Origin: a phage
Reading direction: 5' to 3' (one strand)
Length of the DNA: 50,633 nucleotides
Sequence record: NC_102605.1
In this document: positions 1 through 50,633 of the stretch, one piece after another
How positions within the stretch are numbered: the first letter of the stretch is position 1
How the letters are laid out: every line of letters starts with the position of its first letter
Notes under the pieces: model-generated
What the model saw: only the letters and a program-made list of their open reading frames with translations
What the model was told of the DNA's origin: nothing
Database searches by the model: none
Program-made: the position numbers and the translations under genes

Positions 1-77
1 ACGATTTCGGTTTTCTCACCACTGGCGAGCGCCTTTGCTGCCTCGCGTAGTTTTTCGGTAAAGCTCATGTTTTCCAT
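1..77 (-). CDS. Duplicate 5' end of the 50122..50595 gene (first ~26 codons) inside the assembly overlap
   Basis: Same AGGAG RBS and ATG as at 50595, carried in the duplicated 115 bp. Confidence 0.6.
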   Translation of the reverse strand, partial: MENMSFTEKLREAAKALASGEKTEI

Positions 78-115
78 ATGGTTTCTCCTGATTGGTTTTG
101 ATGTGTGCATTATGC
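1..115. repeat. Terminal direct repeat, identical to 50519-50633 (circular assembly overlap or terminal redundancy)
   Basis: First 115 nt of the window recur exactly at its 3' end. Confidence 0.9.
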
Positions 116-140
116 TTATGTGCTGGCGCATAGTCAAAGT
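105..140 (-). promoter_or_regulatory. Sigma70-type promoter TTGACT-17-CATAAT reading leftwards into the gene whose 5' end is at 77 / 50595
   Basis: Plus strand shows agtcaa (about 132-137) and attatg (about 109-114) with a 17-bp spacer; RBS and ATG follow about 30 nt downstream on the minus strand. Confidence 0.6.
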
Positions 141-574
141 TTTTTCTGTTGTTCTTATGTATACAATCAGAATATTGTTCTGTTTAGACGCCTTTTTGTG
201 TTTATTGCCTTTGATTTCAATGTTTTGCAGCGCGTTTTCAAAAACTACGCCGATTTCGGAACATACCCATATATATACATATACCCTGGAGCATACACAT
301 AACCATATAAAGTTAGAAAATATACGTGGGGTATCCCTATATATAGAGAACAAGCTAAACAAATAGAAACTTTTATAGATATATAAATAAAATTATCTTA
401 CTTTTTAGTATGTTATATGGTGATTCATTGTTGTTTTCTGTTTCGCTTTTTTACGGAAGGTAAACCCGTGAACATCGTGGAACGTTTTAGACAACGCGCA
501 AGACAGGGTGTGATGTTTTGCGGAAAAGTTTTCACGAGATCGGCAATGTGCAATCATTTCTACTCTCTCGCTAC

Positions 575-624
575 TCAAATCTAATCAAATCTAATCAAAT
601 CACATCACATCAACTCACACATCA
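575..624. repeat. Five tandem 10-bp units (TCAAATCTAA x2, TCAAATCACA, TCACATCAAC, TCACACATCA)
   Basis: Direct repeats with helical periodicity in a non-coding region. Confidence 0.7.
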
Positions 625-632
625 ATCATCAA

Positions 633-670
633 CGTGATCATATTGTGATCGCATAACGTGATCGTGAATC
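633..670. repeat. Clustered GTGATC / GTGAATC direct repeats (4 copies)
   Basis: cgtgatc, tgtgatc, cgtgatc, gtgaatc spaced 7-13 bp apart. Confidence 0.6.
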
Positions 671-699
671 CGTTCGATACAGGAAACGATGTGTTCATT

Positions 700-727
700 A
701 GACCAAACGGTCTAGACCAATCGGTCT
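700..727. promoter_or_regulatory. Two abutting 14-bp palindromes AGACC-N4-GGTCT; the junction forms a third palindrome GGTCTAGACC
   Basis: agaccaaacggtct followed by agaccaatcggtct, immediately upstream of the first dyad-motif cassette. Confidence 0.65.
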
Positions 728-734
728 ATCGCAT

Positions 735-756
735 GAATAGCACTTTTTGTTAAAAC
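735..756 (+). promoter_or_regulatory. Dyad-motif cassette (aatagcactttttgttaaaa), upstream of gene 812
   Basis: Motif, then tatgat about 22 bp after TTGTTA, then leader tcatcgaaacgaa, RBS and ATG. Confidence 0.6.
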
Positions 757-811
757 CAATCAGTCACGAATTGCTATGATTACTTCATCGAAACGAACTG
801 AGGAATTCACG

Positions 812-1246
812 ATGAAATACACAAACAAATACAACGGACAAACTTACTTCATCGAAAACGGCGTTGTGATGTTTGGTAGCGATGGGCTGTTTATGCAATC
901 ATATTCCAGCATTTCAGACTTCAACCGAATGATCGAGTTAGGCGAATTGGTTCCGGTCAAGCCAACGCGTGAAAACTTCCGAGATCTGGTTAACGAGGCA
1001 AAGAAAGACAATCCAGGCTTGCAAATCCGCTTTGTGGCATTCATCGCACACATTGGATTCAAAGAGGCTTACGCCGGAACGATACCACAACGTAACGCTC
1101 GCTTTATTCGTTGGATTACGGATCGAAAGGCTGATTATGTGCGTTTGCGTGGTCACATGGTTAAAAATGATTATTGCACTGGCTATCACAGCATTTTGGA
1201 TCATGACGATTTCACTGATTTCATTGTTTCCGGCGAATGGCTGTAA
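812..1246 (+). CDS. Hypothetical early protein (144 aa)
   Basis: ORF track 776..1246; internal ATG preceded by GAGGA RBS; no recognisable domain. Confidence 0.6.
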   Translation: MKYTNKYNGQTYFIENGVVMFGSDGLFMQSYSSISDFNRMIELGELVPVKPTRENFRDLVNEAKKDNPGLQIRFVAFIAHIGFKEAYAGTIPQRNARFIRWITDRKADYVRLRGHMVKNDYCTGYHSILDHDDFTDFIVSGEWL

Positions 1247-1265
1247 ATAGCATTTTTTGTTAAAA
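1245..1265 (+). promoter_or_regulatory. Dyad-motif cassette (variant atagcattttttgttaaaa)
   Basis: Overlaps the stop of the previous gene; followed by tatagt and leader cccatcgaaacgaa. Confidence 0.55.
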
Positions 1266-1321
1266 CCGGATCGGGGTAACTTGATATAGTTATCCCATCG
1301 AAACGAAATGAGGATTTAGCA

Positions 1322-1480
1322 ATGACTACTTTGATTACCTGGGAACACGAAAACAGCCAGCCAGTAACCCGCGTGTTTGAAACACTTAGTCAGGCGTATT
1401 TGTTGGCTAATCGTGGAGGATATTACAAGGCGCAAGTAATCGGAGAATTTGGAGAGGTAATTTATGAATTCCACGCTTAA
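1322..1480 (+). CDS. Hypothetical small protein (~52 aa), not in ORF track
   Basis: ATG 7 nt after TGAGGA RBS, directly downstream of a cassette. Confidence 0.4.
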   Translation: MTTLITWEHENSQPVTRVFETLSQAYLLANRGGYYKAQVIGEFGEVIYEFHA

Positions 1481-1748
1481 TTTCCGCAGTTACACGCAAA
1501 CGGTAGACTTTGAAGGGGTTAATATTCCACTTCCTAACATATACCGATATATCACGCGTGATAAATTTGGTTTCATTTGCGCGTGGCGGGAAAAGCCAAA
1601 AAAGGTTGGTGATGAATTCGGTGATGGATCTGAAATGCCGATCACGTTAGGTCATCAGCAAGGCGAAAACTTAACGGTTGTTATTCGCAAGTATCGCCGG
1701 AGTCGTACAAACTCAATAATTTCTATCTTTGGGATCGTGGGAGAATAA
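1464..1748 (+). CDS. Hypothetical protein (94 aa)
   Basis: ORF track; GGAGAGG RBS; overlaps the end of the preceding small ORF. Confidence 0.55.
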   Translation: MNSTLNFRSYTQTVDFEGVNIPLPNIYRYITRDKFGFICAWREKPKKVGDEFGDGSEMPITLGHQQGENLTVVIRKYRRSRTNSIISIFGIVGE

Positions 1749-1749
1749 A

Positions 1750-1899
1750 ATGATTTACGTGCTAATTATTGCGCTTCAAACAATGCAAGGCGAGGCGGTA
1801 ACAACGCAAGAATTTCACAGCAAAGCGCGTTGCCTGGAGGCGCGGCAAATAGTCAAAGATAATACTTTTAGCGCCAGGGCATTTTGTGTTTTGAAATAG
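1750..1899 (+). CDS. Hypothetical small hydrophobic protein (~49 aa), not in ORF track
   Basis: ATG after GGGAGAA; its TAG stop is the TAG of the next dyad motif. Confidence 0.35.
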   Translation: MIYVLIIALQTMQGEAVTTQEFHSKARCLEARQIVKDNTFSARAFCVLK

Positions 1900-1914
1900 C
1901 ACTTTTTGTTAAAC
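1894..1914 (+). promoter_or_regulatory. Dyad-motif cassette
   Basis: aaatagcactttttgttaaac, hairpin gccgga/tccggc, cataat, leader cacacatcaaccaatcaggagaa. Confidence 0.6.
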
Positions 1915-1969
1915 GTGCCGGATCTAATTCCGGCATAATACACACATCAACCAATCAGGAGAATCAACG

Positions 1970-2194
1970 ATGAACTTTGAACAACAAACGCAATTCGAAA
2001 CTGTAGTTACTGAACGTGACGCTACTCATGAGAAAGGTTTATTCAAGAAGGGCGCACAAATCACCGTCGATATTGATGATATGGTTGCATATCACGGCGG
2101 CATTACCTGGAATATCGCAGTGGTTGAGCCAGGCAAGAAATTTAAACTTCTGGCATTCAATACCGTATTTGAAACTGTTGAGGTGGCGCAATGA
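1970..2194 (+). CDS. Hypothetical protein (74 aa)
   Basis: ORF track; CAGGAGAA RBS. Confidence 0.55.
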   Translation: MNFEQQTQFETVVTERDATHEKGLFKKGAQITVDIDDMVAYHGGITWNIAVVEPGKKFKLLAFNTVFETVEVAQ

Positions 2195-2427
2195 GTCGTT
2201 TAAATTTCACCGGAAAGAAAGTAAAAGTTAAATCATCTGGAAAGTGCATGTTAAGCGTTTGGCGCTTTGATGAAGATCGCGAATATGAAATTTTGATGGA
2301 TAGACAAAATGACTTGCATATTTCAGACAATCGCTGCCTTGCCCTTTGTCTTTGCATAACTGAAGACGGAAAGCGGTTGTACGCGCTAGGTGTTGAAAGT
2401 ATTTATTCAATTGAGGTGATAAAATGA
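2191..2427 (+). CDS. Hypothetical protein (78 aa)
   Basis: ORF track; ATGA start/stop overlap with the previous gene. Confidence 0.5.
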   Translation: MSRLNFTGKKVKVKSSGKCMLSVWRFDEDREYEILMDRQNDLHISDNRCLALCLCITEDGKRLYALGVESIYSIEVIK

Positions 2428-2618
2428 TCAATAATACATATCGCGTAGTTGCAATCAGTCGCGCAAATGGTAAACGCGTTGTGTGCTATGAAGGTGATCG
2501 CGCTTGCCTGGCAACTGATACATATGAGGAATTAACAAAACGCCGCCCTACTTTTTACGCCGATTTCAAAGTGGTGCTTGAGCGCCTGGAGCCTGTAATT
2601 GTCATGGAGAGTGATTAA
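2424..2618 (+). CDS. Hypothetical protein (64 aa)
   Basis: ORF track; ATGA overlap. Confidence 0.5.
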   Translation: MINNTYRVVAISRANGKRVVCYEGDRACLATDTYEELTKRRPTFYADFKVVLERLEPVIVMESD

Positions 2619-2803
2619 TGAAACTGTTGCGCCGCTTTACTAATAAAGGCAAGTGCCGCCGACTCATTGAGAGAATAGAAAACGAAAAAGAGTATTTGCT
2701 ATATGCAATGCTTCATTGTAAAGATCAAAAACTGTCAAAAGATAGACAATGGTTTAAACGCTGGCAAAAAATGAGATATTGGCTTGATCAACTCACTAAA
2801 TAG
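2618..2803 (+). CDS. Hypothetical basic protein (61 aa)
   Basis: ORF track; stop TAG lies inside the next dyad motif. Confidence 0.5.
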   Translation: MKLLRRFTNKGKCRRLIERIENEKEYLLYAMLHCKDQKLSKDRQWFKRWQKMRYWLDQLTK

Positions 2804-2818
2804 CACTTTTTGTTAAAA
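2798..2818 (+). promoter_or_regulatory. Dyad-motif cassette
   Basis: aaatagcactttttgttaaaa, then cataat and leader cattcatcgaaacgaa. Confidence 0.6.
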
Positions 2819-2875
2819 GCGATCCGGTTTGTTTTGGCATAATGCATTCATCGAAACGAACCGGAGAATTTAAAA

Positions 2876-3157
2876 ATGATGGTATCAAAAACAACTACTA
2901 ATTTCGCTGGCAAACGTGGCATTGAGTTAAGCATTGAAACGGGTTACAACAAGTTTGAAGAATTTGAAACGCTGTGCATTTGGGAAGCGGATAATGATTG
3001 CGAATGGCTTTGTTCTTACCGCGTAAATGGTGATGGATCATTCACATGGAATGCAAACATTTATCTGAAAAAAGAAGTTATGGAAGAATTGCCAGCATTC
3101 ATTAAAGATGAAAAACATCTTCGCCAGGTTATCCAGTTTATCAGTGAGAACATTTAA
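2876..3157 (+). CDS. Hypothetical protein (93 aa)
   Basis: ORF track; CGGAGAA RBS. Confidence 0.55.
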   Translation: MMVSKTTTNFAGKRGIELSIETGYNKFEEFETLCIWEADNDCEWLCSYRVNGDGSFTWNANIYLKKEVMEELPAFIKDEKHLRQVIQFISENI

Positions 3158-3390
3158 TGAAACGTAAGCGGCATCAAGCAACGTGCCGCTGCCAGGCTTA
3201 CGATTTTCCTCATAGGTTTGGTGGCGGTTTGTGTACCGGAATTCAGATCGCTGAGGAAAACGTAGGCGGCAACCTTTGCCAGAACTGCTATCTGTTTAAT
3301 GGTGGCTGTGAAGTGTTAAAAGGCCAGGAGTCTCCGCGAGAATGCGCATATGTGCAAGAATTTATAGAATATCATGAGGTTAAATTATGA
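3157..3390 (+). CDS. Cys-rich small protein (77 aa), possible zinc-binding
   Basis: ORF track; 8 Cys in C-x2-C-like spacing. Confidence 0.5.
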   Translation: MKRKRHQATCRCQAYDFPHRFGGGLCTGIQIAEENVGGNLCQNCYLFNGGCEVLKGQESPRECAYVQEFIEYHEVKL

Positions 3391-3584
3391 TCCGTTATGC
3401 GTGTTATTTGGTTAGCAGAATTGACGCGAATGATAAAACACTTATTGCAACTGCTAATAATTTAGCAAATGCGTTGCAAGCGTTTGAAGATTACAACAGC
3501 GATCATATTAATAAAAAATATGGCAAAACAATTGAGCGCCAGCGTTGCGAGTGGGTAACAGAAGATAGGATCACGTATCTATGA
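3387..3584 (+). CDS. Hypothetical protein (65 aa)
   Basis: ORF track; ATGA overlap. Confidence 0.5.
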   Translation: MIRYACYLVSRIDANDKTLIATANNLANALQAFEDYNSDHINKKYGKTIERQRCEWVTEDRITYL

Positions 3585-3748
3585 CATATTTCAAAAACAT
3601 AAAAACCGGAAGAATTTACCGCGTAAACCTGCGTCATAAAAACGCTTTAATTATGAGCAAAGGCGGCTGTTGGGTTAGGTCTGCGCGTTATAGAAATGCA
3701 GATTTAACAGGCTATCCGTTTATCGCCGTAAACAGCACGAATTGCTAA
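3581..3748 (+). CDS. Hypothetical small basic protein (~55 aa), not in ORF track
   Basis: ATGA overlap with the upstream gene; open frame ending inside the next motif. Confidence 0.35.
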   Translation: MTYFKNIKTGRIYRVNLRHKNALIMSKGGCWVRSARYRNADLTGYPFIAVNSTNC

Positions 3749-3750
3749 AA
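3732..3750 (+). promoter_or_regulatory. Dyad-motif cassette (palindromic variant agcacgaattgctaaaa)
   Basis: TAGCA-N5-TGCTA-type dyad, followed by tatcat. Confidence 0.5.
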
Positions 3751-3807
3751 ACGATATCGCTCTGATTGGTATCATACTTTCACACAAACAAAATGGAGAA
3801 TCAAAAA

Positions 3808-4029
3808 ATGAAACTGAAAACTGAATCCATCATGAACATTGTCAAAGCTCACGGGAAAGTAGTTTTGAAAATGGATCGCGCTTCTGGATTCCATCAGTTA
3901 ACGATTACCCGCGTAAAAACTGGTTACGCTGTTGGCGAACATCCAGGCGGTAGAATCCGCCGAATAACTGAAAGTGATGCTTACGCGATGATTGACGAAA
4001 TGAGCATGTTTATTGAGAAGTGGGGTTGA
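3808..4029 (+). CDS. Hypothetical protein (73 aa)
   Basis: ORF track 3766..4029; ATG after GGAGAA RBS. Confidence 0.5.
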   Translation: MKLKTESIMNIVKAHGKVVLKMDRASGFHQLTITRVKTGYAVGEHPGGRIRRITESDAYAMIDEMSMFIEKWG

Positions 4030-4030
4030 T

Positions 4031-4255
4031 ATGGTTCAAGATGCTTTCTTTGCTCGCCTACATGAAGCGGAGGCGGCTGGACTTAACAAAGAATGGGCGC
4101 TTAAAGTTGCCTATCTTGAAATAACGCTTGATGACGCATTAGGCGCTATGGATATGGATCAAGAAAGTAGCGTGATGCTTGCTGATCCTAACGCAATAAT
4201 CAATGATTGCGGTTGTAACTTCGATCCATCTTGCAAGCGTTGTTTCCCATTCTAA
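4031..4255 (+). CDS. Hypothetical protein with Cys-rich C-terminus (74 aa)
   Basis: ORF track 4013..4255; internal ATG after GTGGGG. Confidence 0.45.
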   Translation: MVQDAFFARLHEAEAAGLNKEWALKVAYLEITLDDALGAMDMDQESSVMLADPNAIINDCGCNFDPSCKRCFPF

Positions 4256-4267
4256 GGAGTATTTAAA

Positions 4268-4345
4268 ATGACACCTATCGAAAAAATTTGCTGCCCAAAA
4301 CACGGCGGAAGCGGGGATAAAACAACATGCCCATTCTGTAAGTAA
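4268..4345 (+). CDS. Cys-rich micropeptide (25 aa, CC-x7-C-x2-C), not in ORF track
   Basis: Perfect TAAGGAG RBS 8 nt upstream of ATG. Confidence 0.3.
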   Translation: MTPIEKICCPKHGGSGDKTTCPFCK

Positions 4346-4454
4346 AAAAATAGCGGCCTGTTTAGCGTCGTGTCGCGATTTCAGGCCGTAGCCAATACAG
4401 TTGCGACACCTACAAACAAAACGCCTTACAAGGTCATACAGAAAGGATTTAAAC

Positions 4455-5150
4455 ATGCTTATTTTCTCACTATTTGATGGTTCTGGTTATGCTGCGTTGC
4501 CGTGGGCTGAACGTGGTCACAAAGTGCTGTGCTTTAATTTCGACGGTGCTGATCATGGTGATTACCAATCAGTGCGCGTGACTCATCCCAACATCGTTTA
4601 TTTGAATGAGTGGATCGGATTATCATTCCAGCATAACGCAATGATGCGCGTCTTTGGCACTCCAGATTTTATTATTGCATTCCCTCCATGCACTGATTTA
4701 GCTGTTAGCGGATCGCGTCACTTTGCCGCAAAGCGTGAACGTGATCCAGACTTCCAGAAAAAGGCGGTTGAAACGGCAAAGATTGCTGCCAATATTGCGG
4801 ATCGGTTTAACGTTCCATACATGATTGAGAATCCTGTTAGTGTTCTGTCGTCAATGTGGCGGCAACCTGATTTTATCTTTCATCCTTGCGCGTTTGGAGG
4901 TCTGTTGCCGGAAGATGATAAACATCCTCACTTTCCTGAAATCATTCCCGCTCGCGATGCGTACACCAAAAAAACTTGTCTTTGGACGGGTAACGGCTTT
5001 GTAATGCCGGATACAAACGCAGTATTGCCAACAGGGAACAACAATCCAGGCTGGCAAAAGCTCGGCGGCAAGTCTAAGCGAACAAAGCTGATCCGCTCAC
5101 TCACTCCGCGCGGCTTTGCGCTTGCTGTATGCATGGCAAATCAGAAATAG
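4455..5150 (+). CDS. DNA cytosine-5 methyltransferase-like protein, short, no obvious target-recognition domain (231 aa)
   Basis: Motif I-like FDGSG, PC motif FPPCTDLAVSG and ENV-like IENPV in canonical order; ATG after AAAGGA. Confidence 0.4.
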   Translation: MLIFSLFDGSGYAALPWAERGHKVLCFNFDGADHGDYQSVRVTHPNIVYLNEWIGLSFQHNAMMRVFGTPDFIIAFPPCTDLAVSGSRHFAAKRERDPDFQKKAVETAKIAANIADRFNVPYMIENPVSVLSSMWRQPDFIFHPCAFGGLLPEDDKHPHFPEIIPARDAYTKKTCLWTGNGFVMPDTNAVLPTGNNNPGWQKLGGKSKRTKLIRSLTPRGFALAVCMANQK

Positions 5151-5165
5151 CACTTTTTGTTAAAA
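5145..5165 (+). promoter_or_regulatory. Dyad-motif cassette
   Basis: Motif contains the methyltransferase stop; hairpin gccggat/atccggc; cataat. Confidence 0.6.
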
Positions 5166-5222
5166 CGCCGGATCACGTATCCGGCATAATGATTTCAACG
5201 AAAACAAAAGGAGATAAATCAA

Positions 5223-5585
5223 ATGGCTAAATTCAAATCAATCAAACTTATCGGATCTGATAACCGCCTATACAAAGCGCGGGTAGACGAAAATGATGAT
5301 ACTTTCGTTAAGTTAGATGGGAAATGGATTCACGCCAACTTAACCGGATTAACATTCCGAAATGTTAAGACCAAAACCATTAAATGCACATGGGTAAACC
5401 ACTCCATGCAGATCAAGAAAACTTTCAAAGCCGATAAGCGTTATCAGATAGAACAAGGCCGCGTGTTAGGTGCTGTTGCTGGATACGTGTTCGACGAAAA
5501 CGGCGACCGTTTCACGCTGTATCGGGAAGAAGTTGGATTCTCTGCCGCTGGCGGTGCTTATCTGTTTGAGGCCAAATACTCATGA
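5223..5585 (+). CDS. Hypothetical protein (120 aa)
   Basis: ORF track; AAGGAGA RBS. Confidence 0.6.
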   Translation: MAKFKSIKLIGSDNRLYKARVDENDDTFVKLDGKWIHANLTGLTFRNVKTKTIKCTWVNHSMQIKKTFKADKRYQIEQGRVLGAVAGYVFDENGDRFTLYREEVGFSAAGGAYLFEAKYS

Positions 5586-5830
5586 GTTTACCGGAAAAAG
5601 ATTACATTCCTCACCGTTCTGAGGCCATGCAAAAATACCGTTACAAGGTTGTTTTCAGTGCGATATCCTCATTAAAGGAAGGTGAAACGGTCTATCGCAT
5701 CAGGGATAAGCATTCATATTTGCTGATTGGTCACACGTTCCATCGTTCGCTTGAATTCGATACTAAAACTCTTGAATGTCATAGCATTATAGACGGAAAG
5801 TTATTAGCCAGGGTTGAGCCGATCAAATAG
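5582..5830 (+). CDS. Hypothetical protein (82 aa)
   Basis: ORF track; ATGA overlap; stop TAG inside the next motif. Confidence 0.5.
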   Translation: MSLPEKDYIPHRSEAMQKYRYKVVFSAISSLKEGETVYRIRDKHSYLLIGHTFHRSLEFDTKTLECHSIIDGKLLARVEPIK

Positions 5831-5845
5831 CACGAATTGCTAAAA
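5825..5845 (+). promoter_or_regulatory. Dyad-motif cassette (palindromic variant)
   Basis: aaatagcacgaattgctaaaa; hairpin gttgccg/cggcaac with tataat in the loop. Confidence 0.6.
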
Positions 5846-5897
5846 GGCTGTAGAATGTTGCCGTTATAATTAGCGGCAACAAGAAGGAGATTTTTAG

Positions 5898-7478
5898 ATG
5901 TTTGACTTTGACACCAACAAATTGACACCTCAACAAGTTATAGCCATTGCAGAATCGCAGGGAACATCGCCGCTTCGCGTTGCTATTCAGTCGAACGGCT
6001 ACCGCCAATCGTCCAGCTTTTGGGAGCCTGTGAAGGATATCAACGGCGCTAATGACCGTTATCCTGTGATCTCTTTGGGTAATGATGTTGATGTTGTGGG
6101 TAAACTGTCACGTAGCATTGCTCAATCTGTTCAATTTCCTGAATCATCGGCCTATATGCATTTCATTGGTTGCGTTTCCGCCGCTATGGTTGGACGCTTC
6201 CAGGTTGAGTACCACGGCACTGAACAACCAACGGCGCTTTATGTTGTAACCAGTCAGCCGCCATCAACTGGTAAATCAGCAATCAACAGCCTGGCTATTG
6301 CGCCAATGGTCTGTGAAGTTGAGCGCATCAACGAACAACGCAAGAAAGAGCGAAAGAAGATCGCAGCGAAATTAAAAGGCGTTGAAAAGGAATTGAAAGC
6401 TGAACGTTCCGGCACTGAGTTAGCGGCGTTGTTTGAGGAAAAGGAGGAATTAGAGGAAAAGTTAGAAAAAATGTGCGATATCGTTTTTCCGGTATCAGAC
6501 ACCACGCCGGAAGGGTTAGCAAAGATCAACAATCGCCAGGGTAACTTTGCTGTTATTTCCGATGAAGCAACAAGCATCAACAGCTTACTCGGATTGACTT
6601 ACGCTAATAGTGATCGCAAGACTAACAGCGAATTGGTTCTAAAAGCATGGGACGCAGGACACGTTTCAATAGCTCGCGCCAATTCTGAAAACAATATGAG
6701 TTTTGTTGCGTTGGGCTGCATGAGCGTAATTGCCCAGGATGAAACGATAAAAGGGATCATGGATGCAGGGGCGCGGGGTATCGGTGTTAGTGAACGTTTC
6801 TTGCTTGTGCGTGAAAAAACAATGTTAGGCGAGCGTGTATTTATTGATGAAAATGGTGATCTTGATTACACGCCAGTTGATAAAGAATTAAAGGCGCAAT
6901 ATTTCCAGTTGATTCATAACATCATGACTGAACAAAATGTTGTATTGAAGCCGTCACGTTCTGCAATGCGTGTTCTTAATATTGCTCGCCAGCAATTAGA
7001 GCCAGATTTAGCAGACGGCGGAAAATATTCACATACAATGTTGCGTGGTGCTTTGGGTAAAATGGATAAACAAGTGATTCGTATTGCGTCAGTATTGCAC
7101 ACGATCCGCAATTGGTTTAATCCAAACGGTACGCCGCAAAAGTCGCGAGAAATTGAAGTTGAGACAATGCAAGAGGCTTTGGTGATGTTCAGCGAATTAA
7201 GCAAAACATATATTAACGCCGCGAATGCTTCCGGTCACGCTGGCGATGATGCCGAAATGAGCAAGTTAATTGAAATCATCATTAAGATCTCACGTCAAAA
7301 TAAAGGCGTTACCAATGCAAGAGCGATATATGAAAGTGCGCGTAAGGTTAAGCCGTTTACAGGTCAATCAGGCGTTATGAAACGAATTGAGGAACAATTA
7401 TTGCCAATGCTTGAAGAAAAGAATTATGTTTGCAGCGTTGGTAAATTTGTTTATGTCAATCCTGCGTTAATGGGGTAA
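5898..7478 (+). CDS. P-loop NTPase-like protein of unknown function, possibly DUF3987/replication-associated (526 aa)
   Basis: Walker A-like PPSTGKS, Walker B-like VISDE, charged coiled-coil KKERKK...EELEEKLEK; AAGGAGA RBS. Confidence 0.45.
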   Translation: MFDFDTNKLTPQQVIAIAESQGTSPLRVAIQSNGYRQSSSFWEPVKDINGANDRYPVISLGNDVDVVGKLSRSIAQSVQFPESSAYMHFIGCVSAAMVGRFQVEYHGTEQPTALYVVTSQPPSTGKSAINSLAIAPMVCEVERINEQRKKERKKIAAKLKGVEKELKAERSGTELAALFEEKEELEEKLEKMCDIVFPVSDTTPEGLAKINNRQGNFAVISDEATSINSLLGLTYANSDRKTNSELVLKAWDAGHVSIARANSENNMSFVALGCMSVIAQDETIKGIMDAGARGIGVSERFLLVREKTMLGERVFIDENGDLDYTPVDKELKAQYFQLIHNIMTEQNVVLKPSRSAMRVLNIARQQLEPDLADGGKYSHTMLRGALGKMDKQVIRIASVLHTIRNWFNPNGTPQKSREIEVETMQEALVMFSELSKTYINAANASGHAGDDAEMSKLIEIIIKISRQNKGVTNARAIYESARKVKPFTGQSGVMKRIEEQLLPMLEEKNYVCSVGKFVYVNPALMG

Positions 7479-7480
7479 TC

Positions 7481-7873
7481 ATGTTCTTATTAGATCTGTA
7501 TCGCTTTTGTGAGTCTCGCGAGAAATTCAACCGCCAGGAATTAGCAAGATTTATATTCCGCAACCGTGAATGTGAAAGGCTTGCAAAAAATGCGGGGGTA
7601 ACTCCCCGCTATTTCGCATCAAGTGTGAGTAAAGAGTTTATTTCTCGCCTTATGGGTTTTGGATATTTGGACGGCGTACACTGCGAATATTGGTGTAAAA
7701 ACAAGATGAAAAGACCGTTTAATTTCGAACTATATAGCCTGGAAGGTGATAAAAATCGTTATGTTTTGGAAATTATGAATATAGAGAAAATGAGCGATGA
7801 AGAATTATTCAGCAAGCCAGCATTTGATAGATCTTATTTTGAAAGAAAGTTCAGCAATGCAAATTCCGCATGA
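7481..7873 (+). CDS. Hypothetical protein (130 aa)
   Basis: ORF track. Confidence 0.5.
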   Translation: MFLLDLYRFCESREKFNRQELARFIFRNRECERLAKNAGVTPRYFASSVSKEFISRLMGFGYLDGVHCEYWCKNKMKRPFNFELYSLEGDKNRYVLEIMNIEKMSDEELFSKPAFDRSYFERKFSNANSA

Positions 7874-7994
7874 TGATTTTGTCTATGCGTTAATGCTGTT
7901 GCTTTATAGCGATATGCGAGCGTTTGTGGATCAAGAGCATCAACTGACAAATCATGATGGTGAATTGCTAATTCATGTTAGAAAATTTGAGTAA
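7857..7994 (+). CDS. Hypothetical small protein (~45 aa)
   Basis: Internal ATG of ORF 7797..7994; overlaps the end of the previous gene. Confidence 0.3.
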   Translation: MQIPHDDFVYALMLLLYSDMRAFVDQEHQLTNHDGELLIHVRKFE

Positions 7995-8025
7995 AAGAAA
8001 AGGCGGCTTATGCCGCCTTATTACG
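7995..8025. terminator. Bidirectional rho-independent terminator between converging plus and minus blocks
   Basis: aaggcggc-tta-tgccgcctt hairpin with A/T tracts on both sides. Confidence 0.7.
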
Positions 8026-8397
8026 TTTTAGTGTCCAACCTGCCAGCATACCAGCAATAAACATTAATATACCCATTGCGATTGCCTGAACGTTAAGACC
8101 GTCATTGTTGCGAATTTCTATTCTTTCCGCCGTGATGTTATCGGCCTTAATGCTTGAGGTGCTCACCTGCTTTTTATTTGACGTGTCAACTTGACCAACT
8201 GCCGATTCTTTGAATGTTGTTTCCTGCTTGCTTGATGTATCCTGCTTTGCGGTCACACCAACAGTCTGTTTCACATTCTCCGCTCCAGCCTGTGCCGTTA
8301 TATCAGGCTTGCTACCAATCAGACCAGGTAACACGCTTGAAGCTGAACAACCAGAAAGAGCAATGCACATCATAATAGCCAGTAATTTTCTTTTCAT
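8008..8397 (-). CDS. Unimolecular spanin (lipoprotein signal plus C-terminal TMD)
   Basis: Lipobox LSGC at the N-terminus, C-terminal hydrophobic helix, last gene of the lysis cassette. Confidence 0.65.
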   Translation of the reverse strand: MKRKLLAIMMCIALSGCSASSVLPGLIGSKPDITAQAGAENVKQTVGVTAKQDTSSKQETTFKESAVGQVDTSNKKQVSTSSIKADNITAERIEIRNNDGLNVQAIAMGILMFIAGMLAGWTLKRNKAA

Positions 8398-8897
8398 TTA
8401 TTCAGATCCATTACACAATATTTATATTCAACAGAGCGGCGATTCTTCAATCCCTTTGATTTTTCCTTTTTTCCCGTTTTCGGGTTCCGGTAATATGTCC
8501 AGTTCCAAAGCTCGCCACAACCACCATACAGATCACCATTGTTGATCTTCTTCAACATGGTTGATTTCCTGAATGCACCTGTTCCGGCGTTGAATGTGAA
8601 TGAGTACAAAGCCGCTCGCATAGAAATAGGAATATCAACCTTAACCGCTTTATCAACAGCGTCAGCCGCAACTTTCATATGCTTTGCAAGTAGCGCGTCA
8701 CATTCTCGCCTGGTATATTCCTTTCCTAATATCACATCCTTTCCTGTGATTCCGTGGCATACCGTCCAGATTCCTGCAATATCCTTGTAAGGTTTATACC
8801 TCACGCCCTCAATTTCTTCAATCAAGGGCGATGCCATCATTAAAGCCGCGCCCGTTATGGTAGCGGCTATTGTCTTTTTAATAGCCATTAAATTCAC
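8394..8897 (-). CDS. Endolysin, GH24 lysozyme-like with N-terminal SAR domain
   Basis: N-terminal weakly hydrophobic Gly/Ala-rich segment, then EG...Y.D...G..T lysozyme core. Confidence 0.7.
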   Translation of the reverse strand: MNLMAIKKTIAATITGAALMMASPLIEEIEGVRYKPYKDIAGIWTVCHGITGKDVILGKEYTRRECDALLAKHMKVAADAVDKAVKVDIPISMRAALYSFTFNAGTGAFRKSTMLKKINNGDLYGGCGELWNWTYYRNPKTGKKEKSKGLKNRRSVEYKYCVMDLNK

Positions 8898-8900
8898 TCC

Positions 8901-9116
8901 CTATTTTTGGTTAATTTTAAGAGCGGTTTTAAGATCTCCACACTCTAACGCCTCTCGGATCGCCTTGCTGTCACGCCACCTTAGCCACAAGCCAACAGCG
9001 CCGAAAATAACAAAGAATATGAATGTTAGAACCGCCAACATTAATTGACCAGTTGCAGCGCCAGAGAATGAAGCACCACCACTTGAATAAGTTGCAAAGT
9101 TAATAAATTCACGCAT
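8901..9116 (-). CDS. Holin (probable pinholin, 71 aa)
   Basis: Small protein with hydrophobic TMDs and charged C-terminus, directly upstream of the SAR endolysin. Confidence 0.6.
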   Translation of the reverse strand: MREFINFATYSSGGASFSGAATGQLMLAVLTFIFFVIFGAVGLWLRWRDSKAIREALECGDLKTALKINQK

Positions 9117-9228
9117 AACTAGATCCCTTAAAAATTAAAAAGTCAATATCAAAAAACAGTCTGATTATGTTAACGACAAAAACAAAAAAAGGCCAGCATT
9201 TAGCCAGCCTTTTTATGTGATAATTTAA

Positions 9229-10344
9229 TTATGCAATCATTTCAGGGTAGAACATGAAGCGCCCTATCTCGCCATATTCCTTATCATAGATAATTACCGC
9301 CGCTCTACGGCGTGAACGCCAACCGCCACGCGCCGCATAAGCATCTTTAGCCGCCATAGTGCTATGAACCTCAACAATGCCCAGGCTCGTTTCTGTGACT
9401 GTCTGATGATGCCAATGCCCCACATGCGCATACATTGAATTGGAGTTTCCGAAATCTTCCCGCCAATCCGCTGCACACATCATTAAAAGCGTTTCTGGCT
9501 TGCGTACAGTGTGACCATGATGATAAGCAAGGAACGTTTTTCCATATTGCGTGTGATGCACTACACGCGGAGAAACATCAACATTAACGCGTGGTTCATC
9601 TTCATACGCCGCCGCCATTGCAGCACGTAGCCAGATCATTCCTGATTGGTCGTGATTACCCTCAATGATCTGGATCTCAACTTCTTTATGCTTTTCAAGC
9701 ATACGGCTTACTGCTCTACGCGTGGCACGAATGGCAACATAAACCAGTTTTGCATAACGTGAATCCTGATCCAATACGTGACCGCTTGCAGGTGTGACGG
9801 CTTCTAATCCGTCGCTGTGAATCATATCACCACCAATCAGCAATACGGCCTTTTCGCTATTCGGCGCTTTATCAACTGCATAATCGAAAAACTCATTCAT
9901 TACGTTTTCCGCTGTTGCCGTGTCGTAATTCTCACCGCTTTCATGCTTATGAGCCATTGCGCCAATATGGATATCAAAGATCGGATATAACGCCAGCGTT
10001 TGCGAGTAATCAGTAATTTTTTCCGGTTGCGGCTTGATGCGCGGCACTTCTTCCGAAAATGCAGCCATAGCCGCTTGCATGATTGCCTCTAATTGCTCTT
10101 TGTCTTTGTGCGTCTTAATCCAGGTTAGTTTAGTGTTACCATTCTTATCAACTAACTTTGACTCGCCAATTACAGCAAAGCCAGGCGATCCGATTGTTGA
10201 TATTTCCCCACGTTTAGCCAATTTGCTGTGACGGTGCTCAACCTGTCGCAAGCTCATTCCGTACTTTTCCGCAATCTCACGCAGTTTTAAACCTGCTGCC
10301 CTTTCTGCAATAAGTTGTTCGTCCGTAATTTTTGCCGCACTCAT
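9229..10344 (-). CDS. HTH-domain protein fused to calcineurin-like metallophosphoesterase (371 aa)
   Basis: N-terminal HTH-like region; phosphoesterase motifs DIHIG, GGDMIHSD, GNHD, HHGH, GHWHH. Confidence 0.7.
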   Translation of the reverse strand: MSAAKITDEQLIAERAAGLKLREIAEKYGMSLRQVEHRHSKLAKRGEISTIGSPGFAVIGESKLVDKNGNTKLTWIKTHKDKEQLEAIMQAAMAAFSEEVPRIKPQPEKITDYSQTLALYPIFDIHIGAMAHKHESGENYDTATAENVMNEFFDYAVDKAPNSEKAVLLIGGDMIHSDGLEAVTPASGHVLDQDSRYAKLVYVAIRATRRAVSRMLEKHKEVEIQIIEGNHDQSGMIWLRAAMAAAYEDEPRVNVDVSPRVVHHTQYGKTFLAYHHGHTVRKPETLLMMCAADWREDFGNSNSMYAHVGHWHHQTVTETSLGIVEVHSTMAAKDAYAARGGWRSRRRAAVIIYDKEYGEIGRFMFYPEMIA

Positions 10345-10437
10345 TTCACAAATCCTCTTATTTCATAACAATGGCGTACATCATAAACCATGCCAGCATT
10401 GGCGGCAAGACAACAGCAAACATGAATTTAATTGTTT

Positions 10438-10680
10438 TCACTTGTAATATTTCCTTTGCTCTTTGGTTTTGTTGATCACTTCTTTATAGTCGATTGTTGT
10501 CGGAATTGCCGGAACACGATGAACCTTGCGCGGCTTTTCATCCACATATGCCATTTCATCACCGACAATAACGCACACGTCTTTAATATCGAAATATTGC
10601 GCTATTTTGGCGATCCCTTCATCAAGACCGCCTTTTTTCGCTAACTCCCAGGTTTCCTTTTTACCCTTCGTTACTTTCAT
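10438..10680 (-). CDS. Hypothetical protein (~80 aa)
   Basis: ORF track 10438..10758; internal ATG overlapping the stop of the upstream small ORF. Confidence 0.4.
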   Translation of the reverse strand: MKVTKGKKETWELAKKGGLDEGIAKIAQYFDIKDVCVIVGDEMAYVDEKPRKVHRVPAIPTTIDYKEVINKTKEQRKYYK

Positions 10681-10825
10681 GACCGTAAGCCTTTTTAAGT
10701 AATTCCATAGCATCATTCCAAAGAATTTGCGCAATAACTTTTGTGTTTTTACGCTCAAGCATAAACAAAGATTCTCTTGCTAACCATTGAGCATCTTTGA
10801 AATATTCAACATTAACAATTTTCAT
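10661..10825 (-). CDS. Hypothetical small protein (~54 aa), not in ORF track
   Basis: ATG after GAGGA RBS and conserved leader tcaacgaaacgaaacgagga, downstream of a cassette. Confidence 0.4.
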   Translation of the reverse strand: MKIVNVEYFKDAQWLARESLFMLERKNTKVIAQILWNDAMELLKKAYGHESNEG

Positions 10826-10883
10826 TTTACAAATCCTCGTTTCGTTTCGTTGAAATGATTATGCCCCACATAAGCGGGGCCTT

Positions 10884-10904
10884 TTTAACAAAAAGTGCTA
10901 TTTA
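10884..10904 (-). promoter_or_regulatory. Dyad-motif cassette (minus orientation)
   Basis: Reverse complement aaatagcactttttgttaaaa; hairpin gcccc/ggggc; cataat; motif TAG is the stop of the upstream gene. Confidence 0.6.
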
Positions 10905-11164
10905 TTAGGATCTGCTAAAAATTCTTTTAGATCTTGATTTATCTTTTCTTCCCACTTGCTCAATACAAGCTCTTTTGTTTCATCAAAACTCATATCAAGC
11001 GCATCTGTGAACATCCACAAATCAGATCCTACTGTTTCAGTTTCATTCGCCTTTTCTATCGCATCGCACACCATAGCGCGATAAAGCAACCATAAACAAC
11101 GTTCAGTTAATTCAACGCGTCGATATTCAACGCCATTTTCAACAATAGTTTCAATCTTTTCCAT
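10898..11164 (-). CDS. Hypothetical acidic protein (88 aa)
   Basis: ORF track; tightly follows the Dam gene. Confidence 0.55.
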   Translation of the reverse strand: MEKIETIVENGVEYRRVELTERCLWLLYRAMVCDAIEKANETETVGSDLWMFTDALDMSFDETKELVLSKWEEKINQDLKEFLADPNK

Positions 11165-11166
11165 CT

Positions 11167-11904
11167 TTAAATACTCCGCGCTTTTGTGCGTTTGTTCTTA
11201 ACAGAAGGGCAAATTTCACTAATTGGCACATAATGAGTTTGTTGTTGCTCACCTTCTTTCAGTTGGCGCATGATAAAAATCACGCTTCCTTTATTGTTTC
11301 CACTAACTTGCTCACCTGTCATGCCAGAAATAAACGACACTCGACCAGTGCGGGAATATTGTTTTCCTTCTTCTTCCCATGTTTCGCCAGTGATCCAGAT
11401 AATTTCCGCCGCGTGTTTTTGTGCATCGCTAAACCATGCGGTTGAGTTGTCAGCCGGAAGTAAAATATCAATCTGGTTTCCGTGTTCCATCTGCTCAATT
11501 GCTTTTAACACAAACGGATCTGGATTGCTGTATGGCGGATTAAGCCAAACATGCTTATTGCTACCCCACCAACGCTTTAAACAGTTTGTTTCTTTGCTGT
11601 AAAACTTATCGCATTTTTTATTATCTTCCGTTGCGGCTGCATCAAGATCATATTTGCCGTAACGTTCGGCAAGATAATCAACAATTTCATCTGGCGTTTC
11701 CCACAAATCGCGCACAACGTCCGGCGTTTTACTTCCTGCATAACGGTTGCCGCTAACCTTCAAAAACGTGTTTTCTCTAACTGGCTGATAATGACCACCT
11801 GAACGCAGCGCAATATCTGAATATCTTCCGTATTGCAGTTCATGAAAATCCATTTCCGGCTCAAAAGTATCAATGGTTGCTTTGTCCTGAAAATCCTTAG
11901 CCAT
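11167..11904 (-). CDS. dam: DNA N6-adenine methyltransferase (phage Dam family)
   Basis: Catalytic NPPY motif (WLNPPYS); size and context typical of phage Dam. Confidence 0.8.
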   Translation of the reverse strand: MAKDFQDKATIDTFEPEMDFHELQYGRYSDIALRSGGHYQPVRENTFLKVSGNRYAGSKTPDVVRDLWETPDEIVDYLAERYGKYDLDAAATEDNKKCDKFYSKETNCLKRWWGSNKHVWLNPPYSNPDPFVLKAIEQMEHGNQIDILLPADNSTAWFSDAQKHAAEIIWITGETWEEEGKQYSRTGRVSFISGMTGEQVSGNNKGSVIFIMRQLKEGEQQQTHYVPISEICPSVKNKRTKARSI

Positions 11905-11905
11905 T

Positions 11906-12184
11906 TTATTTTACCTCGCAAGTTAGAGTGTGCTGATAAACGCCAACTTTAATATCAATGGTGTTATCGTTAACAGTGTAATAAGCCGTCCCAATTGGCG
12001 TAAACAGCTTATATTGATTTTTGCTGATATTATCCATTACAACGCCTGTGCTCGGACCGCTTACAACTTTCATATAGTCGCTTGCAACCTCAAACGCTTC
12101 ATTTCCGCAAATATATGTTTTTGGTTTATCCATGCAACCGACAAGGGCAAGTGATAAAGCAACTACTGATAACATCTTTTTCAT
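11906..12184 (-). CDS. Small outer-membrane lipoprotein, Cor-like superinfection-exclusion candidate (92 aa)
   Basis: Signal peptide with lipobox LVGC after an RBS-supported internal ATG (track 11906..12328); own cassette upstream. Confidence 0.45.
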   Translation of the reverse strand: MKKMLSVVALSLALVGCMDKPKTYICGNEAFEVASDYMKVVSGPSTGVVMDNISKNQYKLFTPIGTAYYTVNDNTIDIKVGVYQHTLTCEVK

Positions 12185-12240
12185 GGTTAATTCTCCGTTT
12201 CGTTCTGATGGGTGCATTATGGCGCATTCCGTTGCGCCTG

Positions 12241-12261
12241 TTTTAACAAAAAGTGCTATTT
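12241..12261 (-). promoter_or_regulatory. Dyad-motif cassette (minus orientation)
   Basis: Reverse complement of the motif; hairpin ggcgca/tgcgcc; cataat; leader catcagaacgaaacggaga. Confidence 0.6.
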
Positions 12262-12663
12262 TGTAGCGTCTGCGATAGCCAATTTTACTTGCTCTACGCC
12301 ATAGCATACGGCGGCAAATCCTCCGCATTCCCTAACGCGGCGTAAGAATTCCTTTTGCTCCTGGCTTACTTTCGTGCCTTTCTTGTTGGCTCGTTTAAGC
12401 TCAATGGAAATGAATGCATATTTGCAGCCAATAAAACCAGTCAGGATTAGAATGTCGCTTACTCCCTTTTTCACACCTGCTTGCTGATCCTTTACTGCTG
12501 TGCCTATTGTTTTCTTCCCTTCGTTTTTAGTGTGCCAAACAAGCCACATTGGAAACTCATATGTTAACCATGAGTAAGAATCAACCTGGTGCGCTTCCTC
12601 TTTTCTGTCATCTGGATCTGATTTGTCGTAATACTCCAGATAATCGCCTTTATCAGTAACCAT
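12256..12663 (-). CDS. VRR-NUC domain nuclease
   Basis: PD-(D/E)XK-type D...ELK core (GVSDILIL...ISIELKR), about 135 aa. Confidence 0.65.
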   Translation of the reverse strand: MVTDKGDYLEYYDKSDPDDRKEEAHQVDSYSWLTYEFPMWLVWHTKNEGKKTIGTAVKDQQAGVKKGVSDILILTGFIGCKYAFISIELKRANKKGTKVSQEQKEFLRRVRECGGFAAVCYGVEQVKLAIADATK

Positions 12664-12665
12664 CT

Positions 12666-14639
12666 TTAAAACTCCTTCTGCGCAATCAAATCTTCTTTCT
12701 TTGTGTTTTTGCGATGGGTAACACGTTTCGGCGGCAATATTTGCCCCGCATAACTCATGATCTTAATTGCATTGCGGCAAGTGATCATGAAGTTTGCAGC
12801 CTGGCGATCTATAACGTGTGTTCTAACCGCCTTTGTCCAAAGCGTTTTGCATATCTTGTGTTCTGATTCAGGGAAATATTTTTCGTATGCCCTGAATTCT
12901 ACGCCGCCACTATCACGCAACGTGTAGCAGAATATTACGCCAGCCTGGTTTTTTGTCAGTGTTACATTAAAATCTAACACGTCACACCAATCATTTTTAC
13001 GGTACATCTTGCCGGATAAGTTATCATTTGGATCTCGCAACTGAACATTACAGCAACGGCATACACGCGCCGCAACGTCATTTTTTGCGCCGCAACCTTT
13101 TACAATAACTTTCTTTGTGCGGTCATCAATCTGATCCTCACATTCCTGGAACGTCCAGAAATGTTCACAACGATTTCCGTTTTCATCCTCATTAATGCAA
13201 CGGCGAGCATAGAATGAATTTTCTGTGCCGCAAATCGGGCAATATTTCGGATCTTTATCCTGTGATTTACGCAACTGGAATTGCGCTTGCTCTAACATCG
13301 GATCGAAATACAAATTACCCATTTCAAACATCGTGCCGGAAAAATCCAAAACAAGGTGATCCGTTTTGTGCATTCCCAATACTTCTTTATGGTAAGTTTT
13401 TAATTGACGCATACCGCGCCCCAAAAGCTGAGTTAATAGCGTCAGGCTTCCGATCTTACGCAAAATAACAGAAGTATCCCACGGCGGAACGTTCACTCCA
13501 GTTGTTAGCGCTTGAACCTGGAATATGTATTTCACGCGCCCTTCATAGGCATCCTCAAGCCATAAGCGCCGCTGTTTCTCTCCAGTTTTTCCGGTGATAA
13601 TGTGATATTTCGTGCCAGGAGGAAGCGCCGCCGCCGCCTCTTTACAATGCCTTTCGTCAGCGCAAGTAACAAGAGCGCACAAGCGGTTTTTCATCACCTC
13701 ATGAACCATCTGCATTATTTTCTGCGTCATGGTTCCTGATTGGTGAATCTTGTCACTCATGGCCTTTAATTGCTTCTGGTCATAATCAGCAACGCCAAAT
13801 TCATGCACTGGCGTAAATTCTGATAAGTCGTAACCCAAATCACCAACATTGCCAAAATAAGTTGGAACAACTGAGCCAAATTTTACCAGGTAATCAGTAT
13901 CAATGTTTGTGATCTGCTCACGCCAAAATCCAGGAATTCTTTTATCTTCGACAAGTATCGGCTCAATCCCGCGATATTCCGATCCGGTCATTCCAAATAT
14001 GCGCAACTGATGCCCGTAAGTCTCAAGGCAACGGCGGCGCATTTCTGCAATGATAATGGTGTATTGTGCGCGGCCTGAACCAATCAGCAACGGATGCCCT
14101 TCAACTGGTTCACCTTTCGGTGTCATCATTTGCTCTATGCTTTCGCCGTTTTCCTCGGCTTCAACAATATCATTCCAGTTGACTTGATGACATTCGTCTA
14201 TACCTAAAACTTGTGGGACGTAATCACCCAACGCTTTATTCAATCCACCAATTACAGTGCCTTCCGATCCGACAACAATCGGGAAATAAGCGCTTTTGGT
14301 ATTCAGGCCAGCGCAATAAACGGAATTCGGAACACCAAAGGCGCTAATCTCTTTTGAATCCTGATCCACAATTTCAGATTGACGCGCCAGAAATAACGCT
14401 TTCAACCCCATTTTACGGCACTGAGCCGCAACCATAGCAAAGATGATTGTTTTACCTGCCGATACCGCCGCTTTAACGAAAAACGGATCAACATACTTGC
14501 TCAAGCGCTTTGCAATTTCAGCGTAAGCAACGCATTGGTATTCATACGGGACAATCTCACCAACCGTGAAACGCTTCTGTATTGCTCTGATCTTTTCCTC
14601 TCCAAGATCTGCAATCTGCTTTTCAATGTTAGGAATCAT
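12666..14639 (-). CDS. DExH-box superfamily-2 DNA helicase with C-terminal Cys-rich zinc-finger region
   Basis: Walker A VSAGKT, DECH box (GIDECHQV), helicase C motifs, C-terminal CxxC clusters. Confidence 0.75.
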   Translation of the reverse strand: MIPNIEKQIADLGEEKIRAIQKRFTVGEIVPYEYQCVAYAEIAKRLSKYVDPFFVKAAVSAGKTIIFAMVAAQCRKMGLKALFLARQSEIVDQDSKEISAFGVPNSVYCAGLNTKSAYFPIVVGSEGTVIGGLNKALGDYVPQVLGIDECHQVNWNDIVEAEENGESIEQMMTPKGEPVEGHPLLIGSGRAQYTIIIAEMRRRCLETYGHQLRIFGMTGSEYRGIEPILVEDKRIPGFWREQITNIDTDYLVKFGSVVPTYFGNVGDLGYDLSEFTPVHEFGVADYDQKQLKAMSDKIHQSGTMTQKIMQMVHEVMKNRLCALVTCADERHCKEAAAALPPGTKYHIITGKTGEKQRRLWLEDAYEGRVKYIFQVQALTTGVNVPPWDTSVILRKIGSLTLLTQLLGRGMRQLKTYHKEVLGMHKTDHLVLDFSGTMFEMGNLYFDPMLEQAQFQLRKSQDKDPKYCPICGTENSFYARRCINEDENGNRCEHFWTFQECEDQIDDRTKKVIVKGCGAKNDVAARVCRCCNVQLRDPNDNLSGKMYRKNDWCDVLDFNVTLTKNQAGVIFCYTLRDSGGVEFRAYEKYFPESEHKICKTLWTKAVRTHVIDRQAANFMITCRNAIKIMSYAGQILPPKRVTHRKNTKKEDLIAQKEF

Positions 14640-14650
14640 TTTTTATCCTT

Positions 14651-14679
14651 TTGACTAAATGCCATTTGCGGCATATCAT
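14651..14679 (+). promoter_or_regulatory. Sigma70-type promoter TTGACT-17-TATCAT for the plus-strand HTH gene
   Basis: Canonical hexamers with 17-bp spacer; overlaps the divergent helicase cassette and its hairpin. Confidence 0.5.
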
Positions 14680-14700
14680 ACACAAACTTAATCAAGTTTT

Positions 14701-14720
14701 TTAGCAAAAAGTGCTATAGG
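14701..14720 (-). promoter_or_regulatory. Dyad-motif cassette (minus orientation) for the helicase gene
   Basis: Reverse complement tatagcactttttgctaaaa; tatgat about 21 bp downstream. Confidence 0.55.
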
Positions 14721-14727
14721 TGAAAAT

Positions 14728-15336
14728 ATGAGCGAAATCAAAATTGCCGCCTCAACTGGCGAAATAGACAAACGCACAATCAATGGTAACAACGGCGTAA
14801 GACGTGGTAAAGATCGCAAACGTCGCGCACCTGTTAGCGGTTATCTTGTATTAAAGGAAGAAGTAAGAGCCGGATTAAAAGCGCGGCTTGATGAAGTTGT
14901 CAACGCTTACGGCGGTTGCGCTGCCCTGGCGCGTGAAATTGGAGTTAACCTTAAAACAGTATGGGGATGGAAAGAGCGCGGCATGATTTCAACTAAAGGC
15001 GCTGAACTGATCCAGAAAGATTACCGCCGCAAAGGTTTTAACGGTTTCCGCGCTTCATATTGCCGTCCAGATATCAAGTTTGATAATAACGGCAAGCCAT
15101 TAGAGAATCGTTGCAGCAACAGAAAGCTGATGCGATTTGTAACCAAAGAGGAAGCGGAAGCAAGAGGATTTGTGCGGCCTTACGATCCGTTACGGTCTAT
15201 GAGTCCAGAAGAACGCGAGAAAGAGAAAGCGCGGCGCAAGGCTGAACGCGACAAGGCGAAAGAAGAACAGCGCAAAGCAAAGGAGGCCAATCAGAAGAAA
15301 CGCGTTGTGATTTCCGTCGATAGCACTGATTGCTAA
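14728..15336 (+). CDS. Cro/YdaS-like HTH DNA-binding protein with Lys/Arg/Glu-rich C-terminal tail (202 aa)
   Basis: HTH signature GGCAALAREIGVNLKTVWGWKERGMIS; AGGTGA RBS. Confidence 0.55.
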   Translation: MSEIKIAASTGEIDKRTINGNNGVRRGKDRKRRAPVSGYLVLKEEVRAGLKARLDEVVNAYGGCAALAREIGVNLKTVWGWKERGMISTKGAELIQKDYRRKGFNGFRASYCRPDIKFDNNGKPLENRCSNRKLMRFVTKEEAEARGFVRPYDPLRSMSPEEREKEKARRKAERDKAKEEQRKAKEANQKKRVVISVDSTDC

Positions 15337-15394
15337 AAATTCCGGCCTGGCATGGTTTATCATCGTGCCAGGTTTTTTATTTGGAGGTTGAGAA

Positions 15395-16321
15395 ATGCAT
15401 TATCAAAAAGAAGAAGTTATCCCAAAGATGCGCGGCATGTGGCAAGCGGCATTGATGAAACTTTGCGATATTCCTCAATTAACATTTAACGGAAAGCATC
15501 AGCCTTGCCCTTATTGCGGCGGTAAAGATCGCTTTCGTTGGACTGACAAAATCAACGAGAAAGGCGACGGCGGAAACATTTGCAACCAATGTGGTAATGA
15601 TTCAGGGATCGGATTGTTCATGCGCATACGTGGTGAAAATTACAGTGAAGCAATCGACACGCTAGGCGAATGGTTAAACCTGGTTCCGGTTGAGGTTGTC
15701 AACAAGGCTAACAAAGCGGCAAAACGTGATTCCGGTTACAACTTCGGATCGCAAGCGCCTCATGAGAAATGTGTTGAGGTTATGGATAAAACTGAACGCA
15801 TGGAAATAACAAACCTAAGCGTTTTTGAGGCGTTTTATCCATTAGACGGCGAATCGTATCAAGTTGGCGTAAAAACTCATGACAATGGATATTGCGAGCA
15901 TATACACGCTATTCCTTGCCACCTGGTGCATAGTGATGAATTGGATGATGACATGTGCAATATTCTTTTCGTCAATGAGGAAGGTAAAAGCAGTTTTTAC
16001 GCGAAAGATTACACGCGCGGAAGCGTTGCGGTAACTGGCAAGACTGACAAAACAATTTACCTTTGCGTTGATTGGATTGATGCGCAACATATACACCTGG
16101 CGACGGGGCAAGAAGTATGGGCGTGTTTTTCACCTTCAAATCTTGAAATTGTTGCATACAGATACAAAGGAGATCGCAAAATGCGCGTTGTGTGCCATGC
16201 TAATGAACGCGATACTTTGATTGCTGCTGATGATCGAGAATTAGACGTAATGTTACCAGTTAACGGTAAATTCAAAAATGGAATAGAGCGGAGGCTTTAC
16301 AAGGCAAGTGACTTATTATAA
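15395..16321 (+). CDS. DNA primase-like protein (zinc-ribbon plus TOPRIM-like region)
   Basis: CPYCGGKDRFRW...CNQCG zinc ribbon as in primase-helicase Zn-binding domains; GGAGG RBS. Confidence 0.55.
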   Translation: MHYQKEEVIPKMRGMWQAALMKLCDIPQLTFNGKHQPCPYCGGKDRFRWTDKINEKGDGGNICNQCGNDSGIGLFMRIRGENYSEAIDTLGEWLNLVPVEVVNKANKAAKRDSGYNFGSQAPHEKCVEVMDKTERMEITNLSVFEAFYPLDGESYQVGVKTHDNGYCEHIHAIPCHLVHSDELDDDMCNILFVNEEGKSSFYAKDYTRGSVAVTGKTDKTIYLCVDWIDAQHIHLATGQEVWACFSPSNLEIVAYRYKGDRKMRVVCHANERDTLIAADDRELDVMLPVNGKFKNGIERRLYKASDLL

Positions 16322-16384
16322 TATTCATCCTGCTACTAACACTTTTCGATGAATCTGTTTCATTGACTTCTCGTTGTCATTGAC

Positions 16385-16412
16385 GAACCCCGCTAAGGCG
16401 GGGTTTTTTATT
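16385..16412 (+). terminator. Rho-independent terminator after the primase gene
   Basis: aaccccgc-taag-gcggggtt followed by ttttttatt. Confidence 0.75.
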
Positions 16413-16439
16413 GCATGTAACATAGCAATATCGCATAAT
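16411..16439 (+). promoter_or_regulatory. Sigma70-type promoter TTGCAT-17-CATAAT for the tail fibre gene
   Basis: Canonical hexamers with 17-bp spacer, about 40 nt upstream of the fibre ATG. Confidence 0.5.
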
Positions 16440-16476
16440 CACTACACTGTTTCAATGAATAAAATGAGGTGTAATT

Positions 16477-18606
16477 ATGGCTTTATATCGCACTGGTACG
16501 GCTGCAATGGACGCGCAAGGCGTTATCACTGGTACTGGCACAAAATGGCGTGAGCCTCTTTCTCTTATCCGCACTGGCGCAACAATCGTATTTCTCACAT
16601 CGCCTCTTAAATTGGCTGTGATTAGCGATATTGTAAGCGACACGGAAATGAAAGCGATCCAGACTGACGGCGAGCCAGTAGAAAACGGAAATTATGTGAT
16701 CCTGTTGAATGACTCTTTAACGGTAGATGGAATGGCGCAAGATGTTGCGGAAACTCTGCGCTATTACCAAAGTAAAGAAACTGTTATTGAGGAAGCGATT
16801 GAATTTTTCAAAAACTTTGATTTAAAAACATTACAGGATCTTGTTGCTCGCGCTGAGGCTTCCGCTCAAAAAACTGATGCAGACCGAGCCGCGACAGAAC
16901 AATTAAAAAGCGACACGCAAACAATTAAGGATTCCGCCGTTTCTGAAACTCAACAGATTAAAAATGCCGCTGTTTCTGAAACCAATCAGATTAAGGCCGA
17001 CACGGACGCAATAAAAAACCAAACGCAACAGATTAAAGATTCTGCCGTTACTGAGATAACCGGAATTAAAAATGAAGCGTTAGACGCGCGTGATGAAGCG
17101 GAAAAAGCACAATTTGCCGCTGAACAATCAAAAGTTGGTGCTGATAATGCAAAGGCTGGCGCTGAGACTGCGCGTGATGAAGCTCGCCAATGGGCGCAAC
17201 AGGTACAGCCTGAAAATCTGCTGCATAAGGATCAAAACCTTAATGATCTCGCAAACAAAGACCTTGCAAGGGAGGCGCTAAAAGTTGAGGCTGTTAATTC
17301 TGTAAAAGATCAATATGCTGGCGCTTATAATTCTTTTCGTAATCCTGCATGGACTTATGAACTAAGGATCGCGAATAACGGCGAGTGGCGAGTTGCAAGA
17401 AATAGCGATGGATCAACGTCTGTTCTTTCTGTTGGTGCTGGCGGCACTGGTGCGGAAAACGTTACGCAAGCAAAATTAAACTTGCAGATTGATAGATTTG
17501 TGCAAGGTTCAACTTCAACAACGATGAAGATTGGCGACTACACGTTTAGTCTTGGTGATAATGGCGAGTGGGGCGTTGTAAAGAGTGGCGTTAGTGGTTG
17601 GATCGCGCTTGGTGTTGCGCAAGGTGGTACAGGTGCAACAAGCACAGGTCAAGCAAGGCGTAATCTCGGTATTAGTGAATCTGATATACCAATTTTTGGC
17701 GGAGTTGCTCTTGATGCCTTTAATAGCTACACATCTGGAATATTTTACCTAAGAAACAAGAACACTAGCGGCGCTCAAGTTTCGTACTCTCGCGTTTATA
17801 ACGAGATTAAAGGAGGTTTTGCAAAAACAACAATTCATACAACCAGAGAGGGTGGAGGTGCTAACTATTTTCAGATTGATGAAACTGGGCTTGTTAATAA
17901 TGTTAGGGCGATAATATGTTCTCCGTCAAATGTTGGTGGCGATGGATTTACCGTTGGCGTTGTTCCTGGTGGAGGATTTGCAGACTGGAGAGATCGACCT
18001 GCTGGAATGATTGTTGAGCACCCAAGCGATGATGTTGCGGTTAACGTCTTGAAATCTGTCCGTTGGGGCGGAGATTGGGTTATGGGGATTGACGCTGCAA
18101 GGTATGGCGGTGGAGTTTGCGAGGTTCATCTAAATGTAAGGGGAACTACATACACATTTAATGATAATGGTTATGCTTCTGCTGGTCAGTGGGTTAACAC
18201 TTCGGATATTCGACTGAAAGCAAATCTAAAAGAGATTAAAAGCGCTAAAGAAAAAGTGAAATCAATAAAAGGTTACACTTATTTCAAGAGAAATAATCTT
18301 GATGAAGATGAACACTCTTTCTACTCTGAGGAAGCTGGTGTAATAGCTCAAGACGTGCAAAGTGTTTTGCCGGAAGCGGTTTACAATATTTCAGATTCTG
18401 AATATTTAGGTGTTAGCTATGGTGGTGTTACTGCTCTTTTGGTTAACGCAGTAAATGAAATGATCGATGATTCTGATAAGCAAAATGAACTAATTGCAAA
18501 GCAACAGGAGGAAATTAACACATTACGCAACGAGTTAGACGAACTGAAAAACCTTGTAAAATCAATGCTTAGCGGAAATGCTTCAACAATTCCAGAACTA
18601 ACATAA
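16477..18606 (+). CDS. Tail fibre with C-terminal intramolecular chaperone (peptidase S74-like) domain
   Basis: Repeated beta-rich Gly/Thr segments; C-terminal SDIRLK auto-cleavage-type motif followed by coiled coil; GAGGTG RBS. Confidence 0.7.
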   Translation: MALYRTGTAAMDAQGVITGTGTKWREPLSLIRTGATIVFLTSPLKLAVISDIVSDTEMKAIQTDGEPVENGNYVILLNDSLTVDGMAQDVAETLRYYQSKETVIEEAIEFFKNFDLKTLQDLVARAEASAQKTDADRAATEQLKSDTQTIKDSAVSETQQIKNAAVSETNQIKADTDAIKNQTQQIKDSAVTEITGIKNEALDARDEAEKAQFAAEQSKVGADNAKAGAETARDEARQWAQQVQPENLLHKDQNLNDLANKDLAREALKVEAVNSVKDQYAGAYNSFRNPAWTYELRIANNGEWRVARNSDGSTSVLSVGAGGTGAENVTQAKLNLQIDRFVQGSTSTTMKIGDYTFSLGDNGEWGVVKSGVSGWIALGVAQGGTGATSTGQARRNLGISESDIPIFGGVALDAFNSYTSGIFYLRNKNTSGAQVSYSRVYNEIKGGFAKTTIHTTREGGGANYFQIDETGLVNNVRAIICSPSNVGGDGFTVGVVPGGGFADWRDRPAGMIVEHPSDDVAVNVLKSVRWGGDWVMGIDAARYGGGVCEVHLNVRGTTYTFNDNGYASAGQWVNTSDIRLKANLKEIKSAKEKVKSIKGYTYFKRNNLDEDEHSFYSEEAGVIAQDVQSVLPEAVYNISDSEYLGVSYGGVTALLVNAVNEMIDDSDKQNELIAKQQEEINTLRNELDELKNLVKSMLSGNASTIPELT

Positions 18607-18611
18607 TACAA

Positions 18612-18640
18612 CGGGAGGCGCAACGCCTCCCGTTTTTATT
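18612..18640 (+). terminator. Rho-independent terminator after the tail fibre gene
   Basis: gggaggcg-caa-cgcctccc followed by gtttttatt. Confidence 0.8.
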
Positions 18641-18697
18641 TACATATTATTTACAGTTGGCAAATATCTATTACAAAAATAAATCGCACAAGCGATT

Positions 18698-18892
18698 GTG
18701 AATGATGGTCATCAACAAATGGATATTATGAAATCGGCCTTTACTGATTTTAAAGCTCCTGGCTCTATGTCTGGACTGTTGTCTATAATGAATACCGGAA
18801 CGCTTAACGCACAACAGCTTGAACTTGCAAGCCGGATCGCAGTTAAGGTAATTGCTGTTTTGGGTATCAAAGAAAGTGAAAAAGGGGCGTAA
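18698..18892 (+). CDS. Hypothetical small protein (64 aa) bracketed by two terminators
   Basis: ORF track; weak RBS; terminator immediately downstream. Confidence 0.3.
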   Translation: MNDGHQQMDIMKSAFTDFKAPGSMSGLLSIMNTGTLNAQQLELASRIAVKVIAVLGIKESEKGA

Positions 18893-18908
18893 GCCCCTTT
18901 ATTTTTAG
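18878..18908. terminator. Bidirectional rho-independent terminator
   Basis: aaaggggc-gtaa-gcccctttatttt, symmetric A/T flanks. Confidence 0.75.
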
Positions 18909-19351
18909 AATGGAATATCGTCGTCAAAATCCATAGGCGGCTCGTTATTTTGAGGCGCTTGTTGTCGTTGCTGCTGCTGTTGTGTCTGTTGAGGTTGACC
19001 CCATCCGCCTTGCGATTGTTGAGGCGCTTGTTGCTGCCCTCCGCGCTGGCTAAATTGCAGGTTAGAAAATCCAGCACTTGTTAGGGTGTTATAAATCTGC
19101 CCGTTATATTCGCTGCTATCAATGCGCAACTGGTCGCAAGATACAGAAATAATTTTACCCTGCTGGAATGCTTCACGATACCAATTATTCATTCCCTCGC
19201 TTTTTGCATTAAAGAAGAATTTGTAATTGGTGTATTGTCTGTTACCTTCTCGATCCTTATATGATTCTGAAAGCTCAACAATATACAGTGTGCCGTTTTG
19301 CCCTTGCTTAACAAAAGGCTCTTTGCGAATTTCTCCGGTGATAACGTGCAT
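18905..19351 (-). CDS. ssb: Single-stranded DNA-binding protein
   Basis: OB-fold-like N-terminus, Gln/Gly-rich linker and acidic C-terminal tail DFDDDIPF. Confidence 0.85.
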   Translation of the reverse strand: MHVITGEIRKEPFVKQGQNGTLYIVELSESYKDREGNRQYTNYKFFFNAKSEGMNNWYREAFQQGKIISVSCDQLRIDSSEYNGQIYNTLTSAGFSNLQFSQRGGQQQAPQQSQGGWGQPQQTQQQQQRQQAPQNNEPPMDFDDDIPF

Positions 19352-19389
19352 TTTATTTCCTTATCGGGGCGTTATCGCCCCGCGATAAA

Positions 19390-20052
19390 TTATTCAAAGT
19401 CAGTGATAGACTGTGATTTTACTTCCTGTTGCGGTTGGTTTTCAACTTTTTCATTCTTCGCAACATTTGCCGCTGGTTCAGCCGGATTAAAACCGCGAGC
19501 CTTTCCGATCTCCATTTTAGCTTTTAGCTTGTCGTAATGCTCTTTAATGATTCTCCGGTTAGCCGCATCAGATTGCTTGTAAGCCGTTTTAAACGTTTCT
19601 TGCAAGTCTGTAAGGTTATCGCAAGCATCAAGATCTTTTTTCCAATCCTGCGCGTTTTTGGTGGCAAGATTTGCGTCATCGTCAGCCGTTGCCAGGCCAA
19701 GAGCGGTGCAAAGCGCATAACGTCGCGCATAGCTATTTGTTGAGCCGCCGCCTTGTGGATCTAGTTTCTGCATTGGAAGCGTGAAACCATACTCAACCCA
19801 TTCATTTGATTCAACGTGAATGAAGCGAGTTAAAACCGTCATTGATTTCAAATCTTCGCCAACTTTCTGATCTTGCGTAAGGAATAAACCCTTATCAGTA
19901 AGGCCAGGCATAATAGCATCAAGAACACTGTCAAGAGTTGCATACTTGTTTTTCAGGTGCGTGTTTTGCTTATCCTTTTTTACTTTGGTGAATAACTGAC
20001 GCGCCTCAAACAATGCCTTAATTACGTTTGCGTTTTGTTCGGAAAACTTCAT
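19390..20052 (-). CDS. erf: ERF-family single-strand annealing protein
   Basis: ERF-like core (GGGSTNSYARRYAL); sits between the SSB and exonuclease genes. Confidence 0.7.
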   Translation of the reverse strand: MKFSEQNANVIKALFEARQLFTKVKKDKQNTHLKNKYATLDSVLDAIMPGLTDKGLFLTQDQKVGEDLKSMTVLTRFIHVESNEWVEYGFTLPMQKLDPQGGGSTNSYARRYALCTALGLATADDDANLATKNAQDWKKDLDACDNLTDLQETFKTAYKQSDAANRRIIKEHYDKLKAKMEIGKARGFNPAEPAANVAKNEKVENQPQQEVKSQSITDFE

Positions 20053-20098
20053 TTCATTGACTCCGGTTTAATAATGGCGGCTTGCGCCGACGTGTTAA

Positions 20099-20389
20099 TT
20101 AATGCTTTTCTTCGTTCTCGTTGTGATAATCAATCAAATTCTGGATCATGATTTCACTTGCCTGATTAATCATCTTGCGGTGTTCTTCGTTATTTTCCAT
20201 TTGAAGAACCGTTAATACAACGTTATCAATCGAATATGCAACCTTGCGAACATATTCAAGAGTTTCAGGTGATTCGCTTGGATCAATTACGCGCAAGAAC
20301 TGGCGTTGCATAATTCCTAATGCGTTTACAAATCCGCCTACGTGATCGCGCACATCTTGAATGTCTTGCTCATTGAATTGCTGTTCCAT
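20099..20389 (-). CDS. Hypothetical acidic protein (~96 aa)
   Basis: ORF track 20099..20431; internal ATG after GAGAGGA; own cassette upstream. Confidence 0.5.
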   Translation of the reverse strand: MEQQFNEQDIQDVRDHVGGFVNALGIMQRQFLRVIDPSESPETLEYVRKVAYSIDNVVLTVLQMENNEEHRKMINQASEIMIQNLIDYHNENEEKH

Positions 20390-20445
20390 TTTTATTTCCT
20401 CTCTCGTTGGTTGATGCGTGTAGTATAACACGCATCGAATGGCAG

Positions 20446-20466
20446 TTTTAGCAAAAAGTGCTATTT
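20446..20466 (-). promoter_or_regulatory. Dyad-motif cassette (minus orientation)
   Basis: Reverse complement aaatagcactttttgctaaaa; hairpin gatgcgtg/cacgcatc with tatact in the loop. Confidence 0.6.
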
Positions 20467-21520
20467 ATAAAAAACCTTTGTATTGACGACGAACCCAATC
20501 AGGTGTTTGCAGGTCAATTTCCGGCTCTCCGTTTGCGTATGAAGGCCAACTGTCATTTGCCTGGCATTCTGCAAACTGGTTTATCACACTCATGTATTGA
20601 AGTCGTCCGATCTTCAATTGTTCATCCGTCATGCGGTATGCAATCGGTAAATAAGGCTCTTTCTTTTCCTGCGCCAGCAATCTGACTACTACGGGGCGCG
20701 TTTCTTCTGGATACGCTTTCTTGAATAGGTCATGCTGCAATGCCATTTTCAAATAGTAGCCGTGATTGAATGCCAGCCTTGCAAACTCTGACGGGTTAGC
20801 GCTTGACGTTGTTTTATAATCCGTGATCACAATCGCTTCATCAAATCGCGTTGTTTCATATACCGGATTACCATCACCATCATAGCCGGAAATCACTGTT
20901 GCAAGCACATCCTTGCAAATATCAACATGGTCAATCCTTACTTTTACTTTCACGCCTTTGATAGTGCCGAAAATTGATAGCTCGCGTTGTGCTGTTGGGC
21001 TATTCATGCAAGCGTTGTGTTCCGGTATGTTTTCCAGTACACGGCGCATGGTAACGCAAGCGTCGTAATCTTTAGCCGGAACCAATTCAACCTTATCCGC
21101 TCGTGCCTGGCTCTCTGCGATCATTTCAATCAGCCACTGAACATTAAGATCCTCCCCACAATCAACCATCATTTTTATCAGGTCTGGATAAGTTTTCCCG
21201 CTTGTACCAGTCAGGCCAAAAGATTTTAACTTGCTTGCTAATGCCGTTTGGCTTGTGATCAAGTTTTCGTAATCTTCCGGCGCTGGCGCTCGGCGGTACT
21301 CTTTTGCGAACAACTCACTGCTTTGAAAGTTGGTATGTGACTGCGTACCAAAAACAAGCGCTTTGCTTTCCTCGCGTGGTCTGTATTTCCATGCTGCCGG
21401 ACAAGTTGCAAAGATTTCCGCCAGGCTTGAGCCGCTAACGTATTCAGCCGCCCAACCTTTAGGATCGTGATATTCATCATTGGTTAACTGGTCAAAGGTG
21501 TAAACTTTAAAATCGCTCAT
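20465..21520 (-). CDS. PD-(D/E)XK-family exonuclease, recombination partner of Erf
   Basis: D...E.K nuclease core (ITDYKTT region); ATG after GAGAGGA; directly upstream of erf. Confidence 0.6.
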   Translation of the reverse strand: MSDFKVYTFDQLTNDEYHDPKGWAAEYVSGSSLAEIFATCPAAWKYRPREESKALVFGTQSHTNFQSSELFAKEYRRAPAPEDYENLITSQTALASKLKSFGLTGTSGKTYPDLIKMMVDCGEDLNVQWLIEMIAESQARADKVELVPAKDYDACVTMRRVLENIPEHNACMNSPTAQRELSIFGTIKGVKVKVRIDHVDICKDVLATVISGYDGDGNPVYETTRFDEAIVITDYKTTSSANPSEFARLAFNHGYYLKMALQHDLFKKAYPEETRPVVVRLLAQEKKEPYLPIAYRMTDEQLKIGRLQYMSVINQFAECQANDSWPSYANGEPEIDLQTPDWVRRQYKGFL

Positions 21521-21544
21521 TTGGTCATCCTCTCGTTGGTATGT

Positions 21545-21580
21545 CTGCATTATAGGTCTTTGTTGCATGTAGTCAATACC
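21545..21580 (-). promoter_or_regulatory. Sigma70-type promoter TTGACT-16-TATAAT for the recombination operon
   Basis: Plus strand shows agtcaa and attata with a 16-bp spacer; homologous to the promoter at 105-140. Confidence 0.6.
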
Positions 21581-21920
21581 CTTTAAGTGTTCTTTTTGTT
21601 TTACATACGTTTATAGCTAGCACTGACAACAAAATAACATCGTAAGTTTATGATTTTACTGATTGTTGTTTTTGTGTTCCATTGTTAACGCATTTACGCC
21701 GCATACCATATATAAATACATACCATGTGATATATAACCATTAACCAATACAAAACACACAACCACCACAAACCATAGAGAACAACAGAAACAAGAAGAA
21801 TACAAATAGATATATATAATAATAATTAAACTCTAAGTGTATGTATTATATAGATATTTAATTTGTTCTTTTTGTTTTCAAGACGTTTTCAATTTTACGC
21901 CGGATTCAGTTGTGAACATC

Positions 21921-21966
21921 GTGGAACAAAAGAAAACAAAATGCCCCGACCGTTAAGCCAGGGCAT
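21921..21966 (-). terminator. Rho-independent terminator at the end of the late operon (after J)
   Basis: 7-bp stem aatgccc/gggcatt followed on the minus strand by ttgttttcttttgtt. Confidence 0.55.
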
Positions 21967-21981
21967 TGATTTACCTCCTTT

Positions 21982-24900
21982 TTATGCTTTGAATAGCAGA
22001 ACCGTTAAGATCGGCACTGCGTCTGCGTGGTTTAGATCTCCTGAATATGTAAGCGTTGTTGCTTGTCCTGCTGGCAACATAATGTAAGCACTACTACCGC
22101 CATGCATTGCAGTTGCTCTAACAGTTGCCAACCTTCCGCCATATGTTGAATCAACCCAAACAGTACCACCGCCCCATGCGCCGCCTGAGTAGGTGTAACC
22201 ATGCAAACCAACATACGGGATCACAAGGTGTCTGTTGTAGTTGACTGCCGGAATATTTACAGAACCCCAAATTGGCAATACAACAGCCTTTGCAACGTCT
22301 CCCTCAATTTTTTCAGCGTAAACAGTACCCCTAAACCATCCATCTTGCGCGTAAACGCTTCCGGTGAATGAACCATATGATGCGTAAACGCCACCCCTTA
22401 CAGTTACCTGGTTAAATTCAGCATAACCATTCTTATTAATCATCCAGCCAGCCGCGCCGCTACTCCAGTTGTTAGAGTTTATCTGATCTGCAATCTGTGC
22501 ATTACCGATAGAACCATTTTTAACAAGTAAGCTATTGATAAACACCTGATTATTTTCAACAACAAACGGCAATGTAAAGGCTCCGCTTTGAGCATTATTG
22601 ATGATCGCAAATCGTCCAGCATCAAACAGGAATTGTGATTTAACTCCGCTACCATCAGCGACAAGAGAAAGCGCCATACCTGCGCTATATTCCTGCCCGT
22701 TGTACCTGATCCCCAACTTAACGCCGTACATCGCACCAACGCTTGTACCGTTAACCCATGAATCAAGTTTCTGGTTAACCGCTGATTGGGTATCACCAAT
22801 TTGAGTTGATAACGCCCTATCCGCTGACGCTCGCGCTTCCGCTTCATTGGTGATTGCCTGGTTAACATCGGTTATCTGCGCTTTGATATCCTGCTTAACC
22901 CCATCAATTTCGCTCTCAAACGTAGCTGTAAGCTGATCAATCCTCTGGCTAATTGTTTCAGTGCTGTTAGCAATTACCTCTCTCAATTCGCTATTTTGAG
23001 CCGTTAATTTCTCGTCAAATTGCGCACTCATTTGAGTGACCTGCGTTACCCTTGCTTCTGTTTCGTCTGCAATGAGTTTCAGCGATTGCAAGAACTCCGC
23101 TTTACGCTTGCCGTTTTCAACTCGCATACGTCGCACATCTTTATCATTCGCCAATGCGTTTTCAATCACTGATTCCGCTGTGCTGTGGATCTTATCATTG
23201 GCCTTTATTGCGTTTTCCTGTAACCACTTATAGCCATCAGAATTTTCAATATCGACCTTAATATGATCCGTGATAATGCTTGTATCGTCGGAAGCCATGC
23301 CGCGCACAAAATCAGTCCAATCAGAAACGTTACCGATTTTGTCAACTGCCCTTGCCTTGTACCAGACAACATGACCCGCTGGCAGTATTGAATGCCAATA
23401 CTCATATTGCGGGAACGGTATTAGCGTTAAGAGCGTTGCTTCATCAACAATAGGATGACCATCAGAACCGTTCGGCGCTTGATGCAACTCAATATATGCC
23501 GTGTCTCCGCTTCCTTCTGGCATACCCCATTTAACGCGAATTCCGAAAACTTCATTATCAGACGCAGTAAGGTTAATTGGCCTTTCCGGTTCGCCAACCT
23601 TGCCAGTTAATCCGGCGCTTACAATGGCTGACCATCCAGACGCTGAACCATTCGCTGCAACAGATCTAACCCTTACGTGATAGTTTCCGGCGTAAATTCC
23701 TTCAACTTCCGTTTCCTTGTTGGCTGTGCGCGGCGTGTTGTTCCAGTTGCCATTGTCTTTTCTCCACTGCATTTCATAAAGGCTTGCATATTCAACCTTA
23801 TCCCATGAAACGTGCATTGTTTCCACGCTCGAGCCCTGGACAACTCGCGAATAAGATTCGATCTTGACGTTTTGCGGCGCTGGCAAAATGTCAGGCTGCA
23901 CGATTGAAGTCGGACGGTCATCAATGTTTACGCCATAATCAATTTCATCGTATTTGTTAGGATCGTATTCAACAGCCGTTATGTTGTAGGTAAATTCTTC
24001 ATCACCGTCACCCTTAGTGATTCCGGTTACAACATATCGTTGCTGTGCAATATCGGTTCGCTCAATTGCAAAAATGGTATCTGGCTGAACGTCAAAGCCA
24101 AATGTCGTGTTTAGCGTTAGCGTTTTACCGTCATCACTTACACGCGCAATGGTTCGACCAACTGGCTTACCATCCGGCTTATTTACCAGAATGCGATCAC
24201 CTGCTCTTGCGTCAACCTTAAACGGCGTGAACACCTGCAACCCGCTAACCTCCATCACGCGACCTGATAGATTCAGCGTTAGAGCGCTTGACCAAAAGTT
24301 ATCCGATACAACAATCACATCGCCTACGGTTGGGATCATACCTTCCAGACCTGTAGCAAAGTTTACCGTTGTGCTCTTGACGTTGGTTTTTAAAATCCAG
24401 CGTCCACGGCGGTTGGCTTCGCTGCGTCGTGTGCATCCAATCGCAGTAATTGACGTGCTGTTATAGCCAAAACGTAACGCCGCCTCCGTTTCGAAAACTC
24501 CCTCAACATCCTGTTGATACATGTTTTGTTCGTCGTCGAAAGTCACGTTGCATTGCGTGTACATGCTTTTTTCGCTGGCAAACGTGTAAGTGAATTCACC
24601 GTTAACCACGTTGTCATTAGTAAAGATGTATGACGCATCGCGAGGCTTATCGATCACGATTGAAAGGCTCTCACCATTCCAAAAGCTCATGCCACGGAAG
24701 ATTGAACAAATATCACGCACAAGCTGATACGCTTCTACCTGGCTCTGGATCACAACGTCGCAAAGATAGCGCGGCTCTGTTCCGCCTTTACTGTCTGGAA
24801 CCATCTGATCGCAATACTGCGCACATTCGTAAATGCTCCATTTATCAAGCGCGATGCCTAACTCTCTTTGATCGAGTCCGTAACGCTGATTGGTAATCAA

Positions 24901-25758
24901 ATCATACAGAACAAAAGCAGGGTTATTACTCCATGCCTTTTTCCAGGTTCCATCCCATGACCCTGAGTAAGTGCGGGAAATAGGATCATAATTTGACGGA
25001 ACATTAATGATTTTCCATTTTTTCTTAATGCTGATATTCGGCAACGCATTAGGGAATAATTCGCTGTCAAACTCAACATATACTAAACCAGTCAGGGGGT
25101 AACGAAATTTAGCGTCTACAACTTCCGCATAGCTTTGCATTTTAATCAGATCCGTTACCCTTGCTGACGTGCTATCTGTCAGGCGACGGACGCGCAATAA
25201 AACACGATCATTGAAAACAGGTAAATCAATTCGGCGGCTTCTGTCGTAACCGCTCATTGTTTTACCTTCAATTACATCATGCAAAACCTCTTTATATTCA
25301 GCACCATCAACAGCCATATCAACAGCATATTCAACGCGAACACCTGTTAGATCTCCGTTATCTTCCTGAGTAACCCCGCGAGGCATTAAAATTTTAATAC
25401 GGATCGCAGAAAGGTTTTTATTGGTAACAGAAATAATATAAGGCGTTGCGGCTGTCAGATCGCGAGCAACTGTAATTTCGCTGGCTGTATCAGTAAACCC
25501 CTGAATATAATCCTGCGTTTGCGTCCCCGGCCTGAATTCTGCCTTAACATTCTGAAAGTTTAGTGAACCATCCTGATTCATAACCGGAACGTCATCAAAA
25601 TATAAATCTTTCAATGAAAAGTCTGGATCAACTTCACCATCAGAAACGGCTAAAAGAATTCTGATCCTGTTAATTGAAATTAGGTTATCTTCCATTTCAA
25701 CAGGTGTATGAGGCTTTGAAGAACCGCCCTTACTTCCAGTTATCATATTTTTGATCAT
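21982..25758 (-). CDS. Central tail fibre / host-specificity protein (lambda J-like, 1258 aa)
   Basis: Size, position after the I-like gene, conserved J-like N-terminal region and FN3-like repeats. Confidence 0.85.
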   Translation of the reverse strand: MIKNMITGSKGGSSKPHTPVEMEDNLISINRIRILLAVSDGEVDPDFSLKDLYFDDVPVMNQDGSLNFQNVKAEFRPGTQTQDYIQGFTDTASEITVARDLTAATPYIISVTNKNLSAIRIKILMPRGVTQEDNGDLTGVRVEYAVDMAVDGAEYKEVLHDVIEGKTMSGYDRSRRIDLPVFNDRVLLRVRRLTDSTSARVTDLIKMQSYAEVVDAKFRYPLTGLVYVEFDSELFPNALPNISIKKKWKIINVPSNYDPISRTYSGSWDGTWKKAWSNNPAFVLYDLITNQRYGLDQRELGIALDKWSIYECAQYCDQMVPDSKGGTEPRYLCDVVIQSQVEAYQLVRDICSIFRGMSFWNGESLSIVIDKPRDASYIFTNDNVVNGEFTYTFASEKSMYTQCNVTFDDEQNMYQQDVEGVFETEAALRFGYNSTSITAIGCTRRSEANRRGRWILKTNVKSTTVNFATGLEGMIPTVGDVIVVSDNFWSSALTLNLSGRVMEVSGLQVFTPFKVDARAGDRILVNKPDGKPVGRTIARVSDDGKTLTLNTTFGFDVQPDTIFAIERTDIAQQRYVVTGITKGDGDEEFTYNITAVEYDPNKYDEIDYGVNIDDRPTSIVQPDILPAPQNVKIESYSRVVQGSSVETMHVSWDKVEYASLYEMQWRKDNGNWNNTPRTANKETEVEGIYAGNYHVRVRSVAANGSASGWSAIVSAGLTGKVGEPERPINLTASDNEVFGIRVKWGMPEGSGDTAYIELHQAPNGSDGHPIVDEATLLTLIPFPQYEYWHSILPAGHVVWYKARAVDKIGNVSDWTDFVRGMASDDTSIITDHIKVDIENSDGYKWLQENAIKANDKIHSTAESVIENALANDKDVRRMRVENGKRKAEFLQSLKLIADETEARVTQVTQMSAQFDEKLTAQNSELREVIANSTETISQRIDQLTATFESEIDGVKQDIKAQITDVNQAITNEAEARASADRALSTQIGDTQSAVNQKLDSWVNGTSVGAMYGVKLGIRYNGQEYSAGMALSLVADGSGVKSQFLFDAGRFAIINNAQSGAFTLPFVVENNQVFINSLLVKNGSIGNAQIADQINSNNWSSGAAGWMINKNGYAEFNQVTVRGGVYASYGSFTGSVYAQDGWFRGTVYAEKIEGDVAKAVVLPIWGSVNIPAVNYNRHLVIPYVGLHGYTYSGGAWGGGTVWVDSTYGGRLATVRATAMHGGSSAYIMLPAGQATTLTYSGDLNHADAVPILTVLLFKA

Positions 25759-25769
25759 AGCTTTTAACC

Positions 25770-25790
25770 TTTTGTGCTATTTAAACGTGC
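25770..25790 (-). promoter_or_regulatory. Dyad-motif variant (aaatagcac-aaaag-gttaaaa) abutting the J start codon
   Basis: Motif halves present, but no room for a -10 before the ATG. Confidence 0.35.
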
Positions 25791-25805
25791 TGCCATTGTA
25801 CATGT

Positions 25806-25835
25806 AACAAAAAACCCGCGCAACGGCGGGTTTAT
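25806..25835 (-). terminator. Intrinsic terminator/attenuator between the I-like and J-like genes
   Basis: aaacccgc-cgttgc-gcgggttt followed by tttgtta on the minus strand. Confidence 0.55.
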
Positions 25836-25839
25836 ATAA

Positions 25840-26439
25840 TTAAAGTTTATCTTCTGCGTATGAGCCAGCACTGAATACAGCGCCGCCAACCGTTCTATAA
25901 CCATACGGCAAACATACCGGATAACCTGCCGCCGTAGTATTAACAGCACCACCAAACGCATATGATGGTTTATTTGCTGCGCTTTGGCTCTCCATTCTCA
26001 TTCCTCCTTGTTGTGGGCTAATCATTTGCATTACGCCGCCAAGAGCCATTGCTCCACCCATCATAAATGCAGCCGATGAAAAAGCACCCATAGCCGCCAG
26101 CGATGCACCACCAGTGAAAAACGCAGTGACCATAATAACAGCACCCAAAACAACTTGGAATAAACCGCCACTTTTTGAACCTGTTGGAACCGGAACAATT
26201 CGAACCTCGCGAGCGCAACGCCATGCGCTATCATTATTCAGGCCAACATTTTTACCATCAACGAAAATTGCAAATTTCATCTTTGATCCGATTTCACTTT
26301 GCATAAATTCTTTGAATCCTTCAACCTGGCTTGATAATGCCCTTACGCATTCAGGCCAACTATCAACAGCATATTTATGGAAAACACCAAAACGGCGACC
26401 TAATGAGCCTGATAATTTTACGTTGATAACCTTATTCAT
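25840..26439 (-). CDS. Tail assembly protein (lambda I-like)
   Basis: Size, position between K-like and J-like genes, Gly/Ala-rich hydrophobic C-terminus. Confidence 0.7.
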   Translation of the reverse strand: MNKVINVKLSGSLGRRFGVFHKYAVDSWPECVRALSSQVEGFKEFMQSEIGSKMKFAIFVDGKNVGLNNDSAWRCAREVRIVPVPTGSKSGGLFQVVLGAVIMVTAFFTGGASLAAMGAFSSAAFMMGGAMALGGVMQMISPQQGGMRMESQSAANKPSYAFGGAVNTTAAGYPVCLPYGYRTVGGAVFSAGSYAEDKL

Positions 26440-27154
26440 TTTTCAGATCCTTATGTCTGCAAATCATTGTTGTGTGTTCCTGATACCATCCAGAATATAA
26501 ATCAACCCGCGACAACTTGCCGAATGCATGATGCAATAGTTGATTGTTGCCTAAATAAATTCCGGCGTGGTTCCATACTGGCGATTGCAACTGCATTATG
26601 ATCATGTCACCTGGCTTTGGCGGTTCGCCTGTTTCTATAAAACCTTCTTTCAAGTAATTATCTTGATAAAGGTTTTCACCATGTTCCGGCTTCCACCATT
26701 CATACGGCTTGCGGAAATCATTCAGGATCACGCCTTGCTCTTTATGCCAGGCCATAATAAGCCCCCAACAATCATAAGCGCCAAGCGACCAGGGGCGACC
26801 AATCAAAGGCCGTGATTGTGGCTCTATGATTCTCATGTCTCCCTCTGGTATAGAAACGATAACCCAAGAAACACCAGTTTCATCACACATGCACAAATCG
26901 TGTGCGCTAGGAATTGTGGTTGCCCCTTCCCCTGTGTGGCTGTGAACTATCGCTATGATATCCGCGCCGCCGTCCTCAACTTCTGCATATTGTTCCGCGT
27001 CCATTTCAAAATGTTTTTCCGGCTCCTTGCTTACGTTGTCGATCCGGTGATATTTCTGTACGCGTGATTTTTGAGTTACCAGGCCGCAACATTCATTAGG
27101 ATAAACGTCATTGGCATGGCGCATAATTTCAAGTTTAATTTTTGCGTTAATCAT
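26432..27154 (-). CDS. Tail tip protein (lambda K-like) with JAB/MPN and NlpC/P60 domains
   Basis: MPN signature HSHTGEGA...S.HD plus C-terminal NlpC/P60-like region; ATGA overlap with the L-like gene. Confidence 0.8.
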   Translation of the reverse strand: MINAKIKLEIMRHANDVYPNECCGLVTQKSRVQKYHRIDNVSKEPEKHFEMDAEQYAEVEDGGADIIAIVHSHTGEGATTIPSAHDLCMCDETGVSWVIVSIPEGDMRIIEPQSRPLIGRPWSLGAYDCWGLIMAWHKEQGVILNDFRKPYEWWKPEHGENLYQDNYLKEGFIETGEPPKPGDMIIMQLQSPVWNHAGIYLGNNQLLHHAFGKLSRVDLYSGWYQEHTTMICRHKDLKNE

Positions 27155-27909
27155 TGGTTTTTCCTCAATAGTGATGCAACCGCGCAACCGCCGAAATCTA
27201 ATTCATTTTGAGCGCCAAAGCGCAATTTACAGGCTGTAACCGTTCCGGCGCAATAATCCTTGCTCGGATCTGTTACCGGATTATTGTCTTTATCGAACAT
27301 TGCCGATCCGTTATATCCGCAACCTTTCCCGCTTCTATACCATCCCCTTTGCGCCCAATAACAAACGCTTTGCGTGAGTCGTGGCGGGATCATAATTCCA
27401 TCCATATCATAAGGTGATGTTAATTCAAAACGTGCAACTGTCTGATTAACAAAATTCGGACGCTCAATATAATAAACCAGCTTTCTATATGCGCCGTCCT
27501 CCACGTTTCCTTCTTCATCAATTAAATCAGCCGATGTAACCCAAATTGTTACTTTGGCTTGCATCATGCCATTATATGATCTGATTAATGCAGATACGCG
27601 GCTATCTAAATTTGAAAGCGCTAATTGTGGTTTCTCTGCCTTTCCGTTACTTGTAAAGCCAATGCCAGTAATCCCAAAAGGCCGCGCCCCGTAAACCTCG
27701 CCACGGAATTTAATATCTTTCGGCGGCAATATTCCAGTTTCACGCGCTTGCATTAATTCCTCTGGCGTGTACGCGATATTTTCAGCATGAAAGCGGTAAA
27801 CCTGCGCACCAAATTTTGTGCCGTCAACCTCAACAAGCGTAATTATTTCACCAGGGAAAAGCGATTGCAGACAATTTTCAAAAGTCTTTTTGATCTGTTT
27901 TTCAGCCAT
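27151..27909 (-). CDS. Minor tail protein (lambda L-like)
   Basis: Size, order and C-terminal Cys cluster typical of L. Confidence 0.7.
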   Translation of the reverse strand: MAEKQIKKTFENCLQSLFPGEIITLVEVDGTKFGAQVYRFHAENIAYTPEELMQARETGILPPKDIKFRGEVYGARPFGITGIGFTSNGKAEKPQLALSNLDSRVSALIRSYNGMMQAKVTIWVTSADLIDEEGNVEDGAYRKLVYYIERPNFVNQTVARFELTSPYDMDGIMIPPRLTQSVCYWAQRGWYRSGKGCGYNGSAMFDKDNNPVTDPSKDYCAGTVTACKLRFGAQNELDFGGCAVASLLRKNQ

Positions 27910-27976
27910 ATTCTATGCCCTCCAATAAAGCACCATTATAGACACAATAAAAAAGCCGCACAATGGCGGCTTTGAT

Positions 27977-28324
27977 TTATCGCATGGATGTAAATTCTTC
28001 CGTGAAAGTTGCTTTGACTTCCTGAGCGGTTGGGCTTATTGGCGTTAGCCCTACCGTTCCGGCTTTAACCGTAAACAACCCTAAATCACCATCCGGCATC
28101 CTCCACAAGAAAGGCTTTAATCTGTGATCCGTCATGAACGCTTTCACTTTTTTATAATCAGTGCCAGCGTAAACAATAGAAAACTCCCTCCGCTCCGTGT
28201 TAAATCCAGAAGACGCCTTTTGGCGATAACCGTTACCAAAAACAACTTCCCTGTCGTTATTGGTAGTTGTCATTACACCGCCGCCGCTCTGAATCTGCGT
28301 ACACCAGGTAAATTCATCTAACAT
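27977..28324 (-). CDS. Minor tail protein (lambda M-like)
   Basis: 115 aa, immediately downstream of the tape measure gene. Confidence 0.7.
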   Translation of the reverse strand: MLDEFTWCTQIQSGGGVMTTTNNDREVVFGNGYRQKASSGFNTERREFSIVYAGTDYKKVKAFMTDHRLKPFLWRMPDGDLGLFTVKAGTVGLTPISPTAQEVKATFTEEFTSMR

Positions 28325-31233
28325 TAAGCCCTCCCATGAACAAAATTATAAACCTCGCCACCTTGCGAGCATGAACGTTGAATCATTTCGGTGAAAATCA
28401 TCTTAATACCAGTTTCCATACCTTTTGGATCTTGACCGTTGTCAATGTTAACGTTGATATCACCAAATGCAAATTGCGATGCACCGCGATTGATGCCAGC
28501 GCCGCCAGTTGTCACGCTCCCTACTTGACCGCCGTTTGCATAACCTCGCATCATGCGATACAGGTTTTTGGCTCCGATCCTTTGCGTTGCCTCTTTGGTG
28601 AAAACAAACTCACCCTTATGAACCACTCCAGCCGGATCATATTTTCCACCGTCGCCAGTATAACCGCCGCCAGCAAAACCAGCACCGCTTAAAAGGCTCC
28701 CAAGCGTCCAGGTTGAGCCGCCCATCATGCCGGAAATGCTATTGAAGATAACCATCTTTGTGATCATCTGAACAATCAGGCTAATGATCGATTTTGCAAA
28801 GTCTTTGAAGTTTGCTTGTCCAGTAGTCAAAAAATCAGCCATTTGTTGCGATAGGCCGTTTAGCGCCTGGCTCGCAATGTTGCCGATATTATCATACATG
28901 TTCATTGCTTCCTCGCCGTACTCCGCAAAGGCATTTTTAGCGCCAGCTAACCAATCAGCGCGTTTAGCATCTTCCTCTTTATAGCGATTGTCTAATGCAT
29001 CCATCATTGCGGTGAGTTGCGGATCTCCTTCCTTGCCTCCTTTAGCAAGATAATCAGCCTCAACCTTTGCACGTTCCGCCGCTCTTGCTGCTTCACGCTC
29101 GCTTAATCCTCTTGTTTTGGCTAGTGCTTCTGTTGCTGCTTTCTGCTGCTGGATAAACTTGATTGAGCTATCTTGCAACTGATTCAGGCGAGTTTGTGCA
29201 ACAATCTGATCGCCTAAAATAGCTTTTTGTTCAGCCATCGCCAGGATCTTATCTTTGTTGGCTAAAATGCTTTTTTCTTCATCAGTAAGTTGCCGTTTTG
29301 TTGAGGCTTCTTGCAAAATCTGAATTTTAGCTTGTTCAGCCCATAAAGATTTACGTTGCTGGCTTATGGTATCCGTGATCGTCTTGTGCTCTTTCAAAAC
29401 TCTTAATTGAGTTTCTAACGCCAGGATATCACGCTGATATTGTTCTTCCAGCTTATCGCCAGCCGATACATTAACTTTTTCAGCCTTTTGCTTTTTATCG
29501 CGCTTGGCTAATTCCTCGGCTTCCTTCCTGATATTCTCTTTTGTTTTTGTTGCATATTGCTGTTCAACCGCCGCACGATTTTTCATCATGTCAATGTAAC
29601 CCTGCTCGCCTTTTTTGACTCGCTCGTTACGTTCAGCAATTGATTTTAATAGCTCCTTGTTGTTCTCCTTAGCGTTATTGATAATCTTCTGTTGCTGCGA
29701 AATAACAGAATCGCCAACATTATCAAGCCCTGGTATTTTTTGCATCGTTTTTGTTGCCGACACAATAAATTCACCAATGAGAATATCACCCTGATTAAGC
29801 AAATATCGAACTTGCTCAACGGTTCCGGCTACAACGTCAATAATCAGGTTAAGCGCCGCCAGCGTGTGATCCCCAACCCAACCCCATGCATCTGACGCCC
29901 ATTTTTTAATGTTCGTCCACATCTTTTCTAATGGCGTTGCGGAGTCTGCCAGTTTAGCTAATCTCTGATCCATAACATCAGCAAATAATTTTGTCGCCGC
30001 CGTTACTGCTTCCGTTTTGCCTTTCGTTTTCTCCAGGTCTGCAATATAAGTTAACTGCCCTTCACTTAAAAAGTTGAATTGCTCGTTTAGCTCTGCAAGA
30101 CCTTTAACCGGATCGCCAGCAATCTTATTAAAGTAATCGGTTATCTTGTCGCTTGATTCACCCGTTACCGTTGACCACTGAGCGGTAGTCTTTGTGATCG
30201 ATTTAATCTGATCAATCGTGAATTTGCCGGATTTTGCAAGCTCTGTTGCGATGGATCGGATGTTTCCCATCGTCGCATCAGTGCTGTTATTAATGTCCTG
30301 CGCCAGCTTATCGAACTGTGCGCCGCTTGTGCCAGCATATCCACCAGTCAGCACCAACGCCTCTTGCAAGTCACGTTGCGACTTATACGCATCATAACCA
30401 GCCTTAACAAGAGCACCCATTGAAACGGCTAAGGCGGCAAGGCCAACGTTTACCGGATTCAGAAACGACAACAGCGCTTTAAACGTATTACCAACGCCGC
30501 CGAAAGAATCCTTAATCTGTCCACCCTGCTGGATTGCAACCAACCAAACAGGCATACCGGAAGCCAGCGACGTTACAACGTCAGTGATCTGAGCCGGAAG
30601 TTGCGCCATAGCTTGCTTGTATTGCCCCGCGCTAATTCCGGTTAACTTCATCTGTTTTTCTTGCGCTTTAAGCTGTGCAATGAATGGCGCGGCCTGAGCA
30701 CTTACGCCAAGTTGCGCCGCTTTCATTTCCAGCAATTCGGCTTTTGTTTTTCCAAGCGCGGCGGCTTGCGATTCCAGATCCGCAAGGAAAGTTTTTCCGG
30801 CTAACGCTGCTTTCTCTTTGGCTTTTGATTCCTCAAGTGCTGCGCGGCCTTCTTCCGTTAACGCCTTTTTATTACGCTCCAGCTTACTGATCTGAGTTTC
30901 CAGCATACTCCCCAACTGGAAAAACGTTTCATCGGGAACAATGCCCTTTTGCCATAGCTTATCAAGATCACTTGCGGCCTGAGATAGCTTGCGCATTTTC
31001 GCCGCTGTCGGATCAACAGTGTCCTGAATGCGTTTAAATTCACGGCTCTGTTTCGCCAATTCATCAGCTAATTGTTTTGCTCTTTGCTTTGCAATTTCTT
31101 CCTCATTAACAAAGCTCTCAACGCCTTTCTTTGCTTCGTCGTTTGCTTTTTTAAAGTCCTGCAATGACTTTACAGCCCTGTTTAACTGCTCGACGTTAAC
31201 GCCAAGTGTTAAACCTGCAAATTGTTCAGCCAT
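28324..31233 (-). CDS. Tail tape measure protein
   Basis: About 970 aa, extensively alpha-helical/coiled-coil, Gly-rich hydrophobic C-terminal segment; GAGGG RBS. Confidence 0.85.
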   Translation of the reverse strand: MAEQFAGLTLGVNVEQLNRAVKSLQDFKKANDEAKKGVESFVNEEEIAKQRAKQLADELAKQSREFKRIQDTVDPTAAKMRKLSQAASDLDKLWQKGIVPDETFFQLGSMLETQISKLERNKKALTEEGRAALEESKAKEKAALAGKTFLADLESQAAALGKTKAELLEMKAAQLGVSAQAAPFIAQLKAQEKQMKLTGISAGQYKQAMAQLPAQITDVVTSLASGMPVWLVAIQQGGQIKDSFGGVGNTFKALLSFLNPVNVGLAALAVSMGALVKAGYDAYKSQRDLQEALVLTGGYAGTSGAQFDKLAQDINNSTDATMGNIRSIATELAKSGKFTIDQIKSITKTTAQWSTVTGESSDKITDYFNKIAGDPVKGLAELNEQFNFLSEGQLTYIADLEKTKGKTEAVTAATKLFADVMDQRLAKLADSATPLEKMWTNIKKWASDAWGWVGDHTLAALNLIIDVVAGTVEQVRYLLNQGDILIGEFIVSATKTMQKIPGLDNVGDSVISQQQKIINNAKENNKELLKSIAERNERVKKGEQGYIDMMKNRAAVEQQYATKTKENIRKEAEELAKRDKKQKAEKVNVSAGDKLEEQYQRDILALETQLRVLKEHKTITDTISQQRKSLWAEQAKIQILQEASTKRQLTDEEKSILANKDKILAMAEQKAILGDQIVAQTRLNQLQDSSIKFIQQQKAATEALAKTRGLSEREAARAAERAKVEADYLAKGGKEGDPQLTAMMDALDNRYKEEDAKRADWLAGAKNAFAEYGEEAMNMYDNIGNIASQALNGLSQQMADFLTTGQANFKDFAKSIISLIVQMITKMVIFNSISGMMGGSTWTLGSLLSGAGFAGGGYTGDGGKYDPAGVVHKGEFVFTKEATQRIGAKNLYRMMRGYANGGQVGSVTTGGAGINRGASQFAFGDINVNIDNGQDPKGMETGIKMIFTEMIQRSCSQGGEVYNFVHGRA

Positions 31234-31248
31234 ATATTTTACCCTCAT

Positions 31249-31275
31249 AAAAAAAGCGCCCGTAGGCGCTTTATT
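31249..31275 (-). terminator. Intrinsic terminator/attenuator between the GT chaperone and tape measure genes
   Basis: aagcgcc-tacg-ggcgctt followed by seven T on the minus strand. Confidence 0.6.
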
Positions 31276-31902
31276 TGTTATTTGCTTGCATCATTTCCAG
31301 TGCTTTTTGTTCCATGATGCGCAAGTCATTTAAGGCCATTTCTTCATCGTCTATTTTATAGATTCTGAATAACATAGGCAAAACATTATAATCAAAACCG
31401 TAAGCACCAGCGCCAGCACTACGCCACTGTGTACCCATCGCGCAAAATATATCCCATGATTGCATCATACTTTCATCAAATATGACCTCTGGCGGATCTT
31501 CTCCTTCATAGTCTGCGCGGGTTAATCCTACGGCTTGCAATTCTGCATCTGTCGGCGGTTTCTGATAATACAGATAAACCGCCAGTTTTAGTTTTTTACG
31601 CGTTGCCCTGCCAGCGCACTTAAATAAGATCCCATAAGAGCCAGCGCCGCGCCAGGATAATAATCAACTAACAGTTGCGCGTTTTCTTCGTTGAATTCTT
31701 CTTCCAGATCCCAACCAACGGCAACATTCATGATGAATTCAGGATCTTTAATACCTTCTTTCTGGTAAAGCTCTTGAATCTCGCTGGCCTTTTTATGCTT
31801 AACGGTAAACACAATTTTTTGCTCGTTACCATCCGGCAATACAAATTTAACTGGAAGTTTGAAATCTGGAAGCGGGGCAAGAGTCAATTTCATTTTAGCC
31901 AT
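31271..31902 (-). CDS. Tail assembly chaperone GT fusion made by programmed -1 ribosomal frameshift
   Basis: Slippery heptamer A-AAA-AAC at 31591-31597 just before the G stop; -1 frame is open into ORF 31271..31540. Confidence 0.6.
31588..31902 (-). CDS. Tail assembly chaperone (lambda G-like)
   Basis: About 104 aa, between the major tail and tape measure genes; AGGAGA RBS. Confidence 0.65.
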   Translation of the reverse strand: MAKMKLTLAPLPDFKLPVKFVLPDGNEQKIVFTVKHKKASEIQELYQKEGIKDPEFIMNVAVGWDLEEEFNEENAQLLVDYYPGAALALMGSYLSALAGQRVKN

Positions 31903-31947
31903 TGTCATTTCTCCTGAGTGGTTAAATATTGAGGTGATATTACATCA

Positions 31948-31980
31948 AATAAAAAAGGGACGCAATGCGCCCCTTTAAAT
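31948..31980 (-). terminator. Rho-independent terminator immediately after the major tail protein gene
   Basis: 10-bp stem (aaaggggcgc/gcgtcccttt with one G-U pair) followed by ttttttatttg on the minus strand. Confidence 0.7.
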
Positions 31981-32639
31981 TAAGCCTGAGTAGAAGGCAA
32001 GAAAGTAAATCGACCTTTCAGGGATACCGACAAAGAAACGGTTTCCATTTCGTTTACCGCCGTTTGTGGGATCTCGTTGAAAGAAAGCACACCAGCCCAA
32101 AGGCGCATTTCTTTTGCTTTTGGTACATACATGCGCAATGCTTTAACGTCGCCGGATTCGTCAGCCTTACGCAAGAGCGGATAAATCGGATTATCGTACT
32201 CATGCGCAAAGGTGTAAGTCAGTGACACCGCGCTTTTATAGGTTGGTAACTGCTGCTCCTGGTCATCGCTCAAGCACTGGTAATTGTAATACTGCTGCTC
32301 GCCGCCGTCCTGCCCCAAGTCCTGTACGCATGGGATCTCTGTCCATGATTCAATTTTCATAACGCTACCAGTAGCGCCGGACGGAAAAACGTTTTCATCA
32401 GTGGTGTCGATACCTTCAAGCGTGAAACTTGTGTTATCGCTAACCTCTTTAACTCGCAGTACACGATCAAGAAGTTTACCCCACGTTGATACAGTGACAA
32501 TCACATAATCACCTTTTTTCAATCCGCCAGTATCAGACGCGGTAAACACCGGATCTGTTGCGTTGCTGATTGCTGTTGCTTTGATTTCTGAGCCGCGAGT
32601 ATTCTCAATAAAAATCTGTGATCCGTTAGGTAAGTGCAT
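31980..32639 (-). CDS. Major tail (tube) protein
   Basis: Position upstream of the G/GT chaperones, followed by a strong terminator. Confidence 0.6.
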   Translation of the reverse strand: MHLPNGSQIFIENTRGSEIKATAISNATDPVFTASDTGGLKKGDYVIVTVSTWGKLLDRVLRVKEVSDNTSFTLEGIDTTDENVFPSGATGSVMKIESWTEIPCVQDLGQDGGEQQYYNYQCLSDDQEQQLPTYKSAVSLTYTFAHEYDNPIYPLLRKADESGDVKALRMYVPKAKEMRLWAGVLSFNEIPQTAVNEMETVSLSVSLKGRFTFLPSTQA

Positions 32640-32653
32640 AATAGCCCCCTTTA

Positions 32654-33046
32654 TTAACCATCATAACGAACATAAAAACGTACTGGATAAAACCAGCCTG
32701 ATTCTGATTTCTGAACTTGATGCACTTTTGCACCTTCTGAAATATAGCCATTCGAAAGCATTTTACCATCTTCAAAGAAATCAGCAATATTTTTTGCCAG
32801 CTTGCGAGCCTTATCAATTCCTGAGCCTGGCGGGAATTCAATTCCGATCTGAACCATTCCAATATAGCTAATGCATTTCCTTTTCAGATCATGAATTATT
32901 GTATCTGCTTCTTTGTAGTCATATTTCAGCCAAATTCCGCCGCCTTTTGGTGGCGTAAATTCAACGTTTTCATAAGCGATCATATATTCGCTTTCGTATT
33001 CTTGAGCCAGCGCCATTCTTGCAGCAACAGATAATTCATAGTGCAT
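32654..33046 (-). CDS. Tail terminator-like protein
   Basis: 130 aa, directly upstream of the major tail gene; synteny only. Confidence 0.45.
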   Translation of the reverse strand: MHYELSVAARMALAQEYESEYMIAYENVEFTPPKGGGIWLKYDYKEADTIIHDLKRKCISYIGMVQIGIEFPPGSGIDKARKLAKNIADFFEDGKMLSNGYISEGAKVHQVQKSESGWFYPVRFYVRYDG

Positions 33047-33485
33047 TTTTCTTTCTCGCCTCCCTTATCGCTTCCGCCATGTAAGAGCGCAACCGGATCG
33101 CAACGATACCAAATACCCCCGCTGGCGCTTGCTTTGAATGACCATATTCAAGAGCATTAGCGTAAATCAGCATATTGGAAAAGTATATTGATTTAATAGC
33201 GCCGCCTCCATGCAATAAAGCATAAAGCGCCCTGCGACCTTCCGCCTTTGTTTTCTCACCATCAGGATCATATTGATTGAGCGCGTAAAGAGGCGGCTTG
33301 TTTGCTGTGATCTGCATATTGGCTTTGAATCGTCCTGTATCCACTGGCGCAATATCAACTAATGCGCCGTGAACCTTTTCACCAAAAATCTGAATCACGT
33401 CATTCAATCCGCTTTCTACTTGCTCGATCCATTTGTCAACATTGCCATGAAATTCTCGGATCGAATAATCAGCCATGAACCGCAA
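33036..33485 (-). CDS. Tail completion / neck protein (HK97 gp10-like)
   Basis: Size and synteny in the head-tail joining module. Confidence 0.45.
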   Translation of the reverse strand: MRFMADYSIREFHGNVDKWIEQVESGLNDVIQIFGEKVHGALVDIAPVDTGRFKANMQITANKPPLYALNQYDPDGEKTKAEGRRALYALLHGGGAIKSIYFSNMLIYANALEYGHSKQAPAGVFGIVAIRLRSYMAEAIREARKKNAL

Positions 33486-33849
33486 TCCTCCGCATTATTG
33501 GACGGTAAGCAACGGTAATGCTTGTTGGTCTGATTGGTCTTGTTTCAACCATAACATAACGCTCGCCGTCGATATCAATCTGATATCCGTTTTTAAGCTC
33601 TACATCAGCATTAAAAACGCCTAACTTGTCGGTAACTCTAATTGTCTCTCCGTCAACTTCTCGCGTCCGTGGTGCTCTCACAAGACCTTTAATCTTCACC
33701 TTTATTTCAGGTTTTTCAACCTCAATACCGCCAACAATTTCAACGCTTCCAGGTTGAGTAATGCAATCAAATTCACCAGTTCCATCGCTAAAAAAATTAA
33801 TTCCAGCCGATGCCATAGATCTGATTTGTTCATAATTCATCGTGAGCAC
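33469..33849 (-). CDS. Head closure / head-tail adaptor protein
   Basis: Size and synteny. Confidence 0.45.
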
Positions 33850-34256
33850 CTCCGATGAAAGGCAGTTGTAAGGCCAAATCCGCCGCCTTTTTTCTTGTTG
33901 AGAACTTCATACATTTTACCCCACGGCGTTTGGCGCAACGTGTTACCGCTTGTGTCGTCGCTAACTTTGCTGAACGTCTGCGAAAACTCACCAGTCAGGG
34001 AAAATGACGCTATACGATGCGAGTAGCTTTCTACGCTCTCACTTTCCTGTTTCATAGCTCCGTCAAGAGTCATCAGGTGCAAAGTGTAAAGAGCAACAGC
34101 GCGGAAATATTTGTCTTTGAAATGCTTTTCGCAAACGAAATCTTTAGCCAGTTCAATCCATGCCTGAATCAATTCAGGATCAACTTTCTTGAATGCTGGC
34201 GCGATTTTATAAATTTGCTCTAGGATCTCAATATCGCCATAAATTTCATCAACCAT
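33837..34256 (-). CDS. Head-tail connector protein
   Basis: Track 33837..34268; ATG after GGGGGT RBS; synteny. Confidence 0.45.
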
Positions 34257-34262
34257 AATAAC

Positions 34263-34300
34263 CCCCATAATAAAAAAGGCGCTACATGAGCGCCCTTTCT
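34263..34300 (-). terminator. Intrinsic terminator module (hairpin, T-tract, TATTATGGGGGTTATT-ATG)
   Basis: ggcgct-catgta-gcgcc plus six T; near-identical to the module at 39758-39790. Confidence 0.6.
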
Positions 34301-34302
34301 AA

Positions 34303-34575
34303 TTAATACTCGCCGCCGTCCTCAAGCTGTGCTTTGCTTTTGCCTTCGGTTGGGTTTGGCTTGCGTTTTTCGTTGAACGCTTCAATGATCTTATCGTTTA
34401 GCTCGCTGTTATCTTTTACGGTTAGCTTGCCTTGTGCAACCAGTGATTTTGTACCCTGCCGCTCTAACACGCTTTCCGCAACGGTAATTTCCTTACCTGG
34501 CATAACGTCAACGCGATCAATAATAATCAGTGCAACGCCAGTGTTAACCAGTGTAATTTCTTTTTCTTTAGCCAT
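34303..34575 (-). CDS. Hypothetical structural protein (90 aa)
   Basis: ORF track; bracketed by two terminator hairpins inside the late operon. Confidence 0.5.
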   Translation of the reverse strand: MAKEKEITLVNTGVALIIIDRVDVMPGKEITVAESVLERQGTKSLVAQGKLTVKDNSELNDKIIEAFNEKRKPNPTEGKSKAQLEDGGEY

Positions 34576-34589
34576 TTGTTTTTCTCCAG

Positions 34590-34625
34590 ATATAAAAAAA
34601 GGGAACCTTTTAACGGTTCCCTATA
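34590..34625 (-). terminator. Rho-independent terminator immediately after the major capsid gene
   Basis: agggaacc-gttaaaa-ggttccct followed by seven T on the minus strand. Confidence 0.7.
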
Positions 34626-34637
34626 TTAATTGAATTA

Positions 34638-35612
34638 TCAGCCTACTACAAGACCTTTAATCAGAACCAGCGTTAACGGACGGTAAATCGTCAGGCCAGT
34701 ACATTTAGAGGTGCAAGGCACTTTGAAATGCAGGTCTTTAGGTTGCGCGGTCAGCATGTTAAACGCTTCTGGAATCTCAATGCTCATGTTCATTGGATCT
34801 TTTTCGTAAACCAGCGCCGCTTTAGTACCTGCGCCGTCGATATCTTCAAGCTCGGAAATGGATTCGATAGTGATACCGCCATTCTGCTGCTTGAAATAAT
34901 CAAGATAGCTCATGGTTGTTTCCGGCATGCGAACCATCAGAACTTTACGCATTGACGGCGGAATCAGGATCATATTAGCGCGGTGCTGCCCGTTGGTCAG
35001 CGTTTCGATTTTTTCAATCGCTTGCTCTAATTCATCCTGTGCGGTTTCCGGCTTTTTACCAGTACCTGCGGCGTTGTTCCAACCTGCGGAGTTGATAGTT
35101 GTCAGGTTTGGATGATCAAACACGCTGATAATTTTATGCGGTTTAGAGCCTTTGAAAACCAGGTGGTTTACAAGCTGATCATGCGCATTCTGTGCGGCGT
35201 TGGCCTTGCGAGTGGAAAGGCTCTTGCCAGTGCGTTGACCTGCTTTGATTTCGTCAATGGAAATCAGGAACGCATTACCCAGGCGGAACACTTTACCAAA
35301 TTCAGAAGTCATCAGCGCGTCAACAGTTGGCAGATCATCAGTATAATCAGCGATGATTTTTGCGTGCCCTACTTTGTCGAAAGTCTGATATTCAAAGGTT
35401 TTATCTGTATCGGAAAGCTCGGACGTTACAGGGAATACACGCAGTGCAGAACCTGCCGGATATTCTTTTTCATAGGCTTGAGCCTTAATTTTATGAAGCT
35501 CTTGAGCCGTCCAAATACCCATATCAGATGCGTCGTTTTTAGCGCCGCGTAACTGCATATGGTTGGCGATCACGTTTGCTTCAAATTCATCATATTTAAT
35601 TTCTTTAGACAT
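34638..35612 (-). CDS. Major capsid protein
   Basis: About 324 aa after an RBS-supported ATG (track 34638..35627); position after scaffold/decoration genes. Confidence 0.7.
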   Translation of the reverse strand: MSKEIKYDEFEANVIANHMQLRGAKNDASDMGIWTAQELHKIKAQAYEKEYPAGSALRVFPVTSELSDTDKTFEYQTFDKVGHAKIIADYTDDLPTVDALMTSEFGKVFRLGNAFLISIDEIKAGQRTGKSLSTRKANAAQNAHDQLVNHLVFKGSKPHKIISVFDHPNLTTINSAGWNNAAGTGKKPETAQDELEQAIEKIETLTNGQHRANMILIPPSMRKVLMVRMPETTMSYLDYFKQQNGGITIESISELEDIDGAGTKAALVYEKDPMNMSIEIPEAFNMLTAQPKDLHFKVPCTSKCTGLTIYRPLTLVLIKGLVVG

Positions 35613-35655
35613 AATATTTCCCCTCATAGAAAAGCCGTCATAATAACGGCTTTAA

Positions 35656-35675
35656 TATAGCATTTTTTGTTAAAC
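35656..35675 (+). promoter_or_regulatory. Orphan dyad motif in plus orientation inside the minus-strand late operon
   Basis: atagcattttttgttaaa with no plus-strand gene downstream; a hairpin with tattatg loop lies between it and the capsid RBS. Confidence 0.4.
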
Positions 35676-35701
35676 GTTCAAGTGTTTTTTGTGTTAGCAC
35701 G

Positions 35702-36142
35702 CTACAACTGAACTGATAGTAAAATATATCCGTGTGAATATCTTACGTATTCGCCAGTAAAAAACCAACTGGTAGGAAATCCACTTGTTGATATAGAGCC
35801 ATTGTCTTTAACAAAAACAGGATCTTTATACGATGGAATATCCTGTTCATCCTGAGTGATTACCCAAATTCGACCATGAGTTATTACGTTAACCGGATCT
35901 CCGGCGTCGTAATATTCTTTGCAAAAATCCATATAATCACGCGTAACGATTCCGTAATGCTTTGAGTTTTCATTAAAATTGTGGCTGATTATTTTGTAAC
36001 CGCAAGATATGTGATCAACACATACGGCCTTACCTATCACGGCTGAAACATCCATAACTGGCGAGCCATCTATATTATAAAGGCTTGAATCTACCAAGCA
36101 CCCATTTTCAACTATACCTATTATAGAACCGTAATCAGACAT
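35702..36142 (-). CDS. Capsid-associated protein, paralogue of 36186..36665 (decoration-like)
   Basis: Shares YNIDG...GR.WV...TSG...TG pattern with the upstream gene; ATG after GGTGG. Confidence 0.5.
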   Translation of the reverse strand: MSDYGSIIGIVENGCLVDSSLYNIDGSPVMDVSAVIGKAVCVDHISCGYKIISHNFNENSKHYGIVTRDYMDFCKEYYDAGDPVNVITHGRIWVITQDEQDIPSYKDPVFVKDNGSISTSGFPTSWFFTGEYVRYSHGYILLSVQL

Positions 36143-36149
36143 AAAACCA

Positions 36150-36182
36150 CCATATATAAAAGGCCGGAATAATCCGGCCTTA
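36150..36182 (-). terminator. Hairpin module between the two decoration-like paralogues
   Basis: aaggccgg-attatt-ccggcctt followed by ttttatatat. Confidence 0.5.
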
Positions 36183-36185
36183 TTA

Positions 36186-36665
36186 TTATACCAGTTGAAC
36201 CTCAACGAGTTTTAGACCTTGTAATTCCGTAAAGTCTCCAGTTGCGATCCAAGTGGTTTCAATTAATCCAGACGTTAAATCAACCTGTCCTGAATTATCA
36301 AGTTTGATAGGTGTTTTGAATGCTGGCGCTTCTGATTCTACAGATAGCATCCAAACGCGCCCTTTAGTCATTACGTTAATTCCGCTACCAGCCTCATAAA
36401 CCATGCGACCATCTTTTGAAGTAGTCTGGAAGTTGGATCGAATAGCAACACCATAAGCATTTCCAGACGCTGCCATAGCCTTAATTAATTTCTCACCGTT
36501 TGCGCTAACTCCTCCATGTTGAACACCAACGCCAACATAAATTGTTGATCCTGCATCACCATCAAGAACACAAGCGCCGTCGATGTTATACGCGGAAGTG
36601 TCAGAAACTTGACCAGGCAAGGCGCGAGCCATTGCAACATGATAACTTGCTGAAATCTGAGCCAT
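36186..36665 (-). CDS. Capsid decoration-like protein (159 aa)
   Basis: AAGGAGA RBS; paralogous to 35702..36142. Confidence 0.5.
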   Translation of the reverse strand: MAQISASYHVAMARALPGQVSDTSAYNIDGACVLDGDAGSTIYVGVGVQHGGVSANGEKLIKAMAASGNAYGVAIRSNFQTTSKDGRMVYEAGSGINVMTKGRVWMLSVESEAPAFKTPIKLDNSGQVDLTSGLIETTWIATGDFTELQGLKLVEVQLV

Positions 36666-36677
36666 AATATTTTCTCC

Positions 36678-37787
36678 TTACTTAGCTTTATTCAGACGTG
36701 CGGAAGGATCAAGAACTGTTTCCGCTGCATCCTGTTTGTTTTTTGCTGCATCGCCTTTTAATGCGATACGTTGAGCCGCCATTTTATCAGATTCTTTAGC
36801 GATATCAAAAGCGGTATCAATATATGCATCAGCCTTTGCGCTAATGTCATTACCCATGACCTCTTTTACATATGCGATCTTAATTTCTTTGGCGGTTAGG
36901 CCGTCGCATTTTACGCCAACTTCGGAAGCGGTAGCGACCAGCGCGGCATGTTCATCAGCGTCAGCTTTTGCTTTTTTTACGGCTTCTTCAATCTGCGCCG
37001 GAATGCCGTCAACTTTCGCCTGTAGAGCATCGCGCTCTGCTTCCAGGCTATCGGCTTTAGTTTTTGCCGCTGTAGCGTCTGCTTTCACGGTTTCGATAAA
37101 AGTAGCAACTTCTTTTGGTACGTCAAATTCAACAGCACCATCAAGTTTAATTTTAACGGTCATAACTTCGTCCTCTTTATTTAATTTAACGTCGATATCA
37201 TACGGGAATTCTTGCTCGCTATCAAGATTCAATTTTGCAATGCCAGCGCGACCCTTAAACACTAACGCAATATGGTTAACACTAATGCTTGTTTGCAGCG
37301 CATCAAATTTTACCCATCCTTCCGGCGGCTGTTCATCTTCTTTTAGATCTTCTTCAAAGATGTATTCACCAGTTTCATTAGATCCATAACCAGGCTTATC
37401 AATATCAATCGACGTATAACCAACGCTAATTTCAGCCGTTTGCTTTTTCTTTGCGCTTTCGATTGCTCGTTTTGCGTAAATATTTAACGGCGCTTCAACA
37501 CCCACACCATTTGGAATGCCAGCACCGGAACACGATCCAACAACAACCTTTTCGGCGTTTTCAGGCGTTACGGTGACGTGACCTACTGTGATTGGTTTCC
37601 CTGCGTAAGTCGCCAGGCTATCAGCTTTAAACACTTCACTTGCTGGCCTGAATTCTCTACGCTCGCCGTATGGCGTTTGATAAATCTGCAAACCAATTCG
37701 CGCCACAATAGGCCGATCCACTAAAAAACCGTGTTCATCAAAATGCGCCTTTACTCTGACACTATCAAAACGTTGCACCTTCTTCAT
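36678..37787 (-). CDS. Head scaffolding / prohead-processing-like protein (DUF2213-like N-terminus, Ala/Lys-rich coiled-coil C-terminus)
   Basis: Position between the head-morphogenesis and capsid genes; ATGA overlap with the upstream gene. Confidence 0.5.
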   Translation of the reverse strand: MKKVQRFDSVRVKAHFDEHGFLVDRPIVARIGLQIYQTPYGERREFRPASEVFKADSLATYAGKPITVGHVTVTPENAEKVVVGSCSGAGIPNGVGVEAPLNIYAKRAIESAKKKQTAEISVGYTSIDIDKPGYGSNETGEYIFEEDLKEDEQPPEGWVKFDALQTSISVNHIALVFKGRAGIAKLNLDSEQEFPYDIDVKLNKEDEVMTVKIKLDGAVEFDVPKEVATFIETVKADATAAKTKADSLEAERDALQAKVDGIPAQIEEAVKKAKADADEHAALVATASEVGVKCDGLTAKEIKIAYVKEVMGNDISAKADAYIDTAFDIAKESDKMAAQRIALKGDAAKNKQDAAETVLDPSARLNKAK

Positions 37788-38455
37788 AAATATACCTCTT
37801 GCTCTGTTTCCCAATCCGGTTGCGCCCAACAGCGACAATTATATTCCTGCCCTGGGAATATGTGCTTTATTGCCAATGAGATCCGCTTCATGTTCAATTT
37901 CGCGTGTTCAGGTCTAACCCGATTATCTTCCTGAGTGCGCCAAATATAATGGGTAACTCCTGCATCAACTACGCGTTGATACATTAACACGGAATACCAC
38001 GAACCAACAAAACCAGACGCCCTATTTTTAGCCCACGCCTTATATTTTCTTAGACGCTTTCGGATCTGTGCTCTTGTTTCTGCTTGCTCGCGTAACTCAT
38101 TTAAACGCTGTTGCACTTCCCAATCATCAAGCACATTATACGCAAATTTCCTTACGGATGCCTCAATAAGTGATCGCCAGGTTATGTATTTTGAATTGAA
38201 CCAACGTTCATTCATATTTCCGTAAACGCCACCAATCAGAAGGATAACGGATCGATTATTTGCTCCGCCTGTTTGCTTTGCCATTCTGATAAATTGGCGA
38301 GTGTGGTATTTGTATGCACTAACGGCGAACCCGTAAACCAGCAACATAAAGGCGGCAATTGCCGCCTCTACATCAGCATTGTTTTCAGTGATATCAACCG
38401 CCAGATCATTAAGCGCCTTTTCAACGTCGCTCTCTGTCATATCGGGAAACATCAT
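37784..38455 (-). CDS. Head morphogenesis protein (Mu F / SPP1 gp7 family)
   Basis: Conserved VRPEH...CRCW C-terminal signature; follows portal with ATGA overlap. Confidence 0.7.
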   Translation of the reverse strand: MMFPDMTESDVEKALNDLAVDITENNADVEAAIAAFMLLVYGFAVSAYKYHTRQFIRMAKQTGGANNRSVILLIGGVYGNMNERWFNSKYITWRSLIEASVRKFAYNVLDDWEVQQRLNELREQAETRAQIRKRLRKYKAWAKNRASGFVGSWYSVLMYQRVVDAGVTHYIWRTQEDNRVRPEHAKLNMKRISLAIKHIFPGQEYNCRCWAQPDWETEQEVYL

Positions 38456-39747
38456 TTATTTAATCCTCCCTCTTGCCCTGGCTCTGGTTCTAAATCTTCC
38501 GGCTCTGGCAATTCAATGTTGTCATTGTCCCTGATTTTAAGATCTGGACAAATGGATCGCAAAGTGTCTCTTGTTTCTTTGAGATCAATCGCCTGTTCAG
38601 CTTTCAATTTTACAACAGATTCAACGTTCTTAGCCATAATTTCAGCTTTGTCCTTATCGCTCGGAACGCTTAACGGTTCGAATTCAATAGACCATTCCGT
38701 TTCTGCGATCATGAACGGCAAAAGGAATTCAAGAATCGGCTTGTAATCCTCTCCGCGCTTGCGATCAATCAACTTATAGAAAGTCTCTAGCGCCGTGTTT
38801 TGACTCGCTGAAACGCCGCCAGTGTTCTTATTTTTGAGGATGATTTCATGAATTCCAGTAAGAGCAACAATTCGATCAATCTTTTCCTGTAAGAACTCTG
38901 GAACGCCGGAAACGTCAGAATTGAGAACCTCATATTCTTCATCGGTGGCATCAATACCAATTGCCTTACCAACTCCGCTTTCGTCATCAACCTGAGCCAA
39001 ACGCAAACGCGCCGCATAGCGCCCTTCTTCATCGTCGCACATCAAAGCCAGATCACGCGCTTTCCATACTGCTTGTTGTTTTCGGCGTAGCAATTGCGTT
39101 GCTAATTCCTGGCAATAGTTATAATCAACAATAGCCTCAATCAAGCGCTTATTTAAAATGCTTGCACCCCAACCATCATTTTGACGGCGTTTTTCATTCG
39201 ATACGCGCTCACCATCAATGATGCAAATACGCGAGTAATGAACAAAGAATTCCGGTATATCTCCGCCAGGTGAGATCTTATAAAGTTTTGGCTCACCGTA
39301 ACGAACACTCCGCGCATTAGTTTCACGTTCCTGAATGGTGATCTGATAGCGATCATATACGCGAATATCTTCAAGTTGTGCCCCAGGCTTTACAGGTGAT
39401 TTCAGCATTCTGTTATCAGCAACAACAGCAAGAATTGCAGAACCGCCAAATAAACGCGACCATGAAAGCGCATCAATAATTTTAGCGTTTAATCGCAATT
39501 CATCCCAACGCGATTTAAAAGACTTTTCATTTTTCACGCCGTCAACTTTAAAACCAGGCGTTACCATTTCTTCTGGAATAACATCGACAATGCGCCTCGC
39601 CATTCCATCTTCTTCATAAAATTGCGATAACGTTTTAAATGCAGCACTTTGCATGTAAAAAGCATTTGGCCTAAACGTTCCATCTTTAGATCCGAAAATT
39701 TCGTTGTAACCATCTTCTTTAGTAATGGCCTTTACCTTGTCGCTCAT
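38452..39747 (-). CDS. Portal protein
   Basis: About 431 aa directly downstream of the large terminase; ATG after GGGGGT. Confidence 0.7.
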   Translation of the reverse strand: MSDKVKAITKEDGYNEIFGSKDGTFRPNAFYMQSAAFKTLSQFYEEDGMARRIVDVIPEEMVTPGFKVDGVKNEKSFKSRWDELRLNAKIIDALSWSRLFGGSAILAVVADNRMLKSPVKPGAQLEDIRVYDRYQITIQERETNARSVRYGEPKLYKISPGGDIPEFFVHYSRICIIDGERVSNEKRRQNDGWGASILNKRLIEAIVDYNYCQELATQLLRRKQQAVWKARDLALMCDDEEGRYAARLRLAQVDDESGVGKAIGIDATDEEYEVLNSDVSGVPEFLQEKIDRIVALTGIHEIILKNKNTGGVSASQNTALETFYKLIDRKRGEDYKPILEFLLPFMIAETEWSIEFEPLSVPSDKDKAEIMAKNVESVVKLKAEQAIDLKETRDTLRSICPDLKIRDNDNIELPEPEDLEPEPGQEGGLNK

Positions 39748-39757
39748 AAATACCCCC

Positions 39758-39790
39758 ATAATAAAAAAGGCCGGAATATTCCAGCCTTTG
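39758..39790 (-). terminator. Intrinsic terminator module between terminase and portal (hairpin, T-tract, TATTATGGGGGTATTT-ATG)
   Basis: aaggctgg-aatatt-ccggcctt plus T-tract; paralogous to the modules at 34263 and 36150. Confidence 0.55.
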
Positions 39791-39800
39791 ATTTTACACA

Positions 39801-41381
39801 TTAACGCTTCGCTAATCCAGCTAAACGCTTCATTCTATCAACAGCATTATCAGCAAGGTTAAGCTCAATATTAACCGCATCAAAAAGGTTATCCATAATA
39901 TCATCATGAGGATGGCTATCATCATAAGTGAATGCAGCCGCCTCTGCCAGAAATTCAGCAAGCATGTGATGCGATTCAGGCAATACAACATAACCATTCT
40001 TGATCACTGGTTGTGCGTCCATGCATCGCGTTACTTTGTCTTTATCGCGTTGCACTGGCGTAATTTCTATCGGAAATGCTTTGCGGCAATTCTGGATCAA
40101 ACCTGTGCCGCTCGCTTTATCTTCCACGTAAATTTTACGCAAGTTTCCGCATTCTTTGTTACGTTTCCAGCACTGTTTAACAAACGCTTTAAACTGCGTT
40201 TCTAACATTGGCGCTTCCCATTTGCCGCGCACACCGTCAATAAAATAGATGCGGCCTTTGAACATGCCCCAATAACATAAAACGCTGTAGTCGTTTAGCT
40301 CACCTTCTTTCTGAGCGGTATCAGCCGTAATAAACGTATAATCAAAGCGATCCGGTTTTGGCATCGTTGATTTTTCTCCTGTTCCGTAATACTGGAACCA
40401 TCCAACGTTAATTGCGTTGCCGCCAAGAGCAATTGGCTCTTGCTGGTACTGAGAAAGGAACGTGTATAAATCCGCATCGCGTAGCGCTTTCAGGTCATGA
40501 ATGCTTTCCTTGCTAGGCCAAAAAGAATAATACTTAACGCCATCAATAACGATGTATTCAGACGAAAGAACATCCTTTTCAAAGTGCGGTTGCAACCAAT
40601 CAGGAAGCGATTTCCCGTATTCCTCCGTAACCATCGCCGGAATTGATATCTGATCAAATTCAATACCCATTCCGCCATTCATCAGAAACCAGGTCATATC
40701 CTGCGCGTGTAGACGCTGCTGAATAACGATAATCGGCGTTTCTGAATGTGCGCGACGTGATCGAATGGTGTTCTTTGCGATCATTTGACCGCGCTCACGC
40801 TTCACCTTCGAAAACATATCATCTGGCTTTTCTGGATCGTCAAGCGTTACGCAACCGGAATAAACACCAGGCGTGATGTAACCGCCACGGCTACCAGTAA
40901 TCTGACCGCCCATTGATTTACTAATCATTTCCAGGCGAACTTTGCCAGCGTCATTAAGGATCTGAAATTCATCATCCTTGCTTGTACCAGTTTTTGCGGG
41001 GTAAAGCTCTTGCCATTCTCGCGAGTTAACCAGATCGCGCACACGCTTGCTGTTACGTTTAACCAGCGTATCAGCAAACGAAATATTAAGATTTCGCACC
41101 TTGTTCAATTTCAAATATGAATAAGGCGGAAAGTGGATCGAAAGCAATTCTGTTTTACCTGAACCTGGCGTTACGTTAAAAATGGTATCTTTGCGCACAC
41201 CTTCAATAATTTCATCAATTGCCCTTGCAATATAAAGGTGATGCCAGTTAGGAATCCATTTTTCGCCCTGCTGGATCGGAAACCAGATTTTAACGAAAGT
41301 ATCAAAATCGTGTGTACTTAATTCCTTAATAGCCAGCTTTTCAAGTTTTGTTAAATCTTCCCAAATCAACATAGCATTCAC
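39801..41381 (-). CDS. terL: Terminase large subunit
   Basis: Walker A TPGSGKT, ATPase plus RNaseH-like nuclease architecture, 526 aa. Confidence 0.85.
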   Translation of the reverse strand: MNAMLIWEDLTKLEKLAIKELSTHDFDTFVKIWFPIQQGEKWIPNWHHLYIARAIDEIIEGVRKDTIFNVTPGSGKTELLSIHFPPYSYLKLNKVRNLNISFADTLVKRNSKRVRDLVNSREWQELYPAKTGTSKDDEFQILNDAGKVRLEMISKSMGGQITGSRGGYITPGVYSGCVTLDDPEKPDDMFSKVKRERGQMIAKNTIRSRRAHSETPIIVIQQRLHAQDMTWFLMNGGMGIEFDQISIPAMVTEEYGKSLPDWLQPHFEKDVLSSEYIVIDGVKYYSFWPSKESIHDLKALRDADLYTFLSQYQQEPIALGGNAINVGWFQYYGTGEKSTMPKPDRFDYTFITADTAQKEGELNDYSVLCYWGMFKGRIYFIDGVRGKWEAPMLETQFKAFVKQCWKRNKECGNLRKIYVEDKASGTGLIQNCRKAFPIEITPVQRDKDKVTRCMDAQPVIKNGYVVLPESHHMLAEFLAEAAAFTYDDSHPHDDIMDNLFDAVNIELNLADNAVDRMKRLAGLAKR

Positions 41382-41383
41382 CT

Positions 41384-41908
41384 TTAAATCTTGCTTAGGA
41401 CGCTTGCGACTGCGTTTTTCATCGCTTCTTCTGTATTGTCTTGCTCTTTGGCGTTAGCGCTAATATTGAACGTGTCGCCTTTATCAATACCAAGCTCTTT
41501 TGCGATCATGGTGCTGTTAATCATTCCGTTTGCCGCTAACTGGTATTTTTGTTCTTTGATCACCGATTCTGCAAACTCAATAACAACATCATAGCCTGGT
41601 TTAAGTTTCCACTTTGCTAGTGCTGTGCCGGAAAAACCGCAAAACAGCTTTAACCCTTCCCATGTAAAAATACGCGGCTTGTGAATTGTGTCCTGATACA
41701 CTCGCCCCTGAAATGATGCCGTTTCACCTGCTTTAATAGCGTTTAGCTCCGCCCATTCAAAATACTGAACAATCAGATTCATGACCTGTTCCGGCGTTAG
41801 CGTTGCGCGTTTATCAATCTCACTACCTACCAGATCGGAATATCGCTTATTCCATAACTTTTTAAAGTTTAGACTTTCCGCCGCTGGCGCTTCTGTTTTT
41901 TTAGCCAT
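41384..41908 (-). CDS. terS: Terminase small subunit (putative)
   Basis: About 174 aa immediately upstream of terL; AGGAGG RBS. Confidence 0.55.
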   Translation of the reverse strand: MAKKTEAPAAESLNFKKLWNKRYSDLVGSEIDKRATLTPEQVMNLIVQYFEWAELNAIKAGETASFQGRVYQDTIHKPRIFTWEGLKLFCGFSGTALAKWKLKPGYDVVIEFAESVIKEQKYQLAANGMINSTMIAKELGIDKGDTFNISANAKEQDNTEEAMKNAVASVLSKI

Positions 41909-41995
41909 AATAAAATCCTCCTGTTGATGCGTGATTATAGCTAAATTGTATGCACAAAAAAACCCGCGCAAGGCGGGTTATGTTTCGGCTTTGGA

Positions 41996-42226
41996 TTAGT
42001 CAATATACTTGATGCTTCCAGGCTTGCCAAACTTGCGGCGGTTTTCAATAATGCTTGCGATTTTCTCAAAGTTTCGTGAAACCTTCCAAACGTCATCTTT
42101 GTTTTTATAAATTGCAACAGCTAACTCATTATCTTTTGTGCATTCGCGAACACCCCACGAAATACAAAGATAAATCATAAACACCAGAAAAGCACAAAAA
42201 CCAAAACCTGCAATAAACATCAGCAT
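41996..42226 (-). CDS. Small membrane protein (76 aa)
   Basis: ORF track; N-terminal TMD. Confidence 0.5.
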   Translation of the reverse strand: MLMFIAGFGFCAFLVFMIYLCISWGVRECTKDNELAVAIYKNKDDVWKVSRNFEKIASIIENRRKFGKPGSIKYID

Positions 42227-42405
42227 GATATTTCCCTCACGTAATTAATTGAAAATTGGTGTGTATCAGGGTTAGCGCCCGAAAGCTCTTTAGCTCTTGC
42301 TGCCGCCTCAAGAGCTCCTCTTGCGTCAACCTCGCATTCAAAATCTTGCTTGCATGATCCGCAATTGCGACCCATGCGCCTGATAGTAAGTTTAACTTTC
42401 CACTT
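42220..42405 (-). CDS. Cys-containing small basic protein
   Basis: Track 42220..42447 (alternative start codon); internal ATG; CGSCKQDFEC cluster. Confidence 0.4.
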   Translation of the reverse strand, partial: KWKVKLTIRRMGRNCGSCKQDFECEVDARGALEAAARAKELSGANPDTHQFSINYVREISC

Positions 42406-42601
42406 CATCAGGCTTGTCCTCTTGTAACTTAACCATAAAATCACCAATGCGACCTAACACCGCCTCGCCTTTCTTGAATCGCTTTTTATATCGCGTTTTC
42501 TTTCCTTCGCGCTCAACGATGATTGTTACCTTTGCGATTTCTTTGTTTTGCATTGTGAATTCTCCTGAACGGTTGCGGGTTACGGCTCCCGCGATTGTCA
42601 T
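42392..42601 (-). CDS. Hypothetical basic protein (69 aa)
   Basis: ORF track. Confidence 0.45.
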   Translation of the reverse strand: MTIAGAVTRNRSGEFTMQNKEIAKVTIIVEREGKKTRYKKRFKKGEAVLGRIGDFMVKLQEDKPDEVES

Positions 42602-42684
42602 TCGCCTTGCGATCCAATCCGATTAAGTTTTACGGCTAACGCGCCGCGCTTTGCTCTATTGAGCCTCTTATGTTCACGGCGTTT

Positions 42685-42713
42685 AATCTACCAATCAGAC
42701 AACACTCCGTCAA
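42685..42713 (-). promoter_or_regulatory. Possible sigma70-type promoter TTGACG-17-TAGATT
   Basis: Hexamers read on the minus strand upstream of the 42601 gene; no dyad motif here. Confidence 0.35.
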
Positions 42714-42735
42714 CCTTCATTGATTCAAGTGCTTA

Positions 42736-43002
42736 TTATTCATACTCGCCAGGCTTACCCCATCGACCAGCAATATAGCCAGCAAGCCATACAAACTTTG
42801 TTCGAGTGATTAGGGTAGAAATTGGCGCGTGATGTTTGGTGATAATTCCAGCCGCAATATGATCGTATTTGTTGCCACTTGTCACTTCAACTTTCAGATC
42901 CTTCATGCACTCTTTTGCAGCACGTTTAACAATGTTATATTCAGCCTCATTAAGTCCAAACATTTTACAGTCCTCTTGATTTCCAAAGTTGAAACATTTC
43001 AA
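42736..43002 (-). CDS. Hypothetical protein (88 aa)
   Basis: ORF track. Confidence 0.45.
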   Translation of the reverse strand: MKCFNFGNQEDCKMFGLNEAEYNIVKRAAKECMKDLKVEVTSGNKYDHIAAGIITKHHAPISTLITRTKFVWLAGYIAGRWGKPGEYE

Positions 43003-43156
43003 AGTAGTGCAACGCCGTGTCAGTGTCGCCGCGCTCTAACGCTTCCTCTTGCTTCTGTGCGCACCACTGCGACGGTTTTATGTATTCAGGCATAGAATCA
43101 CCTTTCCAAAAAATGCGCCTCTTAGAATGCGATTGAGGCGCTTTAAAAGCTATCAA
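42965..43156 (-). CDS. Hypothetical protein (63 aa)
   Basis: ORF track. Confidence 0.45.
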   Translation of the reverse strand: MIAFKAPQSHSKRRIFWKGDSMPEYIKPSQWCAQKQEEALERGDTDTALHYFEMFQLWKSRGL

Positions 43157-43491
43157 TTTTCGTTAAATTTTCCGTCAAGAATATCACGGATATTGCCTAG
43201 CGTTTTGACCTTCCAGCAATCCCATTGCGTTGATCCTGGCTCATAGTTTCGCGGCGACCCTGGCGCGTCAGTTGTGAGATCGTCAATCAAGCATGACACC
43301 TCATCAACAATCAGATCCTTTATATGCTCGCGATCAATCCATTCGCTTTCTAAGTTTTCCACTGACTCAAACGCCTGAACCACTCCACCTAAAACGCGTT
43401 GCTGTGCTTGCGCTTCTTCTAACGTGTCGTGAATGTTTCTGATCTGCTTGCTGCCAAACTTGCCAACGCCGTAAGAGTGAATGTAAATCAT
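43153..43491 (-). CDS. Hypothetical protein (112 aa)
   Basis: ORF track; overlap with neighbours. Confidence 0.5.
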   Translation of the reverse strand: MIYIHSYGVGKFGSKQIRNIHDTLEEAQAQQRVLGGVVQAFESVENLESEWIDREHIKDLIVDEVSCLIDDLTTDAPGSPRNYEPGSTQWDCWKVKTLGNIRDILDGKFNEN

Positions 43492-43739
43492 GCTAACACC
43501 TCGTTTTTACGCTTCCACTTCTCAACATCCATTTCATTAAGGCCGTTTTCATGCCTCCACACAGCCAACTCCGCCGCGCTTGTTGAGGCTGGCATCAGTT
43601 TATGCTCAAGCTGTGCAAAAAGCTCTCTTGCTACTTCCTCTTTGATGTTTACAACCGCCTCGATACCGCTACCCATTCGCCAGCCAAGTCCGCGCAACAA
43701 TGATTTCGCTTGTTCTTCTGATAGGTTAATTGTGATCAT
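43488..43739 (-). CDS. Hypothetical protein (83 aa)
   Basis: ORF track. Confidence 0.5.
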   Translation of the reverse strand: MITINLSEEQAKSLLRGLGWRMGSGIEAVVNIKEEVARELFAQLEHKLMPASTSAAELAVWRHENGLNEMDVEKWKRKNEVLA

Positions 43740-43945
43740 TCTTCTTCCTCCACTGCATAAAACTTGATTCGGCTATTATCAACAAGAAACATAACGTCGT
43801 TATCCCATTTATCGGCTTCTACTTCGTAATATTCCTGGTTATCGTCATCAGCCAGAATTACGCGATCTTCATCAATGATTAGCTCATAAGTGCCGCAGTA
43901 AATCGGGTTTTCGCTTTCAAACATCTTGCCAGTGTATACAGCCAT
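43736..43945 (-). CDS. Hypothetical acidic protein (69 aa)
   Basis: ORF track; GGAGA RBS; cassette upstream. Confidence 0.5.
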   Translation of the reverse strand: MAVYTGKMFESENPIYCGTYELIIDEDRVILADDDNQEYYEVEADKWDNDVMFLVDNSRIKFYAVEEEE

Positions 43946-44004
43946 TTTCTAAATCTCCGTGTTTCGCTTCAATGAGGACACTTTAACAAATGCCCTCGCG
44001 GAAG

Positions 44005-44025
44005 TTTTAACAAAAAGTGCTATTT
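44005..44025 (-). promoter_or_regulatory. Dyad-motif cassette (minus orientation)
   Basis: Reverse complement aaatagcactttttgttaaaa; motif TAG is the stop of the upstream gene. Confidence 0.55.
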
Positions 44026-44517
44026 TTGCAGGCCAATCAGCGCATCAGCCAACGCTCTTACAACCTTTGCATGAGTCACTATATTTTCACCTTCCGGCAC
44101 TCGCAGCACTTCACGCAGTTGCTCTAACGCTTTGACGTATTCGTTAGGCTCTGAGTTAATCAACGCATTGAATCGCGCATTCTCAATTACAGAATCAACT
44201 GATTTTGCAATTACGCGATCTTGAATTCCAACCGTCATTTCACCGCGCATTGATTTGAAGATATCGCCACCAGGCGAACATGAATTTCTAACCTGCTCCG
44301 CTACTATATCGCGAATTCGTTCACGCTCTGCTAATGCGCTTGCTTCATCTGCGATCCGCTTTGCGTTGCTTAGGTGCTCGCTTTCGAAAAGAGTTTTATC
44401 AAGCCAAACTCTAACGCCATTATCAGCAACAACCAGGTAAAGAGTATCTATGCTATTCAAAACGGTATAGTCACGGCCTTTTGTCAGGTAGTTATAAAAA
44501 TCATTTTTAGCTTTCAT
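44020..44517 (-). CDS. Hypothetical protein (165 aa)
   Basis: ORF track. Confidence 0.55.
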   Translation of the reverse strand: MKAKNDFYNYLTKGRDYTVLNSIDTLYLVVADNGVRVWLDKTLFESEHLSNAKRIADEASALAERERIRDIVAEQVRNSCSPGGDIFKSMRGEMTVGIQDRVIAKSVDSVIENARFNALINSEPNEYVKALEQLREVLRVPEGENIVTHAKVVRALADALIGLQK

Positions 44518-44529
44518 ATTTTATTCTCC

Positions 44530-44775
44530 TTACCAACAAGAAATTTCTTCTTCTGCGAAATAGTCATAGTCAAATTGACACCAATCCTTCAAAGGCGTAT
44601 CAATCCACTTTGCGAAATCTTCCAGAATTTCGGAGTTGTAGTTATCCGCAATGCAGCGACCCCAGGCGCGAGCATTCTTGTAACCGTACATACTAAACGT
44701 GTAAGGCGTTTTAGCTGAATCACCCCATCTTTTAGCAATCTTTGCGAATGCGCGTACCAGCATTTTTCTATTCAT
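44530..44775 (-). CDS. Hypothetical protein (~81 aa)
   Basis: Track 44530..44847 starts at TTG; first in-frame ATG (MNRKMLV) taken. Confidence 0.4.
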   Translation of the reverse strand: MNRKMLVRAFAKIAKRWGDSAKTPYTFSMYGYKNARAWGRCIADNYNSEILEDFAKWIDTPLKDWCQFDYDYFAEEEISCW

Positions 44776-44902
44776 TTGATTTGTACCCCACGTAATAACC
44801 AGCCATACCCAAAACAGTGCCACCAAAAGGAACACAATCAGCGACAATCAAAATATTGCCAATTATGACAAGTAGGATAAATATTAACCACATCTTAATC
44901 AT
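44768..44902 (-). CDS. Membrane micropeptide (~44 aa), not in ORF track
   Basis: Hydrophobic ORF whose ATG overlaps the stop of the upstream ORF. Confidence 0.3.
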   Translation of the reverse strand: MIKMWLIFILLVIIGNILIVADCVPFGGTVLGMAGYYVGYKSNE

Positions 44903-45059
44903 CTTTTTCAACCTTAACGGGAGTGTTAAAAACATACGTTTTGAGCGTATGGCCTTTTGAATCCTTCGTTATGATGTTCACCGTGTCGCCGTCGCGCCGT
45001 TCTTCTAGTTCAACGCCAGGCACATAAAGCAACCCTTGCGGCGAATGAATCCAGAACAT
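44895..45059 (-). CDS. Hypothetical small protein (~54 aa), not in ORF track
   Basis: ATG after GGAGG RBS overlapping the stop of 45062..45259. Confidence 0.35.
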   Translation of the reverse strand: MFWIHSPQGLLYVPGVELEERRDGDTVNIITKDSKGHTLKTYVFNTPVKVEKDD

Positions 45060-45061
45060 TT

Positions 45062-45259
45062 TTATTCCTCCACGATCTCAAACTCTGCAAGTACGAAAGA
45101 GCCAACGTTTACAGATAATCCGCCTTTACCGTTTAAGAAGAATTGACCGCCGTACTCATGCGTTACAGTTGGGCTAAACCCGTTTACACCTTCTTCCATG
45201 TGGTAAATCGCGCCAACTGTCAGATTCAGGGTGTTTGATTTTGTGCATTTAATTTTCAT
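45062..45259 (-). CDS. Hypothetical protein (65 aa)
   Basis: ORF track; GAGGAA RBS; cassette upstream. Confidence 0.5.
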   Translation of the reverse strand: MKIKCTKSNTLNLTVGAIYHMEEGVNGFSPTVTHEYGGQFFLNGKGGLSVNVGSFVLAEFEIVEE

Positions 45260-45326
45260 CGATTATTCCTCTGATTGGCCTTGCTTCTCTTGAATAAGGC
45301 CACTATAACAAATGGCCTTGCGCAAG

Positions 45327-45347
45327 TTTTAGCAATTCGTGCTATTT
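45327..45347 (-). promoter_or_regulatory. Dyad-motif cassette (palindromic variant, minus orientation)
   Basis: Reverse complement aaatagcacgaattgctaaaa; hairpin ggcc/ggcc with tatagt-like loop. Confidence 0.55.
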
Positions 45348-45917
45348 AAGGTGATCGCTAATGATTTCGCTAACTGTAATCATCGGCTTTTCATTGGTTA
45401 GTAAGTAATCGTGCTCGCTATATCCGTTTTTCTGGTAATAGGGATTGATTCGAATGTAGTTGCGGCTATCACCTGCAAACGTGAACCCGTCGCGATGCAA
45501 GCGGCATAGCTTCACTTCATTACCAGCATTGATTAGAGCGATAATTTCATCTGGAAAACCACCATCAGTGCAAACAACAGGAGCATCACACTCTTTTACT
45601 TTCTGGTTAAACCTTACGCCGAAATAATCCTTGCCGAATTTAGGTTTGATTACATCCTCGCTAATCCATATCATGAACTCACGCGGTGACATACCCATCA
45701 GGAATGTTTGCGGCCTTTCTTTCTGCTCTCTGTCATCATAAGCCAACATGAAGCGCTGATAGTTCTCTTTACCCAGGATAGCCAATGCAATGTCAAACAT
45801 TGGCTCTTTAAAGCTAATAATGCGGCATTGCTCACCAGGCGAATAGAAAGAAATCATCTTGCCGATTGTGTCTTTACCAGCGCCAGGCGGCGCATTGAGG
45901 ATTATAATTTTAGCCAT
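45342..45917 (-). CDS. Deoxynucleoside monophosphate kinase-like P-loop kinase
   Basis: N-terminal P-loop NAPPGAGKDT, resembling phage dNMP kinases (GxxxSGKDT). Confidence 0.55.
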   Translation of the reverse strand: MAKIIILNAPPGAGKDTIGKMISFYSPGEQCRIISFKEPMFDIALAILGKENYQRFMLAYDDREQKERPQTFLMGMSPREFMIWISEDVIKPKFGKDYFGVRFNQKVKECDAPVVCTDGGFPDEIIALINAGNEVKLCRLHRDGFTFAGDSRNYIRINPYYQKNGYSEHDYLLTNEKPMITVSEIISDHLK

Positions 45918-46089
45918 CTTTATTCACCTTAAAATATTGAACGGTTAATGTTTCTTCGATCTGAGTCCATCCGTGATTTCTTGACTCAATACTAACATCA
46001 TTTAATGCTGCCTCGCCGGACTCAAGAGCATCAGCAAGCGCTCGCAGATAGTTGATCGTCTTTGTCGTTTCGATCTTGTTGTCAAGCAT
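45910..46089 (-). CDS. Hypothetical small protein (~59 aa)
   Basis: Internal ATG of track ORF 45910..46152, chosen to abut the upstream gene. Confidence 0.35.
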   Translation of the reverse strand: MLDNKIETTKTINYLRALADALESGEAALNDVSIESRNHGWTQIEETLTVQYFKVNKDG

Positions 46090-46370
46090 CATAAGAAAAT
46101 AAACCCCACTGCAAAAATTAACATGATTGTGATTAATGCCACATTTGCGCAAAAATCACCGCGTTTATAAAAAGGCTTTTCGTTCTTTTTTTCTACAAGA
46201 ATATACTTCCCATTTTCCATGCCATGATAAAAACATTCATTTGTTAATGATGTTGGTATTGCATCAGAAACAAAACTTGAATCATTGACAAGGATTCTGC
46301 CATCATCCATTACAAAATAATAAACCTGCTTACCATTAACAAACATATCAACAGCTCTATAAACTTTCAT
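46089..46370 (-). CDS. Hypothetical protein with C-terminal TMD (93 aa)
   Basis: ORF track; AAGGAG RBS; cassette upstream. Confidence 0.5.
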   Translation of the reverse strand: MKVYRAVDMFVNGKQVYYFVMDDGRILVNDSSFVSDAIPTSLTNECFYHGMENGKYILVEKKNEKPFYKRGDFCANVALITIMLIFAVGFIFL

Positions 46371-46427
46371 TCGTCATTCTCCTTGCTTGTCTCGACAAGG
46401 CACACTTTATCAAATGTGCCTTAGCAA

Positions 46428-46448
46428 GTTTTAGCAAAAAGTGCTATT
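46428..46448 (-). promoter_or_regulatory. Dyad-motif cassette (minus orientation)
   Basis: Reverse complement of the motif; hairpin aaggcaca/tgtgcctt. Confidence 0.55.
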
Positions 46449-46636
46449 TAATAAGGCAATTCATCAGCAAGCCGCTTTATATGATCCGCTAATTCTCTTG
46501 CGCTTTTCTTGTCTAATATGGCGCGAAACTGCAATTTGGTGTCGTCGTCATATTTACAATCAATCCAGACTGATTCACCGCGACTGTAAACAAGAATATT
46601 GTCACCATGCCGATCCTGAATATTCTTTGAATGCAT
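46448..46636 (-). CDS. Hypothetical protein (62 aa)
   Basis: ORF track; CAGGAGGGA RBS. Confidence 0.5.
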   Translation of the reverse strand: MHSKNIQDRHGDNILVYSRGESVWIDCKYDDDTKLQFRAILDKKSARELADHIKRLADELPY

Positions 46637-46728
46637 TATCTATCCCTCCTGTTGATATCCAATAGACAAATCACAACCGCCACGATAAAAGCACCAATTC
46701 CCCAGGCAAGCGCCATTGGATCATAGTT

Positions 46729-46905
46729 TTCAATCACAGATAGCGATCCTCTACAAAATCCTCTGTTTCGAAATCAATGCTACGTAAATCACCATCATCA
46801 TCAATGACAACATAGCATTCATAACCAAATGTGTGATCCATTCCGATTGTTGCATTGTACATGTTGCCAACCGTAAAACCTGGATATTCACCTATGCATT
46901 TTAGT
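46729..46905 (-). CDS. Hypothetical small acidic protein (~58 aa), not in ORF track
   Basis: ATG directly after the stop of the HAD phosphatase gene. Confidence 0.3.
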
Positions 46906-46906
46906 T

Positions 46907-47449
46907 TCATAACTTTTCAACTCCGTGAGACTTTAAGTGATCGTGTAACTGCTCTCCGTAGTCAATGACCTGGTAAACCGTCAAGCCCAGGCCGCGCAGG
47001 TGTGCAATAACGTTTGGTGAGTCATCCCAACATGCGACAATGCGATCAAGTCCTATAGTCCGTAAAACTTCCTCTTTGATTACGGTATCTTTCCGGTTAT
47101 CGCTGGCGCGGCGCATAATCAACCAATCGAAAGAAACGCCGTTTTCAGCTAACCATGCGCGTGTTTCCGCCTCTACTTCGTCGCTACGGCCTGTTAGGAT
47201 GATAACCAGGTATCCGGCATCAAACATGGCGTTGCACACGGCAATGTTATTGCTGAATGGTAAATCATCCTTAGCCGCGCGGTTAAACTCACTCCAGCTT
47301 TCAGTAAGGTGCAAGTCAACAGTTGGCAACAGGTGCAAGCGGTGCTCACCATTTGACAATGTGCCGTCTAGGTCGAAAATAACGAAACGCTGTTTTGTTG
47401 CAATGTAGTGATTAGCGTATTCCTTCCCCCACAATTCGATCTTAAACAT
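46907..47449 (-). CDS. HAD-superfamily phosphatase, possible 5'-deoxynucleotidase
   Basis: N-terminal DxDGT motif (FDLDGTL) and HAD-like downstream motifs. Confidence 0.6.
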   Translation of the reverse strand: MFKIELWGKEYANHYIATKQRFVIFDLDGTLSNGEHRLHLLPTVDLHLTESWSEFNRAAKDDLPFSNNIAVCNAMFDAGYLVIILTGRSDEVEAETRAWLAENGVSFDWLIMRRASDNRKDTVIKEEVLRTIGLDRIVACWDDSPNVIAHLRGLGLTVYQVIDYGEQLHDHLKSHGVEKL

Positions 47450-47450
47450 C

Positions 47451-47558
47451 CATTACCCCACAAATTCGATGACAATGTAAGCGATGCCAGCCAGCACAAC
47501 GGTAGCGAGCACAATCATAGAGCCGTATTTAAGAAACTGCTTAATTGATTCTTTTGAC
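47451..47558 (-). CDS. Membrane micropeptide (~35 aa), not in ORF track
   Basis: ATG after AGAGAGGA RBS; single predicted TMD. Confidence 0.3.
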
Positions 47559-47618
47559 ATTTTTCTATCCTCTCTTGTTGGTTGATGCGGTCATTGTACC
47601 AATCAGCACACATGACCG

Positions 47619-47638
47619 CTTAACATTTTGTGCTATTA
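47619..47638 (-). promoter_or_regulatory. Dyad-motif variant (aatagcac-aaaat-gttaa), minus orientation
   Basis: Same arms with an A-rich spacer; upstream of the micropeptide ORF. Confidence 0.4.
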
Positions 47639-47938
47639 CTTGCGCTTAACTTTCTGTGCAAACTTCATGCAGCGCTTGAAATCAACATCACTGGCTTTTG
47701 TAACGTGGCTTTGAATCATTGTAACCTTTGTTCCGCTTCCGATATCTCGCCAGTGCTCATGGCCTCCGGTATCACCAAATTCACTGCAAAGCTCACCATG
47801 CAAACTAAATCCATTTACACCACATTTGTAAATCCAAAACGGATTAATAAGATCATCTTTGTTGACGTGCAAGAATGCGTAAGTGTCACGAATTGATGTG
47901 TGAGTGAGTGCATAAACCGCGTTACGTGCTAATTTCAT
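47636..47938 (-). CDS. Hypothetical protein (~100 aa)
   Basis: Track 47636..47980; internal ATG after AGAGGA. Confidence 0.5.
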   Translation of the reverse strand: MKLARNAVYALTHTSIRDTYAFLHVNKDDLINPFWIYKCGVNGFSLHGELCSEFGDTGGHEHWRDIGSGTKVTMIQSHVTKASDVDFKRCMKFAQKVKRK

Positions 47939-47994
47939 TATCCGATCCTCTTTGTTTTGTGTGGGGTCACTATACCGCAACCCCGAAATTTTGT

Positions 47995-48014
47995 TTTAGC
48001 AAAAAGTGCTATTA
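47995..48014 (-). promoter_or_regulatory. Dyad-motif cassette (minus orientation)
   Basis: Reverse complement aatagcactttttgctaaaa; hairpin ggggt/acccc with tatagt in the loop. Confidence 0.55.
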
Positions 48015-48015
48015 C

Positions 48016-48192
48016 ATGAACCAGCCCATTAATGCGCCAGCAGGTGCAACGAATATCCCTATTGCGCGAATGATTAATTCGTTGGTTGTGATATCGCCAA
48101 ACATTTCAACGATATTCATGATCCAGCCAGCGATTGCAGCAATCCACAAAGAAAAGAAAGCGATTCCAGCGACACCATATAATTTCATGTTA
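48016..48192 (-). CDS. Small two-TMD membrane protein (~58 aa), not in ORF track
   Basis: ATG after CAGGAGAAG RBS; two hydrophobic segments. Confidence 0.35.
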
Positions 48193-48245
48193 ACTTCTCC
48201 TGTTTGTTTTGTATTGGCTTACTATACCGCAAGCCCAAAATTCTG

Positions 48246-48266
48246 TTTTAGCAATTCGTGCTGTTT
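48246..48266 (-). promoter_or_regulatory. Dyad-motif cassette (palindromic variant, minus orientation)
   Basis: Reverse complement aaacagcacgaattgctaaaa. Confidence 0.5.
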
Positions 48267-48814
48267 TTGATTTTTACGTTAGTGCCGCGCTTAATGTTGA
48301 TTTCAGCGCCGTAATTATTGCCGTTCTTGTAACCTCCAGAATAACCGGAAAGCAAGCAAATAACATCGTCGTGTACTTCAATGCGGCGCGGTTTAAATTT
48401 CAACTCGTCCCATTCGCCATTTTCACGCTGAACACCTAACAGCGTTGCGCCAACTGGCATATTTTCAACCTTGCAAATGTAATCGTAATCTTTAGCACCT
48501 ACTGACGCAGTAAACACAGCACCGTTTAAATTGACATGGCCAGGACTGATATTTAAATATTTCATCGCATCTAACAGATCGTTATCCTCGCGTTTTTCTT
48601 CTTTGCCACAAGTAGCCATTTCATAATACCCATCTTTGCCAGGGATATTATCTGGATTTTTATTGTTGTGCTTGTTAACGAAATACTCAAGTTTAAATCC
48701 GGTTATTCCACCACCTTCCCACTCTCCGCGCGTTTTACTGGTGAAAGTAACTTGCATGTCAGGCTGATAGAATTTAAAGGTGATCGGGAAGTTGATTTTT
48801 TCGATGATTAACAT
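48248..48814 (-). CDS. Hypothetical protein (~188 aa)
   Basis: Track 48248..48850; internal ATG after AAGGAG. Confidence 0.55.
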   Translation of the reverse strand: MLIIEKINFPITFKFYQPDMQVTFTSKTRGEWEGGGITGFKLEYFVNKHNNKNPDNIPGKDGYYEMATCGKEEKREDNDLLDAMKYLNISPGHVNLNGAVFTASVGAKDYDYICKVENMPVGATLLGVQRENGEWDELKFKPRRIEVHDDVICLLSGYSGGYKNGNNYGAEINIKRGTNVKIKNSTNC

Positions 48815-48864
48815 TGTTGATTCTCCTTTGCTTAACTCAACGAGGGACACTATAACAAATGCCC

Positions 48865-48885
48865 CTGATTTAGTTTTAGCAATTC
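48865..48885 (-). promoter_or_regulatory. Dyad-motif cassette (palindromic variant, minus orientation)
   Basis: Reverse complement aatagcacgaattgctaaaa. Confidence 0.5.
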
Positions 48886-48966
48886 GTGCTATTGATCATT
48901 TTCTTTATTCTGTGGCGGTAGAATTGCATTACGTGCTCATTGTGCCAACTGCTCATTTGTTGCTCC

Positions 48967-49227
48967 TTACTTAACAATGCGGCATTCACCATAGCTGAAC
49001 GGTAAAAACGTGTCACTATCCATGCAATCAGGAATTGCACACATGCGGCCTTTTACCTTGTCATATCCAGCCGCAACCAGGGCATCAAGAGGAACGTCAA
49101 CCATTCCGACTTCCACGCCATAATCAAGGCAATTATCAATTCGGATTGGGAATGTTAAATGTTTCATTCCGTCATAGGTTCCGTCATTCAGAATTTCAAC
49201 AGTTACGCGGGTTAGTTCGAATTGCAT
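48967..49227 (-). CDS. Hypothetical Cys-containing protein (86 aa)
   Basis: ORF track; cassette upstream. Confidence 0.5.
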   Translation of the reverse strand: MQFELTRVTVEILNDGTYDGMKHLTFPIRIDNCLDYGVEVGMVDVPLDALVAAGYDKVKGRMCAIPDCMDSDTFLPFSYGECRIVK

Positions 49228-49283
49228 TTTATTTTCTCCGTTGTGTTTCGATGGGGTAATTATGCCAAACTACCCAGATTCAG

Positions 49284-49304
49284 TTTTAACAAAAAGTGCT
49301 ATTT
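49284..49304 (-). promoter_or_regulatory. Dyad-motif cassette (minus orientation)
   Basis: Reverse complement aaatagcactttttgttaaaa. Confidence 0.55.
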
Positions 49305-49471
49305 ACTACACCAAATCACCATTGCCACGGTGAAAGCACCCATCAGGACAATCAGCCACTCAATCATCAAACGCCCCCAACAATATCAAGCCAAGAACAA
49401 TAAGCGCCACGCCAGGATGACCGATTGCAACGCACCACATTGCAGCGATAAATGCGAATGTTTTCATTACA
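49300..49471 (-). CDS. Two overlapping hydrophobic micropeptide ORFs (~35 aa and ~22 aa), not in ORF track
   Basis: First ATG after AGAGGTGA RBS; both predicted single-TMD peptides. Confidence 0.25.
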
Positions 49472-49694
49472 TCACCTCTCTGAACCTGGCTACACTCTCA
49501 ATGTCAAAGAATCGCGAGCCATCACCAAAGCGAATGCCCTCAAATGCGATCCATGCATCATTTATGCTTAGTTCGCTAACCAATTCATCTTGCATAATTA
49601 ACACCTCGCCAGTATTACCGCGCTCGGCATCATAGCAAGATCCGACAATAAAGCATGACGTATCAAGTGAGAAAGTGCATTGTAGTTTCATCAC
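49467..49694 (-). CDS. Hypothetical protein (75 aa)
   Basis: ORF track. Confidence 0.5.
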   Translation of the reverse strand: MMKLQCTFSLDTSCFIVGSCYDAERGNTGEVLIMQDELVSELSINDAWIAFEGIRFGDGSRFFDIESVARFREVM

Positions 49695-49876
49695 ATCACC
49701 TTAAAATCTTTAGGCGTTGCAGGTTGAACGCGAATATGCCTTTTATCCGCATAGTCAGCGCCATATTTTTCAATTGCATACTCAACAGCCATTGATCGAG
49801 TAATGAATATTGCAACAGGGCAATAGCTCGGCAATATCACAACGTGCGGTTTGTATTCGTCTGGATGCTTGTTCAT
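49691..49876 (-). CDS. Hypothetical protein (61 aa)
   Basis: ORF track; ATGA overlap. Confidence 0.5.
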   Translation of the reverse strand: MNKHPDEYKPHVVILPSYCPVAIFITRSMAVEYAIEKYGADYADKRHIRVQPATPKDFKVM

Positions 49877-50121
49877 GCATTACCCTCATTCACAAAGGCG
49901 TAAAGGAATGTGTTTTCATCCTCACGCGGCTTCACGCAGATAACGGTGATTTCGTGATCTTCTTCTGATTCATAAATGCTCTTGGCCTGGCTTAACATTT
50001 CTTTGAACTGATCAAGCGTTATTTCTGCTGCATCCAGGTTGATAAGGCGCACAACGTTAAACTGCGTTGCGCTTGTCGTGTCGATTGTTGCCATTAATGC
50101 TTCTAAATCAAAGTTTTCCAT
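49873..50121 (-). CDS. Hypothetical acidic protein (82 aa)
   Basis: ORF track. Confidence 0.5.
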   Translation of the reverse strand: MENFDLEALMATIDTTSATQFNVVRLINLDAAEITLDQFKEMLSQAKSIYESEEDHEITVICVKPREDENTFLYAFVNEGNA

Positions 50122-50595
50122 TTATTCATCCTCATTGTTGACAAAGTTGATTTTCACAAGTGCATGAAGCTCTTGCATTACTTTTGCTACGGTTGCGTAT
50201 TCTTCCGGCGCATAGTTTGCCAGGTTTGGCGATAGCGTCATAAAGCGCTCTGCTGCCTTGTTCACTGCCTGGCGCTTGTGCCGTTCAACGTCAGCCTTGC
50301 TATAAACCGTTTTACGTTTCTCATGAGTGAGTGTGATCTTGAATACTTCCATGCCGAAAAGGTTACTTTCGTCATCGTCGCACATTGTCTTTTTGATCTT
50401 GATAGTGCCAACCATTTTTACTTCCGGCACTCGTGACATAGTGGTGCGCACGTATGAAGCCGGATTATCAGATGATTTCTTTCCGGCTAATTCAGTAGCC
50501 AGGTAGCCAGTCGGGATCACGATTTCGGTTTTCTCACCACTGGCGAGCGCCTTTGCTGCCTCGCGTAGTTTTTCGGTAAAGCTCATGTTTTCCAT
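50122..50595 (-). CDS. Hypothetical protein (~157 aa), first gene of the leftward array driven by the 105-140 promoter
   Basis: Track 50122..50628; ATG after AGGAGA RBS (MENMSF...); 5' end duplicated at 1-77. Confidence 0.55.
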   Translation of the reverse strand: MENMSFTEKLREAAKALASGEKTEIVIPTGYLATELAGKKSSDNPASYVRTTMSRVPEVKMVGTIKIKKTMCDDDESNLFGMEVFKITLTHEKRKTVYSKADVERHKRQAVNKAAERFMTLSPNLANYAPEEYATVAKVMQELHALVKINFVNNEDE

Positions 50596-50633
50596 ATGGT
50601 TTCTCCTGATTGGTTTTGATGTGTGCATTATGC
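50519..50633. repeat. Second copy of the terminal direct repeat (identical to 1-115)
   Basis: Exact identity with 1-115. Confidence 0.9.

Follow-up and report, generated by a model that had tools for sequence, protein, structure and literature searches.

Two homologous, promoter-linked AT-rich modules in a Tls-like phage as possible paired replication origins of the Drexlerviridae

Results

The window analyzed here, the whole 50,633-nucleotide phage record NC_102605.1, has redundant ends: positions 1–115 are an exact repeat of 50519–50633, which makes the record a circular assembly of 50,518 bp. It is the genome of a Tls-like member of the Drexlerviridae. Two leftward transcription units concern us. 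The first is an array of small early genes whose first member has its start codon and AGGAG ribosome-binding site at 75–90 on the minus strand (from the sequence, with the frame checked). Because the record is circular, this gene, which belongs to phrog_4841 and has an unknown function, is placed at 50122–50595 (minus), its ATG lying at 77–75 on the circle. The second is the exo-erf-ssb module, which begins with a RecE-like exonuclease gene; its ATG (21520–21518) and ribosome-binding site occupy 21518–21532 on the minus strand, as placed by alignment with TLS and T1 RecE and by the TLS annotation.

An earlier note on this DNA had proposed that the two units are driven by copies of one duplicated early-promoter module, each with a strong leftward sigma-70 promoter. 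Both promoters were recovered by a consensus scan, TTGACT-17-CATAAT at 109–137 (10/12) and TTGACT-16-TATAAT at 21549–21576 (11/12), both on the minus strand with near-consensus -35 and -10 elements whose spacings fall within 16–18 bp, and the TLS annotation agrees that one copy heads the small-gene array and the other exo-erf-ssb. They correspond in identity and genomic position to P01 and P51 of phage TLS, already predicted in Supplementary Table S1 of PMC11447400 (German, Kropinski, Misra and co-workers) and given, in the parts searched, only as -35/-10 matches. The leaders are alike as well (TAnAATGCA.ACAT).

The two regions upstream, 100–485 (copy 1) and 21540–21930 (copy 2), are homologous in the same orientation, as the note had held. 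Their local alignment scores 42 versus 13.1 ± 1.9 for 500 dinucleotide shuffles (z = 15.6), and an nhmmer search with copy 2 as the query recovers copy 1 (252–483) at E = 1.1e-7; chance likeness of AT-rich DNA is ruled out by these values. The same search found no third copy in the genome, the third early promoter included. The proposed identity of about 70% was too high for the regions as a whole, which agree in 58% of columns (63% of ungapped columns), but it fits the best stretch of about 220 bp, 262–483 versus 21701–21927, where the values are 63% and 72%. Across positions 179–256 identity is only about 42%.

The identical 16-mer that the note had seen in both copies, GTGAACATCGTGGAAC, has exactly two sites in the genome, at 468 and 21912, with no further site when up to 3 mismatches are allowed. 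Its offset from the downstream start codon is nearly equal in the two copies (-391 to -406 in copy 1, -392 to -407 in copy 2). In IMG/VR the exact 16-mer occurs at 16 loci, a handful of them Tls-like: both copies of YSP2 and one copy each of TLS, CF1, FSL SP-126 and a 45.8-kb relative. The remaining contigs, records of very different sizes, are probably chance matches. The parts of PMC11447400 and of its supplementary table that were searched make no mention of homology upstream of P01 and P51, and the homology of the two ~400-bp regions is undescribed in the literature searched.

Read in the direction of the promoter, both copies have one layout. Two to three hexamers TGTTYN at intervals of exactly one helical turn (10 bp) are followed by a short GC-containing spacer (GGCGTAAA or CCGCA), an AT core of 60–100 bp, two to three further hexamers in the same orientation as the first set, opposite-orientation hexamer pairs, an A-tract and, finally, the strong sigma-70 promoter, which fires away from the core. 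The 16-mer is two units of this 10-bp-phased hexamer series. In what follows, the elements of both copies lie on the minus strand, except the cores, which are given without a strand.

In copy 1, the distal tandem hexamers are the 16-mer itself (468–483, by exact match search), which reads GTTCCAC-GAT-GTTCAC on the promoter strand, two units at 10 bp; 10-bp-phased TGTTYN arrays occupy the equivalent distal position in 40 of 57 relatives. A T-rich block at 427–454, ATTGTTGTTTTCTGTTTCGC...TTTTACG (with TGTTTC on the plus strand at 439), was located by repeat search and alignment and recurs within and between the copies. The AT core (337–436), seen in a nearest-neighbor stability scan, is 80–87% A+T and is flanked at 347–360 by the hexamers AGAACA and TAAACA. 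The alignments and the hexamer map place a GGAACA hexamer and the block CATACCCATATATATACATATACCC, common to copy 2, at 258–288. The promoter-proximal A-tract (138–181), which adjoins the -35 element, carries two AGAACA hexamers in that map (TGTTCT on the plus strand at 150 and 176), and copy 2 of every clade has a counterpart of this pair some 80 bp upstream of the ATG.

In copy 2, the distal block (21893–21938) consists of TTTTACGCC, the 16-mer (21912–21927) and a third, degenerate unit, giving TGTTTT-cttt-TGTTCC-acga-TGTTCA on the promoter strand. The core (21797–21896) is 83–88% A+T. Beyond it lie the direct hexamers TGTTTC-tgt-TGTTCT (promoter strand; 21779–21793), kept at -280/-270 across clades. 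An inverted hexamer pair, followed by GGCGTAAA and a CATACC..ACATACC block, occupies 21675–21727; the pair reads GTTAACA-A-TGGAACA on the promoter strand, and its position relative to the ATG is -165/-157 in all clades. The promoter-proximal A-tract AAAACAAAAAGAACAC (21584–21612, with a hexamer at 21588) is a direct repeat of 21864–21888 (BLAST self-match, 88% over 25 nt). The outer boundary of copy 2 is its right edge, which adjoins the leftward rho-independent terminator (21967–21940, minus strand; a 12-bp stem and then a T run, by terminator scan) of the upstream 1258-aa tail gene.

Two properties set these modules apart from the rest of the genome. First, the cores are its least stable duplex segments: at window sizes of 60, 100 and 200 bp, copy 2 ranks first throughout (z = 4.8–5.1) and copy 1 second (z = 4.5–4.6), with z = 4.3–5.1 for the two together, and the segment in rank 3 has z of about 3. 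Second, the hexamers concentrate in the modules. Thirteen of the 158 matches in the window fall within their 707 bp, versus 2.2 expected (P = 4e-7), a count not attained in any of 1000 dinucleotide-shuffled versions of the modules, for a set of short, degenerate, T/A-rich units that was chosen after inspection of the data. In both copies the clusters flank the AT-rich region in opposite orientations, again for a post hoc and degenerate repeat set.

The regions could, in principle, have a function at the level of RNA or peptide, encoding a small RNA or a short peptide such as the product of a GTG-start frame beginning at the 16-mer. In copy 1, GGAAGG-N7-GTG at 468 opens a frame of 38 codons, and a perfect TATAAT is kept at the core edge in most clades. 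The same frame in copy 2, however, ends after 13 codons; the conserved TATAAT lacks both a -35 element and an extended -10; Rfam gives nothing in copy 1 and, for copy 2, just matches below threshold (19–23 bits versus gathering thresholds of 47–100; E = 0.55–0.7); and the DNA is too AT-rich for stable folding. We give this explanation hardly any credence.

The earlier note had also suggested a Fis/IHF-type host-factor site or bent DNA and had described phased ATATATA blocks. The tests run here lent no support to either suggestion. The two copies contain 0 Fis sites and 0 perfect IHF consensus sites, with no excess of one-mismatch IHF sites (3 versus 1.6 expected) or of DnaA sites. A perfect IHF consensus does occur in the core of some other clades. 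There is no unusual AA/TT periodicity at 10–11 bp: judged by this simple proxy, which is not a full curvature model, the power lies between the 30th and 95th percentiles of genome windows, with none in the top 1%. Bending by phased A-tracts is therefore not indicated.

The module occurs twice per genome across the Drexlerviridae with its layout kept. In other clades the homology is about 340–380 bp long, beginning at the distal hexamers and ending with the A-tract at -35, and the positions of the arrays relative to the exo ATG are kept to within a few base pairs across clades whose exo identities are 62–100%: direct arrays at -424/-414/-405 and -280/-270, inverted arrays at about -360, -165/-157 and about -80. 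The hexamer itself drifts among clades (TGTTCC, TGTTCA, TGTTTC, TGTTCT, TGTTAT). T1 has TGTAACA instead, with 6 sites in 48.8 kb, 6/6 of them inside its two modules; in TLS, 8 of 19 GTGAACA/TGGAACA sites are inside the modules. TLS has a helicase identical to that of the window, and the AT-rich part of its copy 1 cannot be aligned to ours; the GTGAACA/TGGAACA units are nonetheless kept. The difference in motif between clades points to a phage-encoded protein, rather than a host factor, as the hexamer binder.

The two copies also change in concert, being closer to each other within a clade than between clades. In a 20 × 20 matrix of copy 1 versus copy 2 scores, each copy 1 scores best with the copy 2 of its own clade (69 for L057, at most 30 elsewhere; 100 for L042; 77 for L031; 42 for the window). 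A mobile element of the MITE type was considered and rejected, as both copies are syntenic and co-oriented with the promoter in every clade. Gene conversion would give the same within-clade likeness. By this account a duplicated promoter cassette is kept alike by conversion, the AT stretch serves as a spacer or insulator downstream of a terminator and has no sequence-specific function, and the short repeats are by-products of T/A-rich composition. Conversion between 400-bp paralogues is plausible in a phage with RecE/Erf/SSB recombination, and homology with relatives often ends exactly at the module edge (window 486–525). Yet the copies are just 58% identical while the arrays and core hold their positions within a few base pairs, a pattern that speaks for selection on the architecture rather than for recent conversion. 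Moreover, the hexamers are more frequent than in dinucleotide-shuffled versions of these regions, T1 TGTAACA is absent from the rest of its genome, and the core sequence CCTATAATA...TTAGTTATATATATCTA is kept between clades that differ elsewhere. Overall, the conversion account seems improbable.

The modules might also be packaging or recombination sites, that is, pac-related DNA recognized by terminase or hot spots for recombination-dependent replication. The records of T1 and TLS begin some 120 bp outside the distal edge of copy 1; both the TLS junction and the pac AGATTT proposed for it fall at window position ~616; and short tandem repeats, CTAATCAAAT x3, occur at 571–601. But the record junctions of T1 and TLS, at window ~600–650, are outside the module, as are the pac-side repeats (~560–650), which have no counterpart at copy 2. 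Copy 2 is itself 21 kb away, with a tail gene on one side and recE on the other, and a headful series begins at one pac site (PMC11447400). This possibility appears very unlikely.

The main rival to an origin function is that the modules are the control regions of two co-regulated early promoters, nothing more. A phage or host protein bound to the phased hexamers over about 350 bp could activate or shut off P01 and P51 jointly through wrapping or looping of the flexible AT core; the copies would then be alike through their common regulator. Several observations fit such a role. A near-consensus sigma-70 promoter stands at a fixed distance in every copy of every clade, with homology reaching its -35 element and with similar leaders. 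The canonical sigma-70 promoters predicted in TLS number just three (PMC11447400), two of which carry the module. The hexamer pair within the A-tract, at about -80 from the ATG, is in the position of an UP element or class-I activator site. Both copies have an A+T-rich tract at about -40 to -60: in copy 1 it is AAGAACAACAGAAAAAAC, adjoining the -35 element, and in copy 2 AAAACAAAAAGAACAC, some 10 bp upstream of that element. In copy 1 of T1, the promoter core is bracketed, as by an operator, by GTGTAACAC..GTGTTACA.

Other observations fit control regions less well. Activation in bacteria and phages seldom relies on sites 160–420 bp upstream of the promoter, and regulation has no need of the genome's least stable DNA between oppositely oriented arrays. 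No module accompanies the third early promoter, P57. The only dedicated regulator that we found is a Cro-like helix-turn-helix protein, expected on palindromes rather than on head-to-tail repeats; a unique tandem palindrome lies at 700–727. There is neither a Fis or IHF consensus nor A-tract phasing. We regard a purely regulatory role as a real possibility, but on the whole an unlikely one.

What might bind the hexamers can be asked of the proteins that the phage encodes. A DUF3987 helicase (5898–7478, plus strand) is the candidate trans factor. Its AlphaFold2 model predicts an MCM-like AAA+ core and a C-terminal H-E-H-H-E-E domain (aa ~450–526) that matches the winged helices of ORC/Cdc6, the layout of iteron-binding initiator-helicases, and this predicted winged helix is the best candidate for the hexamer binder. 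The protein gave no matches among PDB sequences. Covariation of the winged helix with motif class is weak: it is suggestive as regards T1-like versus TGTTYN clades, on few clades and confounded by phylogeny, and it is partly contradicted by the L071 clade, which has a different recognition helix and the same motif class. The gene is not beside either module, copy 1 being about 5.4 kb and copy 2 about 14 kb away.

The primase (15395–16321, plus strand; Pfam Zn_Ribbon_Prim) is homologous at aa 34–273 to the N-terminal primase domain of P4 alpha (alpha 31–262; BLASTP E = 2e-13). Adjoining it is the Cro-like protein (14728–15336), which models as a Cro fold and whose recognition helix also varies. 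As the iteron binder this protein was set aside, a Cro fold being better suited to palindromes than to head-to-tail repeats, but it could conceivably take that part in place of the helicase. Neither it nor the helicase has sequence similarity to the origin-binding domain of P4 alpha.

Discussion

We tentatively favor the view, with a confidence slightly short of even, that the modules are paired replication origins, made of iterons and an unwinding element and coupled to early promoters. A phage-encoded protein would bind the hexamers flanking the core and open that core; the DUF3987 helicase, bound through its winged helix, would load itself; and the P4-alpha-type primase would supply the primers for synthesis. 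The outward early promoter would assist through the negative supercoils left behind the polymerase. The two copies would be two origins, or a pair of the ori/crr kind, and they would stay alike because both must fit one binding protein. Both the start of replication at the modules and the identity of the hexamer binder are what we infer here.

We count several things in favor of an origin function: the restriction to two homologous copies per genome, found family-wide and evolving in concert; the array positions, held across clades although the hexamer drifts, and the units kept in TLS copy 1; the confinement of the motifs to the modules and the position of the cores as the least stable duplex; and, by analogy, the P4 motif, its two-locus precedent and a fitting set of replication proteins. 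Against it we count the promoter, always at a fixed distance, and the hexamer pair adjoining the -35 element, which has the look of a transcription-factor site or UP element; the degenerate, post hoc hexamers; and the helicase gene, which is not adjacent. GC skew was discarded as evidence, its minimum at copy 1 being explained by divergent transcription (gene orientation).

A more specific proposal, which we hold a little less firmly, is that the modules are a co-evolving origin pair of T1-type phages, each activated by its promoter and served by a self-loading MCM-like helicase that recognizes them through its winged helix, with a specificity that drifts by clade. The drift would run through TGTTCA/TGTTCC, TGTTTC, TGTTAT, TGTAACA and TCTTACC, and both origins of a genome would track each change.

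Three known systems offer partial analogies. In staphylococcal pathogenicity islands (SaPIs), a central AT-rich region is bordered on each side by two or more penta- or hexanucleotide iterons, in opposite orientations. These are bound by the C-terminal winged helix of Rep initiator-helicases, and Rep is a self-loading hexameric helicase of which one class is MCM-like (SF6) (PMC9371898). The modules resemble SaPI/PICI origins in their short iterons flanking an AT-rich region, with an MCM-like winged-helix helicase that is, in our phage, predicted only. They differ in number and location, as SaPI origins occur once per element, immediately downstream of rep, whereas here there are two, 5–14 kb from the helicase gene. 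Also unlike SaPI origins, the modules are fused to an outward-firing early promoter and span more DNA, about 350 bp.

Second, the P4 record has an "ori type 1 repeat," GGTGAACA, phased at 10–11 bp in ori and present also, 4.7 kb away, in crr (the "cis required region for replication"). The likeness is to two separated cis regions that share one iteron, and the core heptamer GTGAACA of that iteron, phased at 9–11 bp, is the Tls-type unit. In the window, GTGAACA is 10-bp-phased at both loci, with 1–2 exact copies at each, and differs from the P4 type 1 iteron TGTTCACC at the eighth base; other Drexlerviridae clades, unlike the Tls type, have different hexamers. The P4 iterons are 8-mers in clusters of 5–6 copies, and crr is a tandem 120-bp duplication, in both of which respects the phage modules differ. 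The window primase is related to the alpha primase domain. Alpha, however, is one polypeptide with primase, SF3 helicase and winged helix, whereas the window has a separate primase and a separate MCM-like helicase; of an alpha-type fused protein we found only the homologous primase domain, the helicase having no similarity to alpha.

Third, some origins are activated by adjacent transcription, as lambda ori is with pR and oriC with gidA. According to the twin-domain model, a promoter of this kind leaves negative supercoils over the unwinding element. The modules share with these origins a strong promoter reading away from an AT-rich unwinding element. They differ in that lambda ori and oriC use lambda O or DnaA with their own repeats, and the modules have no excess of DnaA boxes.

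T1 belongs to the original set of T phages, and phages related to it often contaminate laboratories and fermentations and are also candidates for therapy. The modules are precise origin candidates, of about 100 bp each, for a phage family without a located origin: none was found in the genome papers on TLS (PMC11447400) and SU57 (PMC7718038), and the literature on T1-family origins, early transcript maps and P4 iterons gave nothing usable beyond the TLS, SU57 and SaPI papers. If the modules are origins, a virulent phage that pairs an MCM-like helicase with a P4-type primase would start replication without DnaA-type sites, its two origins would be a natural case of co-evolution with one initiator, and the mosaic joints of these phages at the module edge would have an explanation. 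If, instead, they are promoter control regions, they would define the cis-logic of the family's early program and offer strong, portable, co-regulated promoters.

The window has other repeats outside the modules. The 21-nt direct repeat of the Drexlerviridae, aaATAGCACnnnTTGnTAAAA, defined by a consensus about 76 nt upstream of start codons, is present in 21 copies, 0 of them inside either module; the nearest is at 737–755.

Homology and setting of the two regions

The two AT-rich upstream regions at 100-485 (copy 1) and 21540-21930 (copy 2; together, the modules) are homologous and in the same orientation, as an earlier note had proposed. Pairwise local alignment gave a score of 42, where dinucleotide shuffles scored 13.1 +/- 1.9 (z=15.6), and an nhmmer search of the genome with copy 2 as query recovered copy 1 (E=1e-7) and no third copy. 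The identity of about 70% estimated in the note is borne out only for the best part (262-483 versus 21701-21927, 63-72%); overall, 58% of columns are identical. Both proposed leftward promoters were picked up by a consensus scan, and the shared 16-mer matches exactly and is confined to its two sites (468-483 and 21912-21927), from which the downstream start codon lies 391-407 bp away in both copies.

By sequence similarity, the window belongs to the Tls-like Drexlerviridae; its closest BLAST matches among phage records are Escherichia phage Henu4_2 and Salmonella phages UTK0007, YSP2 and KKP 3830, and its gene order is that of TLS and T1. From copy 1, leftward small genes are followed by terminase, the structural genes and a 1258-aa tail gene, beyond whose terminator (21967..21940, minus strand) come copy 2 and then exo-erf-ssb. 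Positions 1-115 are an exact direct repeat of 50519-50633 (115 bp), which is therefore attributed to overlapping ends in the assembly of a genome that is circular or circularly permuted, with a true unit of 50,518 bp. Because of this overlap, the record contains the promoter of copy 1 twice, along with the first 77 bases of the gene that it drives; the gene starting at 77 resumes at the far end (50122..50595, minus strand).

The TLS re-annotation of 2024 predicts no more than three sigma-70 promoters in intergenic DNA, P01, P51 and P57; it also describes a 21-nt repeat (aaATAGCACnnnTTGnTAAAA), locates pac by restriction mapping, and reports neither iteron-type repeats nor an origin (PMC11447400). 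The SU57 paper also found no origin (PMC7718038). P01 is the promoter of copy 1 and P51 that of copy 2. The searchable portion of the literature yielded no account of homology between the two upstream regions, nor replication, transcript or binding data on them.

Anatomy of the modules

In promoter direction, the module comprises an upstream terminator (copy 2 only); two or three TGTTYN hexamers with a start-to-start spacing of 10 bp; GGCGTAAA or CCGCA; an inverted A-rich pair; an AT core, CCTATAATA ... TTAGTTATATATATCTA, recognisable in both copies and across clades; two or three further hexamers in direct orientation; about 100 bp; one pair of inverted hexamers; about 80 bp; a second inverted pair inside an A-tract; and TTGACT-16/17-TAnAAT followed by GCA.ACAT, a ribosome-binding site and ATG. 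The 16-mer is the distal hexamer pair, TGTTCC-acga-TGTTCA on the promoter strand, preceded in copy 2 by TGTTTT, a third unit that is degenerate; other clades have distal arrays such as TGTTTCtcggTGTTTC and TGTTATttttTGTTCCtcgcTGTTCT at the same position. Counted from the recE start codon, the arrays lie at -424/-414/-405, about -360, -280/-270, -165/-157 and -80, and these positions hold even across clades that share as little as 62-83% RecE identity with the window.

In a nearest-neighbour scan of the whole genome, the core of copy 2 (21797-21896) is the least stable duplex and that of copy 1 (337-436) the second, ranks that they hold at 60, 100 and 200 bp (z=4.3-5.1; rank 3, z about 3). The AA/TT periodicity of the modules at 10-11 bp, a simple proxy for curvature, is ordinary and gives no indication of the bent DNA suggested in the note, as far as intrinsic bending by phased A-tracts is concerned. 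Low duplex stability with ordinary periodicity thus describes cores that are easily melted or flexed.

Copy 2 also carries an internal direct repeat, AAAACAAAAAGAACA (21588-21612 and 21864-21888, 88% over 25 nt), with one unit about 10 bp upstream of the promoter -35 and the other just upstream of the AT core, the edge of which bears a conserved TATAAT. Other clades show an equivalent arrangement, with the units about -80 and -360 from the ATG. GATC sites number 578 in the whole genome, about three times the random expectation, and a Dam-type methylase is encoded; the modules (100-490 and 21540-21935, 787 bp) contain none versus 9 expected pro rata, in part because of their low G+C.

Conservation and concerted evolution

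Relatives from IMG/VR (58 recE loci and 78 loci of the DUF3987 helicase gene), together with the whole TLS and T1 genomes, show an AT-rich region upstream of recE in every clade and a second such region between two divergent early arrays. When local alignment scores were arranged as a copy-1-by-copy-2 matrix for 20 genomes, the copy 2 of the same clade was the best or nearly the best partner for each copy 1 (score of 69 in L057, with at most 30 elsewhere; 100 in L042; 77 in L031; 74 in L047; 42 in the window). In the clades of the high-scoring examples, the alignment spans 340-380 bp, beginning at the distal repeats and reaching the A-tract beside the -35. The two copies therefore evolve in concert. 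Gene conversion of a functionless spacer is one of the lower-ranked readings, and it fits poorly with positions conserved at only 58% identity.

Many relatives that are otherwise 94-98% identical to the window (GJL01, PHB07, Stevie, Brooksby and others) cease to be near-identical precisely where copy 1 ends distally (486-525, directly after the 16-mer) and carry a diverged copy 1 (identity about 68-70%), so that the edge of the module behaves as a mosaic joint. Nearby, at 560-650, lie short tandem repeats (CTAATCAAAT three times at 571-601, followed by runs of TCAAA/TCACA). The junction of TLS maps to about 616, as does the AGATTT proposed as its pac, and the T1 and TLS GenBank records begin at about 600-650 of the window, some 120 bp past the 16-mer. 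The pac neighbourhood is thus likely to lie outside copy 1, about 120 bp past its distal edge. A pac role for the modules themselves, again ranked low, suits only the DNA beside copy 1.

Candidate binders

Four hexamers (TGTTCC, TGTTCA, TGTTTC and TGTTCT) occur 158 times in the window, 13 of them in the modules' 707 bp versus 2.2 expected (binomial P=4e-7), the modules are the genome's densest 350-bp windows for them, and the observed counts were reached in 0 of 1000 shuffles that preserved the dinucleotides of the modules; the set was picked after inspection, which makes these statistics generous, and the hexamers are short and degenerate. T1 and TLS, with motifs read from each genome's own modules, are cleaner cases: TGTAACA occurs 6 times in the 48.8 kb of T1, always inside its two modules, and 8 of the 19 GTGAACA/TGGAACA sites of TLS are inside modules. 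The enriched 7-mers are clade-specific (TGTAACA, GATTACA, ATAACAA, AGAACAA, GGAAACA and GTGAACA) and cluster again at the other copy within the same genome. That the motif differs among phages of the same hosts, in both copies together, points to a phage-encoded binder and not to Fis, IHF, DnaA or another host factor. Consensus sites for Fis, IHF and DnaA are not in excess in the two modules; this result and the shift of the motif between clades speak against the Fis/IHF-type site put forward earlier.

Among candidate proteins, the DUF3987 helicase (5898..7478, plus strand) diverges faster at its C terminus (44-68% identity, versus 63-84% in the ATPase core), and its predicted winged helix may covary with motif class, a weak signal that comes from a few clades and is confounded by phylogeny. 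The primase (15395-16321) is a homologue of the P4 alpha primase domain (E=2e-13). Just upstream of it, 14728-15336 encodes a Cro-like helix-turn-helix protein. A tandem palindrome, AGACCnnnnGGTCT twice at 700-727, is unique in the genome and kept in TLS; 10 bp downstream of its adjacent 14-bp palindromes, AGACCAAACGGTCT and AGACCAATCGGTCT, the rightward early array has its first 21-nt repeat (737-755). The tandem palindrome is likely an operator to which a regulator binds as a dimer; the Cro-like protein is one such regulator, and a dimer of it would be better suited to this site than to head-to-tail hexamers. The 21-nt repeat (ATAGCACnnnTTGnTAAAA) has 21 copies in the window (for example at 737-755, 1247, 2800, 5147, 10883, 20446, 44005 and 49284), all outside the modules. 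These copies run with transcription, and after them come a hairpin, a TATAAT-like box and a ribosome-binding site.

Candidate origins

In the GenBank record of satellite phage P4, "ori type 1 repeats" (GGTGAACA) with 10-11 bp phasing are marked in ori and, at a distance of 4.7 kb, in crr, the "cis required region for replication". Their core heptamer is identical to GTGAACA, the Tls-type unit, which likewise stands at two loci with 10-bp phasing, but in only 1-2 exact copies per locus and with a different eighth base; the DUF3987 helicase, moreover, lacks the fused architecture of alpha. SaPI Rep proteins are initiator-helicases, one class of them MCM-like, whose C-terminal winged helix binds penta/hexanucleotide iterons that flank a central AT-rich region on both sides in opposite orientations (PMC9371898). 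The modules have the same anatomy and the DUF3987 helicase is predicted to have the same layout, but the modules are not adjacent to its gene.

The best-supported reading, which we advance tentatively, is that the modules may be paired origins of the iteron/unwinding-element type, with an early promoter coupled to each. Under the twin-domain model, transcription leaves negative supercoils behind; each promoter, firing away from the core, would leave them over it. The main rival, somewhat unlikely in our estimation, holds that the modules are promoter control regions only: the link to a promoter is invariable, the homology extends to the -35, and one hexamer pair sits at an UP/activator position. 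Iteron origins are frequently also promoter operators, so the origin and promoter-control readings are compatible. An RNA or peptide product, ranked below both, found no support.

In the Webervirus-like loci L099 and L125 (Klebsiella-phage clade), the copy 1 equivalent has another repeat, TCTTACC / GGTAAGA, with units inverted around an AT core 3.6-5.6 kb upstream of the helicase, and the predicted winged helix of that helicase has the recognition helix GVSKKIKE, not GVMKRIEE.

Follow-up and report, generated by a model that had tools for sequence, protein, structure and literature searches.

The T1-like phages (Drexlerviridae) are very common; collections for phage therapy make use of them, and in the laboratory they are notorious as contaminants and as generalized transducers. 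Among headful packaging sites, the pac of P22 is one asymmetric 22-bp site within gene 3 (terS); that of SPP1 (pacL/pacC/pacR) adjoins its terS gene and consists of short repeated boxes about one helical turn apart, bound by a small-terminase oligomer flanking the cut; and that of P1 is regulated by Dam and has clusters of TGATC(A/G) hexamers on both sides of the cut. A literature search for sequence-level pac data on Drexlerviridae returned the TLS paper alone (PMC11447400). In that study pac was mapped by restriction digests: HindIII gave a submolar pac fragment of ~5,882 bp, EcoRV gave a fragment of ~2.7 kb, and bands of 5 and 4 kb were attributed to later headfuls. The authors picked AGATTT as the final pac base site for its resemblance to the P22 pac, and this hexamer is the only sequence that they name as pac; they also state that no iteron-like repeats occur anywhere in the genome, which is contradicted by the TLS sequence itself. 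So far, the placement of pac in T1-like phages has relied only on mapping by gels and on a guess of six bases.

The window, that is, the whole stretch of 50,633 nucleotides analysed here, is a complete Tlsvirus genome (T1/TLS family, Drexlerviridae, Tempevirinae). Its first 3 kb were 98.5% identical to Henu4_2 and 96.9% identical to UTK0007, with lower values for TLS, Stevie and others. Positions 1-115 are duplicated exactly at 50519-50633, indicating a circular assembly of 50,518 unique bp; this 115-nt end duplication is an assembly overlap, and the genome is circularly permuted. A leftward gene seemingly truncated at position 1 has its intact copy at 50122-50586. The repeats considered here sit in a 743-bp non-coding gap, whose left boundary is the start, at 68, of a leftward gene homologous to TLS gp01 (DUF7174) and whose right boundary is the ATG, at 812, of a rightward gene. 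The original prediction had located them between divergent promoters, which is roughly right only: the gap separates divergent genes (68 and 812), a sigma-70-like promoter (TTGACT-17-CATAAT, minus strand, 109-137) precedes the first leftward gene and corresponds to TLS P01 (TLS Supplementary Table S1), and a weak rightward promoter-like site is found at 364-393. To the left of the array, at a distance of 150-200 bp, an AT-rich block (260-420; 84% A+T over 351-400) differs among the Tlsvirus genomes and is not conserved. A TTATGG(T/A)GATT motif at 412-430, on the right edge of this block, is common to Tlsvirus and Webervirus (L027 488-505; L021 1-20) and corresponds to the exact first bases of six Institut Pasteur Webervirus records with termini obtained by PhageTerm; it may represent the true pac cut or, alternatively, a rightward -10 region. 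The open reading frames that run over the array and its left flank (417-584, 518-637 and, on the minus strand, 405-578) were considered as genes and discarded, as they contain stop codons in many relatives.

A tandem array with periods of 10 and 5 bp was found on the plus strand at 575-624. The five tandem 10-bp units that had been proposed form a real array, composed of two exact units, a close one and two that are degenerate: TCAAATCTAA is exact at 575-584 and at 585-594, the third unit (TCAAATCACA) has two mismatches, and the fourth and fifth (TCACATCAAC and TCACACATCA) deviate further. The same stretch can alternatively be read as nine TCNNN pentamers in a row, and TRF reported both a period of 10 with 3.1 copies (571-601) and a period of 5 with 8.6 copies (575-617). 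Self-identity reached the top value of all 50-nt windows of the genome at lag 5 (35/50; mean 12.5, sd 3.2) as well as at lag 10 (34/50; mean 12.9, sd 3.3); matches to the array 10-mer at one mismatch were not rare genome-wide. The array is embedded in a strand-asymmetric block on the plus strand (551-633), the most extended G-poor stretch of the genome, with one G in 83 nt and ~33% C, which includes the longest G-free run of the genome (571-633, 63 nt). The top strand of this block has the pentamer AATCA five times and is free of TGATT from 551 to 633; five AATCA within 90 bp represent the top cluster of the genome, since at most three were found together elsewhere. In its C-rich sense, the array has 24 C and one G in 73 nt, with UC each 5 nt, nine times. 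Rfam gave no match to an RNA element at the array, and no unusual RNA folding was predicted on either strand (fold z-scores of -1.5 and -1.0). Searches of the region and gap for DnaA boxes (TTWTNCACA) gave zero, and the full IHF consensus (WATCAANNNNTTR) was absent from them. By analogy, the boxes spaced by a helical turn may be likened to those of SPP1, although the small-terminase family and the sequences are unrelated.

Relatives were fetched singly from GenBank phage records, because a scan of IMG/VR with a conserved flank word gave only two loci, and an alignment of 17 Tlsvirus genomes was obtained. Conservation in relatives had been proposed as a check on the repeats, and the array was indeed kept in 17/17 genomes. 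Two blocks, both on the plus strand, hardly varied: a near-invariant core, CTACTCAAATCTAATCAAATC (571-591; 1/21 variable columns), and an invariant block, CTCACACATCAATCATCA (614-631; 0/18 variable columns), as against about 50% variable columns in their flanks. Of the two exact TCAAATCTAA units (575-594), the core covers the first in full and the second for the most part, and it contains the reverse complement of AGATTT, the pac named by the TLS authors. The middle units (592-613) vary, yet they hold their register and the absence of G; the 39 nt that hold the GATC triad described below occur as two haplotypes, with flanks TGTGATCGC vs AACGATCAC. The left edge of the conserved block is marked by GATCGGCAA (538-546, plus strand), a 9-mer shared with Webervirus mtp19, and ATCGGCAA was mostly retained across the 17-genome alignment. 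No indels were detected between 526 and 632 in the 17 genomes, so that the length of the array is fixed; this absence, odd for a slippage-prone repeat, suggests a constraint on spacing.

The array, present in all 17 Tlsvirus genomes, has a looser form in T1, Webervirus and Motto. With blastn, only the 21-nt intergenic repeat unit described below aligned beyond the genus. Counts of AATCA, which beyond the genus cover T1, Webervirus mtp19 and SegesCirculi, and the Tempevirinae phage Motto, gave four to eight copies on the same strand in the 200 bp preceding the first rightward 21-nt repeat, against 0.62 expected. TGATT was scarce on the AATCA strand of T1, mtp19, SegesCirculi and Motto, which thus have the same strand bias; in T1 the AATCA pentamer cluster at the junction merely shares first rank within its genome. 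The AGACC palindromes and the GATC triad described below were not common to T1, Webervirus and Motto (GATC was found weakly in T1), and other dyads occupy the equivalent spot in T1 and Webervirus (TATTCCA...TGGAATA; CCGAATCGG).

Two public records deserve a comment. OR786094 ("Streptococcus phage MBBL140") is a Tlsvirus genome with the same pac region and a small terminase 97.9% identical to that of the window; its assignment to Streptococcus agalactiae as host is probably wrong, or the sample was contaminated. Salmonella phage 36 (NC_029071), a RefSeq Tlsvirus record of 41 kb with many split genes and with annotation names drawn from unrelated Gram-positive phages, looks like a low-quality assembly; it was considered as a foreign genome with a Tlsvirus-like small terminase, in which to see if array and terS move together, and was set aside when it proved to be a fragmentary Tlsvirus.

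In TLS, the terminase makes its first cut in the concatemer within the block described here, and packaging runs leftward, in the orientation of the window, through the left early arm toward terS and terL, for a few successive headfuls (PMC11447400). The TLS record begins with AGATTT and has its first HindIII site at 5876 and its first EcoRV site at 2733, which match the published fragment sizes; position 1 of the record therefore represents the mapped pac end. This position aligns to 613/614 of the window, inside the array, and the TLS sequence in the window orientation reads ...AATCACAAAATCT|CACACATCAATCATCA..., the leftward packaging in the window being the plus direction of the TLS record. 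Mapping on gels resolves roughly +/-100-150 bp, so that a region rather than a single base is located. TLS shares with the window the orthologous gap, the array, the GATC triad, the palindromes, the 21-nt repeat and a pac end in the array, and differs in its middle repeat units, which are AATCAAATCAATTTCAATCACAAAATCT.

The T1 record (NC_005833), in which 1-2800 are annotated as a terminal repeat, starts at GCAAC|AATCACATC. This start motif matches the window at 598, position 1 of T1 aligns to ~597/598, and the T1 junction and the window share words of 10-12 nt. As in the window, the T1 site lies between divergent early arms, with packaging toward terS, a gp3-type small terminase, AATCACATC(AAC) motifs, a G-poor strand and two or three GATC. 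T1 differs from the window by having a pair of GCAACAATCACATC repeats at a distance of 30 bp, a GTTGCATGGTGTGCAAC palindrome and an additional 21-nt repeat on the far side, and by lacking the AGACC palindromes. The T1 gap (L019/L023 121-135, 395-425) also contains CGATTA twice by the 21-nt repeat and CGATTAACA three times upstream of the ST77 gene, with an ATATA-rich block between them.

Record breakpoints were also considered as a proxy for physical ends and were rejected, being scattered and contradictory. In this comparison TLS, U136B and MBBL140 broke at 616/617, and GS71/156/166, whose termini are described as PhageTerm-validated, at 557/558; YSP2 and KKP 3830 broke at 525, in the opposite orientation, LL5 at ~450 and Sazh at ~440. 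The six Webervirus records, from a laboratory using PhageTerm, all begin where the AT-rich block ends on its right (equivalent to ~419 of the window); they read rightward, in the opposite direction, from a point ~130-190 bp left of the array.

The small terminase gene (terS; 41384-41908, minus strand) belongs to the P22 gp3 family (Pfam PF16677 GP3_package, 1.7e-10; PDB 3p9a, P22 gp3, 6.4e-14), with a match to P22 gp3 that spans most of the protein, and its start is probably residue 22 of the open reading frame. It is accompanied by the large terminase gene (terL; 39801-41381, minus strand; Pfam Terminase_6C, 9.2e-15). The terS gene is located 9.3 kb from the array, to the left, which is the direction of packaging, and the same layout is found in T1 and TLS; the small terminase is 97.9% identical to that of TLS. 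The locus resembles the P22 system in its homologous small terminase and in headful, unidirectional packaging that is co-directional with the late genes, whereas the site itself is a non-coding repeat array 9.3 kb from terS and the P22 core is not enriched: a search for likeness to the P22 pac (AAGATTTATCTG, up to three mismatches) gave 62 matches against 66.6 expected, the array contributing one match with three mismatches. The P22 family likeness is in the protein, not in the DNA site. In the Tlsvirus set, no co-variation was found between the terS alleles (~85% and at least 94% identical) and the array haplotypes.

A triad of GATC sites follows the array on the plus strand (633-670), with GATC at 636, 647 and 660 in the contexts TGATCA, TGATCG and TGATCG. 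Four GTGATC-type repeats had been announced for these positions; three are exact (634, 645 and 658), and the fourth is GTGAATC. Three GATC within 40 bp occur at one other site in the genome, at 9634, and this second trio (9634-9673) lies within a minus-strand open reading frame (9229-10344). The GATC cores of the triad were kept in 16/17 Tlsvirus genomes while their flanks changed, with 1/12 variable columns in GATC vs 16/27 in the neighbouring positions (Fisher p = 0.0045, a value uncorrected for shared ancestry). The triad probably consists of Dam methylation sites. A DNA methyltransferase gene is located at 4401-5150 (phrog_757), and the DNA of TLS is GATC-methylated (PMC11447400). On the opposite side of the array there is a single GATC, at 538, which was lost in four relatives, and the TGATC(A/G) hexamers (635, 646 and 659) are on one side only, not on two sides as in P1. 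A TGATC(A/G) cluster beside the cut and phage-methylated GATC recall the P1 system, and by analogy methylation might have a role here; the differences are the single conserved cluster of three and a terminase unrelated to PacA/PacB.

Further to the right, two abutting 14-bp palindromes of the form AGACC-N4-GGTCT occupy 700-727 (AGACCAAACGGTCT at 700-713 and AGACCAATCGGTCT at 714-727, both exact), and their junction, GGTCTAGACC, is itself a perfect palindrome, as the original prediction had described. When up to one mismatch was allowed, AGACC-N4-GGTCT was found only at these two places genome-wide (0.35 expected; at least two in 3/100 shuffles). The palindromes end 9 bp before a 21-nt repeat (737-755), so that their dyad symmetry adjoins a transcription unit, and the placement of the repeats directly upstream of the first dyad cassette was correct. 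They were present in 15/17 Tlsvirus genomes, CF1 and ElisaCorrea having an unrelated stretch of the same length instead. The three elements, which had been presented as one combination, do not behave as a unit, the array being found in 17/17 genomes and the GATC triad in Tlsvirus, while the palindromes are missing from two of the genomes. The small terminase of CF1, a genome without the palindromes, is 99% identical to that of the window, and each small-terminase allele was found both with and without palindromes, which makes it very unlikely that the palindromes are the target of the small terminase. They are a separable element, probably an operator; the operator suggested earlier is reasonable for the palindromes, and for them only. 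An HTH-type regulator gene is present in the genome (14728-15336), and no link between it and the palindromes was found. The 3' end of this putative regulator gene, immediately followed by a 21-nt repeat and the primase gene, contains the longest T-poor run of the genome (15205-15290, 86 nt with a single T). The palindromes are also spanned by an open reading frame of 31 codons (658-753) that terminates inside the 21-nt repeat. It is uninterrupted in the 15 palindrome-bearing relatives, probably as a by-product of nucleotide conservation, and lacks a convincing ribosome-binding site.

The 21-nt repeat at 737-755 (plus strand; ATAGCAC...TAAAA) is the first rightward copy, a homologue of TLS DR18 located 75 nt before the ATG at 812. 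The repeat (ATAGCACnnnTTGnTAAAA) had 21 copies in the window against 0.29 expected (e.g. at 737, 1247, 1896, 2800, 5147 and 49284), and the copies point along the flanking genes, with the exception of that at 35657. The directly read repeats are followed by a variable hairpin and then by a start codon ~75 nt on. TTGnTAAAA within the repeat resembles an extended -10 (TGnTATAAT), and the function of the repeat is an open question according to the TLS paper (PMC11447400). The invariant blocks of the array were conserved as strongly as this repeat. A small early protein (1970-2194) matched Pfam PF25180, "phage antiviral trigger protein Gp54" (2.3e-32).

Taken together, these results make it reasonably probable that ~538-670 is a pac region of the T1/TLS type, at which a headful phage initiates packaging. 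The original prediction had left origin, operator and pac side by side; of these, pac has outside experimental support, from the TLS mapping and the start of the T1 record. An iteron-type replication origin would have the repeats bind a phage initiator (e.g. the DUF3987 helicase or the primase), with melting at 260-420 and GATC acting as in oriC. The locus does offer at least three direct repeats on one strand, an adjoining GATC cluster and, 150-200 bp away on the left side, an AT-rich block (84% A+T over 351-400); helicases and a primase are among the genes of the phage, further tandem repeats exist in the T1 gap (CGATTAACA x3), and the cumulative GC skew has its minimum at this divergent gap. 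However, the skew flips wherever gene orientation flips and, because it tracks orientation at every switch, is uninformative on the origin; the AT-rich part is unconserved among the Tlsvirus genomes, the region has no DnaA boxes, units of 5-10 bp are shorter than classical iterons, the replication genes are 5-15 kb distant, and the sole experimental mapping at the locus is that of pac. Nothing specific supports an origin at the repeats, and we consider it unlikely that this is what they are.

Transcriptional control is about equally doubtful. The G-free, C-rich stretch could serve as a rut site, loading Rho onto a rightward leader RNA, and gate the right early arm together with the palindromes as operator. 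A C-rich and G-poor composition (one G and 24 C in 73 nt, the longest G-free run of the genome, UC per 5 nt nine times) and the lack of a predicted stable RNA structure (fold z-score of -1.5) are as expected of such a site, and the weak promoter-like site at 364-393, the palindromes 9 bp before the first 21-nt repeat and the HTH-type regulator encoded at 14728-15336 fit the same scheme. Yet no convincing promoter reads into the array, the one sigma-70 promoter that the TLS authors list in the gap points leftward (TLS Supplementary Table S1), and neither invariant blocks nor a fixed length are required of a rut site; as for the operator, a palindrome with no further copies in the genome gives no sign of a regulon, and two relatives do without it. 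Pac was rated well above both the origin and the Rho site because the only experimental data on the locus concern packaging. That the array is a functionless microsatellite with chance palindromes seems highly improbable: replication slippage can create short-period repeats, and matches to the 10-mer with one mismatch are common enough genome-wide, but the length is constant in 17 genomes, the blocks are as conserved as the 21-nt repeat, and the strand-biased motif array recurs in other genera.

If the pac reading holds, the G-free, one-stranded AATCA/TCAAATCTAA array, together with the blocks at 571-591 and 614-631, would be the binding site of the ring-shaped small terminase of P22-gp3 type, in which the spacing of 5 and 10 bp would put the repeated terminase contacts on one face of the helix, and the fixed length of the array would mirror the geometry of these contacts. 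The GATC triad would be methylated by the phage or the host Dam and may tune the use or the cleavage of the site. The palindromes, outside terminase recognition, would most likely bind a dimeric regulator acting on the first rightward unit with a 21-nt repeat. An extended version, a composite pac of a hitherto undescribed kind in which the P22-type terminase reads the array, the Dam triad gates cleavage as in P1 and the hub might double as an origin, appears improbable; if it were true, the initiation of packaging would be tied to DNA replication or to methylation state.

The locus is known in kind, since it is the orthologue of the mapped pac region of TLS and T1. What is new is the fixed-length array, the invariant blocks, the conserved GATC triad and the dispensable palindromes, an architecture that was previously undescribed. 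The comparison yields a concrete candidate, with two invariant blocks in an array of fixed length, three conserved Dam sites flanking it and a palindrome module that stands apart. It would help to fix the start coordinates of hundreds of conflicting database records, to design pac plasmids or transduction tools, and to ask how a P22-type small terminase recognises a site distant from its own gene.

Follow-up and report, generated by a model that had tools for sequence, protein, structure and literature searches.

A marbox-like repeat in the promoters of a T1-like phage and its candidate host activator

What is the function of a short repeat that stands upstream of some twenty genes in a small phage genome? 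The window analysed here, a 50,633-nt stretch (NC_102605.1), is the complete genome of a Tlsvirus (Drexlerviridae, T1-like) with a terminal duplication of 115 bp. A first-pass annotation made from the sequence had singled out a genome-wide family of promoter repeats as though new; the family is real but was already in print, having been described in 2024 for phage TLS, where its function was listed as an open question (PMC11447400). A resemblance to UP elements was noted there as one possible function and a stoperator role was suggested as another (PMC11447400). The new part of the present finding is the marbox identity of these TLS-type repeats, which offers a testable answer to the question of what published but unexplained repeats do.

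The repeat family and its asymmetry

The window holds 22 copies of ATAGCAC-N4-TGYTAAAA, spelled in full ATAGCAC-(TTTT/GAAT/AAAA/TGAT)-TGYTAAAA. Searching with AGCACNNNNTGYTAA returned 19 exact matches, rising to 22 when up to one mismatch was allowed, against 2.3 expected from shuffles. A position weight matrix (PWM) built from the copies, a check that the first-pass annotation had proposed, gave 22 sites above 17 bits in the window and 0-2 sites above 10 bits in shuffled sequence. The motif is present at all 19 positions named in that annotation, whose estimate of at least 20 copies thus holds with 22 found; its consensus (TAGCAC, then ttttt or gaat, then TTGyTA) is one base too long and, taken literally, matches nowhere. 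Three copies had escaped it, at 15320-15339 (+), 25761-25780 (-) and 35657-35676 (+). Co-orientation with the downstream gene is seen for 20 of the 22.

The repeat had also been read as a dyad. The arms of the GAAT variant, TAGCA and TGCTA, are indeed complementary, but the motif overall is asymmetric and does not support the dyad reading. The G of the left arm is invariant (22/22), whilst the position mirroring it has C or T (about 10:11); opposite the nearly invariant C that follows TAGCA there is no G; on its left side the motif has a conserved AA and on its right AAAA, in place of the TT...AA of a dyad; and the promoter-linked copies, 20 out of 20, share a single orientation relative to transcription.

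The marbox is a 20-bp asymmetric site to which MarA, SoxS and Rob bind as monomers; these are two-HTH activators of the AraC/XylS type that serve the host in stress and antibiotic resistance; RamA is a further marbox activator, found in Salmonella and Klebsiella. The published marbox consensus is GCAHWWWWTGYYAAA (PMC6900184). It has 14 perfect matches in the window, 13 of which are at repeats, and nine more repeats match with one mismatch, giving 23 matches in total against 3.8 expected. With AYnGCACnnWnnRYYAAAY at up to one mismatch, 20 repeats are recovered among 23 window matches (three non-repeat), against 1.5 expected. In the phage repeats 7 bp separate the recognition elements GCAC and YAAA, and the same distance has been described for MarA, SoxS and RamA (PMC8811837, PMC9638938). 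Judged by its sequence, the motif is an asymmetric marbox and no true dyad, all of its conserved positions being accounted for by the site of MarA/SoxS/Rob.

Promoter cassettes

In the 20 co-oriented copies, all intergenic, the marbox is followed after 17-18 bp, 18 in most, by a hexamer that in the window is always TAnnnT or CATAAT. Counted from TGYTA the distance is 22 nt in 18 of the 22 copies and 21 nt in two, in keeping with the fixed spacing of about 22 bp reported initially. About half of the window cassettes have an extended -10 (TGn), and CA stands at the expected +1 in 13 of the 18 copies with 18-bp spacing. Relative to the start predicted in this way the motif is centred at about -41/-42, which bears out the class II position of about -42 proposed earlier; for T1-like phages, no start-site mapping was found in the searchable literature. 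A sigma70 scan scored no cassette as a -35/-10 promoter, in agreement with the suggestion that the -35 hexamer is absent and a predicted protein-binding site takes its place. Together these features support the cassettes as promoters of class II geometry, with a protein-binding site near -41/-42 replacing the -35 hexamer. The supposedly conserved leader stood only in part: (T/A)CGAAA(C/A) is found in some six to seven cassettes, with the remainder falling into TCAACCAA, CACAAAACAAA and (G/T)T(C/T)(A/G)AG families.

On the plus strand, the cassettes lie at 737-812 (marbox 737-756, ATAGCACTTTTTGTTAAAAC; 18 bp; -10 TATGAT 775-780 with TGn; predicted +1 at about 787; ATG 812), 1247-1322 (marbox 1247-1266; -10 TATAGT 1285-1290 with TGn, within a 9-bp-stem loop; ATG 1322), 1896-1970 (marbox 1896-1915; stem-loop GCCGGA/TCCGGC adjoining -10 CATAAT 1934-1939; ATG 1970), 2800-2876 (marbox 2800-2819; -10 CATAAT 2838-2843 with TGn; ATG 2876), 3732-3808 (marbox 3732-3751, GAAT; -10 TATCAT 3770-3775 with TGn; ATG 3808) and 5147-5223 (marbox 5147-5166; stem-loop; -10 CATAAT 5185-5190; ATG 5223). 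Another, at 5827-5898, serves a DNA helicase/DUF3987-type gene (marbox 5827-5846, GAAT; -10 TATAAT 5865-5870 within a 7-bp-stem loop; ATG 5898), and the primase gene has its own at 15320-15395 (marbox 15320-15339; -10 TATCAT 15358-15363; ATG 15395). The primase marbox, of the TGAT type, is the closest to that of micF, and a 13-bp hairpin with a T-run behind it (terminator-like, 15344-15374) holds the -10 in its loop.

Minus-strand cassettes begin with 10825-10901 (marbox 10882-10901; stem-loop; -10 CATAAT 10858-10863; ATG 10825), 12184-12259 (marbox 12240-12259; stem-loop GGCGCA/TGCGCC; -10 CATAAT 12216-12221; ATG 12184), that of the helicase HelA at 14639-14717 (marbox 14698-14717; 17 bp; -10 TATGAT 14675-14680) and 20389-20464 (marbox 20445-20464; 17 bp; -10 TATACT 20422-20427 within a 9-bp-stem loop; ATG 20389). 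Towards the right end follow 43945-44023 (marbox 44004-44023; -10 TAAAGT 43980-43985 with TGn, within a 10-bp-stem loop; ATG 43945), 45259-45345 (marbox 45326-45345, GAAT; -10 TATAGT 45302-45307 with TGn, within a hairpin loop; ATG 45259), 46377-46447 (marbox 46428-46447; -10 TAAAGT 46404-46409 with TGn, within a 12-bp-stem loop; ATG 46377) and 47560-47636 (-10 TACAAT 47593-47598 with TGn; ATG 47560), whose AAAA-type marbox (47617-47636) is the weakest promoter-linked copy. The last four have their -10 within a hairpin loop: 47938-48012 (marbox 47993-48012; TATAGT 47969-47974; ATG 47938), 48188-48264 (marbox 48245-48264, GAAT; TATAGT 48221-48226; ATG 48188), 48814-48892 (marbox 48873-48892, GAAT; TATAGT 48849-48854 with TGn; ATG 48814) and 49227-49302 (marbox 49283-49302; CATAAT 49259-49264 with TGn; ATG 49227).

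Most cassettes carry a stem-loop, variable in sequence, between marbox and +1, either adjoining the -10 or looping around it. Stem-loops are enriched (77 cassettes, mean z -2.7 against shuffles) but close relatives do not strictly preserve them, and the differences comprised one compensatory, three one-sided and 18 pair-breaking changes. Lying upstream of the cassette's own start, the stem-loop would act only on read-through RNA of the upstream gene, perhaps as a terminator, insulator or 3' stabiliser.

The motif is unchanged in T1, Rtp, Rogue1, KP36, Henu4_2 and Vc1, and comparison with these T1-like relatives, also proposed at the outset, showed that the layout too is kept, in T1, Rtp, Rogue1, the Klebsiella phage KP36 and the Vibrio phage Vc1. 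Across six genomes the 18-bp gap between marbox and -10 is exact at 86 of 114 sites; TGn occurs in 35 of these 86 cassettes, and 52 have CA at the expected +1. That a phage reported from Vibrio cholerae has the same cassettes was counted against a host marbox activator.

Four canonical sigma70-type promoters had been claimed alongside the cassettes, and all four were found. One, TTGACT-17-CATAAT at 137-109 (-), acts through the terminal duplication on a DUF7174 gene at the right end (50122-50628). The others precede the gene for a Cro-like regulator (TTGACT-17-TATCAT, 14651-14679, +), the tail-fibre gene (TTGCAT-17-CATAAT, 16411-16439, +, directly after a terminator at 16385-16406) and the gene for a RecE-like exonuclease (TTGACT-16-TATAAT, 21576-21549, -). 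The two-tier order built on them, in which sigma70 promoters come first and cassettes driven by a phage activator follow, is not established: the cassettes also serve DNA-metabolism genes and presumptive early genes, so named for TLS (PMC11447400).

Two copies are atypical. A degenerate one at 25761-25780 (-; ATAGCACAAAAGGTTAAAAG) overlaps the ribosome-binding site of the J-like tail-tip gene and has no -10 at 17-19 bp; it is also found in T1 and Henu4_2. The other, reversed and antisense (35657-35676, +), fills the spacer and -10 of the major-capsid-gene promoter (35654-35681, -; TTGAAC-16-(TGc)TATATT), an arrangement shared by the T1 capsid promoter (TTGACG-16-TATTAT). From this placement we predict that the reversed copy is an operator.

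Candidate readers of the repeat

The only recognisable DNA-binding regulator of the phage is the Cro-like HTH protein of the TLS gp57/T1 gp23 family (14728-15336, +). Its promoter stands back to back with that of HelA, the -10 at 14674-14679 (+) overlapping the HelA-cassette -10 at 14675-14680 (-), and its transcript crosses a reversed marbox immediately 5' of the Shine-Dalgarno sequence. It is possible, if rather doubtful, that the repeat is this protein's operator, a dimer on the partial dyad TAGCA-N5-TGCTA at -41 activating the cassettes, as in the first-pass model, or shutting them off; the regulator would be made from its canonical sigma70 promoter and would control itself by way of the leader copy. 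The regulator occurs in every repeat-bearing genome (45 protein clusters; 824 phage records), and in 6/6 genomes compared the repeat lies between its promoter and Shine-Dalgarno sequence, with no other conserved element in the leader. Its fold matches those of the Cro proteins of Xfaso1, N15 and P22, a type that binds short dyads; 5-bp complementary arms with centres 10 bp apart would suit a dimer, the position in the capsid promoter is classical for repression by Cro/CI proteins, and the lack of a rob, marA or soxS phenotype in phage LL5 (PMC7229145) fits a phage-encoded factor. Against this, of about 17 conserved positions only 10 are symmetric, and the C after TAGCA, the right-arm Y, the AA.../...AAAA flanks and the single orientation relative to transcription are all asymmetric. 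The predicted recognition helix, moreover, varies among homologues (KTVWGW, QTVNQW, QAVEEW, GTIRGW and others) whilst the DNA motif is constant across the subfamilies, and the marbox match, the top ranks of micF and marRAB described below and the equal 18-bp geometry would have to be coincidence or mimicry.

Readings that dispense with an activator fare worse. An UP-element-like or curved A/T-rich stretch with no dedicated reader, through which alpha C-terminal domains boost extended -10 promoters independent of a -35, seems improbable: although the flanks are A/T-rich and the centre is a run of T or A, a likeness to UP elements was remarked on in the TLS paper (PMC11447400), no host activator gene emerged from the Keio screen (PMC7229145) and the TGn of 35/86 cassettes could work without a -35, roughly half of the cassettes have no TGn, and conservation peaks (about 2 bits per position) at G, C, A, C and T, G and not in A/T tracts. 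The repeat also spans about -50 to -31, as against -59 to -38, with no -35 hexamer downstream, and by inspection the UP-consensus match is poor where the marbox match is complete. We think it very unlikely that the repeat is an RNA-level signal for processing, termination or antitermination in polycistronic read-through transcripts, on the model of boxA/boxB or of the RNase III/E sites of the T7 early region, with the -10-like hexamers incidental. A conserved single-stranded-type box followed by a variable hairpin does recall nut-site or processing-site layouts, hairpins are strongly enriched, the T1 record lists several of them as terminators (in the window, one carries a T-run) and C/T variation in the right arm preserves G-U pairing with the left. 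Yet the exact distance of TAnnnT/CATAAT in 86/114 sites, together with TGn and with CA at +1, is unexpected for an RNA signal; the 5-bp stem that the motif itself can form is weak, hairpins shift from before to around the -10 whilst the spacing between motif and -10 is fixed and are not conserved in close relatives, and transcripts of the reversed copies, in the capsid promoter and the regulator leader, would carry the complement. Least probable of all are silencing sites like the stoperators of mycobacteriophage L5, where a repressor on an oriented site blocks elongating polymerase between genes. The sites are numerous, intergenic and oriented with transcription, but the phage is virulent, the annotation of a close relative lists no integrase or immunity repressor, a roadblock needs no fixed distance to a -10 hexamer, and, the two special copies excepted, the sites precede genes only and are absent inside the long late-region operons.

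Comparison with host marbox promoters

We consider it somewhat probable that the cassettes are class II promoters served by a host MarA/SoxS/Rob-type activator. No MarA/SoxS/Rob homologue was detected in the six reading frames of the phage (best E 0.3) and no HTH_18/AraC domain in 20 unknown ORFs; since the phage has no MarA-like protein, a host activator recruiting host RNA polymerase would be the most economical mechanism. At class II mar/sox/rob promoters such as micF, the activator makes contact with RNA polymerase at the alpha C-terminal domain and at region 4 of sigma70, substituting for -35 recognition. Each cassette could then be a compact module of stop codon, activator site, stem-loop, -10, leader, Shine-Dalgarno sequence and ATG, at which a host marbox activator would bring host RNA polymerase to about 20 early and DNA-metabolism promoters, whilst the same factor is predicted to repress from the reversed copy in the capsid-promoter spacer. 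Constitutively abundant Rob would be the most plausible activator, with a further contribution from MarA, SoxS and RamA under stress. Weighing against this, unstressed cells contain little MarA and SoxS, and Rob is for the most part kept inactive. A host activator would be present at time zero. When the Keio collection was screened with the TLS-like phage LL5, rob, marA and soxS were not among the genes needed for plating (PMC7229145), and therefore no host activator is essential by itself. The result is consistent with redundancy, or with extended -10 promoters that have substantial basal activity, and does not support dependence on a host activator.

The comparison was also run in reverse, a PWM made from the phage copies only being used to scan both strands of 200 kb of E. 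coli K-12. The micF marbox ranked first (17.4 bits) and that of marRAB second (14.7), the next site scoring 10.1. Perfect matches to the marbox consensus number 0 in these 200 kb as against 14 in the 50.6 kb of the phage, whose sites are thus nearer to the consensus than are those of the host. In E. coli micF, a class II promoter, 18 bp separate the marbox (23034-23053) from the -10 TAGAAT, with the annotated RNA start at 23085, and the same gap is found in 18 of the 22 phage copies. Published class II sites are in forward orientation, group at -41/-41.5 and have no -35 (PMC10268841, PMC8811837, PMC9638938); the phage marboxes resemble them in their forward orientation and in lying at about -41, where they overlap the place of the absent -35.

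The repeat and its putative promoter cassettes

Megablast searches with the first 20 kb found Tlsvirus phages, T1-like members of the Drexlerviridae: Escherichia phage Henu4_2 and Salmonella phages YSP2 and KKP 3830 at 98%, and phage TLS at 93% identity. The ends carry an exact 115-bp direct repeat (1-115 is identical to 50519-50633), so that the window represents an entire, circularly permuted genome recorded with its ends overlapping.

The motif that the first-pass annotation had described is present at all 19 positions listed for it. The consensus offered there, TAGCACN{4,6}TTGYTA, has no match in the window, having been mis-transcribed with one base too many: the true motif is ATAGCAC-N4-TGYTAAAA. 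Searching the window with AGCACNNNNTGYTAA gives 19 exact matches and 22 at one mismatch or fewer, against 2.3 expected. A scan with a weight matrix built only from the window's own copies, a check that the annotation had proposed, finds 22 sites of at least 17.9 bits that stand clear of background, with shuffled sequence containing between zero and two sites above 10 bits. Three copies had escaped the original list. One (15320-15339) lies upstream of the primase gene, and another (35657-35676, plus strand) is antisense to the structural genes, inside the promoter of the major capsid gene. The third (25761-25780, minus strand) is a degenerate copy, ATAGCACAAAAGGTTAAAAG, on the ribosome-binding site of a gene for a J-like tail-tip protein of 1258 aa; it lies 5 nt before the ATG, has no −10 hexamer at the usual distance and is also kept in T1 (at 25021) and in Henu4_2.

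A TAnnnT or CATAAT hexamer stands 22 nt after TGYTA in 18 of the 22 copies and 21 nt after it in two, bearing out the fixed spacing originally proposed. Where the spacing is 22 nt, the dinucleotide CA is found at the expected +1 in 13 of the 18 copies, and a Shine–Dalgarno (SD) sequence and start codon then follow. We refer to this unit (marbox-like repeat, 17-18 bp, −10 hexamer, leader, SD and ATG), of which the window holds 20, as a cassette. The conserved leader that had been described for these promoters proved less general, being present in only about a third of the cassettes, with three other leader families making up the remainder. Canonical −35/−10 promoters were confirmed at 137-109 (minus strand), 14651-14679 (plus), 16411-16439 (plus) and 21576-21549 (minus), and the terminal overlap means that the promoter at 137-109 drives the DUF7174 gene 50122-50628.

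Two side observations concern promoters and gene starts more broadly. Canonical −35/−10 matches number 32 in 1-20000 and 16 in 40001-50633, against 44.3 and 23.7 in dinucleotide shuffles, but they are not depleted in 20001-40000, where the structural genes lie (39 against 40.8). This pattern suggests that ordinary promoters are avoided where cassettes cluster. The geometry of the cassette, which puts SD and ATG about 25 nt downstream of the inferred +1, also indicates start codons at 812, 3808, 10825, 12184, 20389, 47938 and 48814; for several ORFs the mechanical first start lies upstream of the indicated one (776, 3766, 12328, 20431, 47980 and 48850). If our reading of the cassettes is correct, their geometry pinpoints true start codons and would improve the annotation of gene starts in such genomes.

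The repeat family itself has already been published. In phage TLS, 18 intergenic 21-nt direct repeats with the consensus aaATAGCACnnnTTGnTAAAA have been reported, which precede start codons by about 76 nt and point in the direction of transcription, T1, Rtp and Rogue1 also carrying 21-nt repeats (PMC11447400, 2024). The repeats in the window are the same elements in a different Tlsvirus isolate. Stoperators, enhancer sites or UP elements were proposed as explanations and the function of the repeats was left as an open question for the field; the paper makes no mention of the marbox, of AraC-type proteins, of a fixed distance to the −10 or of stem-loops within the unit (PMC11447400). Nor did searches of the literature, combining marbox with bacteriophage or phage or using the motif string, recover a paper joining the marbox to phage repeats. 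The identification of the repeats as consensus marboxes in class II position appears to be new.

The same layout is found well beyond Tlsvirus. Scanning related genomes with the window's weight matrix at a threshold of 8 bits (6 bits for Vc1) identified 24 sites in T1 (Tunavirinae), 20 in Rtp (Braunvirinae), 18 in Rogue1 (Rogunavirinae), 19 in Klebsiella phage KP36 (Webervirus), 22 in Henu4_2 and 20 in Vibrio phage Vc1 (Jhansiroadvirus, NC_054898.2), and the consensus of the motif is unchanged between subfamilies. Among the 114 sites above 12 bits in the window, T1, Rtp, Rogue1, KP36 and Vc1, an xAxxxT hexamer lies exactly 18 bp downstream in 86 and at 17 or 19 bp in nearly all of the others. 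TATAGT is the commonest hexamer in these six genomes and an extended −10 TGn occurs in 41%. Phage Vc1 is recorded on Vibrio cholerae and carries the same cassettes, some of them about 75% identical by eye to those of the window, and a further 20 T1-like phage records are labelled as Campylobacter phages. Either these Vibrio and Campylobacter host labels are unreliable or the element may work in non-enteric hosts.

Marbox identity and class II geometry

The first-pass annotation took the repeat to be a dyad. Its two-fold symmetry is, however, confined to the 5-bp arms of the conserved positions, TAGCA and TGCTA, whose complementarity is inherent in the marbox consensus (GCA...TGC). Even there, the G of the left arm is invariant while its mirror position is C or T in a ratio of about 10:11. 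The conserved C that follows TAGCA (position 6) is mirrored by T rather than G, the flanks (AA on the left, AAAA on the right) are without symmetric partners, and every copy keeps a single orientation relative to the −10. A site for a symmetric dimer would require none of these: neither asymmetric positions, nor flanks, nor a fixed orientation.

The marbox, the asymmetric DNA site of the host activators MarA, SoxS and Rob (and of RamA in Salmonella and Klebsiella), has the older 20-mer consensus AYnGCACnnWnnRYYAAAYn. Grainger's group give the consensus as GCAHWWWWTGYYAAA (PMC6900184), and the recognition elements GCAC and CAAA/AAA (YAAA) are placed 7 bp apart (PMC8811837, PMC9638938). Perfect matches to the 15-mer marbox number 14 in the window, 13 of them at repeats (as GCACTTTTTGTTAAA or GCACTTTTTGCTAAA), and nine further repeats, each matching with one mismatch, bring the total to 23, against 3.8 expected. 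With the 19-mer at one mismatch or fewer there are 23 sites (1.5 expected), of which 20 are repeats. One extra single-mismatch 15-mer, GCAAAGATTGCTAAA at 44731-44745 (minus strand), is within a coding region, lacks cassette features and is probably a chance match.

To avoid presupposing the answer, the test was also run in reverse, by applying the matrix made from the phage copies alone to both strands of four 50-kb stretches (200 kb) of E. coli K-12. The top-scoring site in the 200 kb was the micF marbox (ACAGCACTGAATGTCAAAAC, 17.4 bits) and the second the marRAB marbox (ATGCCACGTTTTGCTAAATC, 14.7 bits), with the third-ranked site at 10.1 bits. There are no perfect 15-mer matches in these 200 kb of E. 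coli, compared with 14 in the 50.6-kb phage, and the phage sites are thus nearer to consensus than the classical chromosomal marboxes. Weaker chromosomal marboxes were not retrieved by the phage matrix, and a candidate upstream of fumC, picked by eye (ATGGCACGAAAGACCAAACA), scored −2.3 bits, indicating that the matrix is narrower than the true specificity. [quoted passage not shown]

The position of the repeat points the same way, and the class II arrangement suspected at the outset is borne out by the geometry: a forward box at about −41, 18 bp to the −10 and no −35. Each of the 20 cassette copies points the same way as its −10 and the gene that follows, and the forward orientation, with GCAC upstream and AAA downstream, is the class II rule (PMC6900184, PMC12052159, PMC8811837). 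The gap between marbox and hexamer is 18 bp in 18 of the window's 22 copies and 17 bp in two; at micF in K-12 we measured 18 bp from the end of the marbox to the −10 TAGAAT. By its annotated RNA start the micF box is centred at −41.5 (compare PMC9638938), and the cassette box would be centred at about −40.5 to −41.5 if transcription starts 7 nt after the hexamer. Across the genome, class II sites are forward, clustered at −41 and without a recognisable −35, and at micF, a class II promoter, sigma70 loses the −35 position to the activator (PMC10268841, PMC12052159); at class II promoters a mean of 1.9 of the six positions of the −35 consensus are matched (PMC10268841). A scan for sigma70 −35/−10 pairs reported none of the 20 cassettes as a promoter, the sequence 17 bp upstream of the cassette −10 being the AAAAC tail of the marbox. 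About half of the cassettes in the window have an extended −10 (TGn).

Several other readings of the repeat were rejected or judged very unlikely. An UP element, a very unlikely reading, is an A/T-rich stretch from −59 to −38, free of invariant G/C positions and recognised by the alpha C-terminal domain of RNA polymerase, with a −35 downstream; in the repeat, G, C, A, C and T, G are invariant, its extent is about −50 to −31, and no −35 follows. Compared with a sigma54 promoter (TGGCAC-N5-TTGCW, GG and GC 10 bp apart), the repeat (TAGCAC-N4-TGC) has AG for GG and a spacing 2 bp short, and it is followed at a fixed distance by a −10 of sigma70 type. A T4 MotA box is ruled out by position (−41 rather than −30), and TTGYTA was rejected as a −35 element because the spacer would be 22 bp. 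Stoperators of the mycobacteriophage L5 type, oriented repressor sites found both inside genes and between them in a temperate phage and not tied to promoter elements, are also very unlikely: the repeats are locked to a −10 at 17-18 bp, and the phage is virulent, with no immunity repressor annotated in a close relative.

Candidate readers of the repeat and a possible switch

A search of all stop-to-stop ORFs in six frames, using a small profile and phmmer, found no homologue of MarA, SoxS or Rob (best E = 0.3), and Pfam identified no HTH_18/AraC domain in 20 unknown ORFs. The regulator encoded at 14728-15336 (plus strand), a member of the TLS gp57/T1 gp23 family, has a single Cro-like HTH (Pfam P22_Cro/YdaS; PDB Cro proteins at E 7e-4), and its AlphaFold model (pLDDT 82) matches the Xfaso1 and N15 Cro proteins, not MarA. 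Being Cro-like both by sequence and by predicted fold, it was rejected as a MarA-like protein. The N-terminal segment of the family (IDKRTINGNNGxRRGxDxxxRK...EVRAGLRARL) is basic, nearly invariant and predicted to be disordered, and the Tlsvirus protein has a long lysine/glutamate-rich C-terminal helix ending in STDC that those of T1, Rtp and KP36 lack.

On balance, we lean slightly towards activation of the cassettes by a host protein of the MarA/SoxS/Rob type. A Keio collection screen with the TLS-like phage LL5 recovered only receptor and LPS genes, secB and ppiB (PMC7229145). The absence of rob, marA and soxS from that list implies that no single one of them is essential for plating (PMC7229145), a result that is not decisive, since the three can stand in for one another at marboxes and a promoter with an extended −10 is active at a basal level by itself. 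The serious rival, which we nonetheless consider unlikely, is that the phage's own Cro-like regulator reads the repeat. Its family is confined to these phages, protein and repeat are co-conserved, and in all six genomes a reversed repeat lies in the regulator's leader directly before the SD, with nothing else conserved there. Set against this, the predicted recognition helix varies freely among the regulators while the DNA motif stays constant, and it would take coincidence to account for the asymmetry of the repeat, its marbox identity and its micF geometry alike. If the Cro-like protein does turn out to be the reader, the marbox mimicry will itself need explaining.

Two arrangements of the repeat stand out. 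The major capsid gene has a canonical promoter with an extended −10 at 35681-35654 (minus strand; TTGAAC-16-(TGc)TATATT), the spacer and −10 of which are filled by the reversed repeat at 35657-35676 (plus strand). The T1 capsid promoter (TTGACG-16-TATTAT, about 15067-15095) has the same design, and the arrangement is kept in T1, Henu4_2, Vc1 and, in degenerate form, KP36. The reversed copy is a predicted operator that would tie the late capsid gene to whatever factor reads the repeat. Any repeat-binding protein should repress there, and for that reason the capsid copy does not help to tell a host reader from a phage one. Repression by MarA and Rob is known at rob, purA and hdeA, where a reversed marbox overlaps the core promoter; by analogy with these, the reversed copy over the −35/−10 spacer and −10 of the capsid promoter is predicted to be repressive.

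In the second arrangement, the −10 of the regulator gene (TATCAT, 14674-14679, plus strand) overlaps back to back with that of the helicase cassette (TATGAT, 14675-14680, minus strand), so that RNA polymerase can bind at one or the other but not at both. Of the two directions, the marbox within 14651-14717 favours that of the helicase; it is crossed by the regulator transcript, in whose 5′ leader it stands just before the SD, and the layout is the same in T1, Rtp, Rogue1, KP36 and Vc1. Together, the capsid and regulator/helicase arrangements suggest a switch. Speculatively, replicating genomes with about 20 consensus sites each would titrate a limited activator, and this titration would turn down the early promoters and release the capsid promoter.

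More broadly, and as a doubtful proposal, the Drexlerviridae, an entire family of virulent phages of enterobacteria, may have wired some 20 early and DNA-metabolism promoters, together with a capsid operator, to host MarA/SoxS/Rob/RamA. Expression of phage genes would in that case depend on how stressed the host is (by bile salts, salicylate, oxidants or antibiotics), and the hundreds of consensus marboxes on replicating DNA could titrate the activator, acting as a copy-number timer and disarming the host mar/sox/rob response.

Once the repeats are seen as marboxes in class II position, a question that the field had expressly left open can be put to the test in a few simple experiments. In earlier descriptions of T1-like phages, no more than about three promoters were recognised; if our reading is true, most of their early transcription would pass through a family of host activators known above all for its part in antibiotic resistance. 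The searchable literature yielded no precedent for phage early transcription via such host activators, and neither start-site maps nor transcriptome data for Drexlerviridae. Phage productivity would be linked to bile, salicylate, oxidative and antibiotic stress, which would matter for phage therapy, where many candidates against Klebsiella, E. coli and Salmonella are Drexlerviridae, and the cassettes would offer synthetic biology a compact, near-consensus set of MarA/SoxS/Rob-responsive promoters.

Stem-loops and the relation to known promoter systems

In most cassettes, the stretch from the marbox to +3 includes an inverted repeat whose sequence varies. The 34-nt segment was folded in 77 cassettes drawn from five genomes and gave a mean z of −2.7 against shuffles, with z below −2 in 66%. 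There are two layouts: a GC-rich hairpin ending at the −10 (as in GCCGGA/TCCGGC-ATAAT), or a hairpin with the −10 in its loop and the 3′ arm in the discriminator (as in GGGGTA...TATAGT TACCCC). As the stem-loop lies upstream of the cassette's inferred start, it would form only in RNA that reads through from the preceding gene. The T1 record lists several cassette hairpins as rho-independent terminators; a T-run is present at the hairpin before the primase gene (15344-15374) and absent from most. When orthologous cassettes from the window, Henu4_2 and TLS were compared, there was no support from covariation: they differ mostly by pair-breaking changes or segment replacements, and the pair-breaking differences between such close relatives indicate that individual hairpins are dispensable. 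A role as terminator, insulator or 3′-stabiliser is likely but unproven.

A sub-family of cassettes on the minus strand (43945-44023, 45259-45345, 46377-46447 and 48814-48892), also kept in T1, KP36 and Vc1, carries, right behind the marbox, a stretch (CTTGCT, CTTGCG or CTTCCG) complementary to AGCAAGGAG, GCAAGG and GAAGCG, sites that adjoin or overlap the downstream SD. Base-pairing of this kind could sequester the SD in read-through RNA but not in RNA from the cassette's own promoter.

A parallel for such modules is offered by the PeSL (promoter-early stem-loop) cassettes of T4-type phages, reportedly described by Arbiol et al. in 2010 as repeated intergenic units of an early promoter and a stem-loop. 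They are said to precede many small early genes, with promoters that are strong sigma70 promoters possessing their own −35. The cassettes resemble them as short, repeated intergenic units, promoter-like and with an enriched stem-loop, before many small early genes of unknown function, and may, like them, be candidates for recombination-driven gene shuffling. In the cassettes, however, the −35 is replaced by a putative activator site and the stem-loop is inside the promoter (in the spacer, −10 or discriminator) rather than beside it.

Exchange of the −35 for a factor-binding box, with retention of a sigma70 −10, recalls the T4 middle promoters, where a MotA box centred at −30 and 11-13 bp from the −10 is used with AsiA-remodelled sigma70. 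The cassette box is instead at −41, 18 bp from the −10, and appropriation of the MotA/AsiA type would be unneeded if a host class II activator serves.

Closely similar, too, are the class II MarA/SoxS/Rob/RamA promoters themselves, such as micF, lpxC P2, lpxL P1 and rfaY P1. The cassettes share with these a 20-bp asymmetric marbox with GCAC and YAAA, in forward orientation and centred at about −41, an ordinary sigma70 −10 and the lack of a usable −35, and the distance from marbox to −10 is identical to that at micF (18 bp). The differences lie in setting and packaging. Chromosomal marboxes are degenerate, whereas the phage sites are mostly at or one step from consensus and are carried, at about 20 per 50 kb, by the genome of a virulent phage; unlike the chromosomal promoters, the cassette is a repeated module packaged with leader and SD, and has a stem-loop built in between the putative activator site and +1. 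In this sense the elements would be promoters of a familiar type, met where they were not expected.

Follow-up and report, generated by a model that had tools for sequence, protein, structure and literature searches.

Genes in a T1-like phage run into stop codons that lie within, or directly ahead of, copies of a repeated box that precedes the next gene, and we regard this overlap as practically certain. The DNA analysed (NC_102605.1; 50,633 nt, here the window) is a complete phage genome of the genus Tlsvirus, with 99% identity to Salmonella phages GJL01 and YSP2. The box spans 19-21 bases (TAGCAC-nnn-TTGnTAAAA) and heads a cassette that is very probably a promoter, for which a start site can be predicted. 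Whether the box is served by the host activators MarA, SoxS or Rob is, on its sequence, an evenly balanced question, and the same balance applies to the full mechanism that joins the stop overlap, an activator-dependent promoter and these host proteins.

Every box copy with a co-oriented upstream gene (16/16) has the stop codon of that gene between -4 and +15 relative to the box TAG (Table 1). Eight of these genes end at the box TAG, four at a TAA in the box and four at a TAA 0-1 nt ahead of the box TAG. An earlier note on this DNA listed the eight TAG stops correctly, and each closes a long open frame (49-231 aa). That note also placed a TAA 1-3 nt before the TAG at all other copies. This holds at copies 1248, 20463 and 46446 (TAA at -4 to -2) and 48011 (-3 to -1), but not for the four genes of cassettes 5, 11, 17 and 18, which read on to a second-frame TAA at +13 within the box (TTGnTAAaa) and were missing from the earlier account. 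A 22-aa hydrophobic ORF (49367-49299, minus strand, ending …CSK-stop) is a possible ninth case of termination at the box TAG.

Table 1. Box-headed cassettes and two other box copies in the window
Feature	Span	Strand	Box	-10 hexamer	Upstream gene end and remarks
Cassette 1	737..780	+	737-755	TATGAT 775-780	No upstream gene; inferred start ~787; ATG 812
Cassette 2	1247..1290	+	1247-1265	TATAGT 1285-1290	Gene to 1246; TAA 1244-1246, 1 nt ahead of TAG
Cassette 3	1896..1939	+	1896-1914	CATAAT 1934-1939	TAG 1897-1899 ends gene 1750-1899 (…VLK-stop), 49 aa
Cassette 4	2800..2843	+	2800-2818	CATAAT 2838-2843	TAG 2801-2803 ends gene 2618-2803 (…LTK-stop), 61 aa
Cassette 5	3732..3775	+	3732-3750 (CAG variant)	TATCAT 3770-3775	Gene 3581-3748 ends at box TAA 3746-3748 (…NSTNC-stop)
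Cassette 6	5147..5190	+	5147-5165	CATAAT 5185-5190	TAG 5148-5150 ends Dcm-like gene 4455-5150 (…NQK-stop), 231 aa
Cassette 7	5827..5870	+	5827-5845	TATAAT 5865-5870	TAG 5828-5830 ends gene 5582-5830 (…PIK-stop), 82 aa; downstream DUF3987 gene starts at 5898
Cassette 8	10858..10901	-	10901-10883	CATAAT 10863-10858	TAG 10900-10898 ends gene 11164-10898 (…PNK-stop), 88 aa
Cassette 9	12216..12259	-	12259-12241	CATAAT 12221-12216	TAG 12258-12256 ends gene 12663-12256 (…ATK-stop), 135 aa
Cassette 10	14675..14717	-	14717-14699	TATGAT 14680-14675	18-nt spacer; no co-oriented upstream gene, divergent from regulator gene; precedes helicase gene (ATG 14639)
Cassette 11	15320..15363	+	15320-15338	TATCAT 15358-15363	Regulator gene 14728-15336 ends at box TAA 15334-15336 (…DSTDC-stop); enclosed by terminator-like hairpin 15344-15374 with T-run
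Cassette 12	20422..20464	-	20464-20446	TATACT 20427-20422	18-nt spacer; gene 21568-20465, TAA 1 nt ahead of TAG
Cassette 13	43980..44023	-	44023-44005	TAAAGT 43985-43980	TAG 44022-44020 ends gene 44517-44020 (…LQK-stop), 165 aa
Cassette 14	45302..45345	-	45345-45327	TATAGT 45307-45302	TAG 45344-45342 ends gene 45917-45342 (…HLK-stop), 191 aa
Cassette 15	46404..46447	-	46447-46429	TAAAGT 46409-46404	Gene 46636-46448, TAA 1 nt ahead of TAG
Cassette 16	47969..48012	-	48012-47994	TATAGT 47974-47969	Gene 48188-48012, TAA directly followed by box TAG (tandem stops)
Cassette 17	48221..48264	-	48264-48246 (CAG variant)	TATAGT 48226-48221	Gene 48814-48248 ends at box TAA (…NSTNC-stop)
Cassette 18	48849..48892	-	48892-48874	TATAGT 48854-48849	Short ORF 48992-48876 ends at box TAA (…NSTNC-stop)
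Cassette 19	49259..49302	-	49302-49284	CATAAT 49264-49259	TAG 49301-49299, possible stop of 22-aa ORF
A-type copy, TAGCACAAAAGGTTAAAA	25762..25779	-			Degenerate; no -10 at the fixed spacing, incomplete cassette
Copy against local transcription	35658..35675	+			Lies in the spacer of a minus-strand sigma-70-like promoter

Of the ~10 plausible genes in the window that end in TAG, about 8 do so at the box; by curated annotations the figures are 5/6 in T1 and 6/12 in TLS. Within the window alone, use of the TAG frame (8/16 against an expected 1/3, p=0.13) does not exceed chance. Pooling the window with T1 and Rtp reveals a preference for the TAG frame (27:8:8 across the frames, p=2e-4 by chi-square; TAG stops 22/44, p=0.016), in tests that treat junctions as independent when some may be homologous. 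The overlap also occurs in other subfamilies.

The box is strongly over-represented: AAATAGCAC occurs 12 times in the window versus 0.66 expected from shuffles, and with <=2 mismatches allowed there are 22 copies of the fuller box TAGCACNNNTTGNTAAAA versus 0.83 expected, 19 of the 22 being complete cassettes. It is asymmetric, and in complete cassettes it always points in the direction of the downstream gene. The structural (late) gene block lacks box copies. The degenerate A-type copy ends 4 nt ahead of the ATG of a 1258-aa tail fibre gene, and the copy that opposes local transcription occupies the 16-nt spacer of a minus-strand sigma-70-like promoter (TTGAAC 35681-35676 / TATATT 35659-35654) that precedes a 329-aa major capsid-like gene.

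The earlier note had called the element a promoter motif, and it does head a promoter-like cassette with a -10 at fixed distance, a conserved A, a Shine-Dalgarno sequence and an ATG; its promoter status is our inference from this arrangement. In the 19 copies the 19-nt box (A-TAGCAC-nnn-TTGYTAAAA) is followed by a variable, usually hairpin-forming spacer (19 nt in 17 copies, 18 nt in 2), a -10 hexamer (T/C)ATAaT, 6 nt, the conserved A, an A-rich leader of ~25 nt (ATCGAAACGAA…) with GGAG, and the ATG. From the TAG to the Shine-Dalgarno sequence and ATG the distance is 70-77 nt, or 85 nt in a single copy, and the 67-74 nt between genes are full of conserved or structured sequence. None of the cassettes has a -35 hexamer, and a canonical sigma-70 scan (22 promoters versus 35 by chance) placed no promoter at any of them. 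This scarcity agrees with the only three sigma-70-like promoters reported for the TLS genome (PMC11447400). A literature search on these phages found no binding, transcription or start-site data.

The box agrees with the enterobacterial marbox. Against the consensus gcannwwntgnnaaa (as defined in PMC12052159), a hand-picked candidate rather than the outcome of a systematic screen of transcription factor motifs, it matches at 15/15 positions in T and G subtypes alike. Exact consensus matches number 21 in the window, 20 in T1, 19 in TLS and 14 in Rtp, versus ~0.6 expected. Marbox positions left free in the search pattern agree with the marbox as well in 62 pooled copies: position 1 is A in 60/62, the two 'ww' positions are A/T in 61/62 and 62/62, and position 14 is a pyrimidine in 59/62, with C and T roughly equal. 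The phage box deviates at marbox position 19, which is mostly A where the host has Y, and conservation at positions 3, 11 and 15 exceeds what the host consensus demands; its true binder might thus prefer a related but different site.

The arrangement also resembles E. coli micF, where the marbox ACAGCACTGAATGTCAAAA is followed by 19 nt, TAGAAT and the annotated 5' end. The mar marbox ATGCCACGTTTTGCTAAAT and the phage box share 15/19 positions. Counted from the inferred start, the centre of the phage box falls at ~-41, and RamA at micF lies at ~-41 (PMC8811837). Class II MarA/SoxS/RamA promoters have no recognisable -35 and a canonical -10, and their binding sequence is also recognised by Rob, with higher affinity (PMC10268841).

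The cassette would thus be a sigma-70 promoter at which an activator bound at ~-41 substitutes for -35 recognition. The activator would be a host protein of the MarA/SoxS/Rob (RamA) family, a monomer with two helix-turn-helix motifs, and the box a consensus marbox in the forward (class II) orientation. Rob is the obvious candidate since uninfected cells already contain it. Several points favour a host factor over one made by the phage. A search of the window with hand-entered query sequences found no MarA/SoxS/Rob homologue, and the box is asymmetric, always aligned with the downstream gene and absent from the late block. The cassette occurs in ~1,000 phage records, with hosts nearly all Enterobacterales, and the unrelated T4-like Klebsiella phage KP15 carries one perfect copy. 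Laboratory K-12 strains support good growth of T1. In K-12, levels of MarA and SoxS are low and most of the Rob is sequestered (PMC10268841). Taken together, these points make a strict dependence on MarA/SoxS/Rob doubtful. The 11/19 cassettes with an extended -10 (TG at -15/-14) may be active without an activator.

The box could instead bind a phage-encoded protein, which we consider rather unlikely. Foremost among such proteins is the conserved Cro-like regulator (window 14728-15336, phrog_2856). In a T4 MotA-like cascade, its synthesis from a canonical promoter of its own would come first, followed by activation of all box-bearing units or, as at a 'stoperator', by their silencing. The regulator has a single Cro-like helix-turn-helix motif and is conserved across T1-like phages (~830 records) with a distribution that matches that of the cassette, and its gene is preceded by the best sigma-70-like promoter in the scanned positions 1-16,000 (TTGACT-17-TATCAT, 14651-14679). 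In the 10 copies with C at box position 14, TAGCA-N5-TGCTA forms a 5-bp inverted repeat, and stoperator or enhancer-site roles are among those proposed by the TLS authors (PMC11447400). However, the box is asymmetric overall, with AAA upstream and AAAA downstream rather than TTTT/AAAA, and the near-equal use of C and T at position 14 breaks the palindrome in half of the copies. T1-like phages are virulent with no known repressor, and a phage regulator predicts neither the position-by-position marbox match nor the micF spacing. KP15 is a weaker point: it has a perfect cassette, yet there is no ~170-kb myovirus in the sample of regulator matches listed.

It is improbable that the cassette needs no activator and that the box is a UP-element-like or otherwise unusual upstream contact for RNA polymerase, through the alpha C-terminal domain or through sigma region 4, by which extended -10 promoters are strengthened. 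The A/T-rich T-type boxes (CTTTTTGTTAAAA) at about -50 to -32 and the TG of the extended -10 cassettes would suit such a contact, and a likeness to UP elements is suggested in the TLS paper (PMC11447400). UP elements, however, do not feature the invariant GCAC and TG; the G-type boxes (GCACGAATTGC) head identical cassettes without being A/T-rich; and TTGYTA, 22 nt from the -10, is too distant for a -35 role. Least probable is a role mainly in RNA or termination, with box and hairpin as a terminator, processing or stability signal at the 3' end of the upstream transcript and the stop codon as part of this signal instead of a promoter: hairpins have z < -2 in 44/70 copies from four phages, the sense strand folds better than the antisense by 2.4 kcal/mol (p=1e-7), some are annotated as terminators in T1 and KP15 and copy 15321 has a complete hairpin with a T-run, but most lack a U-tract, an Rfam search gave no family match, and such a role leaves unexplained the conserved -10 hexamer, the A kept at the inferred +1 and the constant distance to the ATG that follows. 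Such an RNA role can coexist with the promoter model and need not replace it.

If the box is an activator site, its stop codons would be by-products of it, since the TAG corresponds to marbox positions 2-4 (Y, N, G of GCAC) and the TAA to positions 15-17 (Y, A, A). The earlier note held that the stop function constrains motif evolution, and of this we see no sign. The TAG is mostly kept where it is not a stop (copies 738, 1248, 14716, 15321, 20463, 46446, 48011 and 48891); it varies solely by T-to-C changes at marbox position 2, for which a pyrimidine is permitted in the host consensus. Homologous junctions in TLS have other stops with the box unchanged: TAG at window junction 2801 is matched by TAA at -4, and TAG at 1897 by TGA at -5. 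The constraint is reversed, and the box shapes protein ends. All eight TAG-terminated proteins end in Lys, the AAA belonging to the repeat, and the four that stop at +13 have box-encoded C-termini (-STNC or -STDC). Deletion pressure on a 50-kb headful-packaged genome may have removed all spare bases between coding sequence and promoter, so that genes would extend until stopped by the box, preferentially in the TAG frame, where the protein gains no box-encoded tail.

The repeat itself is already published (PMC11447400, 2024). The 21-nt direct repeat of TLS (aaATAGCACnnnTTGnTAAAA), a phage of the same genus as the window, is the same sequence, co-directional with transcription and present in 18-21 copies per genome; it lies ~76 nt from the start codon. 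The TLS paper calls the repeats intergenic and lists their function as an open question, and its searched passages report no stop-codon overlap, fixed -10 hexamer, hairpins or marbox link. New here are the -10 hexamer at a fixed 19 nt behind the box without a -35, the match to every specified enterobacterial marbox position, and an orientation and spacing equal to those of the E. coli micF class II promoter. The cassettes resemble class II MarA/SoxS/Rob/RamA promoters (micF, fumC, inaA, lpxC P2) in consensus, orientation, centre, lack of a -35 and canonical -10, and micF in the 19 nt to the -10. They differ in that the phage sites are on a virulent phage, where 50 kb hold ~20 copies of perfect consensus with predicted binding (1-2 mismatches are usual at host sites), each copy fused with the end of the preceding gene. 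T4 MotA/AsiA middle promoters are likewise -35-less sigma-70 promoters with an activator-bound upstream box that replaces -35 recognition, and the similar sequence in KP15 is annotated as a 'putative middle promoter'. The MotA box (TGCTTtA), however, lies 11-13 nt from the -10, whereas the phage TTGCTA lies 22 nt away. The stoperators of mycobacteriophage L5 are also many short asymmetric sites, oriented with transcription, between or within genes; they bind the prophage repressor and block elongation, whereas T1-like phages are virulent, and every box has a -10 coupled to it at fixed distance.

At 50.6 kb, the window covers essentially the entire genome of a siphophage of the T1-like group (Drexlerviridae, Tempevirinae, Tlsvirus), 99% identical to the Salmonella phages GJL01 and YSP2 and to Escherichia phage Henu4_2. 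The sequence AAATAGCAC occurs 12 times in the window (0.66 expected) and the fuller pattern TAGCACNNNTTGNTAAAA 22 times with at most two mismatches (0.83 expected), an enrichment far above chance. Nineteen of the 22 pattern matches, each read in its own orientation, are complete cassettes in which the box (TAGCAC-nnn-TTGYTAAAA, positions counted from its TAG) is followed by a spacer, a -10 hexamer, a leader and an ATG. All 19 point the same way as the downstream gene, and the ATG lies 70-77 nt from the TAG (85 nt in one copy). Box copies sit before DNA-metabolism genes and before small early genes at either end of the genome; the structural block lacks them, bar one degenerate and one reversed copy. 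The degenerate, A-type copy near the tail-fibre gene cannot function as the cassettes do (Table). Repeats in the left-end non-coding stretch could be a signal for packaging or for replication.

About 1,000 phage records carry the cassette, with hosts that are nearly all Enterobacterales. The T4-like Klebsiella phage KP15 does not represent a second family that uses the box genome-wide, as its first 50 kb contain one perfect and one degenerate copy, adjoining each other. These are probably a promoter-plus-gene cassette transferred horizontally between phage families.

The box is an element that had been published before the earlier note on this DNA. Passages of the TLS archetype paper describe a 21-nt direct repeat with 21 copies, 18 of them termed intergenic, which points along transcription, lies about 76 nt ahead of start codons and occurs too in T1, Rtp and Rogue1 (PMC11447400). 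According to the same passages, its authors found only three sigma-70-like promoters in TLS, considered the repeat as a stoperator, enhancer-site or UP-element, and listed its function among the open questions of T1-like phages (PMC11447400). Box and repeat agree in consensus (aaATAGCACnnnTTGnTAAAA), copy number (~18-21 per genome), orientation and distance to the start codon. In the searched passages of that paper there is no mention of stop codons or of their overlap with the repeat.

The -10 hexamer lies 19 nt after the box in 17 of the 19 cassettes and 18 nt after it in two. It reads (T/C)A(T/A)(A/C/G)(A/G)T, with the consensus TATAaT and with A2 and T6 in every cassette; TG is present at -15/-14 in 11. 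We recomputed the consensus from 62 copies pooled from four genera. This set was selected on hexamer A2 and T6 and on at most two box mismatches, so that these and the box-pattern positions are circular; the remaining positions were free. G occupies -14 in 47 of the 62 copies, and an A stands 7 nt past the hexamer in 53, followed by an A-rich leader, A-TCGAAACGAA, that continues to GGAG and ATG. The leader could enhance translation or form the initial transcribed sequence. The cassettes lack a -35 element, and a sigma-70 consensus scan recovered none of them and, overall, fewer promoters than it did in shuffled controls. They are not canonical sigma-70 promoters, because a gap of 22 nt separates TTGYTA from the -10. 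An Rfam search of the whole window returned no family. Where the longest ORF begins within the cassette or ahead of the inferred start site, the true start is more likely the first ATG with GGAG after the -10, and relatives may be annotated with incorrect 5' ends at these junctions.

The observation that upstream genes end within the repeat is confirmed and extended. The eight box TAGs named in the earlier note as stop codons all close long open frames (49-231 aa), and on translation all eight proteins end in Lys, since the AAA preceding the TAG is part of the repeat. The box also holds a second stop in another frame, overlooked in that note: the TAA of TTGnTAAaa at +13, which closes four genes and gives them box-encoded tails (-STNC or -STDC). 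The claim that elsewhere a TAA lies 1-3 nt before the TAG holds for three third-frame genes, whose TAA ends 1 nt before the box TAG (copies 1248, 20463 and 46446), and for the TAG-frame gene at copy 48011, where a TAA directly before the box TAG makes tandem stops, but not for the four genes that use the in-box TAA. With eight stops at the TAG, four at +13 and four just before the box, all 16 box copies that have a co-oriented upstream gene place its stop in the interval from -4 to +15. A 22-aa hydrophobic ORF may be a ninth user of the box TAG; together with its 35-aa neighbour it looks like an unannotated membrane micro-protein.

Use of the TAG frame in the window (8 of 16) does not depart significantly from one third (p=0.13). 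When the window, T1 and Rtp are pooled, with junctions treated as independent, the box TAG is the stop at 22 of 44 junctions (p=0.016) and the frames divide 27:8:8 in favour of the TAG frame (p=2e-4). About eight of ten plausible TAG-terminated genes in the window use a box TAG. The curated annotations of T1 and TLS independently confirm the overlap: box TAGs are five of the six TAG stops in T1 and six of the twelve in TLS, where the +13 TAA closes a further four genes and another three stop at -4. Rtp has nine upstream ORFs that stop on a box TAG, the small and large terminase subunits among them.

The earlier note took the embedded stops to constrain evolution of the motif, and of this there is no sign. 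The overlap recurs in T1, TLS and Rtp, but the identity of the stop shifts between homologous junctions under an unchanged box. At junction 2801 the TAG of the window is replaced in TLS by a TAA at -4, and at junction 1897 by a TGA at -5, the box being kept in both. At junction 3733 the window has CAG where TLS has TAG, and the same gene reads on to +13 in both phages. Most copies whose TAG has no stop role still retain it. Because homologous junctions swap stops and keep the box, and because non-stop TAGs are retained, it is the box that dictates protein ends. The compaction is real and a promoter is plausible, as that note proposed, but the direction of constraint is the reverse.

The spacers carry GC-rich hairpins whose stem sequences vary between copies. 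A hairpin with z < -2 is found in 15-16 of the 19 window cassettes, the count varying with the segment folded, where it encloses the -10 more often than it ends there, and in 44 of 70 copies across four phages. Folding favours the sense over the antisense strand by 2.4 kcal/mol (p=1e-7), G-U pairs making up about 12%, and fixed promoter bases could cause part of this asymmetry. Since all of the hairpin precedes the inferred start site, it could act only in read-through RNA of the upstream gene or as DNA. Several such hairpins are labelled terminators in the T1 and KP15 annotations; a full T-run follows in copy 15321 only. An RNA-level role nested in the promoter spacer, in 3'-end formation or stability, is likely but unproven.

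Coordinates of box-associated and neighbouring features (positions in NC_102605.1 unless another genome is named)
Feature	Position (strand)	Description	In other phages
Genes closed by the +13 TAA	3581-3748; 14728-15336; 48814-48248; 48992-48876	14728-15336 encodes the Cro-like regulator
Hydrophobic ORF pair	49299-49467 (-)	two tiny ORFs, 35 aa and 22 aa, joined by an ATGA-type overlap; the second (49367-49299) ends …CSK* on a box TAG
Spacer hairpins, examples	1266-1296; 5166-5190; 45326-45296		T1, Rtp, 2862V
Leader A-TCGAAACGAA, examples	1297-1308; 2850-2861; 49252-49241	begins in many cassettes at the inferred +1, ~7 nt past the -10	T1, Rtp, KP15
Longest-ORF starts within the cassette or ahead of the inferred start site	776 vs 812; 3766 vs 3808; 12328 vs 12184		776 is also the annotated start in GJL01
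A-type box TAGCACAAAAGGTTAAAA	25762-25779 (-)	no -10; ends 4 nt before the tail-fibre gene ATG; a preceding 65-aa ORF stops at its TAA
Reverse box in capsid promoter	35654-35681 (-)	fills the spacer of sigma-70-like TTGAAC-16-TATATT, just upstream of the major capsid gene	kept in TLS (sequence L003, ~15015-15045) and T1 (sequence L002, ~15060-15090; TTGACG-16-TATTAT); not conserved in Rtp, 2862V
Left-end repeats	560-640; 690-730	CTAATCAAAT three times, then CACATCA-like units, plus GACCAAACGGTCTAGACCAATCGGTCTA repeats
Regulator promoter	14651-14679 (+)	TTGACT-17-TATCAT, best sigma-70 match in 1-16,000; drives the Cro-like regulator gene
Divergent overlap	14640-14727	regulator promoter overlaps the helicase-gene box cassette, 14717-14675 (-)
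Perfect T1-type cassette	10011-10085 of NC_014036.1	TAA-TAG tandem stop, box, hairpin, TATAGT, ATCGAAAC leader; flanks a small ORF	KP15 (Slopekvirus, myovirus); annotated 'putative middle promoter'
Degenerate second copy	10386-10425 of NC_014036.1	flanks a small ORF	KP15; annotated 'putative middle promoter'

The box matches the marbox, the binding site of the host activators MarA, SoxS and Rob, which is defined as gcannwwntgnnaaa (PMC12052159; its supplementary tables hold only 15-mers of predicted sites). Both the T type (GCACTTTTTGTTAAA) and the G type (GCACGAATTGCTAAA) of the box agree with this definition at 15 of 15 positions, and exact matches number 21 in the window, 20 in T1, 19 in TLS and 14 in Rtp, where about 0.6 would be expected. 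Positions that were free in our search pattern also conform in the 62 pooled copies: the two 'ww' positions are A/T in 61 and 62 copies, and, in the numbering of AYnGCACnnWnnRYYAAAY, position 1 (the base before the TAG) is A in 60 and position 14 is C/T in 59. In the rare copies that vary at the T of TAG the base is C, in agreement with the pyrimidine at position 2. Position 19 (Y) departs from the consensus, being mostly A in the phage box. If the box is a marbox, the TAG corresponds to its positions 2-4 and the TAA to positions 15-17, and the stop codons would cost nothing, belonging to the putative activator site. Judged by sequence, orientation and spacing, whether the cassettes are class II marbox promoters served by host MarA/SoxS/Rob seems to us an evenly balanced question.

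A real rival is that the box is bound by the phage's own 202-aa Cro-like regulator (phrog_2856). This protein has one Cro-like helix-turn-helix motif, for which Pfam gives only a sub-threshold Cro/YdaS-like match, is universal among T1-like phages, and has a gene preceded by the best canonical promoter of the scanned 1-16,000 region. A 130-aa protein annotated as DNA-binding had no Pfam match, and tblastn with approximate MarA/SoxS/Rob queries detected no homologue in the window (best E=0.16). Where position 14 is C (37 of 62 copies), TAGCA-N5-TGCTA is symmetric; in copies with T there the symmetry is lost, and the flanks are asymmetric. However, the box as a whole is asymmetric, about half of its copies break the TAGCA/TGCTA symmetry, and binding by the regulator predicts neither the marbox match nor the geometry of micF. 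Presence or absence of the regulator does not discriminate between the two models, as phage vB_EcoS-2862V, box-poor by BLAST, has about 18 copies when scanned directly. We reject a sigma-54 (-24/-12) promoter, whose consensus TGGCAC-N5-TTGCW has a fixed GG-to-GC spacing (the box, TAGCAC-N3-TTGC, has AG for GG and is 2 nt too short), and a T4 MotA-dependent middle promoter, whose MotA box is centred at -30 and 11-13 nt from the -10, a spacing that the 22 nt of the cassettes does not fit.

In MarA-mediated repression the marbox lies within a core promoter, and the reverse box in the capsid promoter could for this reason be a late-gene switch. Tentatively, and with less assurance than for the cassettes themselves, we suggest that T1-like phages (~1,000 genomes, hosts across Enterobacterales) might run their whole early and middle transcription via host MarA/SoxS/Rob/RamA through about 20 consensus class II marboxes per genome. 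The reverse marbox in T1/TLS-type capsid promoters would then be a repressor site, development would be tied to the mar/sox/rob state of the host, a regulon that raises the TLS receptor TolC, and replicating DNA would titrate the regulators. If Rob, MarA or SoxS does bind and activate the cassettes, this would be, to our knowledge, the first virulent phage with promoters built from activator sites of the host multidrug-resistance regulon. It would also explain the near-absence of tool-predicted promoters in T1-like genomes and would be relevant to phage therapy combined with antibiotics or bile, both inducers of the mar/sox/rob regulon. The stop overlap alone is a neat but modest example of phage genome compaction; it predicts box-encoded C-termini and helps to correct where genes begin and end in hundreds of annotated T1-like genomes. 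The repeat left open by the TLS authors now has a concrete, testable proposal in Rob/MarA/SoxS. Our searches of the freely accessible literature found no paper linking marboxes to phage promoters, and nothing relevant on T1-like start sites or transcriptomes or on Rob/MarA/SoxS as phage host factors.

The proposed host-activated promoters can be set beside known members of the regulon. With the conserved A at +49 taken as the inferred +1, the centre of the box falls at about -40 to -41; RamA is placed at about -41 at micF (PMC8811837). In E. coli MG1655, micF reads ACAGCACTGAATGTCAAAA, 19 nt, TAGAAT, 7 nt and the annotated 5' end, an orientation and a 19-nt distance to the -10 that the phage cassette shares. 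The reverse-complemented mar marbox of MG1655 (ATGCCACGTTTTGCTAAAT) is identical to the phage box (ATAGCACTTTTTGCTAAAA) at 15 of 19 positions. Class II MarA/SoxS/RamA promoters of Salmonella have a canonical -10 without a recognisable -35, and Rob has a higher affinity for the same sequence (PMC10268841). The cassettes share with class II marbox promoters the consensus, the forward orientation, a predicted centre near -41 that overlaps the -35 region, and the canonical -10 without a -35.

Follow-up and report, generated by a model that had tools for sequence, protein, structure and literature searches.

The stretch at 1894-1960 of NC_102605.1 raises the question of what a GC-rich hairpin is doing inside a phage promoter, and why similar hairpins recur in one promoter after another with a different sequence and the same complementarity. 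The DNA analysed here (the window, 50,633 bp) is the complete genome of a TLS-like phage (Drexlerviridae, Tempevirinae, Tlsvirus), whose first 8 kb are 97-99% identical to Escherichia phage Henu4_2 and to Salmonella phages GJL01 and YSP2. Its two ends carry an exact 115-bp duplication (1-115 = 50519-50633), which most probably reflects overlap in a circularly permuted or terminally redundant assembly. An earlier reading of this genome, made from the letters without database searches (the sequence-only reading), had described the hairpins and offered two roles for them, an RNA element in read-through transcripts or a DNA structure modulating the promoter.

A stem-loop inside a repeated promoter cassette

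A motif scan of the window found about 22 copies of a 21-nt repeat, ATAGCAC-N3-TTGNTAAAA, 20 of which sit in a full cassette of about 90 nt and form its upstream end. Behind the repeat come 19 nt, or 18 in two cassettes, and then a -10-like hexamer, which often has an extended TG; a conserved CA-rich leader (cATCGAAACGAA...), GGAG and the ATG complete the cassette. The spacing between repeat and hexamer is constant in 411 of the 472 unique cassettes collected from relatives as described below. The repeat contains a dyad, TAGCA-N5-TGNTA, whose centre would lie near -42 from the transcription start site (TSS) that we infer, and its TTGNTA is 22 bp from the -10 and thus cannot serve as a normal -35. 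No -35 at 17 bp from the -10 is found in the window cassettes, and a consensus promoter scan misses them.

At the locus under study, the repeat (aaATAGCACTTTTTGTTAAAC, 1894..1914, +; dyad TAGCA-N5-TGTTA), which has been described for TLS (PMC11447400), contains the TAG stop codon (1897-1899, +) of the upstream ORF (1729..1899). The -10-like hexamer CATAAT follows 19 nt past the repeat (1934..1939, +), and a TSS predicted at about 1946 would be followed by the SD sequence AGGAG (1957-1961) and the ATG at 1970 on the same strand. The hairpin first noticed here is present, with arms GCCGGA (1917-1922) and TCCGGC (1929-1934) that can be extended to a stem-loop spanning 1915..1936 (+; GUGCCGGA / UCCGGCAU, 6-nt loop) and a 3' arm that abuts and overlaps CATAAT. 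The 40-nt segment around it has a z score of -6.4, and the RNA fold of the whole of 1894-1960 reaches -15.9 kcal/mol (z -3.8 on the sense strand against -1.5 on the antisense strand).

All eight hairpins that the sequence-only reading had listed were recovered, and its statement that nearly every cassette has one agrees with our folding of the 20 window cassettes: 17 beat dinucleotide shuffles (z of -1.7 or lower), the mean z being -3.2 and the mean MFE -12.5 compared with -5.8 in the shuffles. In the same fold no hairpin beyond shuffles was seen at cassettes 737, 2800 and 14717, the last of which (14647..14717, -) is the first promoter of a divergent unit and is without a co-directional upstream gene. 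A search of Rfam 15 at the gathering score gave no match in the window.

The hairpins had been placed between the motif and the -10, which is correct for about 40% of them and has to be revised for the rest. In the first class (type i), to which the hairpin at 1915..1936 belongs, the hairpin lies wholly between repeat and -10, and its 3' arm reaches just into the first bases of the hexamer (cassettes 1896, 5147, 10901 and 12259). Type i stem-loops are found at 5167..5185 (+, cassette 5147; GCCGGAU/AUCCGGC), 10863..10880 (-, cassette 10901) and 12221..12238 (-, cassette 12259; GGCGCA/UGCGCC). In the second class (type ii), the -10 is in the loop or the inner stem, and the 3' arm runs to about 11 nt past the start of the hexamer, just short of the predicted TSS. 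Type ii stem-loops with the hexamer wholly or partly in the loop include those at 1273..1296 (+, cassette 1247; TATAGT partly in the loop, one G·U pair, z -2.9), 5856..5881 (+, cassette 5827; GUUGCCG/CGGCAAC around TATAAT) and 20413..20436 (-, cassette 20464; TATACT, z -5.6). The other type ii stem-loops, all on the minus strand, are at 43974..43997 (cassette 44023, z -3.9), 45296..45319 (45345, z -4.4), 46396..46423 (46447, z -7.3), 47963..47984 (48012, z -3.4), 48216..48235 (48264, z -3.6), 48843..48866 (48892, z -4.0) and 49254..49275 (49302, z -1.7). The stem-loop of cassette 47636 is long and interrupted (47589..47617, -; z -2.5), and that of cassette 15320 (15344..15374, +) has the -10 in its loop and is followed by TTTTTTATTT, forming a canonical intrinsic terminator that corresponds to TLS 'T57'.

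Other pairings can be drawn within the cassettes. The dyad of the repeat (e.g. 1897-1911) could itself fold in RNA, as a short hairpin that pairs UAGCA with UGCUA or, through one G·U pair, with UGUUA; its predicted probability in read-through RNA is about 0.8; the dyad is invariant, so covariation cannot test this mini-hairpin. Some cassettes also have complementary bases directly behind the repeat and directly ahead of the SD, which would close an outer helix around the hairpin (CTTGCT/AGCAAG, CTTGC/GCAAG and CCGGTT/AACCGG; 46388-46447 -, 45260-45345 - and 2819-2868 +). Sequestration of the SD by upstream sequence in read-through RNA was considered and rejected, SD accessibility across the family being 0.553 with the native and 0.535 with a shuffled upstream sequence.

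Outside the full cassettes, the repeat stands without the other elements at 25762-25780 (-) and 35657-35675 (+), which are TLS DR8 and DR7; one of these two copies is upstream of a 1258-aa tail gene, and the other is antisense to late genes, adjoining the capsid region. A consensus sigma-70 promoter (TTGACT-17-TATCAT, 14651-14679, +), which is TLS 'P57', drives a 202-aa protein (14728-15333, in the region 14651-15336), and the sequence of TLS promoter P01 was not found in the window. The 202-aa protein gives a weak Cro/YdaS-like HTH match (E 2e-5, under the Pfam cut-off), the protein in the homologous position of T1 is annotated 'transcriptional regulator', and we regard it as a candidate for the factor that binds the repeat. 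The first rightward cassette is preceded by a 370-bp non-coding stretch (367-736), which may be a regulatory, ori or pac-related region; it contains tctaatcaaa twice, then catcaca-type runs, and three repeats with GTGATC (cgtgatcatattgtgatcgcataacgtgatcgtgaat). A further set of repeats, three imperfect copies of 34 nt with two in tandem, is found at 16913-17054 (+) within a 709-aa ORF (16477..18606).

Conserved pairing on the sense strand

Relatives were collected by a search with the 526-aa DUF3987 protein, which gave 52 related loci (61-100% amino acid identity) with 608 cassettes, 472 of them unique, and orthologous sets were defined by the downstream protein. A strong stem is present in 67% of the unique cassettes and in 14% of shuffles. 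Upstream of the DUF3987 gene itself, orthologous stems read GTTGCCG/CGGCAAC, TTGGCC/GGCCAA, TTGACC/GGTCAA, GGGCCG/CGGCCC and GTGCGG/CCGCAT, and a G·T intermediate, GGCC/GGTC, goes with TTGACC/GGTCAA in this series. Orthologues of the 5147 stem read GCCAGG/CCUGGC, GCCCCGG/UUGGGGC and GCGGGUC/GAUCCGC, and the 10901 group shows compensatory stem changes in the same way.

RNAalifold, run on MAFFT alignments of the orthologous cassettes, called only the invariant dyad of the repeat and not the variable hairpin, to which this procedure is blind because the register of the hairpin shifts by 1-3 nt between clades. In its place we built two covariance models, one for each type, and counted pairs on their alignments. 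On these structure-aware alignments, which are fitted to the structure of the model, 75.4% of the type i cells are paired (59.4% in shuffles, none of 500 reaching the native value, and 27-45% when the partners are slid), as are 79.1% of the type ii cells (58.5% in shuffles, again 0 of 500, and 34-57% slid). Covariation, read from the same fitted alignments, is 0.444 for type i and 0.567 for type ii, compared with 0.217 and 0.211 in shuffles and at most 0.144 with slid partners for either model. Within orthologous groups there are at least 93 compensatory switches, a rough figure from a fixed-register count that register heterogeneity makes noisy.

T1, which belongs to another subfamily, has about 19 cassettes of the same kind, most of them with a hairpin, and blastn finds the cassette in about 975 phage records, mostly of T1-like phages; the cassette is conserved across Drexlerviridae, T1 included. 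The sequence-only reading had argued that selection acts on base-pairing and not on a protein-binding sequence, and had staked this on the hairpins being found again in the orthologous cassettes of relatives. They are: in the 52 related genomes and in T1, orthologues keep the hairpin while the sequence of the stem changes. These results confirm the variable hairpins as genuine, conserved RNA stem-loops that form part of about 20 repeated promoter cassettes.

The strand on which pairing is maintained can be read from the wobble pairs. We used a stem finder that is strand-symmetric, treating G·T and A·C alike, and obtained 214 distinct stems; inside these, on the sense strand, G·T occurs 101 times and A·C 8 times (198 and 261 in shuffles), an excess that could be somewhat inflated by a transcription-linked C>T bias of the non-template strand, and that a cruciform or an antisense structure would not tolerate. 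Counted by orthologous group the figures are 56 and 7, and type i stems alone have 32 G·T and no A·C. The sense fold is the more stable one in 173 stems and the antisense fold in 33, with means of -13.0 and -10.2 kcal/mol. Among the type i loops of 4 nt, 27 of 39 (69%) are GNRA or UNCG, where 4.4% would be expected. Loops of these two kinds stabilise RNA hairpins, and their enrichment argues for selection on stability and not on recognition by a protein. All this points to a structure that is selected on the sense strand only, as RNA. Finally, counted from the start of the -10, pairing is predicted with a high mean probability between -19 and +11 and drops at +12, the inferred TSS. Since predicted pairing stops there, the mRNA made by the cassette's own promoter would lack the 5' arm, and the hairpin would form only in RNA that reads through from upstream.

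Upstream genes, terminators and PeSLs

The position of the upstream gene was examined in 361 cassettes, taking as upstream ORF a co-directional one of at least 50 codons. Its stop codon is the TAG of aTAGcac in 200 cassettes and the TAA of gcTAAaa in 58; in a further 71 it directly precedes the repeat. Where a co-directional ORF lies ahead of the cassette, 77% of cassettes carry a hairpin, as against 33% of the remainder (p 3e-14); with orthologous groups as the unit, the fractions become 0.78 and 0.35 (p 1.5e-5). The divergent, first-in-unit cassette 14717 has a hairpin in none of its 26 unique orthologues, and cassettes 2800, whose group is mostly hairpin-less, and 3732 are exceptions, with an upstream gene and no hairpin. 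The association fits, although imperfectly, a role at the 3' end of the upstream message. Together with the G·T excess, the tetraloops and the stability of the sense fold, the co-directional upstream ORF favours an RNA element in read-through transcripts, which was the first of the two roles that had been offered, against a DNA structure that modulates the promoter.

A hairpin at the end of a gene could be an ordinary terminator. The sequence-only reading had denied this on the ground that U-tracts are missing, which holds for most hairpins but not for all: 24% of type i and 3% of type ii hairpins have five or more T among the 8 nt that follow, and a minority are ordinary terminators, which carry that annotation in T1, TLS and Stevie (four of the cassette hairpins as rho-independent terminators in the T1 record and one in that of Stevie). 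In the window, the hairpin at 15344-15374 has the T-run of a rho-independent terminator; most hairpins have no such run, which makes classical intrinsic termination by E. coli RNA polymerase unlikely for the majority. Orthologous hairpins alternate between U-less forms and canonical terminators, as illustrated by the TLS version of the 10901 cassette (CCCGC-TACG-GCGGG-TTTTG), listed there as T62. The tail of type i coincides with the -10 box and so consists of A/U alone over 5-6 nt, which could give weak termination. The type ii tail is A-rich, with a mean of 1.1 T in the next 8 nt. We conclude, with analogy as our guide, that the common function would be that of a read-through barrier and/or a protective structure at the 3' end; attenuation and stabilisation or processing look alike at the level of sequence.

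The cassette hairpins thus share a GC-rich stem, stable tetraloops and a place just after a stop codon with rho-independent terminators, and differ from these in the U-tract that most of them lack. Hairpins that stabilise mRNA between cistrons are another known class, which includes REP-type elements and the C(UUCG)G hairpins of T4 intercistronic regions. Like them, the present hairpins are stable, without U-tracts, located after a cistron and enriched in UNCG and GNRA loops; unlike them, they are embedded inside a promoter, and here the stabilising role is putative.

The closest known counterparts are the promoter-early stem-loops (PeSLs) of the T4-type phages RB49/phi1, PST and nt-1 (Arbiol et al. 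2010, PMC2839356; Comeau et al. 2014, PMC4122927). In both cases repeated intergenic cassettes, of which the window has 20 full copies, are arranged along the direction of transcription and reach from the upstream stop codon, in an A/T-rich stretch, to the SD and ATG; both contain a stem-loop of variable sequence, with G·T pairs, before the -10 or over it (PMC2839356), and both flank small ORFans and bound indels or replacements. The -10-to-ATG half is also similar in sequence, reading cATCGAAACGAA...GGAGAATCAAAATG in our cassettes, and in the RB49-like phage kaaroe the PeSLs place their hairpins in the same two ways and have an almost identical leader, catcgaaacgaaac...ggagaatcaaaATG. A profile built from the -10-to-ATG halves of the Drexlerviridae cassettes gave 14 PeSL matches in 50 kb of kaaroe, all on the gene strand (best E 7e-5), and none on a reversed decoy; these matches may partly reflect generic -10, SD and ATG features. 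One T1 cassette has an RB49-type stem, GGGAGTA/TACTCCC, followed by ATACCAAAC. The two elements differ in their upstream part: PeSLs have TTGACA 16-17 bp from the -10, whereas here the place of a consensus -35 at 16-18 bp is taken by the 21-nt repeat, which ends 19 bp before the -10. They differ also in their carriers, PeSLs being found in T4-like myoviruses and the present cassettes, known from sequence, in siphoviruses of the Drexlerviridae. Reporter assays in phi1/RB49 only have demonstrated attenuation and strong early promoter activity for PeSLs, the stem-loop of PeSL211/210 reducing lacZ expression about as much as rrnB T1 (PMC2839356).

The repeat has been reported before. The TLS paper lists "18 intergenic 21-base repeats", treats their function as an open question and suggests a stoperator, an enhancer or an UP element (PMC11447400). 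These are the same repeat as ours, in the same positions and orientation, and in Citrobacter phage Stevie they are annotated 'repeat_region'. The words hairpin, stem and palindrome are absent from that paper, and only two linked hairpins, T57 and T62, are in its terminator table. Our literature searches found PeSLs described only for T4-like phages, no paper linking the T1/TLS repeats to stem-loops, nothing past the TLS paper on T1-like transcriptomes or stem-loop descriptions, and no relevant match for 'ATAGCAC'. The cassettes are the Drexlerviridae version of the known PeSL element, with a different upstream promoter element, and no new principle; the repeat (TLS), some of the hairpins as annotated terminators (T1, TLS, Stevie) and the PeSL architecture are already known.

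Role, alternatives and spread of the cassette

The best explanation, to which we give a probability of about 60%, is that the promoter-embedded stem-loop acts on the read-through message of the upstream gene, as an attenuator or as a 3' protector. The hairpin would be the stem-loop part of a compact promoter/stem-loop cassette placed behind the upstream gene's stop codon in the repeat. It would fill the stretch between the end of the repeat and the start of transcription, the one part of the promoter whose sequence is free, and be followed by an unstructured, CA-rich leader after the -10, the SD and the ATG. It would form only in the RNA of polymerases that read through out of the upstream gene, where it would be a stable 3' structure of the upstream message. 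There it would attenuate or terminate read-through, with the all-A/U -10 box of type i as a weak termination tail, or block 3' exonucleases; either way, tandem early transcription units would be insulated from each other. Read-through and the resulting 3' ends are predicted for these units, and the proposed activity, attenuating or stabilising, is modelled on the one PeSL stem-loop tested in phi1/RB49.

An RNA role of another kind, which we hold to be unlikely, is processing or 5' protection: an enzyme such as RNase E would cleave read-through RNA within the AU-rich repeat immediately ahead of the hairpin, and the hairpin would then be a protective 5' stem-loop of the downstream mRNA or guide the cut. 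It would leave the same RNA-level signatures as the best explanation, and the repeat is indeed AU-rich and single-stranded save for the weak predicted dyad hairpin, with hairpins that have no U-tracts. However, the cassette's own promoter already supplies the downstream gene with an mRNA free of the hairpin, canonical terminators and orthologous hairpins replace one another, and the loops look selected for stability only.

The inverted repeats could also act mainly as DNA, by aiding exchange from cassette to cassette as in the 'mini-circles' of PeSLs. Homology breakpoints are about twofold enriched at cassettes (17.5% compared with 8.4% expected, p 7e-6), one RB49 crossover was mapped to the loop, and indels bounded by two cassettes are seen: Stevie is without window 1307-1894, its single cassette aligning to both of the flanking window cassettes, and TLS is without 815-1246 through a cassette-to-cassette deletion. 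The module 1245-1735, moreover, is inverted and relocated in Stevie and another relative. But exchange needs the conserved parts of the cassette and not its variable stem, faster divergence of intergenic DNA would also enrich breakpoints, and a DNA role leaves unexplained the G·T/A·C asymmetry, the RNA-type tetraloops and the dependence on an upstream ORF, so that we find recombination quite improbable as the main role of the hairpin.

We think it more improbable still that a cruciform or a single-strand hairpin presents or hides the -10, as in N4-type or supercoil-sensitive promoters. The -10 in the loop of type ii and the TTGNTA of the repeat, at 22 bp from the -10 and thus beyond the normal -35 distance, are compatible with such a structure. 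A cruciform, however, pairs both strands, yet the wobbles are G·T by 101 to 8 on the sense strand; type i stems lie wholly upstream of -12, where the DNA of an open complex stays duplex; the stems are short (5-9 bp), and the first-in-unit promoter has no hairpin in all 26 orthologues. The hairpin promoters of N4 are a poor model in other respects, as the stems and loops seen here are free to vary, only sense-strand pairing is under selection, and TLS has no phage RNA polymerase gene or sigma gene reported (PMC11447400). Lastly, we reject as barely credible that type i hairpins are antisense terminators, followed on the opposite strand by TTTTAAC (the complement of the repeat), even if a terminator scan flags 10863-10880 and 12221-12238 on that strand, since by the G·T and A·C counts the 32 sense-strand wobbles of type i (against 0 A·C) turn into mismatches there, the antisense fold is weaker, and type ii has no TTTTAAC tail.

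Several observations concern the wider distribution of cassettes and of the genes between them. The gene at 776-1243 (+), between cassettes 737 and 1247, encodes a 156-aa ORFan and is missing from TLS through the cassette-to-cassette deletion. It has C-terminal homologues with about 38-42% identity in RB49-like T4-type phages (kaaroe, Krischvirus), and the Stevie record notes 'Phi1 like' for its counterpart. A complete TLS-type cassette is found at 155-226 of Klebsiella phage KP27 (NC_020080, a T4-like Slopekvirus), where ATTAGCACGAATTGCTAAAA is followed by 19 nt, TATATT and acacaCATCGAAACGAAGGAGGATATCATG, with no hairpin that is obvious; the KP27 record labels it 'putative middle promoter; discovered using MEME', and other Slopekvirus genomes have the same single 24-nt repeat match by BLAST. 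It is conceivable, if doubtful, that one mobile family of promoter/stem-loop modules extends across phage families that are unrelated, from T1-like Drexlerviridae to RB49-like Krischvirus and Slopekvirus (there as one copy), carrying accessory genes between them, and that its U-tract-less hairpin, which ends at the downstream TSS, is an attenuator or 3'-processor for upstream messages only. If true, it would be a compact insulator independent of classical intrinsic termination.

For the phages themselves, the 21-nt repeat of TLS is just the upstream end of a PeSL-type cassette, which addresses the question left open in that work (PMC11447400), and RNA-level selection linked to read-through leads to concrete predictions for the mapping of TSS and 3' ends. 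The cassettes explain part of the modular gene shuffling in the early regions, and suggest that regulatory cassettes and small accessory genes are shared by T1-like and T4-like coliphages. Such sharing bears on the annotation and engineering of therapeutic phages in this common family, the Drexlerviridae.
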